Shown here: positions 1-64,000 of the stretch, one piece after another | How the letters are laid out: every line of letters begins with the position of its first letter | Position numbering within the stretch: position 1 is the first letter of the stretch | Source: Bispira polyomma | Lineage: Eukaryota | Direction: 5' to 3' | Length of the DNA: 64,000 nt | Assembly: GCA_965649765.1 (NCBI GenBank) | Contig: OZ287748.1 | Span: forward strand, 59,148,001-59,212,000 | The notes under the pieces: model-generated | The model's input: the letters and a program-made list of their open reading frames with translations, nothing else | Databases searched by the model: none | Told to the model about the DNA's origin: nothing | Program-made: the position numbers and the translations under genes

Positions 1-27
1 CTCACACACACACACACACGTGTGCAG

Positions 28-447
28 TACTGGCGGTAGTTCTACTTCCTTCATGGTTAACCCTGTCTCCTGTACAACATCCACCTGCGTTGACACTGGT
101 ATCTCTATGGTCGAAGTCACACAGGATCGTAAAGCCACCTCCACTAGCAGCACCCAATGTGCTAGCGTAACCAACAGTAACAGTTACCCTGGAGATGATA
201 CAGCTCCAGATAATCCTTCAGCGAAGGACAGTTGTATACAGGGTTGCAGTTTTGTAGCGACTGATGAGAATTGCGTTGGCACTTCCAGTAGTGGCTGTTC
301 TGCTGAAGCCCACAGAACTGGACATGACGGTGTCAATCCTTGCATCGTCAATAAAGTTACCATAGAAACGACTGCCAGCCAAGGAAAATGTAGTAATTTG
401 TCCAGTGAAGCAGAACCTGAAGAGGATGATTTGAGTGATAATTTCAA
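28..447 (+). CDS. PPP6R3: Internal coding exon (Ser/Thr/Cys-rich low-complexity region) of probable PP6 regulatory subunit (SAPS family)
   Basis: Open frame ending EEDDLSDNF with donor AA|GTAAGA at 447/448. Acceptor tgcag|t at 27/28 is tentative because the frame is open to the window edge. Phase 2-2, joins in frame to exon 3683. Confidence 0.6.
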
Positions 448-790
448 GTAAGAAGAAGCATTTGCTTGTTAGACTGTTTGTTGTTAAAATTCCGGGGAAA
501 GTGGGATTCAGAATGGTGTTCGTTGTGGTAGAGACAGCCCTTTTTAATGTAGGCTCCTTGCATGTGTGTTTTAACTTGCTATGGCTTTTGTTGTGTGTAG
601 TTAATCTTATTTCTTGGACAGTGTTTTACTTGTAAACATTGAGTTTTTACTGGTTACACTCCTTGGCTGCAAGTGTGTGTAAATTATTATCAAGCGAGCA
701 TGTTTATGAACTGTTAACAAAACACACCTCGATATTGCATCAGTAATAAACAAGAATTGATGCAATAGAGTAATTTTTCTGCACTTCTAA

Positions 791-984
791 TAGAATAGAA
801 CCTCTATTATCTGAACATATTGGGAGAAGAGGACATTGTTCATTTACCTTAATGAGTTCATATCATAGAGTTTTTTTGGTAGCCTGAAGTGGTTAAAAAA
901 AGGAAGACAATGACAGAGTGAAATGGAGTTACTAAAATTAAAAATTTGGATTGCAGAAGTTTGAATAGTAGAGGTTCTACTGTA
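791..984. mobile_element. Tc1/mariner(pogo)-type MITE; family copies at 1378-1552, 3088-3316, 8451-8642, 11772-11928, 14357-14553
   Basis: TIRs (TA)CAGTAGAACCTCTATTATC...ATAGAGGTTCTACTG(TA). Confidence 0.75.
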
Positions 985-1729
985 TATATTCATTCTTACA
1001 AGTTTATTCTTATGGCATGGTATAAGGTTTAATTACCAGCGTAGATCTTTGAATGTGACTATAGTGAAGGAGAATGTGTAAGTTTTTTCTTGCTTGCTTT
1101 TTCATATCGCATTATTTCATCCATAGGCCCATTATCCTTTGAACAAGTTTCATGTTAAAACCGGATGCCATTTTCAAAAGCTGCACTTTTCTGTTATAGT
1201 GAAAAGGGAAGTGAAATAATTGACGTCACTTAATACTGTCAACAATTTTAAAATAAAGGTTTAAACAACAGCCCGAATTCCCCATGCTTTTCTACTGCCT
1301 AAATATACCTATTCTATTCAGTACACATACTTTCTATACATGTGTGCTGACTGAGAAAACTTATGGTATAAAGAAACTACACTAGAACCTCTATTATCCA
1401 AATATTAGATTTTACAAACTAAATTTTACTCTCCCAAACTTATTATTTGCTATAGTTTTACACTAAAATGCCTCTTCTATTTTATGGATCTTCTATTATC
1501 CAAACAAATTCTCACTCTCCGAAGGTGTCCATAAAATAGAGGTTCTACTGTACGGGTATACATATTGACATTATGTAGAACTTACCAAAACAGTGGAAGT
1601 AGTGCAGATTCTGTGTAGGGGTTGGTTATTAATAGAAAACGAGCACAAAACGGCCATTAAAAAGCATGTCAGTGATATACATGTAATTGACAACTCAAAT
1701 TATAGCGTTTTCTGTTAACAGTGCCATTG

Positions 1730-2450
1730 GTTTAAGGGTCTATGGCTATCTCGGTATTGCCTTTCTAAGTGTTGTCCGACAGGTGTTTTCCTAGTCTACA
1801 CTAGATCTGAGGAACTTCTTGTCATTGCAACTTCATATTTGGTACTATTATTAATTTAGAGGTATATCATGGTTTGGCTTTTGATCTGAAGGAAACTTGT
1901 CTGACCATATGTCACAAGTGTCATATTTGGCAAAAGTTTCAACATCATGGACATACTTGATTTTGACTCGTTGACTTTAGAGAAGTGACGGCCTAAACAT
2001 CCTTGTCCGGACAATATCTCAAGAACTATGGTGTCGCAGGAAATTAATATTTGGTATTTCTAATGGTTGTAGATGGACAATGTCATACTTCAATATCATT
2101 ACGATCTTTAATATCAGAGATATGACCTTCATCTCAAAATCTTGTTCTCACCTTATTGCAGTAACTACTTTATACTTGTCACTGTAGGGTCAGAGATGGT
2201 ACATTTATTCTTAGGGGAGCGTAGTTGTGGTTTGGTCTGATTTTAACCTTTGGGAGTTATGACTTGACCTACCATTCCTTTGTGGACTATATCACAGTAA
2301 CTACATATGACAGAAAGTCCATACTTGGCAAAAGGATTGGCCTATGCAACTGATCCACCTGATTTAATTTTGACTTGTGATGTTGCACTTATGACCTTGA
2401 CGCCCAAAAGTCTTTTGAAGTCTATTTGTTGGCAACTCCTCACTGAACTT
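1730..2450. repeat. Degenerate tgacct(t)-rich tandem-unit repeat (Helentron/HINE-like)
   Basis: Recurrent gcaacttcatatttggt / tgacctt / ccttgtccggacaatatctcaagaacta-like units. Confidence 0.45.
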
Positions 2451-3682
2451 CACGTTTTCGTGCAAACATGTAGTAGGTTAATTTGATGTGTTCATCTTCA
2501 CTTTATCATTGTTTAGCTATTTCACCGCATAGCCTCAGTGTTGTGGCATCTCTGACACTATTTTAACTGTCTTGGTGTTAAGGACACTTTTAGCTATTTT
2601 GTAATTGAATGATACATTTAACCTTTAGGCATGTTATATTTCTAGTGATCATATATTACATAGAGGATAAAAGTTCCCACAGCTTTTCCCAGTAACACTT
2701 AATTATCACAGCTTCAATAAGTTTGCTTCCAAATTGTAGACACTGACAATATAATAGACTTAGTAGTTTTAATCGATACTTGCAAGTTATTTACCAAATG
2801 TGGGGAGTTTTAAGTGTTTTCTTAGTACTGTAGTTTAAAGTACTGACCATTTGTCCGTGTTCTGAGATTAGGGACAAGGCAAAATGAGTTACAAAGTGTT
2901 TTGTGTGTATTAAGGTATGTGCTCTTTTCAATGCATGATCTCCATGGACCTAAATGTGGACTTCTGTTTGGTATCAACATTAATGTTGACCGATAGGAAT
3001 AGTGACAAGTGAAAGTTGTTATTGTTACAACCGTGTATCAGTTTTCATGTTTCTATTTTTCTTTCTCTGTGTTTATTGTTTGAACTTCAGTAGAATCTCT
3101 ATTATCAGAACTTCTATTATCTCCAACTCAATTTCTCAAATTAAAATTTTTCCTATTTATTTGGGAAATTTTATTTATTTTCATATTTTTTTATTTGACA
3201 AATGTTGATATTACTATTGTTTTGTATTGAAATGTCCATGTTCTATTTGATGAGCAATGTCTTATTTAAAATGATTGTCGCTCAACCAAAGTGTCAGGAT
3301 CATAGAGGTTCTGCTGTGTTTTGTATTTCTTCTTTCAATTTTACACTTAAAAACTGATTTTGTAACCCAGTTACTACACCTGGTTTGCTGTTTGTTGAGC
3401 TTTCTTTCATTTTTATTCTTTGGAACTGCACTATGATTTAGAAATTTGTACTTTTCATACGTGACATTTCAAGGGGAGGCAAGGTAACAATACATTGTTT
3501 TTAAAAAAAAGAAGGTCAACTGAAGAAATATTAGGGAACGAATGTGACACATTACTATGTGACCAAGTTGTGCATGTTTATATTATTTTTGTTTTAAATA
3601 TTTTTTCCATGCATAAAACTGATAGTTGTCTTCCATTCTATTTTTTTATTTCTTTCTTCAAACCATCCCTTCCACCTGCTAG

Positions 3683-3961
3683 TTTCCTTGCATCCAGTGG
3701 TTTAATGAAGGCAGTCGTTGGCAGTGAGATGAATGAGGAGGAGAGCGCCGTGCCGAGCAGTACAACAACTACTACTACTACTGGTGGTTGTACTAATAAC
3801 ACAAGTAGTGTGACAACAGAAGAGGACAAGGAAGTCACCTCGTCCTCGTCACCAACATCCAGTAATAGTGCATGTAGTAATAGTACTAGTGAAATAGACT
3901 CACAAACTCACCTGTCTGCAGACAGTGGAACGGCTGAGATTAGGAAATTAGAGGAAGCCAG
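3683..3961 (+). CDS. PPP6R3: Penultimate coding exon of probable PP6 regulatory subunit
   Basis: Long pyrimidine tract + ctag|t acceptor, donor AG|GTAAGA. 279 nt, phase 2-2; the junction reads DNFN-FLASSGLMK. Confidence 0.7.
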
Positions 3962-3971
3962 GTAAGACCGG

Positions 3972-4150
3972 CCCTCATACCAAGTAGTGGAGGAAAATTA
4001 AGAATGTGGGGAGGAAACTTGGCCAAAACAGGCTCTAATACCCAGTAGTGGAGGGAAATAAAAGAATGTAGAGAGGAGTATTGACCAAAACAGGCTCTAA
4101 TACCCAGTAGTGGAGGGAAAGAAAGAATGTGGGGAGAAAACTTGGTCAAA
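3972..4150. repeat. ~60-bp minisatellite x3
   Basis: taatacccagtagtggagggaaa...agaatgt...aaaacaggctc repeated. Confidence 0.8.
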
Positions 4151-5626
4151 AAAATATTTGTAATTAAGTCAAGATACTGCTTATTCCCGGAAAAGGTCGT
4201 CAACTTAAACTCAAACATTACCTTGAATGGTTTGTATGTAAATTTCCTTAATAATGGTAATAACTTAGAAACATTTTCCATTCATATTAATAGAATTTTC
4301 AGTGAGGAACTTGAATAAGTAGTGAAATTGTAGACATTTCTATAAAGGAGAAACGTGCAATAGTGAGTTTAGGTTGAAGACCTTGGAATTAAAAGCCATG
4401 GAACTTTTTTTCCACAGTTATAAGTAACCGATAAAATCTGACTGTCAATATTTTTATTTGGTGTCGACAGATCTAGAAGGAGGAAATTAGATATCATTGG
4501 AGTTGAGGTGTAGTTGAAGTTTGAGTTTGTTTGAAGAATAAGGGTTTTGGAAAAGTTCTAACGTCCAGGACAGTAGTAAAGTATGTCCACAGTATTGAGA
4601 ATATAAAGGGCCTTACCATTGGCTGCTAAGTAGAAGTTTTAGGGAAAATTTACTGTCTTGTCTAATGACTACCTGTAGTCTTCAAACATTCTAAATCCAG
4701 AATTGGGTCATGTTTGAACAGGCATATGTTGAAATGTGATTGATGAGTATTGATGAGTATTGAATAATAATAATACTTGTTCATGTACTTTAAAATTATT
4801 TTTGCCCTGATCATGTGCTTTAGATGCAGAATTAATTTGCAAAATGCATGTAGCTATGAATTTGCCTTTTGTTTTATGGAAGCACTTCAATTGTCTTTGC
4901 TTCTGTGTTTGACATAAATTTGTTAAAGTTAATGCTTAGCATTGATGTTTAACGTATAAAATGTAGTCTAAATTATATATTCTTTTGTTTTTTTTTGTAA
5001 AAAACATTATAATAAGTTAATTTAAATTAAGATATGTGTTGCACAGTTTGTTGTTTTAAGAAAAACCCAAAAGTTTATCTCTACACATATTTCTTGCTCT
5101 AAAGTGAATGTACATGCATTAAAATTATGTCTTTGTGTTACATGCATTTTGAATCGATTATGTATTGGAATATTGCAAATCGAAATTCTCAAGTTTGAAA
5201 AAATTGATAGATTGTGTATACTTTGATTTATTTAAGGTTAGAAATACATTATCAACCTAAAAGCAGTTTATATTGCAACTTGTAGCCAATTCTGACAAAG
5301 CAAAATTTTCTTTATTTGAGTATTTGATTATATTGTAGTAATAGGCCTATTTTGAATAGAATTTTACTCAAGTTTTACCCGATTCTTTGATTTTGTTGTT
5401 TTCTTCATGTGGTTCAACACATAGTAGACTGTGTAACTAGAACAAGTATAAGTCGAATTTCTCTTTAACTACAACCAAATTTCTGGCCACAACATTCAAA
5501 ATTACTGTATAAATTGAGGTACATGTGGAACTTAGCAATAACTAGAACCAAATCTTGTGGATATTGGACATTAGACTGAGAGTCTAGTGTATGTGATGAA
5601 TGTCCAGTTTCTTAAGTGTATAACAC

Positions 5627-5872
5627 AGTCTCCCATGGCCTAGTGGTTAGGAAGATGTTCTGGTGATCAGAAGGTCCCTGGTTCGACTCCTACTAAAGCC
5701 GCTAGGTTCATTGCTGGTGATATAACATCCTTGGGCAAGATGTGAACATGCCTATGCTTACTGATAACGACCCAGGATATGTTGTAGGACACTTAATTGG
5801 TTGATTGATTTGGTTGTTATGCTTTAGGAGAAGCCTTGCTCTAATAAAGCACATTTAAAATATACAATACAA
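5627..5872 (+). mobile_element. tRNA-derived SINE (CORE-like central ccttgggcaag); related copies at ~19145-19405 and ~19669-19815
   Basis: A box TGGCCTAGTGG, B box GGTTCGACTCC, (aatac)n tail. Confidence 0.75.
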
Positions 5873-5994
5873 CAGAATAGTGTTGGTATTTTGTTGATTA
5901 CCAAGATCAAGTCACTCACTGAAGCCTTGTATCAATAAATGAACTTTAAAAATAAAAAATACAATACAAAGGGTTGGTATTTTGTTGATTACAG

Positions 5995-6064
5995 AGCTCA
6001 AGCCACCCAAGTGTCCACTGCAGAGAGCAGCAGTCCAAATTCAGGCCAGAATGGTCCAGTGTGA
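5995..6064 (+). CDS. PPP6R3: Last coding exon (RAQATQVSTAESSSPNSGQNGPV*) of probable PP6 regulatory subunit
   Basis: Acceptor ttgttgattacag|a in phase 2. C-terminal NGPV* matches my recollection of vertebrate PPP6R2/PPP6R3 ends. The SAPS domain is outside the window, so the name rests on this motif plus the acidic/Ser-rich tail. Confidence 0.6.
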
Positions 6065-9062
6065 TGATAGCCACTTCACAGATTTAGTCCTAATTCAATT
6101 ACTTCACCTGTCTTGTTACACGATGTATGGGGGTTGAAATAGCCCCCCCTCCCAAGCTGGGCTATCTAAAATGTGTGTGTACAAAGTAGTCTGTTTTAGT
6201 GATATTATAAAGTTATTCAAGTCCAGTCCAAGTTAAAAAATGATTGGCGAGATGCCATGGGCAAGTTCCGACTATAATTGTTATGGTTCTATAATTATTT
6301 CTTTTTCAAAATGTAAAGTTATTACTATGCAATACTATAGATATTGTCCGTCTTTTAAACTATTTTTAAATATACCTGAATTTTTAAATTTTTTTTTTGT
6401 TCGTGGCTATTTGAAAATATGTTGGGTTTCTTCCATTGGTACAAAGCTTATAAAAAATATTTTTAAAAAACAAATATCTGTGAATAAATTTTAACAAATT
6501 TACTGAAAATTGTCCACATGTTTTGTCAAGTTGAACAATACAATATAATTACTCCCCATCTTGTAAGTTGCTGGGTTTCTTTATTGCAAGAAAATAGCCT
6601 TGTTTCAGGCTGTCGGTGACTTGCATTCAGTAGGATATAGTGGACTGTGATTGTATATATTCTGCAATTTTAATTAGTTGTTTTTAAAAGTCTCTGAACA
6701 ATTAAGCAGAGATAGATATGTATATCTATGATGCCTGTTTGAACGAGTGATAATTAGCTTCAGTTTCCTTATCAGTTTTACTGTGATGTACATATATATA
6801 TATATGAGCTGACTGAATTGTTTTAGCTGTTACCAGAATATGGCAGTTAAATTACCTGTTATTGATACTCTTTATTGAGTGGGAACTAAACCTGTTTATA
6901 TCGGTATCCATAAATGTATTCAAATCTACAGTTGAGCAGGAAGTATTTTAACGTTGATATTATCTCATTTTCATTTGTGACTTAAAGGTGACTTGACACC
7001 CTTTCTCTGCAGATGTGACAAACAGTATATGCAGGCATGAGAATAGGATTAAAGGCCTTACTGACTTCAAAGGAAGCCTCCTATTTACAGATACATGTAC
7101 ACATGGATAGGTACATCTTCCACTTAAGTCAAAGAAATGGGCATCATATTCACAAATATTCTTACAAAAGTTTGTTTAGTTATAGCCAATCTGATTGTCT
7201 AATACTTTTCCATTACCTAATAAAAACGGTCAGATACTATTTAACCAATCAGATGACCTGGTACTATTTGATAACCCAATCAGATGGTTTGATACTGTTT
7301 CACCTACCAATTGTTGCAAAATGTAAGAATTAAGAATCGTTGTGAATAGCAGCCATGTTTATGAGATACATATTGACCTCTGTGTTTCAGATATGTGTTG
7401 GAAAAATTTCTCTAAAGCTCTTTCAACGATTTTACAAAACAGTCAAACCTAAAACATGTAATCTTTTTTTAATGTTCACAGGTTATTTTTTTGTGTTGGT
7501 ACAAAATGAAGTCTCATATATATGGAGTGAGTACTGTTCTTCTGTCGGTTAAATACTTTGAGTGCTAATATATTACAGCTGTAAAAGTTTGTTGGCAGTA
7601 AACATTTTTTAATAAGTCCAGATGAATGCATGAATTTTAGGCATACTGTTGTGAATTCTATCCTAGAAAAAACCAAGATATAAGTTAGAGTCCGACTTCT
7701 TTAAGCACCAACAATATGTTTTTCTTTTTTAATTTACAGTTGTCAACAAAGTTTTTATTGGACAATTTTAAACATTTGATAATATTTCTTCTGATCCTTT
7801 GTATTATTAGGATTTATAAAAAAATCTATAAGGTTTACATGGTTTCGAACTTTAATCTATTTTCTTTTATTTCGTAAACGGAGTATAATATTGTTTTTTA
7901 TTTTATTGAAAAAAATGGTGCTTATTTTGAATTTAAAAACTAATAAATTATTATATGTTAACAAATATTCCGTATCATGTGTTGCTTTTGTAAAATTCTT
8001 GAAATCTGTCAAGTTTCTTTTCTCAGTTTTGCCAAGTTACACTGGGAATCTTTTAACTGCAGTAACTACTAGAAATATTGGTTAAATACTGAAAGAAAAA
8101 TGAAGTATGTTTGATATTTTCTGGAGCTAATTGGTTGCTTTATGTAATCTTCTATAAAATAGACTGTAGGTTTCAAATTTATATTTTCTTATTGTTTTGT
8201 ATTGAAATGCCTTAAAAGCATTAAAAATTTTATTCTTTACTGCTTGAAAAAGTCTTAAAATTATATTTCAGGGTTTGGTTGTACAATTCCTGAACATATT
8301 TTCTAAAAGTCTTTGTGTAAAAATTAAATTCTTTGAGCATATCAAAGTATTTTAAACTATTGTGTTATAATGGTATGTAGAAACACAAATTTAACACAAA
8401 TCCGATTTTCCATGATATCTGCATTTCTAACGCTAATTTTTTTTTATTAATACAGTAGAAACTCGGTTATCCAAACTTTTGGTATCAAAATATTCGATTT
8501 TATGAACACGCACTTGTACTTTCCCAAATTTAGTTATCATTCTGATTTATACTAAAAATACCTCTTCTCTTTACAAACCTATTATCTGAACAAAATCTTG
8601 GATCTCTCTCAACATGTTCATATAAGAGAAGGTTAGGCTGTATCGGTGAATTTATTACCTTGTTTTTCTAATGTTGACAATTTCAATTGGATATACCTCA
8701 ATGGTGCTGTGTTTTGGATGTTAAGGCTGTTTCTAAAGTTTTGAAAACATTTTTAGTTGTGCAGTGTAGATTTTCTTCTCCTGTCTTTAAATTTCTTCCT
8801 TTATGAAGGTCGCTATAAAACATGTGGTTATTGTATTTTACATTAGCAATCAGACTTTTTACCTGGCAGATATTAAGCACGACAAGTTTGTCGAGCCACA
8901 GTTTACGTTTAACCTATGTCTTTTCTTGTTTTAATTTACTTTTTTAATCTAAATTTTGTACCCAATTGTTGACGTTTGGTCAGTTATCAGTGGCCATATT
9001 CTCCAAACATCTCCAGCTCAGTTGAGGCTCAAGCTCCAAAAATAACATCTACATTTCTTTGG

Positions 9063-9293
9063 CTAGTGGTGGCAGACCAGTGCATGCCCGGGTACCAATC
9101 AACGCCCACCAAGATTGAAACAGTCAATATCTCTTTGTAGGAATATCTCTTTGTAACAAACTTTTGGTGAAGCAATTATAATAATATCCTAACATCATAA
9201 TTGTGTTTACTTTAGTATTGAAGTTCTATTTGCAATTCTTTACCAAGTGGGTGTTGAGTGGTACCCGGCCGTGAACTGGTCTGCAACCACTAG
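9063..9293. mobile_element. MITE with ~45-bp TIRs
   Basis: ctagtggtggcagaccagt...gggtacca...cccac versus gtggg...tggtacccgg...actggtctgcaaccactag. Confidence 0.7.
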
Positions 9294-9579
9294 AGCTAAA
9301 ATCGGATAACATATTTGAATTCTGTGCTGAAAGCTCCATTAAATTGAATGGTTTCACAAGTACAGTCAAACCCCTTGAGGTAGAATTCTGATATCTTGAT
9401 TTTCCTGTTGTGTAGACAAAAGTGTGTAGTCCCAGAAAGACCCTTTTCTTTGGAAATCTACCCTGTTAAGTGGAAATCCTGCTCATGTAGAGATATTCAT
9501 ATTTGTCACTTGGGTTCGACTTTAACTGTATAGGTTATTTCCCTGTATACAGTAATAACAGGTAGAGTAAGCAATTTAA

Positions 9580-9771
9580 AATTGGCCACTGTATCTAAAA
9601 TTCGCCACCTTAAAATTTAAGCTAAATTAATAAAAACTGGCGAAATATACCTCAAATTTGGGTAACTAAGGCAGAATAGTGACAAAAATCTTGATTTCAG
9701 CAAATATTGCCTGCAATTTACCAAAAACACCACATTTTCTAGGTGATGCATTTCAGATACAGTGGCCAATT
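9580..9771. mobile_element. MITE; second copy at 38491-38689
   Basis: aattggccactgtatct...agatacagtggccaatt; internal sequence shared with the 38491 copy. Confidence 0.7.
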
Positions 9772-10360
9772 GAGCTGGAGTTTTTTTGGCATGACCCCCC
9801 CCATTTGTAATCCATCTCCACCTTAGGTATTGACAACATAGCATTGTGTGGTTTGCCGTCTGTTGAATATAGTGTACATATTTAGTGGCCCTCCCTCCCC
9901 CCCTCTTCTGGTGGGGTAGGGGAGGTTTGTTTTTAGTACCACGTCAAGAGTGATAGCGTCTAAAGTCAAAATGTATCATAAATCGTGGAAAGACTAATAA
10001 AGTAAACTTTGTTGGGGTTTTTTGGGGGGTAAGACTAGTTATGCCTTGTACAGATTAATAGTGATCTGTTCCAGTCCATATGTATTAGTACTGTACATTG
10101 TCTTTACTATTTTAAGTCTAGGTGGATATAATATGACTTGTATCATAATAACTAGCAAAGGAATATATTTTTGACTAAAGGCTTCGCAGGTATTTTGTAT
10201 GTGTACATAATATATATATTCAGCATTGGAACACGAGGCACTATGTGTAGTAGGGCCAAGTAAAGTTGGTTTTTATTATCCACATCAATCACTCGTTATA
10301 ACTGTGTACTACTAGTGCAGTTTAGTGAAGGGTTATTGTGTATTTATTATTAATATTAAT

Positions 10361-10366
10361 AATAAA
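10361..10366 (+). terminator. Candidate polyadenylation signal of the PPP6R-like gene (implies ~4.3 kb 3' UTR)
   Basis: AATAAA at the end of a long U/GU-rich non-coding stretch, shortly before the convergent gene A. Other AATAAA hexamers are possible. Confidence 0.3.
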
Positions 10367-10866
10367 CTATTTCTGTATCGAAAGTTTAGGAAAAACCTAA
10401 AATATCAAGTTATAAAAATGTGAAAATATTCTTTGTGTATAGGATAATCAGTGAAAAAAAAAGTAAATAAAATGTTCCTATACATTAAAACAATTGTTTT
10501 TCCTTGTCTCATCCATACATAAAACCCGAAGAATGTGGCCATTTGAACTTGCATGATATTCAGAGATCTAAAGTTAAATCCTGATTGTTTTGATTTTATT
10601 AAAGCACACAAACTTTAAGTTACATTTTAAACACATCACAGTTCGGAACTCCTTAATTGAAAAGATTGATGGGATTGTTAATCCCTGCATTCAGATACTA
10701 AATGAAATGTTTTGGAATTTATTACTCCTTCACGTATTGCAAAATGTTAGAATAGGACGGCTACTTTACCGTTGCCATACAAGCAGTGACAGTTTTACAG
10801 AACTACTAAGCATATTCCATAAGTTCACATCACGCCATAAGATCTAACCGATGTCCTACTTAGTGG

Positions 10867-11497
10867 TTATAGACACTGTTTTCCACCATTTCTACTGATG
10901 ATGTACGGGCTTCTGGATTTTGTCTGTTGATCTGAGTAATTCTCGCCACTTTCATACACATTGTTGTCAAGCATATTGGGCTCTTCCGCATTGTCTGCAG
11001 TAGCATTAAACTCAACATATTGATGCTCCCCATCCTTGCTGCCGTCTGTATTATAGACGTCATTGTCGATCAGATCACTTCTACCATTGACTACTGGTAA
11101 TGCGTCTGGTTGACCCTTGTATACCACATTTTCAACAAAACCATTATCTGCGCACTGTGATCCATCATTCTCCACTGCACTGGAGCCGATTGAATATGCT
11201 GGACAAGCGGGTCTTGTTGGAATTTTATAGATTCCTGCCTTATTACATTTGGCATATTCATCTCCAGATACACCTGGATTGGACATAGTAGAATCTTGTA
11301 CATCTTCATAGTTATTGGCTGAAGGTGTGTTTGATGGTACAGGGTTTTCTTTTGGAATTTTATATATTCCTGCCTTGTTAGATTTGGCATATTCATCTCC
11401 AGACACACCAGGATTGGACATAAAGGAATCTTGTACATCTTCATAGTTATTGGCTGAAGGTATGTTTGATGGTATTTTGTTTTCTTCTGCAAGTTTT
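10867..11497 (-). CDS. Gene A exon 6, cytoplasmic Tyr-motif tail
   Basis: Acceptor ttttccaaag|a, phase 2; NNYEDV x2, EYAKxNKAGIYKIP x2, ENVVY, DNDVY, DNNVY. Confidence 0.85.
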
Positions 11498-14400
11498 CTT
11501 TGGAAAATAAAAGTTACATAGACCTAAGTATAGTGAAAGATTGGTCGTTTTTGATAAATAGAAATATGAAACCTGTTTTTGTATTGAAGCTTATTATATT
11601 TATCTACTTGTGGTATTCAAAACCTGAATCAACCTTTTCTTGACTGCGCAAGTAAAGGCAACCAACACCAGTAAAGGTCATTATCTTCGATTAAAACGAA
11701 GGCTTGAGGATGACCATTTATCAATGTTCTTGTATTGATATTTTAGTTTAATACAATGTATATTAATTAAGGTAGAACCTCTTATTATCTGAATATATTG
11801 GGAGAGTAATATTTGTATTGCATAATAGGATGTTCATGAAATAGAAAACACATTTCTGAGCGTGGAAATGAGTTTAAAAGATTGAATATTTGGGTTTGAG
11901 AAGTATGGATGATTGAGTTTTACTATACAAGGTTTCACAATTTTATAGTTAGTCTAAAGCACACCTTCTGTGTCGCCACACTACAATGATGGCAAGGACA
12001 GCAATAATAATGATCACAGTCACTGTAACAACAACTGCTATGATAGTACCTGCAACAGGGTATATATAATTAGTGTGTACTATATACTGGATCTTACAAA
12101 ACTGACTTTAAATCCTATTTCTTTAAATGAAGTGCTGATAACTTTTTATACATGTTGAGTTTTGACTTGATCATAACAAGTCTGGTGGCTGGTCTTCTAT
12201 CTACGGGTATATCTCTTTTATACCAGTAATCTGGAATGGAGGAATTACATGGGATAACATTTTACTAGCTGGCTTTACACTTTGAAGACCACAAGACCGA
12301 AGGGAATTACGGGAGGGTACTATGAATAGTTCCACAAAAATTGAAGTGACAGAAGGAGGCAAGCTCAAACGGTGGGTATGTAATTCCTCTGTTTCAGATT
12401 GATGTTGGTCAGAATTACAATCAAACTTTACCTTACAAGTATGTTTTGTTTAATTATCAATTCTATCTCACATAAATCATGTCACCTTGGAACTACATGA
12501 GATTTTAGAGCACTGAGGCCTGAATGGTAAATAGGTAGAACAAAGTGTGGGGGAAACACACACTAAGAAACTAGCAAACACAAGTGAGCTAACAGTGTTT
12601 TAATCCATTAGTCCATTTATGTACAAGTATAGTAGTAGCCAATACTGAATATAGAAGTTATATACATATATTGGCTGTAAGTCTATACACGCACAACTTA
12701 AAATCAATCAGGTCCTGTTGTCGGCAAGACAGCTGAAGCAAAAGTCTGTTGTTCTAAACGTTTTTGCATTTACCCAACCAGCAGCAGCTAAAATAGTGCC
12801 AGGTCAATACTGCCCAGCAGGTCACCCTCATCAGTGCTATCAGCCTGACCCTCACTGATTAAAAAATAAACATCAGCCTCTGAGTCTGACCTATCACCAT
12901 ATAATGTGCCCTTTTTTGCCAGAGCTGGATCGACAGGACTGTCATCACAGTCTCTTTTCTGGGTCATCAGGGTCATACTCTCAGCCATTGAGGCCATATG
13001 ACCCTCTAATTTTGACAATGTGGTGGATTGCTCCCTTTTTGTCAGGGTGGATTGCTCACCGGCCTCTCCCCCAAAATTCCTCATCAACATGAAAAAACTC
13101 ATCAACATGGGTATGTTTATCAGTCATAATTACAAACAAGTTACAACGTAAACAGGAAGTCAATATATACCCAAATGACAGTTAAAAATATCTATAAATG
13201 TTATCCAGAGAATCTGAAAATGTAGTGTATCAAAAAATCAACACAAAAGATAAAACAAGTGTGAACACCATGAAAACAGGATGCAAATGAGGCCAGCTAG
13301 TGGATTGTTATCTCATGCAGTTCCAGAGTGACATGATTTATGTGAGTTACAATAATTATTTCTGTTCTATACACCACTTGCCGCCTATTTTGAAGTCGTG
13401 GGTTCGAATGTTGGACTCTACATGTATGTGGGAAAGTTGGCAGGTGACTTTGTAAACAGCGGTGGTTTACATTTCAAAAATGGGAACCAACTATGTCTTG
13501 ACAATCTACCGTGTTCTGCTTTCATCTACAAATAAGCTACCTGTTATAATGTAATATGCAGATGGTGCAAGTGATGTTAAACCCAAACCTTAAGTTATAC
13601 CTGAAACAGCATTTTCCTTTGCTGCAGATGTTTCCAGACTGGGGTTAGGTGGTAGGGATGTGGCTGGCGTAGATGAAATGCCATCATCATTTTTCTTTGC
13701 TGCAGATGTTTCCAGACTGGGGTCAGGTGGTAGAGATGTGGCTGGTGTAGATACAATGCCATTGCCTGTGCATGAAACACGAATGCTTCCCGTCTTCCCC
13801 TCGATAACTAGTAAAGCCAGAAAGCCATCATGAAGTGAGGAGATCATAGTTGTATTGGAGAACTAAAATACTGCAACAAATAAATCCGCTGTATTTTCCT
13901 ATTCTAACAGCATTAATGGTTGTCATGTTATTGTACACCTTATGTTTAGTAGGCAGATGGTTTGGCATGTGTTTGTCATAATATGCTCGATCTGGTCAAC
14001 TGCGCATGGCAGGAAGGTAGTTGGGATAAATATTCATTAATATGTGTATATCTGCCATGCCCATGGTCTTCCCTGAATTTAACCTGTGGAATTACATTTA
14101 TGTCAATGTTTCACCTTGTGGCGTTTTGGTATTTATTTGTTTAGGTATGTTAAAAATCTTTACTCTTTAACTACACATCCTTTTATCAGATTATAGGAAC
14201 TGTTGGGGTATAATTTAAGTAGGTTATGGTCCTTATGGTTCTTGGTGGTGTTGTCTCTTTGAAAATCAAGTACAGTTATTGAGGTTCGGAAGAGCTCACA
14301 CTAACGTAGATCCTAACTTATACATAGAATACTGTATATATACATATATATATATATACAGTAGAACTTCTATTACCCAAATATAATGGGAGAGCAAGAT

Positions 14401-17400
14401 ATTGTTTGGTTAATAGCAGGTTTATAAAATAGAAGAAACATTTCTATATATAAATATATCACAATAGGAACAAGAATTTTTGAGAGTGAAAATACGCTTA
14501 TAAAATCAAATATTTTGATAACAGAAATTTGGATAATAGAGGTTCTACTTGTACATACATATTTAAATATATTGTGAAACTCACCACCTACAGGTAACAC
14601 AAAAGAGGGAGTAGGTAAACGTTTTCCTTTGTAATATAAATTGAATACCATGCCATTTTTACTGGTGTTCACTGGAACTCTGTTCTTATTCTGATGTAAG
14701 AGACCAGACTCCACTTTGTAATCCTGATCCCCTTCCTGTGCGCTCACCAGGTGCAGGATTTCATCTGATAAAGAAGGGCTGTTTATAAACACCGTCCCTG
14801 GTCCAGCTAAATAGTAACTACCCTCCTTGACTAGTTGGATTTCACACAAGAAGGTGGTCCCGGTTGTACCAACTATTTGCCCAGACTCCTCAACATATGG
14901 ATTTTGTATGTAAACCATTCCATTGGTGCCTGCTGTTTGGTGAGAGCCAGCTGGGTTTACACTGACAAACTCTATAGGATAATCTCTCACACAGGCATAG
15001 GTGATATGAAAGATTCGAGGATTCATTATTGTGGTACCATCGCTCTGTTCCTTTGAACACTGTGTGTAGATTTCCCATGGTAGAGGAGGAGTTTCCTTAT
15101 TTTTATAAAAGGTATCAACATCAAATTCAATATTGTCGAATATCAAGTCATTTCTCTGGCGAATTGCACATACATTTTCCATATTAAGCCATTGTAGATC
15201 TGCAGATTGATTGGTAGATGGCATACAATATTGTTCATAGGGATGACTTTTTAACTTTATTTCCAGAATGCTTATTAGCTTTATGTCCGAAAGATATCTG
15301 CACAGTGGTCGGCGATCTGACAGGTAATTTCTGCACAACAACCGTGTTTGAAGACCTGTTGTGATTAAAATAGGTATTTTGTTATCTTGTACTATTATAA
15401 TTTATACATGTATGAAGACATTACTTCAATTTAAGTACAATATTGTATAAACAAATGACAGACACATATTCTGTGACCTGGCGGATAACATACTCACTTG
15501 ATAACGTAGAAGACCTGAGTTTGACTCCTAGTCTATGGTGATAAGGTACTAGGTACAGACAGATGCAGGACTTCCCAAAGTCTGTGTACTGCATATAATT
15601 AGTTTTCTATGCCGGTAGGCGGTAACAAAGTAACAAAGTTATAAATTCAACCAGACAAAGACACCTTTTAGTTACTGTCAAATGCACTCATAACTAGGCA
15701 GTCAAACAGAACACCTCTAGTAACTGAATATTTAGTCACTGATTAAAAAGAAAGCAACATGCATAATTACATAAAATAATACAAAATATATCAGAATATA
15801 AATTTAATAAACGATTGCACATTTTTGGGGGTTCCAAATCCTATGTTAAACTTTTGAGGTGACAGTCGTGACATCATATTGGTACCAGAGAATTAAAATC
15901 TACCCAAAAGAAGGTCTTGTGCTTACCTGTGCCATTAGTTGCATTACAGTAACTGGTGTCATCCAGGCACATATCTAATCCTTGAACAAACACAGAGTCT
16001 GCAGAAGAACATTGTTGTTCAAAGGAGATGTTGTTTGAACATGTGTTTATGATATTACACGACTTACAAGACTGGAAATTTCCATCATTCACTTTTGCAC
16101 ATGAATAAACACACTGACCTGTTGATGAAGAAAAAGGTGTACAAATATAGTGGAACCTCTACTTAATGAAAAAAATCCAGTTAATTTTATTATGTTAATT
16201 AATTGAAGTTTTGTATTTTCTCCAATAAAGGCTCTCTCTCTCTCTCTTATTACAGCCACTCCTTGTTATAAAGATTTTACATCACTAAATGCCTATATTT
16301 CTACAGGTAGACTCCACTAAAATATTAGGGAACATTGTTACATCTCTTCTTCAGGTAATGTTGAAAACGATATAACAAACATCATTGACCTATAGTTACG
16401 AATCAAGATATTCTGTAGATAGTTAACTGTATACATTACTATAGATATGTTACAACACCACATATCAAAATTGTTTTCTTGATTATTAGCTCTCTTTTGC
16501 GAAAATGCAAAGCCCCAGCGTTTATTACAGAAATGACAGTAGATACATAAATATATGTAACGCCAAAATGATGATACATGAGAACAAAAAGAAACAGCTT
16601 TGTAACATAATGTAACGATTCGTGTATTTTTATATTTTTATAGATTCTGTATGTAGACTCCTATTTCTTATCATATCTTTTATAGTCTATTGTATTGTAC
16701 ATGAAGTCACTTTCTGCTCAACTCACAGGGTTATGTCACACACTGTATGTATAAAAGGGCAAATATACATGTCCGATTTTGCTTCCGAATCTGTCATCCG
16801 AAAACATTTAGATATAATAAAATAGAGAAGTAGGATACACCTCCGAAGTAGAATACACCTCCCAATTTGGAGCCAAATTTTCGGAATCGGTCAAAGGTTT
16901 TTTTGCGGATGATTGGCAGGAATATGAAGTAATTTCCTTGCTTTTGAGATTTTTTTTAAAGCATAAATACTAGAAAAATCAGCCAGTTTTTCGGAGGTAG
17001 TGTATCTGCAAATTCAGACGACGGAAACTGACGTCAGATGACGGATTAGGAAGGAAAATCAGACAGATATATTTGCCCCTTAAATCTATTAAGCTGCTGC
17101 ATAAAGATATTATTTTACAGAAAAAAATCAATAGTTTTCAAAATTATATTAGGTAAATAAATATACTGCCAGTAAAAGGCATCAAGTACCAGTGCATGTA
17201 TTGTAACCGAATCCCTGAAAAACTGCCCACCAAGTAAACTGTCATCAGCTCTACTTTGTCTGGGTAAACTACCAACCAGGTGAACTGGCTACCACTCAAA
17301 TTTACTAAGGACAACCATAACATTAACGACCAAAGTAAAAGTAGTATACCACCTCTTTTAATCTGTGAAGTTATGTCATAAATTTAAAAAAAAATTTTGA

Positions 17401-17805
17401 TTCATATTTATTTTAATCGCTTAATTTAGAAAGGTTTAATGCAATTGATGTTGAAATTGGCAAAACTGTTTTGTTACCACTAATTAAAAAAACAATTTGG
17501 ACAGTATTTATGAATGAATAACCCTGAACGAATTTTTTCCAAAGACATTTTATTTCTTTGAATATCGTCAGCATAAAAGTAATATACAGTCAAACCCCTT
17601 AAAGTGTAGAAAAATCTGTAGTCACACCAAAGCTTTTCCTTTTGAAACTTAATAATATATTGATAATATCCTTGGGGAGGCAGAATATATATTTTACATT
17701 AAAACCCTGCATTATATTAATAAACTAAAGCTCCTACTTACTTGTGGTTGTATCAATGTTTAACATAATCCACAAACTATACAGAACATACACATACAGT
17801 TTCAT
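10867..17805 (-). CDS. Gene A: type I membrane receptor, SP-ChtBD2-novel domain-mucin stalk-TM-Tyr-motif tail (649 aa)
   Basis: Six GT-AG exons: 17805-17742, 16118-15927, 15355-14585, 13807-13601, 12049-11965, 11497-10867. Total 1950 nt = 650 codons, intron phases 1,1,1,1,2, same structure as paralog B. Confidence 0.85.
11965..12049 (-). CDS. Gene A exon 5, transmembrane helix TIIAVVVTVTVIIIIAVLAIIVVW-RHRR
   Basis: 85 nt, phase 1-2; hydrophobic run followed by basic stop-transfer residues. Confidence 0.85.
12452..13358 (-). mobile_element. Internally deleted DIRS1-like element with ~40-bp inverted termini in intron 4 of gene A
   Basis: ctcacataaatcatgtcac..tggaact.catgagat at 12467-12503 is inverted at 13310-13346; encloses an acidic gag-like ORF (12788-13108). 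Confidence 0.55.
13370..13590 (+). mobile_element. Degenerate tRNA-SINE
   Basis: B box gggttcgaat, tatgtgggaaagtt core, tail gatgttaaacccaaac. Confidence 0.45.
13601..13807 (-). CDS. Gene A exon 4, Ser/Thr/Pro stalk with 78-nt internal duplication
   Basis: Acceptor ctttactag|, donor G|GTATAA; begins VIEGKTGSI like paralog stalk exons. Confidence 0.75.
14357..14553. mobile_element. Tc1/mariner-type MITE just inside intron 3 of gene A
   Basis: tacagtagaacttctatta...taatagaggttctact. Confidence 0.75.
14585..15355 (-). CDS. Gene A exon 3, conserved unrecognised ectodomain
   Basis: 771 nt, phase 1-1; motifs RLLC..YLSD..PLC, IRQR.DL.F, PRIFHIT..C, GPGT.F, F.LPVG shared with B and D. Confidence 0.85.
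15927..16118 (-). CDS. Gene A exon 2, chitin-binding type-2 (CBM14/peritrophin-A)-like domain
   Basis: CVYSCAKVNDGNFQSCKSCNIINTC...QQC...FVQGLDMC...SYC; 192 nt, phase 1-1. Confidence 0.8.
16755..17082. mobile_element. MITE with long imperfect TIRs in intron 1 of gene A
   Basis: agggcaaatatacatgtccgattttgcttcc...ggaaggaaaatcagacagatatatttgcccct. Confidence 0.7.
17742..17805 (-). CDS. Gene A exon 1, signal peptide MKLYVYVLYSLWIMLNIDTTT
   Basis: ATG + hydrophobic core + donor A|GTAAGT (phase 1). Confidence 0.75.
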
Positions 17806-19144
17806 TTTCACCTAATTTTTCTTCTTTCCAAACTAATCTTCACTGTTAAATATTTCAATATATCCGAGAAAAGCATTCAATTTCTCAATGGACTGACAAC
17901 ACATTAAACTGCAGAACGCTTCTGTAAAGTTTGAATAAGGCCTGTCGATTTTTATATCAATTTAGTTCCTTGTTTTGGTGTGTTGCACAAGAGGCAAAGA
18001 AACTTAAGTACTTTTAGGAATGAAAAGAATATACTCAATACTGTAAAAAAATAACAAAACATTTACAGGTTGTATGTTAGTGGATACAAAAGTTTAATAA
18101 TTAAACATAAACACAGTTTCCTCAACATGAACAAAAATGTCATACACAACGATAACCTTAACTTCAAAAAGACAAAATTATTGCTATGTTGAAAAGGGAA
18201 ATTCCTATGCCTATTTGAAAAAGATATTTTCCCACATAAAGACATTCTATGTTTGTCATATATTTTGCCAAACTTTTTTCAAGCAGAGATTTATTGAACG
18301 AGTGCTACTTTTATGCAATGATTTTCAAGTGGAAAAGAAATGAGTTTGAAGAAATAATATGGTAGAATTCTAGCTCCTTATTCTATCTGCTATTAATAAT
18401 GCCATTATACACTGCTAACAGAAATTTTTAATTACTTTTGGTTATTATTAGAAGAAAAGGTAATAAAGTATTATTTATTCAGGTAAAAAAATAGCATGGA
18501 GATAATCTAGTATAAATCGTTGTTATTGGTAATTGTGTTTGCTTATACAGTTCAGTAAATTTGTCATTTCATTTTCATTATTGTTCTTATCTTTTTGTAT
18601 CGTAAACATGTGATCGAATAAAAATATTTAAAAAACATGTGTCACTGAATGGGACAATTTATTGAAAAGATATAACAAGGAACAATTATAGATATTTTTC
18701 CAATCATACATATGTATATTTAATGCTTTTGCATGACCACTAAAATCAACTCCAACTATTTGCATTAAGAACTGTCAAATGTCACTTCGAGTGGACACAT
18801 GATATCATTTATAAATAGATAAATAATGATTGATAATGACACTGATAGACAAAAACAAGTATGGGAGAATTCCTAATGCTAGAACACGTTATTTATGCAC
18901 TGCTCACAGGTCATCATCTCGAAGCAATGTTCATAATCTTTGTACAAGTAGATTCAAAGGCATAACAGTCAAATCACATTTCATTAGTAGTGCAATCACA
19001 AAGCAGAAAACAAGTCTTAAATTCAGAGACACAATGATTAAATGCACTCTAGGGAAAGAGCCTTTTCAAACAAGGTGTTCATAGTGTTTTTAAACCCATA
19101 TGTAGCTGGGTTTGTTAAAGTGCCCCCCCCCCCCCCCCCCCCCC

Positions 19145-19405
19145 CGGCCTATTAGTTGGGGGGTTGGTCTGGTGATCAGACGGTCCCTGGTTCAATTCCC
19201 AGTGGGGGAATTGGTCTGGTCATCAGGTTCGACTTTAACTGATGCCTCCAGGTTTATTGGTGGGATAAAATCCTTGGGCAAGATGTGAACACGTCATTGC
19301 CTGCTGATAACGAACTATGTGATGTTGTAGGATATGATTGATTGATTCAGTTGCTTTAGAAGATGCCTCGCATTGAAAGGCTGTTAAAAATGTGTAATAC
19401 AATAC
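19145..19405 (+). mobile_element. SINE copy of the 5627 family, preceded by a poly-C run
   Basis: tctggtgatcaga.ggtccctggttc...tccttgggcaagatgtgaac...gatgttgtagga. Confidence 0.7.
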
Positions 19406-21902
19406 TACAAGTGAGGCAGTAGTCTACATGTCCAGAGTTAATTCAGTCCATGATTTTGGAGCATCAGTTGTTAAAATGTATGTTTGACTGATTAGTCATT
19501 ATGTGCTTCTCAAACTTTACACCATTAGTAAATTTAATCAAGACATGTATGTTCTTGTTATTGGTAATAAGTAAAGTCCCACTTTTTTAAAGTTCTTTTT
19601 TTTTTGGTAAAAATTAGAAAAGGCTTTTGTTTTACCATATTTTAGGCATATATTAATAGACAGGACTGTGGTCTCCCATGGCATAGTAATTTGGGAGAAT
19701 TGGTCTGGTGATCGCAAGATCCCCAGTTTGACTATCGCTGAAGCCATCTAGGTTCATTGGTCTGATAACCTCTTTGGGTAAGATGTTAACATGTCATTAC
19801 CTATTGATGATAACTGAGGCACTATCTCTTTCAGGAAACCATTGCCTTGGAGGATGGTATAGCAATAGGGCGCTACATCAATGCTTCAATAACAAGCAAA
19901 ATGTATTTTGGGAGCCTATAACAGGGCTAGGGTCAAATCCTAAAAGGATACAAAGTTATGAACTAAGGTGGCAGTTGACCTGTATGTATGATGCTGAAGC
20001 TGGTTGGCTGTACTTGCGTAGTTAAGAATAGGTTTAAGTAGCACTTTGAATATCAGATAAAGGAAGACAAATGCATGGAGTCTAAATCTGGATACTATAG
20101 AATACAATCAAATGAACCAGCTGTAGTTTTTACATCACTGTACAGTATCACTAGAACTAGGACTAAGCTCAGTCCAGGGCTGGTATTCACAGACATCATT
20201 TTTCCTAATTATTTGTCTTAGCAAAATTTAATGGCTGAAAATATTGTTTCAACTGACTTGAATGGCTGATATTAAGAAGATTCTTGAAATAGCACTTGTG
20301 AATACTTGCCCAGATCATAAATCATCTCCACCACTACCGTAAGTACAATAATACCAGCATCTCTCTCATGGTGTTTATCTTTTAGTAAAATTACTGCAGT
20401 TACAAGACTGATTCCGTGGTTGAACCTATCATAAAAATTGGTTCTGGAATTAAAAAGGTGCACTCAATGTTTTATAATATAATGTTAGCATACAATACAA
20501 TGTATAGGTTTTTACTAGTGTTTATATTCTTTGGCGCCTGTACTTTTCAAACAGAATTTGAGCTCAAATTTAGACTCCAGTCAAATAAACACTATGTGCA
20601 ATTCCTGTGTGGTGAAATAACCTATACTTGTAGTCATTCATATATAAGAAGGCTTGAAATGGAAATTTGAGCTTGAATCTGAGTTGATTTTGAATTTGAA
20701 CATGCGTTGTTATCCATTTAATGGCTAGTATTTGGACTATACTTGGATAGTGTCCCTTGTTGATGGATTTTCATCTATTCAGGCACACTCCACATGAATT
20801 AATGCATTTACAACTACTTGGTTAACTAAGAATTTATTAAAACAAAGCACTAATTCACAAGTTATAAAAATGTGGGCTAGTAGAATCTGTGAACCCTGAA
20901 ATACAATGTTTTGTACAATACAGACCAGAATATAAAATGTGTTGTATTACCCAATGCCCTTGAACATGTACACAAAAACATTATATTAATGTCTACCCTT
21001 TTGTCCCAAATCTTCAATATTTTTATGTTAATTTTGTGAAACAAAACTGATAATAAAAGTAAAACAACTCTTATGATGGGTATATTAACAGTGTATGCAT
21101 ACTGAACTCACATTGTATTGCTTATCTTCTTGGGTAATATAATTTCAAAATAATATAAACATTAACAGAAGCAAAACTTATGTTTCCAGTTGCACCAGCT
21201 ACTAAATGCATGCAACTCTGTCTAAACCAGGATTACATGATAAATGCAAAACATTACTTTTATCAGTGAAAAACTCCTGACCATAATATGTTACTTAGTT
21301 ATTTTAGTGTCTATTTCAGAAATACACCATTTTGAATCAGTGTAAAGTTAGATGTATTGGGTTTTAACGTTATCTTTGTAAAGAAAGTTAGAGCCTAGAG
21401 GTGGACAATATATAAAGCATTAGTAGGTGCTTAACTTTTGTAAAATTAGAGTTAATATATGTTCTAATACATTTTTAAAAGATGAAAACGTTGCAGTCCT
21501 TAGTGTATTTGATGCATAAGCCTAAGTGTTTTTTTATTTCTACAACTTAAAATAGTAGGACCCCCCACTGACCAATGTAAAATAGATTCTTATTCTTCTG
21601 TAGAAATATGTCCCTTATACAACTGGTATGCATGTTAAATACAGCACAGTAAACCCTTCATTAATAAACACCTCAGAATAGTGAACACCTATTTATAATG
21701 AACAAATAAAGGTCCTATTTTGCCACTAGTGAATTGTACAGTACTAAACAGTGAACACTTCCTCACATAGTGAAAATATTGGCTGACTTGGGTGAGTGGT
21801 CACTATTATTATTCAACACAAAATTTTAGGCCAACACTGGCCATGACATTACAACCAGTTGCAAATATTTTTAAGCCAAAACATTTTTTGTAACATTTAT
21901 GA

Positions 21903-22677
21903 TCAGTTATTGTAAACACTATTTTCAACCTTTTCTATGTATGCTTCATCATCCTCTGGTTTCAGTGATGCTAATTCCTTCTGTCTATCTGAAACATTCT
22001 CACCACCTTCATAAATATCATTATCCATCATCATTTCTATGACCTGTTCTTTCTTTTCTATGCCTACTGTATCGGGTTCCAGCTGAATGTATTCATGTTC
22101 CTCTGCTGTAACATTTCTGCTTAGATCCAGGTACTCATTGCCATTGTAGAGTACATTATCTATCATGCCACTTGTATGGTCACCTTTTGGTAAAACCTTT
22201 CCATTATTGTTGTCATACACAGCCTTCTCCAGGTCAATCTCTATGGCCTGTTCTTTCTGGTCTAAATCTGTTATACCAGGTTCCAACTGGATGTATTCAT
22301 ATTCTTCTGTTGTATAATTTCTGCTTAGATCCACATCATCTACCATGTCATTTGTATGGCCACATACTGGTAAAGCCCCAACACTGTTGTTGTCATACAC
22401 ACCTTTCTTAGTCATCCCATTGGTTGGTTCCTCCAGTAATTCATTGTAGATATCATTCTCCACCAGACCATCCATTTGGTTTAGTATAATCACAGATGCA
22501 ATAGTGTTATTGCCTATGGGTGTTTTATAATGTCCTGCCTTGTTTGGTTTGGCATAGTCTTTGCTGGACAGAGGTATAGGAGAATGTCCTTTCTGGTTCA
22601 TTTCAAGGTTGTCCTGGTTGTAAACTGGGTTTGCTAAGGACACAGACTTCTCATTTTCATTCAAATTCTTGCGGTGC
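21903..22677 (-). CDS. Gene B exon 6, cytoplasmic Tyr-motif tail
   Basis: NPVY, DYAKPNKAGHYKTP, ENDIY, EYIQL x2, DNVLY, DNDIY, terminal VENSVYNN*. Confidence 0.85.
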
Positions 22678-25600
22678 CTACAATGTTTTAAATTTGTGTT
22701 GATATAGTTAATTCCTTGAAATATTCAAAAGAAAAAAAAAACCTGAAGAATTTTCATGCACATTTGTGTCATGTTATTGTCCTACATATTAAATCAGAAA
22801 TGTAGAGACCATTATCTGCAGTCAAATGATATATAGTGTATGAAGAATATCGGTAGCATATCACAAGAAATGAACATAAAATCAGTTTAATTTGGACACT
22901 TTATCACATTTCTGATATGTTAGACATTTGGACATCTACACAAAAGTGTCTGCCTCATTATCTATTCAAATACAATTTCACTGGTTTGTCTAAAGATTCA
23001 TTAGAACAACATTTTTTTTTTCATTTCAAGCATTACTAAGGATTGATTTTGAATGAACTGTTGTGACTATTAAAAGGTATTTGATTTAACTCTACATTTT
23101 TGTATTCCGTGGTGCCAAAAACAAGCCTTGGAGACACCCCTTCTTTTGTTTGAAATATAAGTGCATCTCATATGCTATTGCTTTACCTCTTGTACAGACA
23201 CACCCCAGTGATGATGGCAATCACCACAAGAATGGCCACTACTGTTGTCACCACAGCTGTTGCCACAACTACAAACACAAACAATTATCCACAATATTAT
23301 TATACAGGTATGATTAAGGGGGTACGGCTGATAGTTTTGGTACTGATGGAAAGGTTGGGCTCCAAAAAACTATTAATCTGATGATATTTTTTAAAAGTCT
23401 GATGGCTTGATATTTACAAATATAAGCGTCATTGTTGACGAAAATCACCATCGCCGACTTCTTGTAGTATGATGTATCAAAGCCAACTTCATATTTACAT
23501 GTTCAGCACACTCAACATAATATTTTATACATTTACGACAGTCAATCTTTTACCCCTCAAACTCGTGCCTGTGGGAAGGCAACGGCTCGTATATATCCAT
23601 ATTTCTCAATGACTTCTGACAAAGTACATGTAACGAAAAACCAAAAATATGTATTGAAATGGCCAGTTAAGTTTACTTGAAAAAAAAAACACCTTTGAGG
23701 TTAATTGTTGTACAGCTTAGAAAAGACTGTTATAGTTATTTCAAGTGAATTATGTTTAGTATTATTTAACATCAATTATGCCAACAAATGTGACGGATCA
23801 CTCCAGTTATATTTAACTTAAATATCTCATTCTAACTTGTGAAGACAATAATGATTATATTGTTTAATTTTATCTATAACAATTGTACAATTCTACAGGT
23901 TTTACATATGATAATGTGCTAACATAAAATTATAATTTTCTCTGCTTTGACAAGCAAAACGATAGAAAATGTATTTTACTTATCTCTCAGTGACCCAACA
24001 TTTTAATATTTAAATGGTCAGTTAATTTAACTGAAAAATGTAGAAAACTTAAAAAAGATAAAACACCTGATGAAGATGCTTTAGTATTCTCAGTTTGACC
24101 CTGTTGCTGATCAAATTGCCTATCCTCAGTTACTGAGTTGTTTATGGTGCTGCTCATAGGTGGCATATCAGTTGATGGACTTGTTGACGACAATGACGTT
24201 TTTTGCTGGCTTTCCTCAGTTACCAAGTCATTCGCAGTGCTGCTTATAGGTGGCATATCGGTAGCTGGACTTGTTAAGGGCAATTGATCTCTATCACCAT
24301 AGGAAATATTTATATATCCTGTATAACCTTCCAGTACTGATAAAAACAAAGATTAAAATTCATTAGAATATGCATGTAAATGAGAAAATCAGATAATTTA
24401 CCGTATGCAGAATAAATAAAGCTTAATTTTATATTTCCATTTGACAAGAGTTTATGAGCATTCATAGTACTATCATATTACTATATATAATATCGAAGAG
24501 ACACATATTTACTAATACAAAACATGGATATCTTGATGTCAATGTATTGTAATTTTCTTTTCATTAAGTTATATATTTTTTTCTATTAAAAATTCTGTTC
24601 TAAAAACAACACAATGCATGGAAATATGAATAGACTAGTATAATAAATCATGTATACAATTTTATGGATTGTATTTCTTTGTTTAAAAATACCACTTGGA
24701 AAGTTGACAAGCTCTAAAACTGTATAAAGCTTTCTCATTGTAATATTGACACCATAATATTGAAATATTGAGTAGCTAGTGAATCACTCACCACCAATTG
24801 GCAGTAGAAAGGATCCTGTAAATTCGTTTTGCCCAATGTAGTAAAGGTTGAACATTTTTGCACTAAATGCTGTTGTAACCATAATTCGTTTTCTGTAGTT
24901 CACAAGACGTGGCTCTATGGTGTAACTCTCTGTCTCAGGGAATGTTGCATTTATGACAAGAATATCATCTGAATCAGACTCCCGACCACTAAAAGCCGTT
25001 CCTGGACCACCAAAATAATATCTACCTCCCTGCTGAAGATCTATCTGGCCCAGGTGCTTTATATGTACACTGTATTTTCGATTGATATCCTCATTTCTTT
25101 TCCTTCTTTGATGCAATGGATTTGACTTTTCTACATTATACTGCACATACACCATTCCTTGAGACTCAGACTCTGCAGTGGTAGTGGCATCATTTATACT
25201 GTAGAATTGTATTTCGTAATTTTTCACACAGGCAAAAGTAATATGAAAAATTCTGGGGTAAGAGCCTTTAACTGGTCCTTTTTCACAAATGTCTTGACCT
25301 TGACTATTATAGGCATCACTGGTATCAACATCAGTGGTATCGTTACTATCTTCGTTAGAACCATCTCTACTATCACCTGTATCTGCACTACCAGTTGCTT
25401 CACCTGTCTCTTCAGAACTGTCTGTTTTCTCTTTTGTGTCTGACTTACTAGTTTTCACTTGGTATTCCCCATCAACAGGAACTTCAGGACTTTCAGAATA
25501 ATCTTCACCACCCACTTCCTCAATTTCTGTAGAATGCATTTTCGGACACTTATTGTAAATATCCCATGGTGCAACATAATCTTCCTGCTCATTAAAAGTG

Positions 25601-28600
25601 TTGATAGTAAAATCAACGTCTTCAAACATTAAGTCACTTCTTTGTCGTACAGAACAAACGTCATCTGTATTAAGCCATTGTGTTATGTTAGTGGTACAGT
25701 AATTGACATGATGTTTTAGCTGCACTTCCAGAATACTTATCAGCTTGACGTCCGAGTGGTATCTACACAGTGGCCTGTCATCTGATAGATATGATTCAGA
25801 CAGCAACCGTGTTGAAATAGCTGCAAAGGTGAGACAAAGAAGAAATAATATAATACCCTAAATATAGTATCACGGACACCTGCGTTGAAGAGGTAAGGAG
25901 AAAATGGGAGAAATTCCTAACACCCCTATATAGTTTGTGTTAAAGTAAATAATTTTACAGAGGATAATCTCTTATAAGAAAACATTTTGCTCAAACAAAG
26001 AAAGGTTGAGAACAGACAACAAAGACAAAAAAAAAAGTTTTTATTTTATATCTAATACACCTTTATATTCAGACAACCAAAAATGAAAAAAATAGAGGCT
26101 TTGAGGCCAATGTGTAAGCTAAATAAAACCAATACTAACAGTTTTCACTAGTATCACTGCACGCTGCCTTTTCATCTGTGCTACAATTCCCTTCAAAGAA
26201 AATGCTATCACCAGGACAGTCCATCTCTGAGAATTGTGGACTACAATTGACATATTTGTCACAGGACTTACAAGACAGGTAGAGTCCATCATCTAACTTG
26301 TTGCAGGAGAATATACAGTGTCCTGAGAAACCAAATAACAGATTGTAAACTAACTGGTATATCTATATTATCTGTTAATATACCCAAACAATGTAAGTAA
26401 GTATAAAACCTTTATGACACAACATCAATATGCCTTAATGTTTGTATATCAGGTGCATTAAATTATTTTATACGTGCATCAGTAAATCAGTGCAACAAAA
26501 TGCCAATTAAAACATTAATTAGACTATGGTTCTCATTTTAATTTATCTTTAATTATTTATATTAATAGCATAGTTTGTGTAATAATTTGTAGTTGGTACA
26601 TTTGTCATGTTCTCTATCTTTAAAAGTTGATTTGTTTTCAGAAAGAAATTTTCATTTAATAGCACAATATGTACAATAATAATTGAGCATCTTGAAAGTA
26701 ACAATATTTTCCTTATTCAGAAGTCTGCCACTCTTCTGCCATTGTATATTACAGTGTATATTTATGTAAGCAGGGGACAGTGCTCACATGATGTCTTATC
26801 CAGGGCTTAAACTTAAATCTAAGACTTGTGTCTTTTCTTTCGGTAAAAAAAAGCCACAAATTTGGTCTTAGTCATAGTGATATTTCCAAAAGCAGCTGAG
26901 CCTAAGTTTTAGCTTAGCCAGAGGTTTAACTTAAAGACAGGTTGGTAGTGGGCTTAACTTTACTGTAAAAATAAGAATAACAATTTCAGTTGTGCAGTGT
27001 ATAAAAAAAGTTAAACATAAAAATATAATTTTATGATGTAAAATATCAAACAATCAAATTAAAACTATCTTAAATCAAACCACTGGATTACAACTGTCTT
27101 AAAACTTAAAATATTATAAAATGTACTGCTTTGTGTTTGAAATTAGGCATTTTGTATGTTCAATTGTTAAATTCTTAAAGTTTGTAATAAACCAAAACTT
27201 AAAAAAATTATTTTGTCTGTTTCAAATTTATTGGGATTTTGTAACTTGTGATTTTGTTCAACAGTGCTATTCCAATCATATTTTGGAAAAAGTTAGTAAG
27301 AACAGATAGTACCAGATTTATGCTGACCATTTCTTTATACAAAGGGTTTATCTTCGTAAGCCACAATTTCAACTATGATAATTTTTTTTTAATGTTTTCA
27401 TTCACATAAACATATATTGAGGACATTTTACATAAGACATGGACAATTACATAATACAATTTCACATCATTAGAATGCACAAAAACAAAAATTGCAGTGT
27501 ACTTCATATTGCATGTTTCTTTATCATTCTTTTGACCACTTCAGTTACTCGCATTAACAAGAATCACAGAGACAAAATGTTCATATTTTTTAGTTCAAAT
27601 TCACCATTTAATAATTAGTGGAGTATAGATCATAACAATAATAAATATCACCCAGGCATGCTTGTCTTATTACACATCTTACGTTAAAGTATTTAGTGAA
27701 ATAGCAATTATTAAAAACACTTGATGAATGTCATTGTATAGTATTCTTATCCAATTGATGAAATTGTTTCCAAAAAATTGTAAGATTCTAAACATTTTAA
27801 TAGGGGGAAAAAACATTCTACACTGTCAAAAGCTTTCTTAAAGTCTACTGAGACCAGATAACTCGGTAAATATTTCTGATCAACATGTATCAAAATGTCT
27901 TTAATAACTCTAACATTTTGTCCCATATATCTGTCTTTATTGTATCCTACTTGGTCATCATTGATTAATTTTGATAGTACCTGTTGAAGTCTATTGGATA
28001 AAGCTTTAGTCCTTATTCTGTATTTAGTGTTCATCAAGCTCACTGGCTTCCAGTTGCGAAAAAGGCGCAGATCTTTACTTTCATTTGGGATCATATTACT
28101 TATACTTCTCCTTTGATCGGGCGACAAGGTACCATTTTAAAAGTATAGTTAAAGCTTTCAAAAAGTATGTCTGGCCAAAAGAATTAGTAAAAGTTGGCCG
28201 GAAAACCGTCACCTGCCGGTATTTTATCATTTTTTAATTGCATTAAAGCTTTAGAAATCTCTCCCAATTTGAGATTTTCATCACATATTTCTTTTTCTAA
28301 ATTACTTAATTTTGAACCTGTTAGACCACTCAAAGGTTTGGTGTTCGAATACTGAACATCGGTGATTTTTGAGGAATATAGATCTTTGTAAAACATTTGC
28401 TGTCCTGCAAGGATATCGCTTGGATCTGTTAGCCTATTGACCATTATTTCTGATTAGTTTCTTGATATATTTAGTGTTGCAATTAATTTTTTTCTAAATT
28501 AATAAAATACTTCGTATTTTGTTCTCCTTGTTCTGCCCACTCTGCCTTAGTATAATTAATTCTGTTTTGGCATTTTCCAAATCTTCCCAATGTTTTTTTT

Positions 28601-31600
28601 TTTTTTTTATAATATTCTGTCATGTAGGTTGAATTCTCGATTATTTTTTGCTCTTTCTCTTTTTTCTCTTGACTTTGTCTTCGAATATAAAATAGTTGTT
28701 GTTCGTACCTGACATTTAACAAAATCCCAAAGTGTATTATTATTTTCTATCATGACGTCTGTTTTGATTGCTTCTATTTAGGTCTTAATCATAGCTATGT
28801 AGCTCTTATCATGAAGCAGTTTATCGTTGAATTTCCAATAGCCAGGACCCTTTTTCTGAGTATTCAGTATCTCAATATTTATTATTATATGCTGTGATCT
28901 GACCCATTCCCCAGTTTAATGCAACAATTTATGACTTGATAAGAACTGGACCAACCAAAAATCCAACCTTGACTGTACTAACCCTCCCTTAGTCCTTTCA
29001 CATCTTGTATATTTGTAATCTTTTGGATTTCTTAGCCTCTATATGTCTACTTACGTATGTTCTTCCATTAAGCTTTCTAAGTGTTTTGTGTATCGAGAAT
29101 GTAATGCTTCTGTTGAATTAAATAACTCATCTTTATTTATATTTTGGAAGTCATTCTTTATCATTTTTAAGGATAGATGGTATTTTTAGGTATACTGACA
29201 CATGATCATTGTTTTTCTGTTAATCACAAAACATAAGTGAGCCATATTTTACAACTCTATGTTAACATTCAAATGTTAACCACCTAAATATATATATATA
29301 TACCATGCTTAATATGTTTATGACATTATCCAACTATGTTTAAGACATTTCTAACTTTTATTGTACTATTGACCAGTAAAAAATATATAAACAAAATCCT
29401 GTTAGCTTCAATAGTACCACCTAAGTGTATCATGTCTTTCAATATTAATTTGTAAAATGCTAACTGTTTACACATACTTATTGGTTATTGTTTATGAAGT
29501 TCGCCAACTACATTTTATGGTACAATTGTTAACTTGTCAAAGGCCATATCAACAAAAGAATGTTATATTTAATTATACAATAGGAGTGTGTCATAGTATG
29601 ATGAATACTTATAATTTTAAATCATTATATTTCTGAACATTATAATTATAACAAAGAAAGTGCACACAGAAGAGTTTACTCTCTATTGGTCCAATATTGA
29701 TACTGTGGTCACACTGGCCTTACGTTTCGATTACGCACAAAAAAAGGCTAACGTAAGCTAAACGTAAGTAAAAGGTAGTAAACGTAAGTAAATGTAAGCA
29801 AAACTGGAATAAGATGGTACCCTAAGTTTAGTTATCTCCTTTTTATTAAAAAAACGTCTTAATTTTCAGACTGCTCGAATTTTTTTTTACGTTTTTAGCC
29901 GTTTGCTGAACATTTTTTCTGGAAACGGGTGGTGCGCTCGCGGCAAACGGTAGGCACGTATTCAATGCGTATTTGAAGTAAAGGACGGGAATAAAACAAA
30001 CTATACCTAAAAATAATATTAAAAGCGAGGAGAATGAAAACGAAACGGGTTTACAACTGTTAAAAATGAGGAAAACGAGTTTAAAAATGTGGCTAACGTA
30101 TTTCTAAAATGTGGCTAACGAGGCTAACATATTATTAAAACGTGGCTAACAAGTTAAACATAATTGAAACGGCTATTAAAACTTATTAAATGTGTGCACA
30201 AACGTGTACAGATGCATACTAAACGTGCACAAACGGCCCATACAATTAATTCTGGCCACTTTTTCCCATTTTCCCACATTTTTTTATTTTGTTTTCTCCC
30301 GTTTACGAAAAAACAGTAACGCGAACGTACTCAGTGTGACCACGACATAAGACCCAGAGTTGCAGTGTCCATTGACTATAAGTTAAGATATGAACCAAGC
30401 AATGCTAAAGCCAGAGTTGCAGTGTCCATTGTGTATAAGTTAAGGTATGAACCAAAAAAAAAGATGTTTGATGGCAAATATCATTGAGAAAGCAAACTGC
30501 ACTACAAGTGCCTTTGCTCTCATTAGCAAGTCACAAGTATCTGATATTATTTTAAAGTGCAAATTGCATCAATTGCCTATGCTTGTAGGTCGGATATAGT
30601 GTTGCTTAGTTGTCCCACTACACTATAAGTGCCTTGGCTTTAAGCATTAATTAATAGTTTCATTATGTAGTATATTTACTAAGTTTATGAATGTGTGAAA
30701 GACTTAGGATAAAGACCACATGTATATTGTTTGGGCCATTTATTCACTACCATTTATCACATTTACAATAATTACTTTTAGTACTGTTAGTCTGGTTAAA
30801 ATACTTTTATATACATGTGTGTATACACACACCTACTTATATGGTTATTTTAGCACAAGTATGGGCTGATCCCATCACATACTTATAATACTTAAAATAC
30901 TAAAACATTAACTAAAATTATACAAATTGTTTACTTAAAGTATAAATCACAGACTTAAACATGATTACATAACAGAATATATATTAGGTCCCCCTATACA
31001 TTATGTTTATATACTCGACTAATTATTATAAGTGAGATGTACACAAGAACCCAGATAAGGACACATACCATGTATCCCTATTATATCTTTTGTATTTAGA
31101 GTGAAAGGGTATTTTTTACCATGTTGTCAATTCAGGTTGGAACTGGATTGAAATGGATTTCCACTAGTATATACACCCTTTTAGCAGACAAGTACCTTGT
31201 TTCAGTCTTAATGACAGGATTTTTAAAATATTTTGTAGATGGGAGGTATCTGATAGGGCAGGAGTAATGGTAACCTTTTTGACTGTCCCTGATAGTTCCT
31301 GTACTTTTCATCTGTATTCTAAAACTCCCATCATCCTCAAAATTTACTAGCATTGCTGTCATAATTTCATTGGCCCTTTGTGATCTGATGTTTAGGTGTC
31401 ACCACCTAATTGGCCACCTTCCCATCTGCAGATTTTAACTCACTCTGATTCTATTTATAGACACTAATAACCCGACCTCTGTGCACCAGCTAATATGATT
31501 ACATAGATAAAGGCCCTCGTACTGCATTAAGTTTGCATAAGGTAGTGCCACGAGGTGTTTATCTATTATAAAACCCAACCCAACTAACACAAATTTTTGA

Positions 31601-32314
31601 ATGAAAATTGAAATTAAATTAAGAATGCTTGTTCAAATTCTTACTTTATTAAATGGTAGAAAAAACGCTACCACTACATTATTTTCTAATGCTACATTAT
31701 GAGAAAATAATGTAGTGACACTTCAATGGCAATGCATACAGTTTGGGTTAATCAAATATCTGACCACAACTTGGTCTAACATATGAATTACCATAGTGTG
31801 TCTAATCCCTACCCACACTTTACATTCAAGATATTCATCACCTAATCACATGTAGTAGTATCATTAGTATTATAAAGGCCTAAAGGCCCTCAAACAACAT
31901 TAAGCTTCCATAATGTAAGTGCCACGAGGTGTTTAGCTATTATAAAACCCAACCCAACTAAGAGAAAATTTTGGAATAAAAATTGAAATATTTACTTTAT
32001 TAAAAGGTTATTTAAAAGGTAGAGAAACGCTACCACTACATTATTTTTCAATGCTACATTATAAGAAAATAATGTTGTGAAAGTTGGCAATGCATACCGC
32101 TTTGTATTAACATGTTTACACACGACTGAAACCTATTGCTAAAAATAAGTCCCTGTTAGACCTTACACAGAAGAATGAGACTACAATGATGAGTCAATTT
32201 GACATATAGTATTTATGTAAATTTAACACTACCTGTTGATAGAGGGATTGTCAGGTAAATGAACAAAACAGCCACAGTGTAGAAATAATAAATAACTCTC
32301 ATCAAGAAAGTCAT
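21903..32314 (-). CDS. Gene B: type I membrane receptor paralog (806 aa)
   Basis: Exons 32314-32233, 26322-26140, 25820-24792, 24336-24067, 23268-23187, 22677-21903. Total 2421 nt = 807 codons, phases 1,1,1,1,2. Confidence 0.85.
23187..23268 (-). CDS. Gene B exon 5, TM helix VVATAVVTTVVAILVVIAIITGVCLY-KR
   Basis: 82 nt, phase 1-2. Confidence 0.85.
24067..24336 (-). CDS. Gene B exon 4, Ser/Thr stalk
   Basis: 270 nt, phase 1-1; TSPxTDMPPxSST repeated twice. Confidence 0.8.
24792..25820 (-). CDS. Gene B exon 3, conserved ectodomain with acidic insertion
   Basis: 1029 nt, phase 1-1; homologous to exon 3 of A. Confidence 0.85.
26140..26322 (-). CDS. Gene B exon 2, ChtBD2-like domain
   Basis: HCIFSCNKLDDGLYLSCKSCDKYVNC...MDCPGDSIFFEGNC...AC; 183 nt, phase 1-1; not in the supplied ORF track. 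Confidence 0.8.
27600..29110 (-). mobile_element. Decayed L1/Tx1-clade LINE (endonuclease + RT fragments) in intron 1 of gene B
   Basis: SDHS and GPGYWKFN (~28830-28900), EQGEQNTKYFINLEK, GDGFPANFY, NWKPVSLMN, DFKKAFDSVE, in broken frames. Confidence 0.8.
29703..30346. mobile_element. Non-autonomous DNA transposon (PIF/Harbinger-like termini), AAACG-rich interior
   Basis: gtggtcacactg..tacgtt.cg versus cgcgaacgtactcagtgtgaccac. Confidence 0.65.
32233..32314 (-). CDS. Gene B exon 1, signal peptide MTFLMRVIYYFYTVAVLFIYLTIPLST
   Basis: ATG, hydrophobic core, donor G|GTAGTG (phase 1); separated from exon 2 by a 5.9 kb TE-filled intron. Confidence 0.65.
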
Positions 32315-32541
32315 ATTGAAGTAGTATGATCCTTTGAAATTCATTTTCTATTTGTTGTTACAATATATTCCATACCATAATGAAAATAAAACTTTCATAC
32401 ATTGAGGTTTATCTGTTTTATTTTTGTAGACAATTGATTTTCTTTGTCTCTGTTATTCACCTTCCAACTGAATCTGATATTGTATGAACGAAATTTAATG
32501 CAGTCGTTTTCTTAGCCATTGTAGACACAGCCAGGTATAAC

Positions 32542-32745
32542 TATACGGAAGCCTATATAGGTCATACTTTATAATTTAAAAAATACATTATCTTGTAATT
32601 ACAAGATACAATTATCTTGTAATAAACAAAAAACAGCTATCCTAAGTGCACTTAATATATATCTTGTAATTACAAGAAATCCCTATCTTGTAATTACTAG
32701 ATAATTTAGTTTATTTAATGTATGAGCTTTATAGGCTTCCGTATA
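32542..32745. mobile_element. MITE ~230 bp upstream of the gene B start codon
   Basis: tatacggaagcctata...tataggcttccgtata with internal atcttgtaattacaagat palindromes. Confidence 0.7.
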
Positions 32746-32899
32746 AATACAAATATAAAGTAATATCAAATAGTATACTTCAATCTACCTTAGGGGAAGT
32801 GACTATGATCATGGATTAATGTTTCTAAAAGAAGAACAGGGTATTTTCCAAGAGTCTACTTATTTGTACAAAATGTGAAGCCAAATTACCATTTTAACC

Positions 32900-33672
32900 A
32901 TAAACACACAAAAAGGACTTTTCAATGGGAGCGGGAAGTTATAATAAGTGTCAAATGTATTACACATAGACGTCTTAAATAGGGTATGCTATGAGCTCTG
33001 TCAATCAAATAGAACAAGCCCATACAATTATGAAACAAGTAATTTCATGATGAAGTTAATACTAAAAGGAACTCTACGATTATTTAATATATCAAACAGA
33101 ACGCACTCAAGATACTTATATCTTATATGTCAAGACCTTCCTATTCATATACAAATGTATAAAATATTTAATAAGTTTGTTTATGGTGTGAGCTGTAGTG
33201 AGAACAAATGTGTACGCCTGGCATTAAAGCAAGTACTAGAAGGCACTGTTTCAAAAATATTTAAAAATATCAATTATATACCCTGTAAGTTAAAGCTCAG
33301 TAGAGAAAATGATATGTAAATGTCCATCATAACTAAATATACCAGTACATGAATACGTACAAGTATGTGGGTATAATACTGCTGAAGATAATATATTTTT
33401 TGGTAATATTAAAGACCTGTTAAACCTACATGATATAAACTACACCAGAATTTTCACAATTGGGATAAATGAGCTGTTATCATACCTCTGTATTCACTGA
33501 CGCTGTAAATAAGATTCTTCTATGTGTTTTTGTTTTGTTGTTCTTAATGTGGTAAATATCAAATTTAATTACATGTTCAGATTGTATTAATTACATGTTC
33601 AGTTACATTTAATTACATGTTCAGATTGTACAATTATCATTGTACTCTGTGTACGAATAAAATAAATAATAA
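32900..33672 (+). mobile_element. 3' fragment of a non-LTR retrotransposon
   Basis: LRLFNISNRTHSRYLYLIC..LPI...KF...SENKCVR resembles a LINE ORF2 C-terminus; ends in aataaa(ata)n. Confidence 0.5.
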
Positions 33673-36600
33673 TAGACCGCCACCTACACATAATAAATCA
33701 GGCGTATTAAAGCACCCACTTTGTTCTTAATATGTGAGCAGGGCACAATCTGAAAAAGAAACGATTATACACAGGTTATGTTTTAAGGCTGTCCCTCAGG
33801 CCTGTTTTTTTTTTGCCTACAAAATACTGAAAAAGTTGGGCTTTATTTATCAATAGTTAAATTGAAATACCCTAATCAGCAACCACAAGATGTTAAACGG
33901 TCAAGTTTATGTAAAGTTGTTTCTTAGTAATTCTTGTAAAGCATTATATATTCCATCCAAATGTAGTTATCAGTGATCGATGTTCGATGGTCTGCCATAA
34001 CTCTTTGCTGGTCTCACCAATAACCTACAAGCGGTGGCTGGCACGAGCACAATCTTTGATTACTTTTGAGGAATCAATCCTCAATCATCTTGCCAATTCG
34101 ATAAAACTTTGCATAAAGATGTACCACCAATCTTGCGATTAGCCACAGATTGATCACAAGAAAAATGGACACCCTGCCTAAAAAACAGAATCGTAGGCAA
34201 TTCTTGGTCGTCAGAGCCTCTCAGAGTTCATGGAGGTCGAGCACAGCTCGGATGTGGCCACAAAAAAAAAAGGGCATTATACATTACCGACAAGACAATA
34301 CCACAAAACAAATTAGAAATAAGATAACATATAAAGAGTATATAGACTGCTCCCTACACTACATGACATGGAAATTGACCTTGGAGAATTCTAAAAAAAA
34401 ACACAAAAAAAACAAAAAAAAAACGTCAAGACAAAAACCTCAGTTTTGTTGATGTATATATTTGATATGGATTATGTAGTGTTGTGCTATGTGTTTGATG
34501 TGAATAGTACTGCCGTGCTGTTCCAAATTTGTTTATAGTGTCTAATCTTAGAATCCGACCACTATGACATCATCATAATCTTACCATTACATAACAGCCA
34601 AAGTATGTCAAAGGAAAAATCAATTCCTGGAATTCCTGAGCACATTTGTGGAATCTGCTGATGTGAATAGCACGGCAACATGGGGCCCTGCTGTATCAGT
34701 TCACTATAATCACACATACCGCCTTAAACTTTTAGGTACCTTTGGTTTTATTCTTCTGTCTATCACTCGACCCCTATCGTGACCAATGCTACCCCTAGCT
34801 AGCTATTGTTAAGAATCCTCCATATTGATTTTCGGTACTGAAGGTGACACACCTATATGCTTCAACCCACCCCTTCCCCTTAACAACCACCGGTATTACT
34901 GAGTTAGATGATATTTTAAGGCTTAATTTCCTGAACCAGATAGCTTCTTCAGTTGCTCCAGTAGTCTAACCACCAGATGGAGGATTTGAACCTGGGGCCG
35001 TGTCGAGGCGGATCCTCCCTTCATTATTCTTCCTTCTGAGTTCACTGATACAGGGTTCCAGAGTAGAAAGAGGGCTCTGTGAAGTGGGATTCGACCTTGG
35101 CTAGGCGACTAGGTGCCGCAGGCCCTGGGCTCTCAATTTCGACCGATTGGGGTTACACTGCTTAATAAAATGCAAAATATGAACGTGTTGTTAACATATA
35201 GTTAAAATGATATGGTTAACTAGAAACAGAGTGGTATTTCTAACACTGGTCCTGAAGGACCAATTCAGCTGCATTGCTGTATTGTCAACAGATGGTTAAC
35301 AATATTAGTATGTTATCATTTGCCATAATGTGGGCTGGTTGACAATTAGATTTGTTCTATTGTGGCTAGCTCAGAACAAGTATTAACTCACTACCATGAA
35401 ATATTCAGGGAGAAAATGTGCTACATGCTGGGATAATGTATACCAGCATAATGTTTAACTAGTACAGAATAGCCTATATATAATGTGTATGTTGTGATTA
35501 TTTTTATATATTTTTATCTGTGCTTATTATTACGTATTAATATTTTATGTATTCCCTATTGGGTTCTTTAAAATCCCTTTTAAAATTTTAAATCCTACCT
35601 CTGTTAAATTTTTATACCTGTATATAGCATTACTAACTTGTATGTATATTAAAATTCTCAAACCATCTTTTACTGTGTTCAACGAATACACCTTAGCTTC
35701 TGCCAAACTCACTTTGGTTTAACTCCCACTAACTCCAAGGTCATACACTCTGACCCCACAAGGTCATTTATTGCTAGCCATATTTGCAAACTCTTTATAC
35801 TATTGGGAACTGTGTGTAAAAAGACCAAAAACAGTACATATTATCAAAGTGACCATAAAATAGTCCACAAAACAACTTCAAGTAGAACTTTTGACTTGCA
35901 TATGCAAACTTTGCTTACGCTTACATCAAAATCTTTACCAAGCCAGAAATAGAAATTCACAAAAAAGCTAAGCAAACAAATATTACTTTAGTTTTTACTA
36001 AAGTAAGTCTTGGAGGATATTTAAATAAACAAGAACAGACTTTAAAAAGGCATCGCGGAGCTAGGTGAAGGCCTCTTTATGGAAGTCTTTTTATAGCTGT
36101 TATAATTATTATCTTTAATCAATTTTATTCTGTAAAAAATGCCACAAAATAGAGTAATCTGAACCAGAACTTTTATACCACCAGAACTTTTATACCACTT
36201 AAAACTCTTAAAGACAATAATTTTTTATTAATGTCTCATACTTACAAATTTGATTTTCTTAATTTTCTGTAATAAACCTGCATTTCAAAATGTCATATTG
36301 CAGTCACTATTGAATACTTTTTCATTAAAAAAACTAACTTTTAAACTAGAATAATAACATATATATATGATTTATCTCTAGGTTATATAGTTTTTGAGAT
36401 ATGAATGTAAAATCAATTGCCTTCCTCACAATATTGAGAATTATTTACATTTTCTATCGGAGCTGATAAACCAGGGTACTGGTTCAATTTCGATTCAAGG
36501 AATTTTTTTCCCTATTTCCCGCTTCTGCTGGACATTGACAGAGGCTTGACGAGACCTGACCACCTGGTTTCATAAAAAAAGATGCTTGTACCATAAACCC

Positions 36601-37210
36601 CTGTGCCAGAGACAAAGACGTCACTACAGACACAGAGGTAAAGTACTCTATATTGTTAGGATGGACCGATATCTTCACTCCATTGGAATCTGACACCACA
36701 CGAGGCAGTGGAGTCGAAATATTTGACTTGTCAGCTATCCACTGTTGGTAGTAATAGTCATTTGGTCTGAAGTAAGGTTTCAGGATTTGCATACAAGGTC
36801 CAGCACACAGTGAGTTGATCCATTTGATATCTGGCACATTTGATATGCTACACACAATGGTAGATTATGGTAAAACGATTATTTGAGACGAACAGTTATA
36901 TGGAGTTTTCTCCAAAAAATATTTCAGAACAGCTCTACAGTATTAAAGCTTACGTTGCAGAGTATTCTTCAGTAAATGTCTGTGTAAATTCAGGGTATTA
37001 TTCAAAGAAAACAATTACCAAACAACAGGACAAGGCCATTAATGACACAAATAAGCACGGTGTGTGCAATATCATAAATGTTTCATATGGATATGTCAGA
37101 TCTTAAACTTGTCAAAATGATGTATTACTGATTATATACACTGTTTTCTACCATTTCAATGTTACTCCATCTTGTTGTATCCATGTTAATCTGACTATTA
37201 TTTATAGTCT

Positions 37211-37736
37211 CTACGATATACTCTTAGAATCTGGCAACTGTAGCTTTTGATTTGCATTAGGGCCGGGATGAAGATCAGATTTATTCTTGAGAACTAAGTA
37301 CACATTGTCTGACTTGATACCATCGGTACCCTCATCTGTTACAGTCCCTTGTTCTTTTGTCAAGGTAGATGCTTCATGCACATCATTGTCCATTAAATCA
37401 GCTGGATTTTCTTCCATATTCCAACCATCACTACTGTAAATATCATTTACAATCAATCCATCTTCATCTATTATCATGGTATTCTGAACTGTTCCATTGT
37501 TTGAGGGTGGTGTGCTATAGACACCAGCTTTGTTTGGTTTGGCATATTCAGTACTACCAGATGAAAATGCACTTGATAGTGCTGCACTTTTTGGTAATGA
37601 TGCATTTAATTTGTGATGTGATTCAACATCTGCTACAATTACACTGGCTGAGGAAATAGAGATGTTACAACTAATATCTTCACAGTTGTATACTGAGTTG
37701 GCAATAGATTTATCAGTGTCAATGTGTTGTTTCTTC
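37211..37736 (-). CDS. Gene C cytoplasmic tail exon
   Basis: NSVY, EYAKPNKAGVYSTP, VNDIY; conserved end EMVENSVYNQ* lies in another frame (stop at 37125). Confidence 0.75.
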
Positions 37737-38141
37737 CTACAAAATTCAATCAGTAACTTGTACAGCATAAAAAGCAAACTATACTATGAGTAGTATATTA
37801 GTGTGAAAAAATTATCATCAACGGTATTTTTATTCTTTATTGCTCGTGTAAACATTGATAATGAGAATATTTAATGATAAGCTTTGTATTCAGGATAACC
37901 TTGTTAAGTTTAAAGACTATTGTAACTATGTATAACAAATATGGTAGAATATAAAATAAATTGTTAAATTCCTCCCCCAAAAACCCCAAAATAAACCTAA
38001 AACAAATTAATATTTAGATTTTTTTGTAACATTGGTTTTTTTAATTGTAAGAGTGGGGTCGGATGTCATGATAAAGTATGCAAGAAATAAAGATACCATG
38101 CTGAAATAATTTGCATTTGGTTAAAACGTAAAGTAAAATAC

Positions 38142-38223
38142 CTTCTCAGAACAACAATTGATACAATTAGAATGGCTGTTGCAATCATGATTATTACACC
38201 AACTGTAGCCCCAATGATCACAC
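38142..38223 (-). CDS. Gene C TM exon GVIIGATVGVIIMIATAILIVSIVVL-RR
   Basis: 82 nt, phase 1-2; GxxxGxxxG. Confidence 0.8.
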
Positions 38224-38723
38224 CTGCCAAAATATTGAAGGAACTGTATGTTTAGATAGGTATAAGACATATTTTCTAGATAATGTTTGGACCTATTGAG
38301 CATGAAACTAACACATAAATAGTCTTAATATGCAATAAGTACTATATGACACTACCAATTTACTATCTGACAGTTATTACTTCTACATAAAAAACATCAG
38401 TCAGCAAATTCCTGTCATCCATATCTATATGTTTTATGTCCTAATGTTATACACATGTCTAATAAATGACTATACCAGAGTGAGAAATCAAAAATTCGCC
38501 ACTCTATCTGAATTTCGCCACACCTAAAATTTTGGCCAATTCAATAAAAACTAAATGACTATAACTGGAATATATATAGGTAAATATAGCAAAATAGTCA
38601 CAGAAATCTCAATTTAGCCAATATTACCACAATTTTACCAAGAACACAACATTTTTCAGGTGCGAATTTCAGATACAGTGGCGAATTTTAGATTTCTTAC
38701 TGTGGCATGTTTAGACAGCATAC

Positions 38724-38984
38724 CATTTCCTGCTTGCCGACTGGTTTCAGCTTGTCCTCTGTCCTGATTTAGATTATGTCTCAACTCTGGCTCAGTAACT
38801 AGCACTGTGTCTGTGCTGTATGTTGTGTGTACATCAACTCTAGGATCAGTAGTGATCATGTGGCCATCTGTGGGTTCATTATTAGATGTTGTTTCCAAGG
38901 ATGCAGATGTACTGTACACTTCAGTGGATGTTTGTTGGTTCTTATGTAAACCACATGTTACTGTCATTCTACCATTACCAAGAG
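38724..38984 (-). CDS. Gene C Ser/Thr stalk exon
   Basis: 261 nt, phase 1-1. Confidence 0.75.
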
Positions 38985-39413
38985 CTGTTTAATACATAAG
39001 GTATAAACATTCATGTTTAAAAGTCATACATTACACACCTACTATTACATAGTTATTACACTATCAGCAATCATCTGAATTTACATAATTAATACACTAT
39101 CAACAATCATCTGGATTTCCTCTTGTCAGTGATGTCAAATACAGATAATATAAGCATTAATGAGTCACTGTATATCTCTCACAATTGTTCACAGACTAAA
39201 CCAGAGTCAGAAGGAAAGTATCAACATACCTAGGACAGTTAACCAAAAGCATGATTGCACGGTAACAATTTTAATCTTTTCCGGAATACTGAAATAGATG
39301 ACCTGATTCTGATATCTGGGGGAATGGAATACAAACTACTGTAATACTTATTAAATAATCATATTTGTGTGTACTCAAAATAAACTTTTTGTTAAATTGA
39401 GTAACCTAAATAC

Positions 39414-40129
39414 CTGTGAAAGGGACTATTAAAGCAGTCTTTGAAGCTGTATCTTTGAGCTGCAGTTTAATTTCTCTGTTCAGATTAGTGGCAGTAATAT
39501 TTCCTTGTGGAGGTGGGCTGCTTCCATTATAAATTCTTTCAAAGCTTGTATCTGAAATTTGAAATTCACCATTTCTCAGCAGTGCTTGGGGTTTTCCATA
39601 TGTGACACTGGTATGTCCTTCTATAAACAATTCACAATAATACTGACCGCTGTCATTCTGATCAGTATATGTGCTAAACCAGTTGTTGAAAGTTTCCCGA
39701 GATGAACTATAAAAGTATAATTTATAAATATCCTTGCTATTTGTAAGAATTATATAGTTTCCTGTCAAAGATGTATTCTGGTACAAAGATATGGCATGTT
39801 CAACACACTCATACTGTACATGATGCAGTGTGTCAGCCATTGTAGTTGTTTCTGCACAGTAATTGGTATTTTCCCACTGTAAACTGTTTACTTTTATGTC
39901 ATTCAGCTGTCCAGGAATAAACTGAATAACATCTACGATGTCAGTTCTTTTTCTAAATTTGCAAACATGATGATATTTAAAAATGTCTGAGAGTAATAAA
40001 TGTCCATTACACTGGTAAAGAAATGGCTCTGATTTTTCTACTTGCACTTCATAAACTATGTGGAGCTGGAGTTCTGTAGGTGTAGGGCACAGCAATGCCA
40101 GGTGTTACATAACACACCTCCCATGTTAT
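39414..40129 (-). CDS. Gene C central ectodomain exon (frameshift near 5' end; in-frame cryptic acceptor at 40073)
   Basis: 229-aa open frame, distantly similar to A/B/D (CKFRKRTDI, LHHVQYEC, LIVPFTG). Confidence 0.7.
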
Positions 40130-40838
40130 CTTAAAGTAAACATAAAATAAAAACGAATACAAAAGATTCTTGATCTTGTTGTTTGATTCAACTGTTTTTA
40201 ACTTTCAATCTCTGAATAGATTAAAAATATTCGTGTTTTTATGGATAAGAAGCATCCATTTAAAAAGCCTCTATTGTAAGAGTCAGATATCCAAAATAAT
40301 ACCAAAGAAATTGTTAATGGTAAAGTAGCCTAACATGTTTTTAAATATAGGTTTCACTGTCATAAAAACTGAAGTACATATACTGACACAGGTAAAATTC
40401 AGGTAAATTTCATTATCTATATTGTTGTAATCACCCAGGCCCTAACAGAATTCCGAGTTTTAGAAAGTATCATTCAAAACGCCAAAAATTTGGCGTTGTT
40501 AGATACTTGGACTCTATAAGCACCAACCCTGAATTATAATTTTTAGCATATCATTTGGGGCACAAAAAATATGTATTTTGGACTTGTAGTAGTTTGATGA
40601 AAGGTTTCGTTTAGTTTGCTTTTAACAAGTCTTTTTTCCATATCATCACGGGTAGTTCACTGGTGAAAAAGTCAGTGTAGGACAATTATCTGAAATCAGA
40701 AGTTTCCTTATATTTACTGTCCAAGCCGAAGTCTTCATATTCGAGTTAATACTCAGAGCAGGGTAGTTAGTTGTGTTGATTGTACAAGTGTAAAGAGATA
40801 GCTCAGGACTAAAATATCTTAAAATATCTAGGATTTAC

Positions 40839-41009
40839 CCGTTTTATCTATTCCACATGAGATACTATTATGGAGACAGTTCTTTGCTGCATCATCCCAC
40901 ACTGTCTTGGTGCAGGTTCCGTTATATATTATATTATGTGCACAGGTAACATAGGTGTGACAACCAGTACAAGATTGGTAGTAACCATCTGGTAAACCTG
41001 AACAGTCCC
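40839..41009 (-). CDS. Gene C ChtBD2 exon (most canonical copy)
   Basis: DCSGLPDGYYQSCTGCHTYVTCAHNIIYNGTCTKTVWDDAAKNCLHNSISC. Confidence 0.85.
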
Positions 41010-43011
41010 CTGAAAAATAGGTATATATCTGGAATAAGTTAACAAATTCTTCTTTAGGAAAACTAGCCATCCTGTCTACCAGTGGTGCTGTTGCAAGAGA
41101 CAACCACTACAGTCAGCTACACTTTGAAATTGTAGCAATAAATTTTTTAATAGTTTGAAAATTGATAAACAACAATTGACTTTGTTCAGTCAGTTATATT
41201 ACAGCAATGTTATAAGTAAAAAAAAAGTTGGTAGTAGTTATTTTATGCCGCTCCTGGTAAATGGAAGATGCATCTTACTAATATGTGCAGTCAGACGAGC
41301 CAAAGTGCTTTCAAAAGAAACCCAAAGGCATACCATTTCAGGCAGGCTTATCCTCATTAAAGGTTCTCTTAATAACCCTTTACATTGTCCTTAGTAACCC
41401 CATTATGTACCTGGACTATATGCTATTGGTTAACTCCATGGATGGTGTGCGATGCCTGGTCATCAATTTGGACGCTATAGAAATCGTTCATTTAAAATAG
41501 CAGTACTAATAGTAGTAAAATCACACTTGGAAGAATCATAGTTTGAAATAGCCAAGTTTTACCTGTATTCACACAGTCTTTAGGTCTTTAGTCTCTGTTG
41601 TACAGAATCCCCAGTGAGAATTGTCAGTGTAGCACCAACCTTTACCTTTGTTGAAAACAGTGGGCATGTACATCATATGGGTTGTATTAATCTTATAACA
41701 AATATTGTATTGAAGACAACTGAAGACAGATTTAGATGTATTTGGCTCAACAAATATTTCAGCTTGCATATGTGATAAATTAGGGCATCATACTCCTTGC
41801 AGGAATGAATTAAGAAACTAACAAAAAATAACACACAAAAAATTATGCGTTTGTATACATCAGCATGACACTAAAATTAATCCTTTGAATTTATTGCAAA
41901 GGACATTATTCAGTTATCCTATTCAACTAAATTTGGTTGTTACTACAAATTTGTTAGTAACGAGGCTATAATAAAACTCTCCACTGTTCCAATTAATTTA
42001 TGAAAATTGGCAGACTTTACCTGTGTCTCTGTTACAATCAAATGCTTTACTTCTGTCACAAAAACTACCAGCAGTGGCATTTCCAGCCTGCACAGGAATG
42101 AGACATTCACCCCATTTCTTTCCCTGAATAGGAAAATATTACACATAGTTGTCATGAAGTATGCAACATATGAGAATAACTTTAAATGTGAATAATACTT
42201 TATTTAATCAGATACTCCATTCAGTGGTCAGTCTTTTACTGCAGAAAGTTGTTGTGAGAAGTTTTTACACTCTAAAATACAATTGGCAGCACTGAAAGCA
42301 CTAAGACGGCAATGCATTTATCATTTTATTGTTGATTTTATATTGAGTAAATAATGTTGTGTTATATTTTGGAAGCAACCATATATAATTTTGCGAGCAG
42401 TCATTTATTTTGCGCCAAAATTACACCTAAGAAGTTATACACCTAGAGCTCAATGATATTAAGTTGCATATGAAGTTGCATGTCCTGCTATGTGTATTCA
42501 AGGTGTACCATTGTTACAGTTTATGACTGCAAGGTTGTCGACAAACTGAATTTTTGCCCCTCTTGTCTGTATACTTTAATCTTTTAGTTGGTATGGTCAG
42601 TAGAAATAGATGATTACCATGTTTCATTAATCCTTTATATTTTGAAATACAACGGTGTTGCTTGCTACATAAAAATGACCAGAGCAACCCATGAATAACA
42701 CCAATTTTCTGCCATTTGCAGATCCACATTTAAACTGACCATTTTAAATCTATCAGTTTTGGATTATCAAAAGGATGTTCTTTTGTCTTGGCATGCAATA
42801 TAGATGATACTTAGGTGTTAACAAACTTACTTAGAATATAATTATAAGAATTTTCTATGTCTCAGCCAATCAGGTTCTTTGAAACATATTTTTAGCCAAT
42901 CAAATGGAGACAAAAATATAAGAAAAACAATCATTGTGAATACCCGCCCCAAACATTGCTTTAAACTAACTGCTTTGTTAATTGAGGTCAAATAAACATT
43001 TTCCCACATAC

Positions 43012-43169
43012 CCCTTGATAAGTCACAGTATGTGCACACCAGGGACGGATCCACGGACGGTTCCATCCTGCATTGGTACACTGGTGGTAGGTGTGTGCTC
43101 TATATGTAAAAGGAAACACACATGTTCCATTTGTCTCCGAACGCACACTCTCTATGATTGGGCAGCTTG
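43012..43169 (-). CDS. Gene C fibronectin type II domain exon
   Basis: GTCVFPFTYRAHTYHQCT...RPWCAHT matches the FN2 signature C.FPF.Y....Y..CT....WC; phase 1-0 as in gene D. Confidence 0.8.
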
Positions 43170-44084
43170 CTAGGTATTTAAATACAATACAAAAAATATA
43201 CCTTATTACCATTAGTATTGATAACATGTAACCAAAGTATTATGACACTATTTACATAAAGATATTCTACAATAATGTAGAGTTTCATTCATGTGCAAAA
43301 TATACTGCAACTTCGATAGGGAATTATAGAAGATAGGTTCACTGTGGATAGCAAAAATTTACCCAAGCATCACTTATATAACCCAAAAAACTTTTATAAT
43401 AGACTGAGCTATTTTTAGTGCCAGTAATAATGTTCTGAGAAGAGATTTCAAATTATGCCTGGTTGTAGAATATTAGTATAGCAAGGGTATGTATTGTGTG
43501 AGATAAGACATCACAATAATGACAGGTCTACATAAAGAAGTAGACAATCATAGACACATAATGAACAATTACAAACGTCGAATAATTTTAAGTATCCTCA
43601 CTCTGTAATTGTCTGACAATATCAATATAATTAACAGAAAAACAGAAAATGTAAGAATTGTTTAGTAATAGATATATATATTACCGGTACATATATCCAT
43701 TCTGTACTGTTGTTGCCTATTCTGGTCATTTGGAGTATTTGTAATATCTGTGTAACAATTCACATTTTTATGCCAAATCAATGAGATTACGTCATTACTT
43801 TTATCCAAAATATTTTTATCCCAAAATATTTATCACAAATAATCTCTATCAGCCAGTGGCAAGACACTCGCATCTTACCTCTGCCGCCATACGTTCAAAT
43901 ATATATATACAAGGAAGTGTTAAAGTATTTATATTTAAATCCATATTTGTATGAACCCAAAAATAGTTTACATACCTGTACAAGTAAGTCGTGCATGTAA
44001 TGCACACAAAAACATTGCAAGGAAGAAACCTTTCAATACATTTGTCATTATTTCCACCATAGTTTGGTTGAAATCTGTAAGTGT

Positions 44085-44362
44085 TGTTATCCTACCAGTG
44101 TATAAAATATCTACCTTATTTTTAATGGTGTTAAAATGTGTGAGCTATATTATCCTGTCAGTGTATATAATATCTGCCTTCTTTGCAATTAGGTTTAAAT
44201 CTCTTAAGTTATATTATCCTATCAGTGTATATAATATCTGCCTTCTGTGTAATTACGTTTAAATCTCTGATTTATAATATCCTGTAAGTGTATATAATAT
44301 CTGCATTCTTTGCAATTAGGTTAAAATCTCTGACTTATATTATCCTGTCAGTATATAAAATA
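44085..44362. repeat. ~61-bp minisatellite x4-5
   Basis: tattatcctgtcagtgtatataatatctgccttctttgcaattaggtttaaatctct units. Confidence 0.85.
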
Positions 44363-45072
44363 TAAACGTCCCTTCTTATTTCACACAACTGTTATTAGCA
44401 AGTGGTTTATTCCATATATTTAAAACACGTTTTCTTCCTTGTGGAAATCCCCAATGTTAAGATGACTTTGCGCACCTGTATTATGTGTTCTAACCATTGA
44501 CATAAGGTGACCTTTATTTTGACATTTTATGACCATAATTTAAAAAGGTAAAACTATACATCCATTTGTTATGTGTAGTTTGATGATATGAACTTTATTT
44601 CAGTTCAAATTATTATAGTTAAGTTCTCATCATTGGAAAAAATTTCTCTTTTTGTTAAACTTAAGGTAATACCAATAAGTACTTAACGTATGTAAAAGCT
44701 CTTCCATTTGTACACACGAACTTGAATGATTGCCAAATATGGTTCTTCTTTGTAGACTACATAGGACAATATTACAAGAGCAACAAAAATTTTTATTATA
44801 TTATTTCACAATTTACTGGAACTTAGGTTTTAAAAGTTTTTGATTCACAATTTAGAACTATCATTATGTTAGTTTAATTGACATTACATAATGCATGGAT
44901 GTTATTACCTTGAGGTAAAAAACTTTTTAAAATATACTGCAAAATCTGAAATTTTAGGTTTAATAAAATATCACTAAGCTATTCTAGAAATTTGCTTATT
45001 GTCACCGGTGATCAGACTTTTGAAGTTAAATTTATAATGCGAATGAATTTGTTACTATTTCTTATGTATTGG

Positions 45073-45350
45073 NNNNNNNNNNNNNNNNNNNNNNNNNNNN
45101 NNNNNNNNNNNNNNNNNNNNNNNNNNNNNNNNNNNNNNNNNNNNNNNNNNNNNNNNNNNNNNNNNNNNNNNNNNNNNNNNNNNNNNNNNNNNNNNNNNNN
45201 NNNNNNNNNNNNNNNNNNNNNNNNNNNNNNNNNNNNNNNNNNNNNNNNNNNNNNNNNNNNNNNNNNNNNNNNNNNNNNNNNNNNNNNNNNNNNNNNNNNN
45301 NNNNNNNNNNNNNNNNNNNNNNNNNNNNNNNNNNNNNNNNNNNNNNNNNN
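45073..45350. other. Assembly gap (N run)
   Basis: Run of n characters. Confidence 1.
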
Positions 45351-45785
45351 AATCTGCTAGATTTTTAAATCATTACAATTCTAATTTCTGTTGATAGAAT
45401 ATCAAATTATGAGAAATTTTTATTTCTGTCACAGCACACATGTGATTTATAAAAATTCAACATGTTTGACCATCGTAATACTCTACTTCAGCTGTATGTG
45501 TTGCTGCATCACAATCATGAAGTAGTACAGTGTAGTCTGGCCTCTGTAGTCTGCAGTATTTAGTCTCTGAATCTCATTTTTTGAAAATTTATTTTCAGTT
45601 TAACTTGGCCATGGACATGTGTATTCTAAAATGATAGGTGGTTTATCAGTTTATTGGTGGATGAAAAAAGCCGTACATAGTTGGTGGTCAAGGTTTTCTA
45701 CACTGCCCACTACTGGACTTTTAGTAAATCTATTGCCAATTTGTGAATGTTTATGCCATGACCAAAAATCGACCCCCAAACTGCA

Positions 45786-45894
45786 GGGGCCGTATTCACG
45801 AAGGGACTTAGCCCAGTCTTAGGCTTAAATCAGTATACTTTTGTGCTAGATTTAAGCCTAAGCCCTGGCTAAGACCTTTCGTGAATACGGCCCC
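45786..45894. mobile_element. ~110-bp hairpin MITE
   Basis: ggggccgtattcacgaa...ttcgtgaatacggcccc, almost fully self-complementary; decayed relatives near 20140-20190 and 26800-26935. Confidence 0.8.
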
Positions 45895-46298
45895 AGAGGT
45901 GGGATATTAGAGCGGAAACTAAGTCCCAGAGCTATGACGTCGAGTTAGAATCTGGCAAGTGAAGGTATTAATGACAAGACATTTGTGGAACTTAAAATTG
46001 CTTTATTTTTTAAATTCCTTTCAGTAAAATTACTTTTTAGTTACATCGATAGCCAACTTACATAAAATAACGTCTTAAAGACCATCTATCATTAGTAATG
46101 ATTATACATTTGAAGTGTTGTAACCCATATATCATCTAAAAATATTTAAAACATTTAAAACTAGCTGTTTGCTAATTAATTAATAGATGTTAGTACTGCT
46201 ATACCATAAGATGAAACACGCTGCACATATCAGGGATATATATGATACACCACTATGCTAATTCATTGATTGTACAACAGGAAAATTACCCAAGTGAA

Positions 46299-47439
46299 GC
46301 ATATTTTTAAATTTTACCACTAGGGAAGAGAAACCTTTCAATATCCGTGTCTGTTTGTGTAGTTTTCTTCTCGAGTGGTAACATTTAAAAATATGCAGCA
46401 TGAGGGTTGTTTTACTATTATTATCCACTTTTAAAAAAGTACTTATTTATGCTTATATTGGTAAAATATAACACAAAACAGTCAGAAAGAGCCCCAAAAT
46501 ATGGAAAACTAGATAATAAAAACAAAAGGTACTGACTTGTCACCTTAAAGAATTATTTTCAAATAAAGACTTATGCTACCCTAAAACGTTTTGTATGCAA
46601 TAACATTGTATTATTCCTTATACTTTATATATGTCTAAAGCTTAAAACATATTATGGAATAATTTCTTTACTATGACCATATTAAAACTAGCCAAACCTC
46701 TTTCTAGTATTTGTTTACGTTTCAAAACCTTCTACTATGACGTCACATTGCAAATCTGAAAGCCGAAAGGTATGGAGTTGGTACCTTAAAGAATTAACTT
46801 AAAACACGTATTTAGAAAGTACTAAAAATCTATTTCTATACCAAAATATTGTTTGAGATTTATATATTTTGTTCAACACACTTTTTATGAACTTTCTGTC
46901 TGAAATATTGCGTAAATTGACACTAAACACTTTTAAAATTCATGTAACTGCTACAGTTTTCATATACATATTCACGGGCGCAGGTGCATACAAAAAGAAT
47001 ATCCCGTCGTCGGTATTCTCCCTCTGTTAGACCGAATAATCTGTCTATCTTTAGCGAGATTCCTTGCTGATTTTTGGACAGCTGGATCACGAAAAACGGG
47101 ATAGAACGGCTTCCATAAGCTAAACGTTGTAAATCAAAATTGGCATATATAGAGATAGAATCTGGTAAAAATAAACATATCCCCTCATTCCTTATATATG
47201 ATATAGTTGCCGATTTTGTATTATTTCGTGCCAACAAGGTACAGATCAATCAATATAAAATAAAAACGAAATCACAATCATTGAAACAGCACTGTCGCCC
47301 ATGTTAAGTCAGGATAAATTTACGTTTTCTTTATGGAAGTCGTTCTGTCCCTTTACGTGAGTCCGTCGGTAAAATAACATCAAGGAATCTCGGTCTATCT
47401 CCTCTGTATGCTCAGTACACGTAACAAAGTGGATAATAA
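46299..47439. mobile_element. Non-autonomous element with 14-bp inverted repeats and an adjacent ~100-bp hairpin (Crypton-like, tentative)
   Basis: ttattatccacttt (46418) / aaagtggataataa (47426-47439); hairpin gcatatttttaaa..ttaccact...agtggtaa..tttaaaaatatgc 46299-46396. Confidence 0.45.
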
Positions 47440-48083
47440 AAGGTACTACTAAGATACTATGAGATAAAACAATATGTTACACATATCAATGATATACAGG
47501 AGACCATTATGGCTAAGTAGTTTATTATACACGTCACTACTAATATACCATAACATGAAACATGTTAGACATGTCAGGGATATGCAAGATACCATTATGG
47601 CCAAGTAATCCATTATACAAGCTAATGATAATATACCATAAGATAAAATATCTACACATGTAACTGCTATTATATGCTGCAATTATATACAAGAGAGGAT
47701 GATGGCTGATTTGATACAGTATCTGGACTGATCAAAGAAGTTTTGGTGTTTATAGTTTGGTAATTTTGTTAATCCTCAATCATTCTGTTGATATACACAA
47801 GCTGCTTACTATTTATATGATTACTAATATATATAGCAATAAACCGACAAAGATGGAAGCAATGGTTGAGAATATGTCACTCTTAATTTCTTTTCAAACA
47901 TTACAATTAATGTAGTGTATGAATATACTTAAATTAACTCCTGTTTAGAATGTGTTTAAATATGAATGTTTCAGTAAACTATTTATTATGAGATACTTCA
48001 GGAGATATTTTGAAGCCTGTGTAAGAAACTACTAGATGACCTACTCAACAAAGACTTCTGATATTGTTAGCTTCTTCATACAC

Positions 48084-48530
48084 TAAGTGAACGTTTCCAT
48101 GCAGGCAACTTTCTGAGGCGACCAGCCGACGTATAACAGGCAATTTTCAATTTTTATGTTTCTATACAATATTTGAGAAAATCCATACCTGTATTTAAAC
48201 CTGAATATCTCAGCCATTTCTCAACCGATTTTGATGCAACAAAAAGCACAATATACCTGATGAAATAAGCTTTCTTACTATATTTTCAATAAATTTATAC
48301 CTTCAGTAATTTTTGAGTTATTTAAAAAAACGGCAATGTTTACAAGGCGACGGGCAATGCCAGGCGATTGTTTTCGCTCCTAGTACCGAAAAAATTGCCT
48401 GGCATTGCCTGTCGCCTATCGGCGTTGCTCACATGGAAACACTTGGTTATAAATCAATGAAACTGATAGAATTGCCGTCGGCCGTCGCCTGATCGCCTCA
48501 GAAAGTTGCCTGCATGGAAACGCACACTTA
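48084..48530. mobile_element. MITE with ~45-bp TIRs (Harbinger-like)
   Basis: taagtg..cgtttccatgcaggcaactttctgaggcga versus tcgcctcagaaagttgcctgcatggaaacg..cactta. Confidence 0.8.
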
Positions 48531-49050
48531 TAGAGGCGAGATATTTTATACTATTTCAGTACAACTATAGTACGACAATACATTACTTAAGGAATAAAAC
48601 ATATTAATAACATATTAGTAGAAATTTGGGATGGAATATATGTCACTAATTTTAATGGCAACCTTTAGTAATCTTTACAAGACAACATATATATAATAGC
48701 ATTTAAAAACATATATCTGTCTTGGCCATAAGTGAAGAATCGACACTGTTTTAGTGTATTATCCAATAAAGGCATCTAAACATTTTTAATATTATTTAGA
48801 CATGATTTTCAAAAATGTTTCTCCTTTCCAGAGAACCAATATAAGTTTAACATATAAAAAATAAAAAAATGCAATGTTGTTAATTGATATAATCAGTACC
48901 AAAGAATGATCAAACATTACTATTGACAATCAATAGGAAATAAGCAGCTATTCCTTAGTTAGATATTCAGAACTGTATGTATAAAACTACTATGTACAAT
49001 GTTTAAATCTGAGTATCTAATATGACCAATGATCCAATTAGTAAGTCTAA

Positions 49051-49388
49051 TTACCTTCGCCAGAAAGGTTATGTTTTAACCCCTATCAGTTTGTTTGTTT
49101 GCAATTATGGCCAAACATTGTGGAAGGCATGAGGCAAGGAAATTCTTGATGAAGATCTAGGAAAAGCTTAATGAGGAATCTGTATACTTATTGTGGAATT
49201 TAATGAGTAAAATTACTAGGAAATTGCTGTATTCATCAAATAAATTGTTCATCTACTTTTTGAAATGCTAATAAATGGCCGACTTTGACAGGTGTATTTG
49301 TGTAGTTAAGTGAAGCAAAAAAACAAAACAAAAAACGTTTGATTTGATACCCCATGGCGGAGGATTGCTCTCTACTGGGAGCTCTTGT
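49051..49388 (+). mobile_element. Helentron-associated (HINE/DINE-like) element in the 3' UTR of gene D
   Basis: 5' ttaccttcgcca..aggttatgtttt..gtttgtttgttt and 3' tggcggagg..gctctctactgggagc (subTIR + terminal hairpin). Confidence 0.6.
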
Positions 49389-49400
49389 CAGGACTTGTAT

Positions 49401-49971
49401 TTAATTATTGTAGATATCATTATCTACCATGTCCACAACGCTCTCCCTTGTGACTGCACTATAGGCACCTGACATACCATTGCTCTCATAGAGATCATTC
49501 TCCTGCAATTCTACCTCCTCAGCAGCTTTATCTGTAACACAAACATCAGCATCACATCGTTCTGTCTTTGCTATGGTGTTGGCATCAGTTGGCTTCTCAG
49601 GTTCAAAACACAATGGAGATGCACTTTCTGCATTGTTAGGTCTACCTTCTTCAGTTGTTGGGCCAGTTTGGTAGACTTTATTATCAACCATACCATTGAT
49701 GTCTCCTTGGTCAGCAATAGCACTGTCATTATCAATATCATTGTCTAGCAAATCTTGTTCAATATTAAGAACATTAAAATGATTGCCTCTTGGTTCTCTT
49801 GATTTCGGGATAGTGCAGATTCCTGTTTTGTTAGGCACAGCATATTCAACAGTGTCTTCTGTTGCTATATATGCAGTTTCTGAATTGGTAGCTTGACTCA
49901 TATCTTCGGAGTTGTATACTGGGTTTGTATGCGATACAGTAGCTGGTTTGTCATTTACAGGTTTGTTCCTT
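49401..49971 (-). CDS. Gene D cytoplasmic tail exon
   Basis: NPVY, EYAVPNKTG, DNKVY, ENDLY, terminal MVDNDIYNN*. Confidence 0.85.
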
Positions 49972-52900
49972 CTGCAAACATGTAAAGGCTATAATTATCT
50001 GGAAATATGAGCTTTTGTGCCATTTTATAATTAACTTTGAATACATTTATGCCATGATATAAATAGTAACATATTCTACTGATTAAATAGTCAATTTAAA
50101 TAATCTTATAGATACTATATTGGTATTATCGATTTATTACTTTAGAAAGTTATTGTTAAATATTATGTGTACTTGATCAACGGAGTTTTTCTGTTGGTGA
50201 GGGTTAATGCAAGAGTGTTTAATATTTTTAGGATGAGTTGACTAAAACTTCTTACCGTCTGATGAAGCACAACACTCCTATTACAGTAAAGACACAGATG
50301 GCAATCAGAGTCACACCCACTGCAATGGCTATAATTGTACCTGGGACAGAATTTATGTTTTAAAGACCAAGAAGCATTAAAATAGCATGAAAATATTTTT
50401 AACAAAAAAAAAACAACCTAAATCACAAATGATTGATTACTTCCCCATCAATGAAGTCTAATTTCACCCTTGGATGACTGAAGATCAAATTATTTAGTAA
50501 TGTTACCCTCGACTTTAAATCTCCCACAGGTTACTGAATGTTACTGAAATTAATGGCTTATAACATTTTTAATTAAGCCTGGGCTTTCTTTTAACATGTT
50601 TTTCTCGGCCATATTTATCAGTCGTTATTTATTATTACCAAAGGTTTTCTTTCAACATATTTCCCTCAGATCAGATCAGACGTCGGCTGACGTTTGTTAC
50701 ACCATCAGAATTTATCAGTTAGGCACCCAAAAAATCGAGAGGTCTGTCGGATTTTTAAACAAAAATGGAGATTTAGTACATATCGGATGAAAAGAAGTGC
50801 TACATCGGCTAATGTCAGATCGGATAGGATGTTAATAAATCAGCCGAAGTGTGAATCTGCTGAAAAGAAGCCATGGACCTCCTTTCAGCATGTTTTTCTT
50901 GGCCGACATTTTCGGTCATTACATAATACTACCAAGTGCTTCCATTAAACATATTTCAGATCAGATCAGACATTGGCCGGCATCTGTTACACCAACAGAA
51001 TTTAACGGTCAGGAAGCGAAAAAATTGGCAAGCCGGTCCAATTTTTTTAGCAAAAAAAAAAAAATTTAATAATAAAATATTTAGTACATATTGGATGAAA
51101 GGAAGCACTACATTGGCCAACGTCGGATTGGCTCGGATGTTAAAAAATCGGCCCATTGAAAGGAAGCCCAGGCTAAGTCATGATTTTTATTCAATCACAT
51201 TTATTGTGACAAAGTACCAAAAACATAAAAATACATTCCTACCTGAAGACATCTTGTTTTTGCTGTCTATATTTGTCTGTTGCTGATTGCCAGAATTTGC
51301 ATTTTGTGTAGAAGTGGAAGATATGTCCATTGTTGGGGTACCACTGGTACCTGTATTTGCTCCTGTACTCATAATAGATGACTCTGTAGCACTAGTTGGT
51401 GCAGACACAGTTGATCCCATATTTAATGTAGTGGACTGTATTTCGGAAGAACTGGTTACTGAAGATGTTGATGATACTTGCTGGTCAGTAAACTCTGTGG
51501 ATATTTCGGTGGTTGTCTCTACTGTTTGTTTTGATGTTGAAGCATGTGGAGAACTTGAGGATGACATAGTTGTGGTCACTGTGGGTACTCCTTCACCACA
51601 CTTTATTTGCAATGAGCCTACTTCATTTTCTACAACTTTAATACAGAGAAAAAAAAGGTTCACACATTGTTTAACTGGTGTGTGATAAGTACTTCTCTAG
51701 GATATTTTTTGTTTGCACATATGTGTCCAAAACAATATAAATAGGTTTCAGTATATATGTGAATAACATGTGTGCCATTTTTTTTGCTTCTCCTATAATT
51801 ATTTTTCATATTGTAATGTACTTACCCCCGACTGGTAATATAAAATGTACTGCTACATTGCCATCATTTTCATCATTGGTGTACTGTACACTGAAGCTTT
51901 CTTCATCCATACCAGTATTGATGTGAATCCTTTGTAAGTTACTGATTACACCAGGTAATATATGATATTCAGTATCGCCATTAATGGCTTTTATTATAAT
52001 TTGGGAATTTCTATCAGCAGTTTCAAACAATGTTCCTGGCCCTCCAATATACAAATTACTAATCCCCAAAGATGTAATGGTGCATGTACCGTTTAACATT
52101 GTTATCTCATTACTTGGGCTATCATAAACACATGTGCTCCAGTTTTGAAATAATCCACTATGGCTTTCAATATACACCATGTCTGCCATTTGTACAGTTG
52201 AATCATTTTGCATTGAAATCACTTCCAACTTAGAAGGAGTCTTGCAAATATACGTCATATGGAAGATACGTGGATAATCTTCTTGTAAAGACGTTGTAGC
52301 TGTTCTATCAGAATCATCATTGTTGCTGCTTATTTCCCATTTTATTGAATATTTATTGGCATAGACTTTGTCAAAATCAAATGCGAATTCGCCAAACATT
52401 AAATCAGGTCTTTGTCGTATTGCTAATACACGTGAAGTATTCAGAGTTTCCAGGTATTCTGTAGAATTGTATGTACAGTTGTTAATGTAGTACATAGAAT
52501 CCTGCAGAACTAGTTCAATAACACTGAGCCTTCTAATTTGGTTGGAGTATTTACACAGTGGTTGAAGGTCTGACAGGTAGGTTTTGCAGAGAAGTCTTGA
52601 CTTCAGACCTGAAATTTAGGTTTTAGTAATAATTATTTTGAGCAAAACTAAAAAAAAGTAAACAGAATATAATACAATATTTCTCTTTACACTTCAGCTT
52701 CATACAAATGTTATCCACTAAGTAGAATACACATCATTAAGTTATGCGTTAAGTATGGTTCGGATAAATGAACTGCTTATCTGAATAATTATAATAGTTT
52801 TTTTAGTGAGACAAACAACAGCAGTCCACAGGGTAACCTCAGAAAGGGGTGACAGGGAAGAAGATGATAAATAATGAAAACAGCATTAGCATCTTTGGGC

Positions 52901-55900
52901 ATTTATTTCTACACACATACTTTAACATATAAGACTAAAAGGTTAGTATTGTTAAGTTAACTATATTTTGTACAAGATAAGGTGACCAGTAAGATTAAGG
53001 TCAACCTTACAGCATTAAATTAACCTTTACATAAGAATGTAAAAACAGGAGGTGACTTTAAGGTCACTAACACAGTTACAATTGACTGGATTTATCTGGA
53101 ATGATTTAAGGTCACCTTAAGTTTTAACTTTAGAACTTTAAAAAGTTAGATGAAGAGTTTTAACTTTAAGGTTAACTTTGAGGAGTGACTTAAGGCCACC
53201 TTAAGTTAAACTTTTTTTACTTTACATTAGTTACCCGAAGAGTTCTAACTTTAAGTTTAACTTAAAATTAAGTAGGGGAACTTAAAGCCACCTACATATT
53301 ATAAAGCACTACTAATAGATTTAAGGTTGACTTAAGGTCACCTTAAGAAATTTTACCTGTGCAGTTTAAGTGAAGGCAACCTTAAGGGCTACCTTCCAAG
53401 GTAAACTGGCATTGATAGTTTAAGATAAGTTTTAGTAGTTACTATATATTACCATTACATGTAAAACTAACTATATACAAAGCCTAAACGCCATGCTAGT
53501 ACTATTTATGCATGATATTTTGTAGGGAACGTGCGACAGAGGCTGACACGTTAGGGGTGGACTGCAGGTATGCTCATAATGCCGAAGAACACCATCCCCC
53601 ATGGGCCCAAGATAAAGACACAATGATTTTTCTTAACACTCGCCCTACTTTATAGGCGGTAAGGGGTACCAGTTTTCGATTTACTTTATACATAAACACT
53701 GGGGATTCCTGGGTGTTCTTATTTTTGGCCAATATTGACCTGAGAGCTGTGACTGGGCACAAAAGAGGGTTTCTAAGGGCAGGTAATTGCACCATGTGAT
53801 ATTGATTATACTTTTGTAATTTTTTGCCCAACGCAAAACAACATGAACACCAGGAGATCCCCATACAAAATCTTGACAAGTTAAGTGCCTTTCAGGATTG
53901 AAGGACAAGCGGAAAAACCCAAGAAGGCCGTTAAGAATAAGGCCTGAAACACATAAGAATGTGGAAATAAATTTAACTGCTGCATAATAGCAGTAAGAAT
54001 GGGTAAGGTGATAATTCCCTTTAACCTGGGGGAATAGGGAGTTGACATGGACAAAGATCTGAAAAAAAGTCTTTTCTGGAGATGAGACAGCAGCCCTACT
54101 GGAACAGACCACAATTGAAAATGGTGCTTTGCGGCTGACACATAGTTCTGTATTGAACGGGGTTTTAATCGCTGCTGAGCTAGATACTCTAAAAATTGTA
54201 GCATAAACTCTAGGGAGGTTACCTCTTCAACTCCTAAGAACAAAGCAAACGCCAGAAACCATTTAATGCAATTTTCATATGCTTGCTGGGTTCTTTCAGT
54301 TAAGGCATTTTCAAGCCTGGTAGAAGCTGATCTTAGTAGGAGTTTTTGCAAAGGGGCACCTGAAAAGTACATCAAAATTTCATATTCAGTGCAAATTTTT
54401 CTTTGCTCACTGATCACCACTTTTTATGTTTTACTTCATTATGAACTTTTTGGTCTATATACCCAGGGATGTACATGCGAGACAGATAATCTGCTTGGAC
54501 ATTCTTCACCCCTGCAATATGCACAATTTCCAGTTTTACATTGAATTTTGCAGTTTCAAGCCAAATACAACGAGCCAACATGCCCAGAATTTTGTCATAG
54601 AATCGCTTTGAATTCAAGCCAGCTACTACCGCCCCATTGTCGCACTATAACTTTATGGTGCAGTTCTGGAAGCATTTTCCCCAAACTCTCATACCTAGAA
54701 CTAGGATGTTCCACATTTCAAAATGAACTATGGTCATGTCCGTCAGTTTATCTGTCTGGAGGCAAGCTGCATACACATTTTCTGACTACACTGCCCCATT
54801 GCCCATCAGAGACGCGTCCACATATAGATCATAGGTGGGCTCGTTTTTCAGGTGCATTGCTACCACTCGATTGAATGAACTGAGGAATTTTTGTAAACCA
54901 GCTCAGGTCTGCCTTAAATTCTCTTGTGAGAATAATGTTTCTATTCGGGTAAGTTTCTCTTAGCAGTCCCAACATGCGGTTCAAAAACAACCTGGCAGGG
55001 GCCACACATCTGGTTATATAGAGCAATTTGCCCAAAATAGACTGCAAGTCTTTTCAAGTATACCTATGCACACCACCTCGTGGGAGGCGGGAAATACTTT
55101 TTTCGGGTTAATGGGCAGACCCAGGTGTTCGATTAATGTGTACAGTTGCTGAAATGATTCCGTTGCTTTTTCACTGGTTTCTATGGCAACCAGATTGTCT
55201 ATGTAATTCCATATCCGAAATTTTTTGGTCCACATTATTCGACGCAAACTGTTTGTGAGTCTTTCACAAATGGCCGTGCCATGCTTATAGCCCATCATTA
55301 CGGCTAAGTCAATGTATGTGTCTTGATCCCATTTGAGACCTGTGTATTTATAGTCAGCTGGATCTATCCGCAAATTTCTAAACGCACGAGATAGATCCAG
55401 CTTGTATAGCAACGCGGTAGGAACTTTTTTGTCAATTCATTTAACCAGCATGTCTACTGTGGGTAATGTTAAAACAAATTCCTGTCCATCATAACTACTG
55501 TCGGTCACCAAATTGTTCACCGAGGTACTATCATGTGGCCATGAAAAATCCACAATCAGTCGCCTGGTTTTGTCATGCTTTGGTCGTGTCATTACAGGAG
55601 AACAATGAAGATTTTTGTAAGAATTTGTGCTAAACAGACCTGCAATGGCTTCATGAAGTCTTTTTTGTTATGAATTATTTGTCTACACTTTGGGGGTGTT
55701 GGAGGGCACTGTCGTAATTCTTAACATTGTTATTGAATTCAAAATGTCCCCCTTCATGTCCAATGGAAACTCAAATTCCAAGTAATCACACAGCTTGCTA
55801 TACCCATCCCTTTTTAATACAGGGGCCGTGGTGGCCTAGTGGTTAGCAAGCATTGTGCTTCACAATCACTGGTCTCTCACCTCTGGCCGACGTGAGTTCG

Positions 55901-58900
55901 AATCCCATCGATGCCTATGTGAGAAAGGTGGTAGTTCCTTACTGTGGGCCGCTGGTTTCAGTGCAGAACCTTGACCGACTGTATGCAGTGTTTCCTCCGG
56001 CGTTTCCAACTACCCGTCCCAATATAACCTACTTAAAGGTACTAGAGTGGACGTTAAATATTCAAATTCAATTCAAACTCTTTTTAAAATATTCCTCCAA
56101 GCTGTCAGATTAAGCTCAGAAGGGACAGGTATTCTAGCGCCCAAGTAATTTGGTTTATGTTATCGAGATACTGCCTCATGTGCTTTGACAGCCCATTCTT
56201 CTAATGTGTCAAATTTAATTGGGTTTCTATTGTTTCACAAACTTGAAGCCAGAGGAAAGACGCAATTAAAACCAAAGTGGTGAACACATTCATCCATATC
56301 ATTGTTACCTTTGTCGTCACCCGAGTTAAGCCTAATTAGGTTCTTTTTGTCACACACCTAAGTGTCAACCTGGGGAGGGCCCTCGTTGAGAACTGCATTT
56401 GCATTTCTGTCAATTAACACCTTTGGGTTGAGAGGAACGGGTTCGCCCTGATAATTGATTATGTGTTTTTATAGAGGGGAGCATTTCTCTTGTTGCTTTC
56501 ACAACCACTTTTTACTCTAGTTTGTCCAACTGTTATGTTGGCATGAAGTGTGTTTGAAGCAGGAACAATGGACTTAGTTGACAGGTCCCCTTCACCTTTT
56601 TGCTCCCTGGAAGCAAACCAAAAATTCCTGTCCATCATAACTACCGTCCTTCACCAAACTGTTCACTGAGGTACTATCATGTGGCTATGAAAGATCGACA
56701 ATCAGTCGCCTGGTTTTGTCATGCTTTGGTCGTGTCATTACAGGAGAACAATGAAGATTTTTGTAAGGATTTGTGCTAAACGGACCTGCAATGGCTTTAT
56801 GAAGTCTTTTCTGTTATGAATTATTTGTCTACACTTTGGGGGTGTTGGAGGGCACTGTCGTAATTCTTAACATTGTTATTGAATTCAAAATGTCCCCCTT
56901 TCATGTCCAACGGAAACTCAAATTCCAAGTAATCGCACAGCTTGTTATCCCCATACCTTTTTAAAAGAGGGGCCGCGGTGGCCTAGTGGTTAGCAAGCAT
57001 TGCGCTTCACAATCACTGGTCTCTCATCTCTGGGCTGCGCGAGTTCGAATCCCGTCGATGCCTATGTGGGAAAGGTGATAGTTCCTTACTGTGGGCCACT
57101 GGTTTCAGTGCATAACCTTGACCGACTGTATGCAGTGTTTCCTCCAGCGTTTCCAACTACCCGTCCCAATATAACGTACTAAAAGGTACTAGAGTGGATG
57201 TTAAATATCCAAATTCAATTCAAACCCTTTTTAAAATATTCCTCCAAGCTGTCAGATTAAGCTCAGAAGGGACAGGTATTCTAGCGCCCAAATAATTTGG
57301 TTTATCCTAACGAGTTACTGCCTCATTCTTCTAATGTGACAAATTTAATTGGGTTTCTATTGTTTCACAAACTTGAAGCCAAAGGAAAGACGCAATTAAA
57401 ACCAAAGTGGTGAACACATTCATCCATATCATTGTTACCTTTGTCGTCGCCCGAGTTAAGCCTAATTAGGTTCTTTTTGTCACACACATAAGTGTCAACC
57501 TGGGGAGGGCCCTCGTTGAGAACTGCATCAATTAACACCTTTGGGTTGAGAGGAATGAGTTTGCCCTGATAATTGATTGTGTTTTTTATAGAGGGGAGCA
57601 TTCCTCTTGTTGCTTTCACAACCACTTTTTACTCTAGTTTGTCCAACCTTCATGTTGGCACAAAGTGTGTTTAAAGCAGAAACAATGGCCTGAGTTGGCA
57701 GGTCCCATTCTCCTTTTTGCTCCCTGGAAGCAAACCTGCCAACTTGTTTACCACTTGTTTACTATTGTTTTCTCTTTTTACAGAATGTTTTGAGGTTTTT
57801 CGCGGGTTTTTACCTATGTACACAGTTGGTTTGCCGCCTTTTTGCAAGGGCGGGAACCCCCCAGCTTGGGGGTCCCCCTCCTCACACCCCTCACCATTGG
57901 TACAAATATGCACCTTTACACACTGAAACTTTACATTTTTACACATACATATATCAGACACAACAGATTTTTAAAATACACTCATTTCCTTAAAACTACC
58001 TGCAATTCTATTTCTCTTAAAACCACTGTTCCAGAACACTCTACTAAAAACTGGCTGTCATTTATAAGAGGCCCCTGGGTTTCCCTAGTCTTACTACTTC
58101 CTTTACAATGAATCTCTCTAGGATTTAGGATTTTCTTATCCTTGCTAAAGAACTTTCCACATGCATGCTTCAGTAACATGCTACAAAACACGTGGTCTTC
58201 TGTTTGGCTACAAGAACCCCTATTAAAAGCATTGCACATGACTGTATTGGTTTTTGATTTGATTTTTTGAGAAGCACTAGTACCACTGGCATTATCATGT
58301 TGGGCAACGTCCTTAAGGGTATGTTGTGTGAGCCTAGACCTTAACTCGTGTATTTCCCCTAAGCTTTTCCAGTCGGCCTTTCCCTTCTCCATTTCCAATA
58401 TTATCTGACAGTGGGCACTCTTGACTGTATACCAAGATGTCTCAAGACCGTCCCTCATTAACTGCATGCCATATTTGAGCATGTTGTCCCTGATCTTACT
58501 ATCTTTTTCCTCATGAATACACCCCAAATATTCCTGAAACCACATCAGTGGTGTGAGTTCCTCATAGGAGGGTTGCTTCTTACCAAATATATTGTAACAC
58601 ATTTCATGGGGCCACGTTATTAAATGTTTCACAGTGTGCTCTGAGGTTCTTTGCAGGCCAGACTTTAGTTCCTTACCGTTTTCAGGGGAAAACAACACCT
58701 GGGATCTGTACTTATGCAGTCTCTTGTCCACTTGGGCCTGGATACTTTCAGTAGTCTTTAGGAACTTTTGACTTGGCAAGATGGCATCATCGAGCCCGTC
58801 GTAATCAGTGTTGTACTTAGAGTCATAGTCAGTCGCCCTTCTACGTCGCCCCCGGCGAGCTCTTGATTCTGATTGTTCATCACTATCTGATTGTGCTTCT

Positions 58901-61900
58901 GGGACATACCCATGTCGCACAGGTGAGCTATATTACACTTCCTGCTCCTTGAGGCTTTTACTCAATTTACAATAGTCCTGATCTCTTTTTACTTCACTCA
59001 TCTCACCTTCCAGTCTATTTAATTTATCCAGAATTAAATCCAACTTTGAATGTTCTGCCCCTCAGCCCCGCCTACAAGTACCAGCACCTCTCTCGTCACC
59101 TGGTCTCCAAGCAGCGAACCAGCTGGGGAAGATGCATCCTGGAAAGGAGTAGGTCGAGGAACTTGAAGCTGACACTGCCGCCCTACCGGGCGCTCATGAG
59201 TAGTCCCACACTTCTTGCACATTGCCATTTTTGCAGGCATTTTAATATTCATTCTGAAATAATCTTAATTGTCCTTTAGTTTGCTGTAAAATATAAGATC
59301 ATGGATGCTGCAGGTTGTGCTTGTAAAGAACAATTAAAAGCTTTTATAATTTTTGGATTTTGATTTTAATTGAATGAATATGTAAGTTTTACATCCGTTA
59401 ATGATAAGCTTGAAAAGCCAAAACAAGCATAAATTGCAGAATCCAATTTAAGGTGACACTCTCTCCCAGTACACTTTAATGACACCTATCAACCCCTTTA
59501 AAAGGGTATTTATACTCCCAGCCAGGCTCCGCCCATCAATGGACTGAGCCACTTTTACTCAAAGGGGAGAGGGGTGATGGGTTACATTTTAAGGTAATGA
59601 GGTGACCTCCTCGGACTGAACCGAAGTGCTTCGCAGCTTCCACACTTTGCATGCTTGATTTAATATAGGTGTGTGTCTTGGATTCCATCAGCCAACACTA
59701 AATTAGTCATCACTCGATTTAAAAGAAATAATATTAATTTGTAGAATATGTAAGTGATTTTTTATAATGCTTTAATATCCATGTTTGCTTTACAATACAC
59801 TTTAAAATTTGGAGATAAATACAAACCAAGCAATTTCAAATTTTCTATGTATAATTAGCCTATTGAATGTCATGTTGCACTTAAGTAGGTTATACACAAG
59901 ATGATTTGCAGTTAGTAATACTTTAAATTAGTAATACATATCTTTAGTGATTTTCTCTGATATTTCTAATATGGAGGTCACTTGAGACAAAACCTTTCAC
60001 TCTCACCTATAAATTGCGCAACAGTTGTCGACGATTGCAGGACTGCCGCAGATGGTGATATTTTTCTGCAGCCTCCTTTATTATTGACATAGCTATCTAA
60101 ATCATGTATTACTTAAAAAAACTCTATGATTTCTATGAAATGATTTTGGTTTATTTGTAATAACAAATGGTGGTACCTTACCAGTGACTATGGCTGTAAG
60201 TGATTGTACTCTATGTTTACATTTTTGATCAAAAATTATATTTATCTCTGCATAGCTATGTAAAACCATATATTACTCACTAGTATCCGACACCATACAA
60301 TAACTGTCCTCATCAACAATACAACCTCTTATGGCATTGTAAACCTGTCCCTGTGGACAGGATTCTTCCTGTAATGTGTCTTTTTCACACAATACTTTGG
60401 TATTGCAAGATTTACAGGAGCGGTAAGAGCCATATTTCATATTGGCGCATGACATCACACATTCATCTTTAAGAATAAAAAACGAGTTAAAATTAGCAAA
60501 AGCTTGTGTAAGAAAAGAGTCACTTATATTATGTGAGCTTTACACATTTTTCCAATTGTTACTAAATCATATTCCGCAAAATCGAATAATCAAGCATTTA
60601 TAAAATATAGATTTCTTTAATACAACATTAAAGAATAAGACTAGGTAATAAATTTTATAATATTAGGTAAAGTAAATTCTCTGTTTGTATATATGTAGGG
60701 ATCGAAAATTCGTGAAAGATTTTATGCCAAACAATCAATAGTATATATACCCTCTTGGTAACATACTGCTTGAGTCTCTGGAGGTTGACACTGAGATCCA
60801 TTACACTGTTGATTATCTAAAACGATATAAGACAGAAATAAGATATGTTTTAAACTTGGTATTGTGATGATTCCAAGGTTTTCAAGTTGAAAAGCAAGGA
60901 CTAGTATTTGTTGTAGCTAAAATGTCGTTAGATTTTAGAACTAATTCAAAATATGTATATGCTTTGACAGAAAAATCAGACAGAATTTCAAATTCTGTTG
61001 AAAGAAATTAAAATTCGAACATCTGTAAACAGATTTTGAAATTCTGTTGAAAATAATAACTTTCTGACAAATTGACCATAATATATGCTATGTGATTGCT
61101 AATACCAATACAATGTTTACTATGTTTAAAGGAAGCTGAGTCCACAAAAAGTTGATGACACTCGAAAATAAGAACCTCATGCAACAGTTTAAAACTTTAT
61201 AACCTCGACAATTAAGCACTGAATATACATATAATACACAGAAGTAAATGTCCACTGTGAGACGTTGTATAGCCCAACTAGCTGATTAATCTGTCTAATC
61301 TTGATCACTTACCACACTTGTCAGGACAAAACCTCCCAGTCAGGGTGCCATCTGGGTTTATAACAGGTGCTCCACATTCACCCCATTTTTTATCCTGTAA
61401 AGAATTTGAATTTGGATATTTAACGTCCACTCTAGTACCTGTTTAGGTTATATTGGGACGGTCTATCCTGTAAAGATATGACCTTTTGTGTGTCAAATAA
61501 TTACCTTGTGGCAAATCGTTTTGTGTGCATGCAGAAGTATACAAAATGATATATACATTCAAATAAATTTTCAGCAAAGATACATCTTCACTTTTTTGCT
61601 TTAGAAGTCGAGTTATTTTTCTTGCTTTAATTTTAGCATAAAGGTTGTATTGCAAAGTTTGTAACATATTAAATTAACATTGGTGACGAAATTGTATTTC
61701 TAACTGGACATATATGTAATTAAAAAAAAAAAATACACTATCTTGTTAACTTTTAACTGTGTGTCTTTGATCTAACAATTGTCAATGACCAGTAAATAAA
61801 TAACTAGATATACTTCATTGCCACTACTGAAATTGAACTGTGTAATCATTTTACATTTACACTTCTACATAATCAAACCAACCTTGTCAATGTTAGATGT

Positions 61901-62052
61901 TACACCACAGGTAATATTGTGGTAACACTTGGTGTATAGTTCTTTATTATACTGGAATGGGAACACACACATCCCCTCTCCCTGTATTTGATGTAATTCA
62001 GCTGTAGCAGGATGATGATAAAGAGGATATGCCTTCAAATCAGGACAGACAC
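49401..62052 (-). CDS. Gene D (5' partial): FN2-Cys-rich-ChtBD2-novel domain-stalk-TM-Tyr-motif tail receptor (>=778 aa)
   Basis: Exons 62052-61883, 61394-61313, 60816-60751, 60466-60281, 52608-51826, 51635-51243, 50340-50256, 49971-49401 all splice in frame. The signal exon is presumably beyond the window. Confidence 0.85.
50256..50340 (-). CDS. Gene D TM exon TIIAIAVGVTLIAICVFTVIGVLCFI-RR
   Basis: 85 nt, phase 1-2. Confidence 0.85.
50574..51176. mobile_element. Head-to-tail MITE dimer in gene D intron
   Basis: Outer TIRs agcctgggctttcttt / aaaggaagcccaggct; two ~295-bp similar units. Confidence 0.7.
51243..51635 (-). CDS. Gene D Ser/Thr mucin-like stalk exon
   Basis: 393 nt, phase 1-1. 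Confidence 0.8.
51826..52608 (-). CDS. Gene D central ectodomain exon
   Basis: 783 nt, phase 1-1; SRLLCKTYLSDLQPLCKY...IRQRPDLMF...YPRIFHMTYIC...GGPGTLF...FILPVG. Confidence 0.85.
55822..56077 (+). mobile_element. tRNA-derived SINE inserted in the DIRS RT region
   Basis: A box TGGCCTAGTGG, B box GTTCGAATCCC, (aattc)n tail, flanking ctttttaa duplication. Confidence 0.8.
56969..57224 (+). mobile_element. Second copy of the same SINE (created by the tandem duplication)
   Basis: Same sequence and same flanks as 55822-56077. Confidence 0.8.
60281..60466 (-). CDS. Gene D ChtBD2-like exon
   Basis: ECVMSCANMKYGSYRSCKSCNTKVLC...SCPQGQVYNAIRGC...SYC; 186 nt, phase 1-1. Confidence 0.8.
60751..60816 (-). 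CDS. Gene D small Cys-rich exon DNQQCNGSQCQPPETQAVCYQE
   Basis: 66 nt, phase 1-1, good acceptor; positional equivalent of C exon 41645-41563. Confidence 0.6.
61313..61394 (-). CDS. Gene D exon: end of FN2 and start of Cys-rich module (DKKWGECGAPVINPDGTLTGRFCPDKC)
   Basis: Phase 0-1, donor G|GTAAGT; homologous to C exon 42123-42021. Confidence 0.75.
61402..61462 (-). mobile_element. 3' fragment of the same SINE family
   Basis: Reverse complement of ccgtcccaatataaccta...ggtactagagtggacgttaaatatccaaattcaaattc. Confidence 0.7.
61883..62052 (-). CDS. Gene D FN2 exon
   Basis: GMCVFPFQYNKELYTKC...CGVTSNIDK, continued by DKKWGEC in the next exon. Confidence 0.8.
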
Positions 62053-62619
62053 CTGTAAAATATACCAATTACTTTTTCCTTTACTAAAACATGTTCATTT
62101 AAAATAGGTTAGATAGAGATATGTCATTGTTGTACACCTTTAGTTAAACTGGTTAGTTAGCACAGACAGCGAGTTTTGCAATTTGGGGCTTATTCTTCAA
62201 TTTCTCTCTACTTTATTCTGAATAATTTCCCTACATTTTACATTCTAATCCATAATTTCCACATTCAATTTGGTTGCAACTTTGTCATAACGTTCGCATG
62301 TAAAGTTATCAAATATATAATAATTTATCCTGAGGAGTTTTTCCAATCTCTTAAAGTTATTCTATTTTTTTTTCAATATTTTTATTTGCAATACAGTCCT
62401 GCCATTACAAAAATTGGTGGTACACACACCCTGGCAGAGAGGTGAACCAGTGGGGTCATAAACATATTAATTACAGTAACATTTTGATTACGATACCATA
62501 CATTTACACCTAATATATTACAGTGACTGTAGCACTTTTAGGATAATTATATACACTAAATACACTAATATTATATACTGATCATACAACTGAAGGTTAG
62601 TTATGTGCCAGATGAAAGG

Positions 62620-64000
62620 TTATATAATTAAACTTTTAAATGTATGCCAGTTTCTTTTAAATGTTTCCTCATTAAAATTCAATTTGGCCAATAGTTTTTG
62701 TTGTTCATATAAAATTTTAATTTTTTTCTGTAATTCAGACATTTTGAAGGCCATTGATTTCCTTGATTTGGTATATAAGAAATTTTTTGTAGCAATTAGA
62801 ATCGTATTGATTGGAAGGAAGTTACTGTCTGTGAAAAGATATCCTAAAATAATTTTCTGGGAATTCAGTTTCAAATTGTAACCTGTTTCGCTGAAGATCC
62901 AGATTTGTATATTTTGCCACAATTCTTGAGAATACGGACAGAGAAAAAAAAGGTGTGTTAAAGATTCGTTTGATGCATTGCAAACCATACAGTTTGGAGA
63001 GTCTGTTTTTGCCATTTTATAAAGAAGTTTTTGGGTACCAAGTATAGGGTGTAAAATTCTGTACTGAAACCATTTTAGATAGTTGTCCCCAATAGTTTTG
63101 AAGCAGATCTTAAAAACATACTGCCAGGTACAATTATCAATATTTATTTCTAGCTCTTTGTTCCATTTATTTTTTAAACCCATGTCTAAATATATATTAT
63201 TTGAAATAATATAAAAACCTTTCGCTCCAAACTTCATATGTAATAAACTATACAAATAGTTCGGAATGCATGGCTGATAAAAGAGAAGTGCGTTATCTTT
63301 CTTAAATTTTCTGATAAAAGTGTTTATTTCAGTTTTTAGTCTGATGTAGTCTAGAAAATTTGTAATTTTCATGGAAAACTTACTCTCAATTTCTCTTTGG
63401 CAGAAAAATGATTCATTTTGATCAATAAGATCTCTAACAAATACTACCCCATGTTTGTACCAGTTGGGAAAAAATAATGTAGTCTTAGAAATCTTGTTGT
63501 TATACCATATTGGTGAAGATAAAATATCATTGTTGTCTTTGATAGTAATACACTCACAATATTTTGCCCAACTGTCCAATACTTCTTTCCATAATGAATT
63601 GCAAATATTGCTAGAGATATTTTTATACCAAGTAGGTCCAAACTTAAATAGCATAGAAGTGTCACATATGGTGTTTTCGAAAAGTTCCAGCCAAGCCGTT
63701 GATTCACCTTTAAAAATTCGACTGATCCAGGTCAATTTTATTGCCTGAATGTGACAGTCTAAATTTAACATTCTAAGACCACCATCTTTGTAATCCTGTA
63801 CAATATATTGACGCTTAACTTTGTCAGGTTTATTATTCCAAAGATAAGAGAAGAGTATTGTTTTAATCTGCTTCAAAAAGGTTGTACCTGACGATGGAAG
63901 AGTCATAAAAAGGTGATTGAACTGTGACAAGATAAAGGTTTTAATAATTGTAATCTTGCCTAGTGGAGTTAAGTCTCGTTTCTTCCAAGCATTTATCAGT
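62620..64000 (-). mobile_element. L1/Tx1-clade LINE ORF2 C-terminal part (RT thumb region + zinc finger), runs off the window
   Basis: Uninterrupted >436-aa frame: YLWNNKPDKVKR...GGLRMLN...KWFQYRILH...CMVCNASNESLTHLFFLC. Confidence 0.85.

Follow-up and report, generated by a model that had tools for sequence, protein, structure and literature searches.

The 64-kb window, that is, the whole stretch of DNA analysed here, carries four adjacent paralogs (A-D), all on the minus strand, and raises the question of what their tyrosine-containing C-terminal tails recruit, which the initial annotation had read as an invertebrate ITAM-like signalling cassette. A-D are type I membrane proteins of an undescribed family, with an optional fibronectin type II (FN2) domain, a CBM14-like domain, an unclassified Cys-containing domain, a Ser/Thr stalk, a transmembrane segment and an acidic tail arranged in this order from the N- to the C-terminus (Table 1). 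Each gene model has a single hydrophobic stretch (KD19 peak 2.96-3.51) with 1-2 K/R before it and 4-5 after it, and has 14-22 Cys and 5-7 sequons on its N-terminal side; candidate signal-peptide exons were found for A, B and C. By this topology analysis the tails lie on the cytoplasmic side of the membrane, contrary to the possibility, raised in the initial annotation, that they might not. A Pfam scan of the exons revealed no catalytic domain in A-D, and these proteins share with non-catalytic tyrosine-phosphorylated receptors the single transmembrane segment, the cytoplasmic tail, the lack of a catalytic domain and conserved tyrosine motifs under selection.

CBM_14 and fn2 are the only Pfam matches with meaningful scores in the scanned exons. 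The PF01607 scores are 27.8 bits for C, 21.1 for B, 19.3 for D and 15.9 for A against a curated cut-off of 22.1, and since only the domain of C exceeds this cut-off, chitin as the ligand is uncertain. In D, the CBM14-like exon sits beyond a 7.7-kb intron containing a retroelement. The central ectodomain (~255 aa), which contains cysteines, is unmatched in Pfam, PDB and Atlas (best E-value against PDB sequences 1.6, nothing meaningful), and its AlphaFold2 model, with four sequences in the alignment, has a mean pLDDT of 35. Peritrophin-A (CBM14) mucin-like proteins and FN2 endocytic receptors resemble A-D in having CBM14-like and FN2 modules and a Ser/Thr stalk, although peritrophins are generally secreted and not known to have signalling tails, and the unmatched central domain sets the present family apart from them. 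The assembly of the window has a gap at ~45.1-45.4 kb.

Table 1. Exons, domains and tail sites of paralogs A-D (positions in the window).
Paralog	Feature	Position	Strand	Remarks
A	Tail exon	10860..11497	-	in-frame ORF stop 10869-10867; EMVENSVYNH-stop (10892-10860) in another frame; protein as written ends GGKQCL-stop at 10867
A	M2 copy 1, EYAKSNKAGIYKIP	11353..11394	-	
A	M2 copy 2, EYAKCNKAGIYKIP	11218..11259	-	from 45-codon tandem duplication
A	Three in-frame NxxY units (FVENVVY, LIDNDVY, MLDNNVY) and YVEF (11019-11008)	10954..11139	-	
A	Frameshift region	10905..10935	-	aligned with B, shorter by 14 nt
A	Transmembrane exon	11965..12049	-	
A	Ser/Thr/Pro stalk exon	13601..13807	-	
A	Unclassified Cys-containing ectodomain, ~255 aa	14585..15355	-	no Pfam, PDB or Atlas match
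A	CBM14-like exon	15927..16118	-	Pfam E 0.014, below cut-off
A	Candidate signal-peptide exon	20118..20199	-	phase 1, weak donor
B	Tail exon, intact	21903..22677	-	terminal KVENSVYNN-stop in frame
B	Tail sites	NPVY 22631-22620; M2 22559-22518; NxxY units 22466, 22166, 22031	-	
B	Relaxed ITAM-like YLDL-x10-YIQL	22080..22133	-	absent from the initial annotation
B	Transmembrane exon	23187..23268	-	
B	Stalk exon	24067..24336	-	
B	Unclassified ectodomain	24792..25820	-	with acidic insert and RRKR site
B	CBM14-like exon	26149..26322	-	E 3.4e-4, just below cut-off
B	Candidate signal-peptide exon	32233..32314	-	phase 1 donor
C	Tail exon	37125..37736	-	in-frame stop 37213-37211; EMVENSVYNQ-stop out of frame; protein as written ends DSKSIS-stop at 37211
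C	Tail sites	NSVY 37699-37688; M2 37549-37508	-	also LIVNDIY, LMDNDVH, YLVL
C	Transmembrane exon	38142..38223	-	
C	Stalk exon	38724..38984	-	
C	Unclassified ectodomain, divergent copy	39414..40129	-	probable frameshift near 40095 if acceptor 40129 is used; acceptor 40073 in frame
C	CBM14 exon	40839..41009	-	E 2.9e-6, above Pfam cut-off
C	Candidate decayed Cys/Trp exon (putative exon)	41563..41691	-	stops and 8-nt tandem duplication at 41591
C	Fibronectin type II domain, two exons (43169-43012, 42123-42021)	42021..43169	-	E 8.2e-10
C	Candidate signal-peptide exon	43976..44048	-	
D	Tail exon, intact	49401..49968	-	terminal MVDNDIYNN-stop in frame
D	Tail sites	NPVY 49925-49914; M2 49847-49806	-	second Tyr of M2 changed to Cys; also LLDNDID, MVDNKVY, LQENDLY
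D	Transmembrane exon	50256..50340	-	
D	Ser/Thr stalk exon	51243..51635	-	
D	Unclassified ectodomain	51826..52608	-	
D	CBM14-like exon	60281..60466	-	E 1.3e-3, below cut-off
D	FN2-like domain, two exons (62052-61883, 61394-61313)	61313..62052	-	E 1.5e-5

All four tails contain a double-tyrosine motif, Y-[AT]-x-x-[ND]-K-x-G-x-Y-x-x-P (hereafter M2), with its tyrosines nine residues apart. The form proposed earlier, (E/D)YA(K/V)xNK(A/T)Gx(Y/C)xxP, is present in every tail and occurs twice in A owing to a 45-codon tandem duplication, whose second-Tyr sites are 45 apart and whose copies show five synonymous and five replacement differences over 42 compared codons. In a six-frame scan of the window, 5/5 matches to the M2 core pattern fall inside the tails of A-D. 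The order of the motifs is fixed among A-D and is the same in four outside tails (P0001-P0004), which have a local identity of only 22-36%; as the search profile that retrieved these was made from the A-D motifs, their conservation is partly circular. M2 has four invariant positions, a constant Tyr spacing in 9/9 units and no NxxY form. Its earlier description as a YxxP double motif holds for the second tyrosine, Pro being at +12 in 9/9 units, but only partly for the first, which has Pro at +3 in 5/9 units, so that both tyrosines are YxxP in only 4/9 (those of B, C, P0001 and P0004). The amino acid identity of M2 is 65% as against 7-10% in the flanks, and its changes are biased to the third codon position, with differences at positions 1/2/3 of 0.17/0.21/0.55 (84 codon pairs) versus 0.64-0.81 at all positions of the flanks. 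The family looks narrowly distributed. Ectodomain and tail alignments recovered no full-length relatives among ~8,000 candidates each, which is weak evidence, neither the A ectodomain nor the D tail had a usable match in Atlas, and no prior description of the family is found among the literature matches listed.

The commonest tail unit is hydrophobic-hydrophobic-[DE]-N-x-[VIL]-Y, which is predicted to be a PTB-type site. Across 27 NxxY units, position -6 is hydrophobic in 26, -5 is V/I/L/M in 23, -4 is D/E in 25 and -1 is V/I/L in 26. The pattern (M/L/F)(V/I)(D/E)NxxY, reported earlier as several units per tail, is seen six times in frame against 0.01 expected (a count reached in 0/5000 shuffles) and not once in the four large ectodomain exons, but has no in-frame occurrence in C. 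The shuffle test is post hoc, because the patterns were derived from the same A-D sequences, and the non-circular support for the motifs is the codon-level evidence; the tail motifs of A-D are real and under purifying selection. The membrane-proximal NPVY of B and D and NSVY of C are likewise as annotated and are found 13-16 residues into their tail exons; A lacks such a site, and NPVYN at this juxtamembrane site is kept in 6/7 tails with a visible start. Four motif classes account for 56/75 tail tyrosines and 19/75 belong to none; a further site, absent from the initial annotation, is Y-hydrophobic-x-hydrophobic. Grb2-type YxN, p85-type YxxM, YxxQ, ITSM and ITIM show no enrichment in the tails, the ITIM pattern (S/I/V/L)xYxx(L/I/V) being found in 0/4 window tails and 1/8 overall versus 2.51 expected. 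The tails have no match among PDB sequences, and the sole PDB match of the M2 profile, a serine protease C-terminal CAKPNKPGVY (E 0.03), was dismissed as chance, its context and topology being unrelated. No paper containing the Dok PTB consensus string was found in the literature search.

The final VENSVYNx or VDNDIYNN before the stop, formerly ascribed to the tails in general, is in frame in B and D but out of frame in A (10889-10860) and C (37154-37125). Thus, in two of the four copies a recent frameshift interrupts the frame just upstream of the final motif, and in A the distance from MLDNNVY to the conserved stop is 115 nt (1 mod 3). Differences in the terminal block at codon positions 1/2/3 number 10/6/32, and those between the ends of A and C that are out of frame number 1/0/4, which implies that both ends were under selection until very recently. 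It is possible, though somewhat doubtful, that the frameshifts are assembly indels, in which case all four genes would be intact and would carry the final motif: apart from the codon pattern, the assembly gap agrees with this, and each shift is explicable as a single base gained or lost in a short run, although short runs are common and their presence is weak evidence. Against it, the lesions are clustered, with none in B and D (4,597/8,593 modelled coding bases), C has two lesions along with a candidate dead exon bearing the 8-nt duplication, and the lesion of A falls among the final 60 bases, a place where a genuine truncation would do least harm. The recent loss of the terminal unit of A reflects either a real allele or an assembly indel; C, with its probable further lesions beyond the tail frameshift, is probably a decaying copy. 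A cryptic intron restoring the terminal frame, sought among GT-AG pairs of at least 40 nt, was rejected, as none of the 127 (A) and 68 (C) pairs has a pyrimidine tract of at least 0.6 and those 13 whose donor is passable would remove conserved motifs. Programmed frameshifting was also rejected, with no slippery heptamer seen by eye and the shifts of A and C being in opposite directions.

The single tyrosine losses in D (ICTIP, DNDID) and C (DNDVH) are real, their codons (TGC, GAT and CAT) each being one base from a Tyr codon, and had been taken to suggest paralog-specific tuning. We lean slightly towards relaxed selection instead. C carries several lesions and its losses may be decay, while those of D are derived and could be relaxation: the nearest relatives of D, P0004 (E 4e-30) and P0001 (E 2e-22), retain all three tyrosines missing in D, which differs at motif positions adjoining the lost tyrosines too, and unit tyrosines are lost in P0003 and P0002 as well. 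On the other hand, the modelled frame of D runs without interruption for 754 codons, with NPVY and three NxxY units retained, and loss by selection is therefore possible.

The earlier reading of M2 as ITAM-like does not survive, for strict YxxL/I-x6-8-YxxL/I is found in 0/8 tails and Pro is always at +3 of the second Tyr. Its reading as paired YxxP for tandem SH2 domains fares no better, the spacing of 9 being short of the at least 18 of high-affinity tandem RasGAP partners; the EphB YxxP pair, 6 apart, is mainly a single-SH2, low-affinity ligand (PMC10470053), and the spacing of M2 is nearer to this case. The broader assignments of pYxxP as an SH2 ligand and of NPxY/NxxY as a PTB ligand do agree with published definitions, PTB domains binding NPXpY/NXXpY and one subfamily taking unphosphorylated Tyr (PMC4985636).

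We propose, with a probability of roughly 0.6, that A-D are single-pass receptors of the non-catalytic type and that their acidic tail is a tyrosine scaffold for multiple adaptors, with the partners named here being predictions from the motifs. A polymeric ligand (chitin, another glycan or matrix) would cluster the receptors via their CBM14-like and FN2 domains, and a Src- or Abl-family kinase would phosphorylate the tail tyrosines, which are preceded by acidic residues and have a hydrophobic residue at -1. The repeated NxxY units, including one two residues from the C-terminus, would then bind Shc/Dok/IRS-type PTB adaptors, several at once. M2 would serve as a two-site SH2 cassette, in which the second Tyr (pYxxP) suits Crk/Abl/Nck/RasGAP-type SH2 domains and the first, pY-[AT]-x-x-[ND]-K, is most like Csk-docking sites and possibly provides negative feedback on Src. 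The juxtamembrane NPVY may bind a CED-6/Dab/SNX17-type trafficking PTB or FERM protein and thereby lead to uptake or recycling, with Y-hydrophobic-x-hydrophobic perhaps adding a phosphatase or AP-2 contact, and tandem duplication would add units while point changes remove them. The tails thus probably work through standard signalling adaptors and not as a classical immune activation motif. Short motifs are promiscuous, which counts against the scaffold model, and the Csk assignment leans partly on the likeness at +4/+5 and on vertebrate specificity. If the model is true, an invertebrate receptor family links an ectodomain of chitin-binding type to adaptor signalling that depends on Src, relies on a new double-tyrosine cassette together with PTB sites instead of ITAMs/ITIMs, and offers a testable route for chitin or matrix sensing in such animals.

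Parallels exist among known systems. The ectodomain of CD200R consists of Ig domains, the RET pY1062 site is, like the repeated unit of A-D, a non-Pro NxxY with hydrophobic residues at -6/-5 and -1, and N-K at +4/+5 may be common to Csk-anchoring scaffolds and M2. CD200R signals via NxxY-Dok2-RasGAP with a Pro that is not conserved (PMC8007030), and has in common with A-D a non-catalytic single-pass form, an NxxY PTB site, upstream acidic residues, extra tyrosines and the dispensable Pro; it has one NxxY, whereas the present family has 1-4 distal units and M2, and no homology was detected. RET Y1062 is a PTB site for Shc and all Doks (PMC2150770, PMC11369174), as predicted for the A-D unit, but RET is a kinase with one such site, whereas A-D repeat it in a kinase-less tail. 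Draper, CED-1 and MEGF10 have a Tyr-rich tail without a catalytic domain, phosphorylated by Src-family kinases (PMC8092387, bioRxiv 10.1101/198986), and a cytoplasmic NPxY like that of B and D (C has NSVY instead, and A no such site). Their EMI/EGF/NIM ectodomain was not found in the Pfam-scanned exons of A-D, and the cassette universal to A-D and the outside tails is M2 and not an ITAM. Csk-anchoring Cbp/PAG1, paxillin and the EPIYA-A/B mimics have, like M2, a small residue after pY and recruit Csk for feedback on Src (PMC3492796, PMC3593179), EPIYA-A/B binding the Csk SH2 domain (PMC3593179); M2 differs in its mostly Pro +3 and its second YxxP at the fixed distance of 9. The family is new but its logic is familiar: a kinase-less receptor, tyrosine docking motifs, and paralogs that are born and lost.

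An alternative, modelled on the tails of integrins and the LDL-receptor family, is that the tails serve mainly trafficking and adhesion, with unphosphorylated NPxY/NxxY binding Dab/CED-6/SNX17/talin/kindlin-type PTB and FERM proteins and A-D acting on chitin as endocytic scavengers or as matrix anchors. We regard this as unlikely, although the conserved juxtamembrane NPVYN suits it, a mucin stalk with a carbohydrate-binding domain fits a scavenger, NPxY is mostly for trafficking (PMC8007030), CED-6 binding may need no phosphorylation (PMC8092387) and the PTB domain of talin may take the RET site in its unphosphorylated form (PMC11369174). It leaves M2, with its invariant positions and fixed spacing, unexplained. 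In addition, acidic -4 and -2 with a hydrophobic -1 resemble a kinase substrate context, which argues against a trafficking-only tail.

It seems very unlikely that a Syk/Shark tandem-SH2 kinase recognises a Draper-like ITAM in these tails and so activates cells. A relaxed YxxL-x10-YxxL does occur, away from M2, in 3/8 tails (B, P0002 and P0004) versus 0.19 expected, and as P0002 and P0004 share the pair, these are two events and not three, and 45/4000 shuffles reach two; the pair satisfies the Draper definition YxxI/L-x6-12-YxxI/L (bioRxiv 10.1101/198986), and NPxY is paired with an ITAM in Draper and Megf10 too (PMC8092387). However, it is missing in 5/8 tails, A, C and D among them, the pairs are not aligned, the second Tyr of B matching the first Tyr of P0002, and in M2, the cassette conserved in every tail, the second Tyr is followed by Pro and in no case by L/I. 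The presence of the pair in B and two outside tails makes a Syk/Shark route possible for some members. It is also quite unlikely that M2, in the form Y-[AT]-K-x-N-K-x-G-x-Y-K-x-P, is a new fixed-geometry two-phosphotyrosine code that one dedicated reader takes as a single unit, as Syk does the ITAM, in a lineage-specific chitin-sensing receptor family where a variable PTB array would set the gain and naturally truncated alleles would be dampened variants; a point in favour of such a reader is that the invariant Lys and Gly and the spacing of M2 exceed the needs of a single SH2 pocket.

The window DNA is AT-rich and of animal type (GC 0.27-0.42 per 2 kb; a single gap of 278 N), and the four paralogs A, B, C and D lie head-to-tail on the minus strand. 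With exon edges set from AG/GT positions, 20/20 modelled introns are GT-AG, including the one following the signal exon of C, and the joined open frames comprise 627, 775, 652 and 754 codons, respectively. An FN2 domain is present at the N-terminal start of C (Pfam E 8e-10) and D (E 1.5e-5), and all four encode a CBM14-like exon, which passes the curated Pfam cut-off only in C. To judge by the CxxC-bearing CBM14 variant, the DNA may come from an invertebrate, probably a lophotrochozoan. This is followed by a Cys-containing domain of ~255 aa (24-45% identity to the copy in A), whose predicted structure model was unusable and which has no match in Pfam, PDB or Atlas and may constitute an undescribed domain family. 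A Ser/Thr stalk, a TM exon and one tail exon complete each model. The cytoplasmic location assigned to the tails by the initial annotation is borne out and the alternative fails, since each model has one hydrophobic stretch with 1-2 K/R before and 4-5 after it, Cys residues and sequons sit on its N-terminal side, and candidate signal-peptide exons are present for A, B and C; for D none was found within the window. The ectodomain of B carries an acidic Ser/Thr insert of ~80 aa missing from the other paralogs, as well as an RRKR sequence, a furin-type site.

The tails share a real motif grammar. The core pattern of the double-tyrosine motif M2 (Y-[AT]-x-x-[ND]-K-x-G-x-Y-x-x-P) matched five times in a six-frame scan of the window, 5/5 inside the four tails. 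None of 5,000 composition shuffles reached the counts of M2 (5 observed, 0.00 expected), [DE]NxxY (10 against 0.80) or the NxxY pattern of the initial annotation (6 against 0.01); NPxY by itself stands out less (2 observed, 0.26 expected, reached by 134/5000), and the large ectodomain exons show no comparable enrichment of tail motifs. As these patterns are post hoc, codon-level comparison is the better test. Among the paralogs, M2 differs by 0.17/0.21/0.55 at codon positions 1/2/3 with 65% amino-acid identity, whereas its 12-codon flanks differ by 0.64-0.81 at every position with 7-10% identity; the terminal block at the conserved stop likewise changes mainly at third positions (10/6/32). The motifs are thus conserved above their flanks, as had been proposed.

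The dominant unit is N-x-hydrophobic-Y, which accounts for 25 of the 75 tyrosines in eight tails (A-D and four outside relatives), the others falling in M2 (17), Y-hydrophobic-x-hydrophobic sites (8), juxtamembrane sites (6) and no class (19). Its 27 units, two out-of-frame ends counted, are hydrophobic at -6, -5 and -1 and acidic at -4. PTB domains are described as recognising NPXpY/NXXpY, some without phosphate (PMC4985636); the kinase-less receptor CD200R can signal via a non-Pro NxxY and Dok2 (PMC8007030), and Y1062 of RET is reported to bind Shc and all Doks (PMC2150770) and, unphosphorylated, perhaps talin (PMC11369174).

M2 keeps Y(0), A/T(+1), N/D(+4), K(+5), G(+7) and P(+12) in 9/9 units and Y(+9) in 8/9, but Pro at +3 in only 5/9, so it is one firm YxxP after a different type of site; the proposed YxxP double motif survives reliably only for its second tyrosine. 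YxxP is assigned to Crk/Abl/Nck. Csk anchors, which the first site resembles, often have N-K at +4/+5. EPIYA-A/B segments are described as Csk SH2 ligands (PMC3593179), and +3 Pro is reportedly preferred by RasGAP (PMC10470053). The spacing of nine is nearer that of EphB (6; mainly single-SH2, about 100-fold weaker) than that of p190RhoGAP and Dok (18 or more), as given in the same source.

A tail-profile search of 1,835,955,588 proteins returned three matches (P0001-P0003), and a further search added P0004. All are from ENA, P0001-P0003 being single-member clusters on long contigs and P0004 having one member, and all four resemble tail exons that gene calling took for ORFs. In three of them, NP(V/I)YN and M2 are kept together with several NxxY units, and M(V/L)ENDVY stands at the end or close to it; P0003 begins just upstream of M2 and has lost the terminal tyrosine. 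Having been retrieved through the motifs, the four are stronger support for how these are ordered and spaced than for their enrichment. In 5/6 aligned tails (B, C, D, P0001, P0004), the sixth residue upstream of the NPVY tyrosine is a Ser, a possible regulatory phosphosite.

The tail of D matches P0004 (E 4e-30) and P0001 (E 2e-22) far better than it matches the neighbouring paralogs (E 2e-9 to 3e-5). Both relatives retain three tyrosines missing in D (GIYKVP vs GICTIP; NDIY vs NDID; VYLNL or VYINL vs LCFEP), which makes it probable that D lost them secondarily. Adjacent motif positions have diverged in D as well, so the paralog-specific tuning suggested earlier is inseparable from relaxation; DNDVH of C lies in a probably decaying gene.

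As to an ITAM-like cassette, M2 does not fit the ITAM definition. In favour of the cassette, B, P0002 and P0004 contain a YxxL-x10-YxxL pair that does fit the relaxed definition applied to Draper (bioRxiv 10.1101/198986; context PMC8092387); A, C and D lack it. These pairs are not positionally homologous and represent two independent events (45/4000 shuffles reach two), offering a possible side route. A previously overlooked site, Y-[IVL]-x-[LFVI], occurs in 6/8 tails (reached by 10/4000 shuffles). An internal duplication in the tail of B (VYDNNN...EYIQLEP twice) added units, its first copy lacking the Tyr that forms the relaxed ITAM in the second.

Of the initial interpretation, the cytoplasmic tail and conserved motifs thus stand and M2 as an ITAM does not. 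Topology, motif order and selection on the motifs are established, and the ligand, kinase and partners are inferred, in the scheme that we consider most likely and to which we give a probability of about 0.62: a polymeric ligand would cluster the kinase-less receptors A-D, Src/Abl-family kinases would phosphorylate their tails, PTB adaptors would assemble on the repeated NxxY units and SH2 proteins on M2, and NPVY would handle traffic. Such tails would work most like those of CD200R or Draper, though A-D belong to neither family; the literature covered, mostly open-access, yielded no earlier description of this one.

The grammar is not intact in every copy. The final VENSVYN previously ascribed to A and C lies in another frame in both, the distance from the in-frame anchor to the conserved stop being 115 nt in A, 191 in C, 129 in B and 108 in D. 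The alignment of A with B has a 14-nt gap at the frameshift, and no credible cryptic intron restores the terminal frame in A or C. Between A and C, differences in the out-of-frame ends remain concentrated at third codon positions (1/0/4), and the shifts are therefore recent. In C, ectodomain homology reaches upstream of the in-frame acceptor 40073 (hhalign E 1.8e-4), use of acceptor 40129 places a Cys at an offset matching A and D but in a different frame, and a candidate exon has stops and an 8-nt duplication; B and D show no lesion across 4,597 modelled bases. On balance we lean towards C being a pseudogene or null allele, and the end of A is a real truncation or an assembly indel, neither being preferred. 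A 126-codon open frame downstream of C occurs once in the window and matches nothing meaningful in Pfam.

The apparent plus-strand exons converging on A have no Pfam match. The degenerate retroelement would fit the DIRS type: a reverse-transcriptase fragment (RVT_1, E 3e-8) is accompanied by an integrase SAM-like ORF (E 1e-5) and by an ORF of 315 aa that matches nothing in Pfam. It also holds a 1.1-kb tandem duplication of 92% identity.

Coordinates of features within the window
Feature	Position	Strand	Remark
Apparent coding exons, Ser/Thr/Cys-rich gene unrelated to A-D	2-448 and about 3710-3961	plus	converging on A
Shared single-exon Cys domain, A	14585-15355	minus	
Tail duplication, B	22080-22400	minus	
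Shared single-exon Cys domain, B	24792-25820	minus	
RRKR, B ectodomain	about 25110-25095	minus	
LINE-like RVT_1 fragment	27747-28136	minus	between candidate signal exon and CBM14 exon of B
126-codon open frame	36484-36864	minus	about 260 nt downstream of conserved stop of C
Shared single-exon Cys domain, C	39414-40129	minus	
Candidate exon, C	41691-41563	minus	
Shared single-exon Cys domain, D	51826-52608	minus	
Degenerate retroelement	53570-58930	minus	inside 7.7-kb intron of D
Tandem duplication	about 55475-57735		within the retroelement
LINE-like fragment	62620-64000	minus	zf-RVT-bearing open frame of 459 aa; upstream of first modelled exon of D

Follow-up and report, generated by a model that had tools for sequence, protein, structure and literature searches.

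The GRC (PTC1) and PTC2 genes of Biomphalaria are tandem, lineage-restricted genes for single-pass proteins with large beta-rich ectodomains and long tails, and they were recognised through their allele diversity and a resistance phenotype (PMC4361660, PMC7494358). The cluster described here, most likely from an annelid, resembles them: it too holds lineage-restricted single-pass genes of a lophotrochozoan, with low identity between paralogs and with gene gain and loss. It differs from them in its domains, as GRC and PTC2 have FN3 or chitinase-like domains or none, and no homology was found in the tests made. The fester co-receptors of Botryllus (FcoR) are likewise clustered, kinase-less type I proteins with several tyrosine motifs that differ by member, but they combine Ig-type ectodomains with canonical ITIM or hemITAM motifs (PMC11507803), whereas the annelid proteins would combine SUEL-like and CUB-like heads with mainly NPxY/NxxY motifs.

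Three further groups of proteins are similar to parts of the annelid genes. Kremen (kringle-WSC-CUB-TM) provides, through its CUB domain, the best fold match, at 13% identity; unlike Kremen, the annelid genes form a multi-copy cluster, have a long multi-tyrosine tail and gave no kringle or WSC Pfam match on any exon scanned. EVA-1/C21orf63 and latrophilin carry a SUEL/RBL fold on a membrane receptor; where such domains occur on receptors, they often lack the residues for sugar binding and are presumed to bind proteins (PMC2430599). The annelid SUEL-like domain, which is probably also without sugar binding, departs from these in that the alignment conserves only 3-4 cysteines in place of the hallmark eight, lacks the PDPCPG loop and the sugar-binding Glu/Lys, scores weakly against the SUEL/RBL fold by structure and is followed by a CUB-like domain. 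Finally, CBM14/ChtBD2 proteins (peritrophins, the CHIT1 ChBD, Avr4 and EHEP) share six core cysteines plus an extra pair with a small module of the cluster, which, in contrast to theirs, would sit on a signalling transmembrane (TM) protein and is missing the key tryptophan.

A sequence-only reading of this DNA had stated that no described animal receptor has such an architecture. This is borne out: a literature search, with most subscription journals outside its reach, found no paper describing one, and none appeared among 1.84 billion protein representatives. The family is real and undescribed. Little is known of the receptors by which annelids recognise non-self, and the cluster provides candidates that are conserved across species and have testable docking motifs.

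The array and its genes

Six-frame reading of the window, the whole stretch of 64,000 nucleotides that was analysed, gave four minus-strand paralogs (A, B, C and D) with a common exon order: a CBM14-type exon (171-192 nt), a large domain exon (716-1029 nt), a serine/threonine-rich (S/T) stalk exon, a TM exon (82-85 nt) and a single tail exon. All of these exons have AG/GT ends, and the phases are the same in four of four genes, with head exons 1-1 and the TM exon running from 1 to 2. The same-strand arrangement, the matching exon and phase structure and the size of the TM exon had all been read correctly from the sequence. The array had been taken to consist of four genes, and this count was too low: a domain-exon profile search of the genome placed nine copies on C1 (59.16-59.31 Mb, ~150 kb), of which A-D are the lower end, and one on C7. 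Of the ten, just B, D and G look intact; stops or frameshifts interrupt F, H, I and the C7 copy, and the donor at the signal exon of E is weak. The profile was not significant against neighbours J and K.

We ran the sequence searches exon by exon, on single exons, and we infer that the head exons are joined to the TM and tail exons in one gene. The exons are considered to belong to real genes mainly because an old scaffold is conserved across species under birth-and-death evolution.

Gene B has the more complete structure of the first two. A modest, putative signal-peptide exon (32233-32302) is followed by the CBM14-type exon (26140-26322, with a donor at 26140 or 26149, either in frame), the domain exon (24792-25820, with a ~75-aa acidic insertion within the SUEL-like part), the stalk exon (24067-24336, 31% S/T), the 82-nt TM exon (23187-23268) and the tail exon (21903-22677), which encodes 257 aa with 15 tyrosines, NPVY, four [DE]Nx[IVL]Y and an intact end motif. 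Its reading frame is open from the CBM14 exon through to the stop. Gene A is composed of a CBM14-type exon (15927-16118), a 771-nt SUEL-like and CUB-like domain exon (14585-15355), a stalk exon that begins with the last CUB-like strand and contains a 78-nt repeat (13601-13807), an 85-nt TM exon (11965-12049) and a tail exon (10867-11497) encoding 209 aa with 13 tyrosines, a 135-nt internal duplication and no NPVY. An ORF at 12791-13123 was rejected as an exon, as it is a dispersed repeat with at least 40 copies. A search for the signal exon of A yielded no well-supported candidate; a hydrophobic stretch at 20106-20199, which lacks a good donor site, is a possible, putative one. No FN2 exon was found for A or B. 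Both genes had been called complete, and for B this agrees with the open frame. For A it does not: its frame is open but stops in the tail at 10867, and A has lost the conserved end motif, which is out of frame at 10860-10892.

Gene D had been described as 5' partial and instead looks complete. Two FN2 exons inside the window (61883-62052 and 61313-61394, spanning 61313-62052) are in frame with its CBM14-type exon (60281-60466), and a candidate signal exon of 58 nt, whose length and ending match those of F and the C7 copy, lies 6.4 kb past the window end. The long intron that follows the CBM14-type exon is filled by a decayed tyrosine-recombinase (DIRS-like) retrotransposon (53577-58932, minus strand), which is outside the receptor. 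Downstream are the 783-nt SUEL-like and CUB-like domain exon (51826-52608; AlphaFold pLDDT 80), the stalk exon (51243-51635, 44% S/T), the 85-nt TM exon (50256-50340) and the tail exon (49401-49971), encoding 189 aa with NPVY and an intact end motif. An assembly gap (45073-45350) is intergenic, between the D stop (49401) and the C start (44060); it is clear of every modelled exon, and therefore no gene model rests on it.

Gene C starts with a signal-peptide exon with a good donor (43976-44060), followed within the region 41563-43169 by FN2 exons recognized by Pfam (about 43012-43169, and 42021-42123) and by a small Cys/Trp exon of 83 nt (41563-41645), a possible third lesion. The CBM14 exon (40839-41009), the 716-nt domain exon (39414-40129), the stalk exon (38724-38984), the 82-nt TM exon (38142-38223) and the tail exon (37125-37736) complete it. 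C has at least two frameshifts, one near the 5' end of the domain exon and one in the tail, where the frame stops at 37211 and the conserved end motif (37125-37157) is out of frame. Both are present, with no differences, in contigs from DNA runs that are probably of the source animal; this rules out an assembly error and agrees with the earlier description of C as disrupted. No second allele of the C exons was seen in these runs, which come from a single study.

Modules of the predicted ectodomain

The domain exon of ~260 aa probably encodes a degenerate SUEL/rhamnose-lectin-like domain, as a weak match, together with a CUB-like domain. Pfam gave no match on the domain exon or the tails, Gal_Lectin (PF02140) matched none of 16 members, a PDB sequence search with the domain exon gave no match and the ESM Atlas, searched by features and by structure, gave no usable one. 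A search for homologous proteins, restricted by a length window and a word index, was blank, which does not count as evidence of absence. The exon is a module without a Pfam family and without relatives in annotated proteomes. The FN2 exons (PF00040) scored 27 bits in D, 27.1 bits in E and 40.1 bits in C, all above the Pfam cut-off of 22.2 bits. These exons had been overlooked in the sequence-only reading, as had the SUEL-like and CUB-like make-up of the large exon and the exchange of tails among paralogs.

The small cysteine-rich module is, as judged by sequence, soundly a member of the CBM14 fold. Pfam CBM_14 (PF01607) placed C (E 3e-6) and G1 above the cut-off and A (E 0.011), B (E 3.6e-4) and D (E 1.3e-3) below it. 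A profile built from the CBM14 alignment matched EHEP (1.6e-8), Avr4 (6.5e-7) and CHIT1 (1.9e-4) when compared with PDB, and it also matched a squid beak chitin-binding protein. In naming a ChtBD2 exon the earlier reading was right about the fold; the link to chitin that it drew from this exon is doubtful, for reasons weighed below.

Tails, a second species and selection

The main tail class combines a juxtamembrane NP[VI]Y, a Y-x-K-x-x-K-x-G-[IV]-Y block and repeated [DE]Nx[IVL]Y, with one copy of this last motif at the terminus. The [DE]Nx[IVL]Y motif was chosen from these same data and recurs in the tails of a second species; it occurs 3-4 times in A, B and D against 0.02-0.08 expected from shuffles, and 2-4 times overall against 0.01-0.08 expected. 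The domain exons are 29-44% identical among A, B and D and 14-16% identical to that of C. The contrast between very divergent ectodomains and tails that keep their tyrosine motifs, noted from the sequence before, holds. E, F and the C7 copy carry another tail, with YENM, YMN, EYAxL and TEYATL, and a C-type gene of the second species (L043) carries a third, with three YEN and YxxL-x11-YxxL. Canonical ITAM, ITIM and ITSM forms are absent from the main tail class, TEYATL of E is ITSM-like and YxxL counts are not above those of shuffles. The domain exons of E and F are 79-81% identical to that of D (about 70-80% with the C7 copy included). Since different tails are found on near-identical heads (D versus E/F) and on C-type heads (L043), comparison of these sequences indicates that tails were exchanged between paralogs at least twice.

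Among the 1.84 billion protein representatives, the domain-exon profile had 13 matches, 12 of them plausible exon-sized ORFs; ten were looked up and none was named. Most came from a single assembly of a second animal (ENA ERZ22147071), in which at least seven same-orientation copies extend over ~520 kb of one contig. This species keeps the order of CBM14, domain, stalk, TM and tail exons, the splice sites and the phases, and one copy carries an FN2 exon. The tail motifs are kept in both species, and the spacers vary. Cross-species clades were recovered for C, H and I (support 0.88-0.97), and the tree shows a recent D/E/F expansion. Ortholog dN/dS was 0.22-0.36 for domain and tail exons, with dS near saturation, and ~0.5 within D/E/F; no relatives were detectable in annotated proteomes. 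These sequence comparisons point to purifying selection between species and to birth-and-death evolution upon an old scaffold. The proposal that these are kinase-less type I receptors restricted to a lineage, which keep their tyrosine tails and evolve by birth and death, thus gains support from the cross-species clades, the lesions and the turnover of copies.

Possible functions

We lean, by a modest degree, towards a recognition role for a tandem family of kinase-less type I receptors in an annelid lineage. Its core would be the degenerate SUEL-like and CUB-like domains, an O-glycosylated stalk, one TM helix and an acidic tyrosine-motif tail, with N-terminal FN2 and CBM14-fold modules as optional additions. 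The stalk would lift a multi-module head that may bind a glycoprotein, protein or microbial surface ligand, differing by paralog. PTB domains recognise NPxY/NxxY motifs, which drive endocytosis; acidic-[IVL]-Y sites suit Src-family kinases, and Grb2 binds YxN. Receptor clustering could bring the acidic [IVL]Y sites within reach of a cytoplasmic kinase of the Src/Abl type, which would phosphorylate them, and, from what is known of these motifs, PTB/SH2 adaptors may then dock on NPxY/NxxY and YxN, leading to uptake and signalling. Duplication, loss and tail exchange would readjust the repertoire, as happens in receptor clusters of innate immunity or self/non-self recognition.

The family could instead act as a chitin sensor or anchor, whose CBM14 module would bind chitin from chaetae, tube, gut matrix or fungi and whose tail would signal or internalise; we consider this unlikely. 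The sound fold assignment, with its matches to chitin-binding proteins, and the presence of the module in both species speak for it, as does the avidity that surface display could give. Chitin-binding residues also vary across CBM14, but Aplysia EHEP, the closest PDB sequence match, and Der p 23 share the fold without binding chitin (PMC10619976). In human CHIT1, W465 matters most for chitin binding (PMC5459812), and the 11 aligned copies all lack an aromatic residue at this CHIT1 Trp465/Avr4 Trp position, after the penultimate Cys. Chitin is doubtful as the ligand because this Trp is absent, the P-x-G-L pocket is mostly gone from the aligned copies, EHEP is non-binding and a search around the I-type members of both species found no CBM14 exon within reach. 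Furthermore, the CBM14 Pfam cut-off is passed at 53 or more places in the genome, while A, B and D fall below it. Roles in shell or radula, suggested earlier, belong to a mollusc setting and are unlikely, as the host is most likely an annelid: the genome carries erythrocruorin linker genes and gave no molluscan haemocyanin match in a search that had no positive control.

We give similarly little credence to developmental, neural or gamete-recognition co-receptors or endocytic receptors of a Kremen- or EVA-1-like kind, whose SUEL-like and CUB-like domains would bind protein and whose NPxY would clear cargo. This would suit the Kremen CUB match, the protein-binding role proposed for receptor SUEL/RBL domains (PMC2430599), the conserved juxtamembrane NPxY and the several sub-lineages that last across species; the high turnover, the many pseudogenes and the lack of detectable relatives in annotated proteomes count against it. 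Another point against co-receptors of this kind is copy number, since Kremen and EVA-1 are conserved and occur in few copies. That the array is mostly decaying duplicates, a few functional genes of minor role among pseudogenes, is very improbable: it would explain why so few of the ten copies look intact and the D/E/F dN/dS of ~0.5, but not the purifying selection between species or the conservation of motifs and splice phases.

In a bolder reading, which we think rather improbable, these would be the first animal CBM14-bearing signalling receptors sensing chitin or a related glycan and also an annelid paired-receptor system, in which exon exchange has placed near-identical heads on NxxY, ITSM-like and ITAM-like tails. 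Should the CBM14 heads bind chitin after all, the family would couple an invertebrate chitin receptor to phosphotyrosine signalling, although the sequence evidence argues against assuming so. The exchange of heads and tails within the cluster resembles that of paired immune receptors.

Mobile elements and repeats in the receptor cluster

Decayed DIRS-like (tyrosine-recombinase) retrotransposons were found within the receptor cluster at window positions 53577-58932 and, in stretches outside the window that carry their own numbering, at L016:5182-8097 and L017:4829-9718; receptor copies in the second animal with a matching cluster are adjoined by similar RT/recombinase elements. LINE reverse-transcriptase fragments lie on the minus strand in the first introns of gene D (window 62623-64000) and gene B (window 27750-28136). 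In the intron between the stalk and TM exons of gene A, we rejected an exon reading of window 12700-13100, which is instead a dispersed repeat with at least 40 copies at approximately 80% identity. Short repeats of very high copy number, with depth thousands-fold over their flanks, occupy gene C introns at window 38500-38700 and 42850-42910.

Exon variation and an open frame beside gene C

Among the receptor copies, the stalk exon of copy F (L013:5276-7191, minus strand) is enlarged by a Thr-rich tandem repeat of ~72 nt with frame changes. Copy G has two CBM14 exons (L018:442-1249, minus strand) and shares with gene C additional small Cys/Trp exons 3' of FN2. Directly downstream of the gene C tail, a minus-strand stop-free frame of 126 codons (window 36487-36864) occurs once in the genome and had no match in a Pfam search.

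Genes flanking the cluster

Gene K (L023:7705-9519 and L024:3635-9239, minus strand), which lies near the cluster, has SUEL-like and CUB-like exons, recognized by eye, as well as a TM exon and a Tyr-poor tail, and gave no Pfam match. Immediately past copy I and on the same strand as the cluster, gene J (L021:8600-9419 and L022:424-858, minus strand) comprises a CUB exon, a Thr-rich stalk and a TM exon. A plus-strand neighbour of the cluster has Ser/Thr-rich exons at window 2-448 and 3465-3962.

Follow-up and report, generated by a model that had tools for sequence, protein, structure and literature searches.

The window, a stretch of 64,000 nucleotides, is animal DNA of 34% G+C with spliceosomal introns and retroelement remnants. 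Judging by the CBM14-type modules and its general composition, it probably comes from an invertebrate. Four genes, here called A, B, C, and D, are tandem neighbours, and all their large exons lie on the minus strand. The following parts were assigned.

10863..11497, minus strand: gene A, cytoplasmic tail exon with 13 Tyr
11965..12049, minus strand: gene A, transmembrane exon
13601..13807, minus strand: gene A, domain end (final ~13 residues, with Cys), then S/T/P stalk
14585..15355, minus strand: gene A, large ectodomain exon, 771 nt, 256 aa, open and frame-preserving
~14586-14984, minus strand: gene A, predicted CUB-like lobe within the large exon
~14985-15353, minus strand: gene A, predicted RBL/SUEL-like lobe within the large exon
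15927..16118, minus strand: gene A, CBM14-like exon (Pfam E 0.048, 14.2 bits)
21903..22677, minus strand: gene B, tail exon with NPxY, the conserved YAxxNKxG, and 5 NxxY
23187..23268, minus strand: gene B, transmembrane exon
24067..24336, minus strand: gene B, domain end (without Cys) and S/T stalk
24792..25820, minus strand: gene B, large ectodomain exon, 1029 nt, 342 aa, open and frame-preserving
26140..26322, minus strand: gene B, CBM14-like exon (Pfam E 3.9e-4, 20.9 bits)
37124..37736, minus strand: gene C, tail exon whose frame shifts near 37,215, ahead of the conserved terminal Tyr motif
38142..38223, minus strand: gene C, transmembrane exon
38724..38984, minus strand: gene C, last part of the domain, including its Cys, followed by the S/T stalk
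39414..40129, minus strand: gene C, large exon, 716 nt, divergent and frameshifted near its 5′ end
40839..41009, minus strand: gene C, CBM14 exon (Pfam E 1.2e-5, 25.8 bits)
41563..41795, minus strand: gene C, second FN2-like exon, degenerate (an in-frame stop codon, 8 nt duplicated) and unmatched in Pfam
42021..42123, minus strand: gene C, FN2 domain, exon 2
43012..43169, minus strand: gene C, FN2 domain, exon 1 (Pfam fn2 E 9.2e-10)
43976..44060, minus strand: gene C, candidate signal-peptide exon, based only on a scan for hydrophobicity and splice donors
49401..49971, minus strand: gene D, tail exon with NPxY, YAxxNKxG, and 4 NxxY
50256..50340, minus strand: gene D, transmembrane exon
51243..51635, minus strand: gene D, last part of the domain, including its Cys, followed by the S/T stalk with 48% S+T
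51826..52608, minus strand: gene D, large ectodomain exon, 783 nt, 260 aa, open and frame-preserving
52235-52606, minus strand: gene D, N-lobe, folded alone
60281..60466, minus strand: gene D, CBM14-like exon (Pfam E 0.003, 18.1 bits)
61313..61394, minus strand: gene D, FN2 domain, exon 2
61883..62052, minus strand: gene D, FN2 domain, exon 1 (Pfam fn2 E 1.5e-5)

The exon order, read directly from the DNA, is common to the four genes (CBM14-like, large, stalk, transmembrane, tail) with compatible phases, and canonical AG/GT splice sites are found at the boundaries that an earlier note gave for all four large exons. The transmembrane exon is 82–85 nt long and, like the cytoplasmic tail, present in 4/4 genes. 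By this reading the four genes, one of them broken, encode single-pass membrane proteins with a type I layout. A signal-peptide exon is plausible for gene C only. Against the Pfam cut-off of 22.1 bits, the CBM14 exon of C passes and those of B, D, and A fall below; the A exon has tblastn matches to the copies in B, C, and D. The FN2 domain, spread over two exons, was seen in C and D only (2/4 genes). Upstream of gene A, a signal-peptide-like frame with a poor splice donor lies at 20106-20199 (minus strand). A 126-aa open frame at 36487-36864 and an exon-like stretch at 35713-35809 (both minus strand) lie between the end of gene C and the CBM exon of B; neither has a real Pfam match, and they may belong to the 5′ end of B or be a remnant.

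Gene C carries damage in several places. The frame of its large exon changes shortly past the first cysteine; a possible in-frame acceptor at 40073, which would omit the first two cysteines, could rescue this exon only. At three lesion sites, contigs from 3/3 runs equal the window with 0 differences and 0 gaps. The runs come from a single study with no more than two samples, and the window itself may derive from them; they therefore exclude a simple assembly slip but not an intact allele elsewhere. Gene C is a probable pseudogene. In the tail of gene A, a frameshift of the window sequence near 10,920 takes the C-terminal Tyr motif, otherwise conserved, out of the reading frame, and a 135-nt tandem duplication (11212-11474) doubles the YAxxNKxG motif. 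The large exon of gene B, where contigs match the window, has an acidic insertion of ~85 residues. An RRKR furin-like site is present in B only, in a loop of the C-lobe (residues 238-241; 25096-25107, minus strand), and its ectodomain might be cleaved there, going by the motif.

The large exons of A, B, and D share all seven ordered motifs (7/7 each, in order), as had been reported, and their local alignments reach z-scores of 81 (A-B), 53 (A-D), and 34 (B-D) against 200 shuffles. The motifs are indeed weak in C (0/7 exact; z 8.4 to A, 2.4 to B, and 0.8 to D), and C was the sole further match among 2,848 six-frame segments when an HMM was built from the other seven sequences (E 1.8e-8). The domain had been described as a single exon of ~250 aa, which fits A and D; B is longer at 342 aa, and C measures 716 nt with a frameshift. 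Its proposed continuation holds, as the unit runs ~13 residues into the next exon, where the C version lacks the Glu. Identity among the intact paralogs is 33–45%, and mean identity is 33% over residues 1-123 and 22% over residues 124-256. The dN/dS comparison that the earlier note suggested was run and found synonymous sites saturated, with dN of 0.48-0.70 among A, B, and D; by these values the three paralogs are old.

A phmmer search with a one-protein query (not a profile) of 1.84 billion representatives returned five matches, four of which are real ENA proteins with 27–44% identity. The fifth, P0008, was rejected as a repeat-driven artefact (a 32-residue stretch in 10 repeats). Three of the four relatives appear to form another tandem cluster. 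In two relatives the sequence continues past the point where the D exon ends, so D and these two may share an intron position. No usable match for A or D was obtained in the ESM Atlas, two profiles had 0 matches among PDB sequences at E <= 10, and JGI metagenome contigs gave 0 confirmed loci. Word-indexed searches of 5.8 billion proteins also had 0 matches in 3/3 runs, a weak result since one of them missed the four known relatives as well. Pfam scans of exons, alignment members, and lobes gave no accepted family for the large exon; the best hit, CATSPERE_NTD1 (E 0.0095, on B only), is below the cut-off. The claim that no family is recognisable stands for accepted Pfam matches, but the exon is predicted to consist of two very divergent known folds. 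The disulfide-bonded β-rich fold that had been put forward agrees with the model in being β-rich with predicted disulfides; the model has two lobes.

The N-lobe is predicted from the model to be like a rhamnose-binding lectin (SUEL/RBL) without the sugar-binding residues. The RBL topology is a β sandwich capped by a helix, with two long loops. Structural matches from three unrelated protein groups fill the six top ranks; all have the same rare fold, and their alignments run over the full length. The strand and cysteine register fits RBL as well. These points speak against the alternative that the exon, or at least the N-lobe, has a fold of its own and matches RBL and CUB only through common β arrangements, which we regard as quite unlikely. 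The Foldseek comparison proposed earlier, run against PDB and BFVD, contained nothing at E <= 0.001. With E limits of 1 or 10, neither an entire exon nor a separate lobe had a Pfam match to SUEL_Lectin (PF02140), and the same scan recognises 8/8 bacterial SUEL domains. These controls come from large Bacteroidota proteins, in which SUEL-type lectin domains occurred in 8/401 genomes searched (entries L001, L007, L009, L010, L015, L016, L026, L027, and L037-L044). Profile–profile comparison with bacterial SUEL was negative and is a weak test, as most of these domains are without the outer cysteines.

RBL/SUEL domains contain eight cysteines in four disulfides (PMC2430599). This pattern is incomplete here: A retains six of the positions and D four, and no cysteine corresponds to Cys83 or Cys96. 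By analogy with RBL, disulfides are predicted for Cys7-Cys43 and Cys18-Cys121. No branch of the tree is well supported; D groups with P0005-P0007 at 90/93, so Cys62 and Cys99 may have been lost together in one event. The RBL glutamate directly after the first cysteine is found in 1/7 sequences (B, which itself lacks the cysteine), the loop-2 lysine in 1/8 (arginine in four), and the DPC and GTY of the RBL PDPCPG/GTY loop in 0/8. RBL domains bind rhamnose or galactose; as far as these residues tell, the RBL-like lobe probably no longer binds rhamnose. Five residues of strand 4 and loop 2 are invariant across the family (R65, R67, D69, F77, and W93). RBL/SUEL domains attached to receptors are known from latrophilin-1, EVA-1, and PKD1-like 2 (PMC2430599). 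Compared to these, the present lobe shows 11–13% identity, has no Pfam SUEL_Lectin match and only 4–6 of the eight cysteines, lacks the proline-rich loop-2 motif, has a much longer loop 2, and is fused to a jelly-roll lobe in one exon. The Plasmodium proteins P113 and RIPR (L1/L2) harbor tandem RBL-like domains (PMC7482062, PMC10794152); identity to them is 6–12%, and they are without CBM14, CUB-like lobe, and tyrosine tail. SUEL domains have also been noted in membrane proteins of rotifers (PMC8878817).

The C-lobe is predicted, again from the model, to be a CUB-like jelly-roll sandwich. CUB (PF00431) gave no Pfam match, and hhalign against 30 bacterial CUB domains scored no better than 40 column shuffles. 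A CUB domain is a jelly-roll β sandwich of ~110 residues that contains two or four conserved cysteines. The C-lobe has one cysteine in 6/7 sequences with a possible partner in the next exon, and a disulfide from Cys170 to this next-exon cysteine is predicted; CUB domains (Kremen1, spermadhesins, Neto2) and PPC/collagen-binding domains differ in this respect, as the lobe has one cysteine of its own and one from the next exon instead of four. Its best-match score is tied among CUB, PPC, GOLD, and SIDT1 sandwiches, so that CUB ancestry is not established. The earlier suggestion of a new fold or a divergent lectin or LamG-like module is supported in part, for the lectin, by the predicted RBL-like lobe; a new fold is improbable. 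A LamG (concanavalin-like) fold spans ~180 residues. LamG had no Pfam match and no chain among the structural rows listed, and the top-ranking structural matches fall on the two lobes separately; a family outside these rows may also match. The large exon is more probably a combination of two known folds, both eroded, than a new fold.

The tails contain several tyrosine motifs that can be read off directly. YAxxNKxG is present in all four and a juxtamembrane NPxY in B and D; NxxY exceeds shuffles in B and D and not in A or C. No ITAM or ITIM was found in any of the four tails. The roles of NPxY and of tyrosine motifs in tails are established. Together, the RBL-like lobe without sugar-binding residues and the CUB-like jelly-roll may form the protein-binding core of a surface recognition and uptake receptor, a reading to which we give about an even chance. 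The distal CBM14-like tip, joined by FN2 in C and D, would capture chitin-bearing or matrix ligands, and the core would bind a protein partner through R65, R67, D69, F77, and W93. The stalk would raise the head off the membrane, and NPxY and other tail tyrosines would recruit PTB/SH2 adaptors, leading to internalisation or signalling.

The same folds could also belong to adhesion receptors with a structural role, which would tie an epithelium to a chitin/collagen matrix such as cuticle, the organic layer of a shell, or the gut lining, with NPxY as a link to the cytoskeleton and not to immune uptake. The CBM14-like and FN2 modules at the tip, the collagen-binding domain among the tied best C-lobe matches, and the lack of ITAM and ITIM agree with this, as do the chitin-binding domains common in the accessible parts of shell-matrix papers. 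A shared fold is no proof of function, however, and the frameshifted copy, the FN2 domain in 2/4 genes, and the 33–45% identity resemble recognition clusters (PMC4361660, PMC9546547, accessible parts); we hold matrix adhesion to be somewhat unlikely. Pif/BMSP shell proteins have chitin-binding domains in common with this family (accessible part of PMC11291548). Pif-type proteins are secreted into the shell matrix and carry VWA, whereas a transmembrane exon and tail are encoded here. No VWA domain was found in the scanned ORFs; A, B, and D may have further 5′ exons.

Tandem single-pass genes, a large ectodomain predicted to be β-rich, and a long tail characterise the cluster. Biomphalaria GRC/PTC1 and PTC2 are likewise clustered single-pass genes with large β-rich ectodomains and long tails (PMC4361660, PMC7494358). 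Their paralogs, too, are of low identity and have few recognisable homologues, and some copies are non-functional. GRC carries FN3 and PTC2 no known domains, in contrast to the FN2, CBM14-like, and RBL/CUB-like modules found here. In such clusters, extreme allelic diversity is tied to parasite resistance (PMC4361660, accessible part). The likeness to Biomphalaria GRC/PTC2 (PMC4361660, PMC7494358, PMC10875847) and to Hydractinia Alr (PMC9546547) is one of layout. Polymorphic self/non-self receptors that bind variant to variant in trans, as Alr does, would share the tandem single-pass genes, one module per exon, eroded folds visible by structure prediction only, a pseudogene, and tyrosine-rich tails (PMC9546547, accessible part). 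The cluster differs from Alr in having no ITAM or ITIM and no Ig domains, and the listed long contigs over B and C exons have 0 differences in three runs, although these stem from a single study with no more than two samples and contigs drop variants. An Alr-like role is very unlikely.

The recognition reading is preferred, and the genes likely represent a family of cell-surface recognition receptors undescribed in the literature searched. Neither the family nor its architecture was found described there, with most subscription papers outside this coverage. A stronger version appears unlikely: undescribed invertebrate chitin-sensing receptors in which the RBL-like lobe was rebuilt with an RxRxD/F/W surface replacing the rhamnose pocket, a CBM14 tip, a tyrosine-signalling tail, and rewired disulfides that lock the lobes into a new composite domain. 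If chitin binding and signalling hold true, a new class of invertebrate chitin/matrix receptor would result. To our knowledge, such receptors are a poorly known area. An orphan-looking domain of 250 residues has become a testable model with RBL-like and jelly-roll lobes, a chitin-binding-type module, and a tyrosine tail; the surprise is limited, since there is probably no new fold. If chitin binding and signalling hold true, it would also be suggested that eroded folds, visible to structure search only, may lie hidden in further transmembrane clusters without annotation, among them the resistance loci of snails, which are reported to contain no known domains (PMC7494358).

Two plus-strand open frames rich in S/T/C (2-448, 149 aa; 3465-3962, 166 aa) have no Pfam match and are possibly exons of a neighbouring gene. 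An intron of gene D contains a retroelement remnant (53577-58932, minus strand; RVT_1 E 2.6e-8, phage-integrase SAM-like E 1.3e-5), which we take to be a DIRS-like tyrosine-recombinase retroelement and which includes a tandem duplication (55476-56619 and 56622-57736, 92% identity). LINE-type remnants are located upstream of gene D (62623-63999, minus strand; zf-RVT E 2.4e-8) and upstream of the CBM exon of gene B (27750-28746, minus strand; RVT_1 E 5.3e-12).
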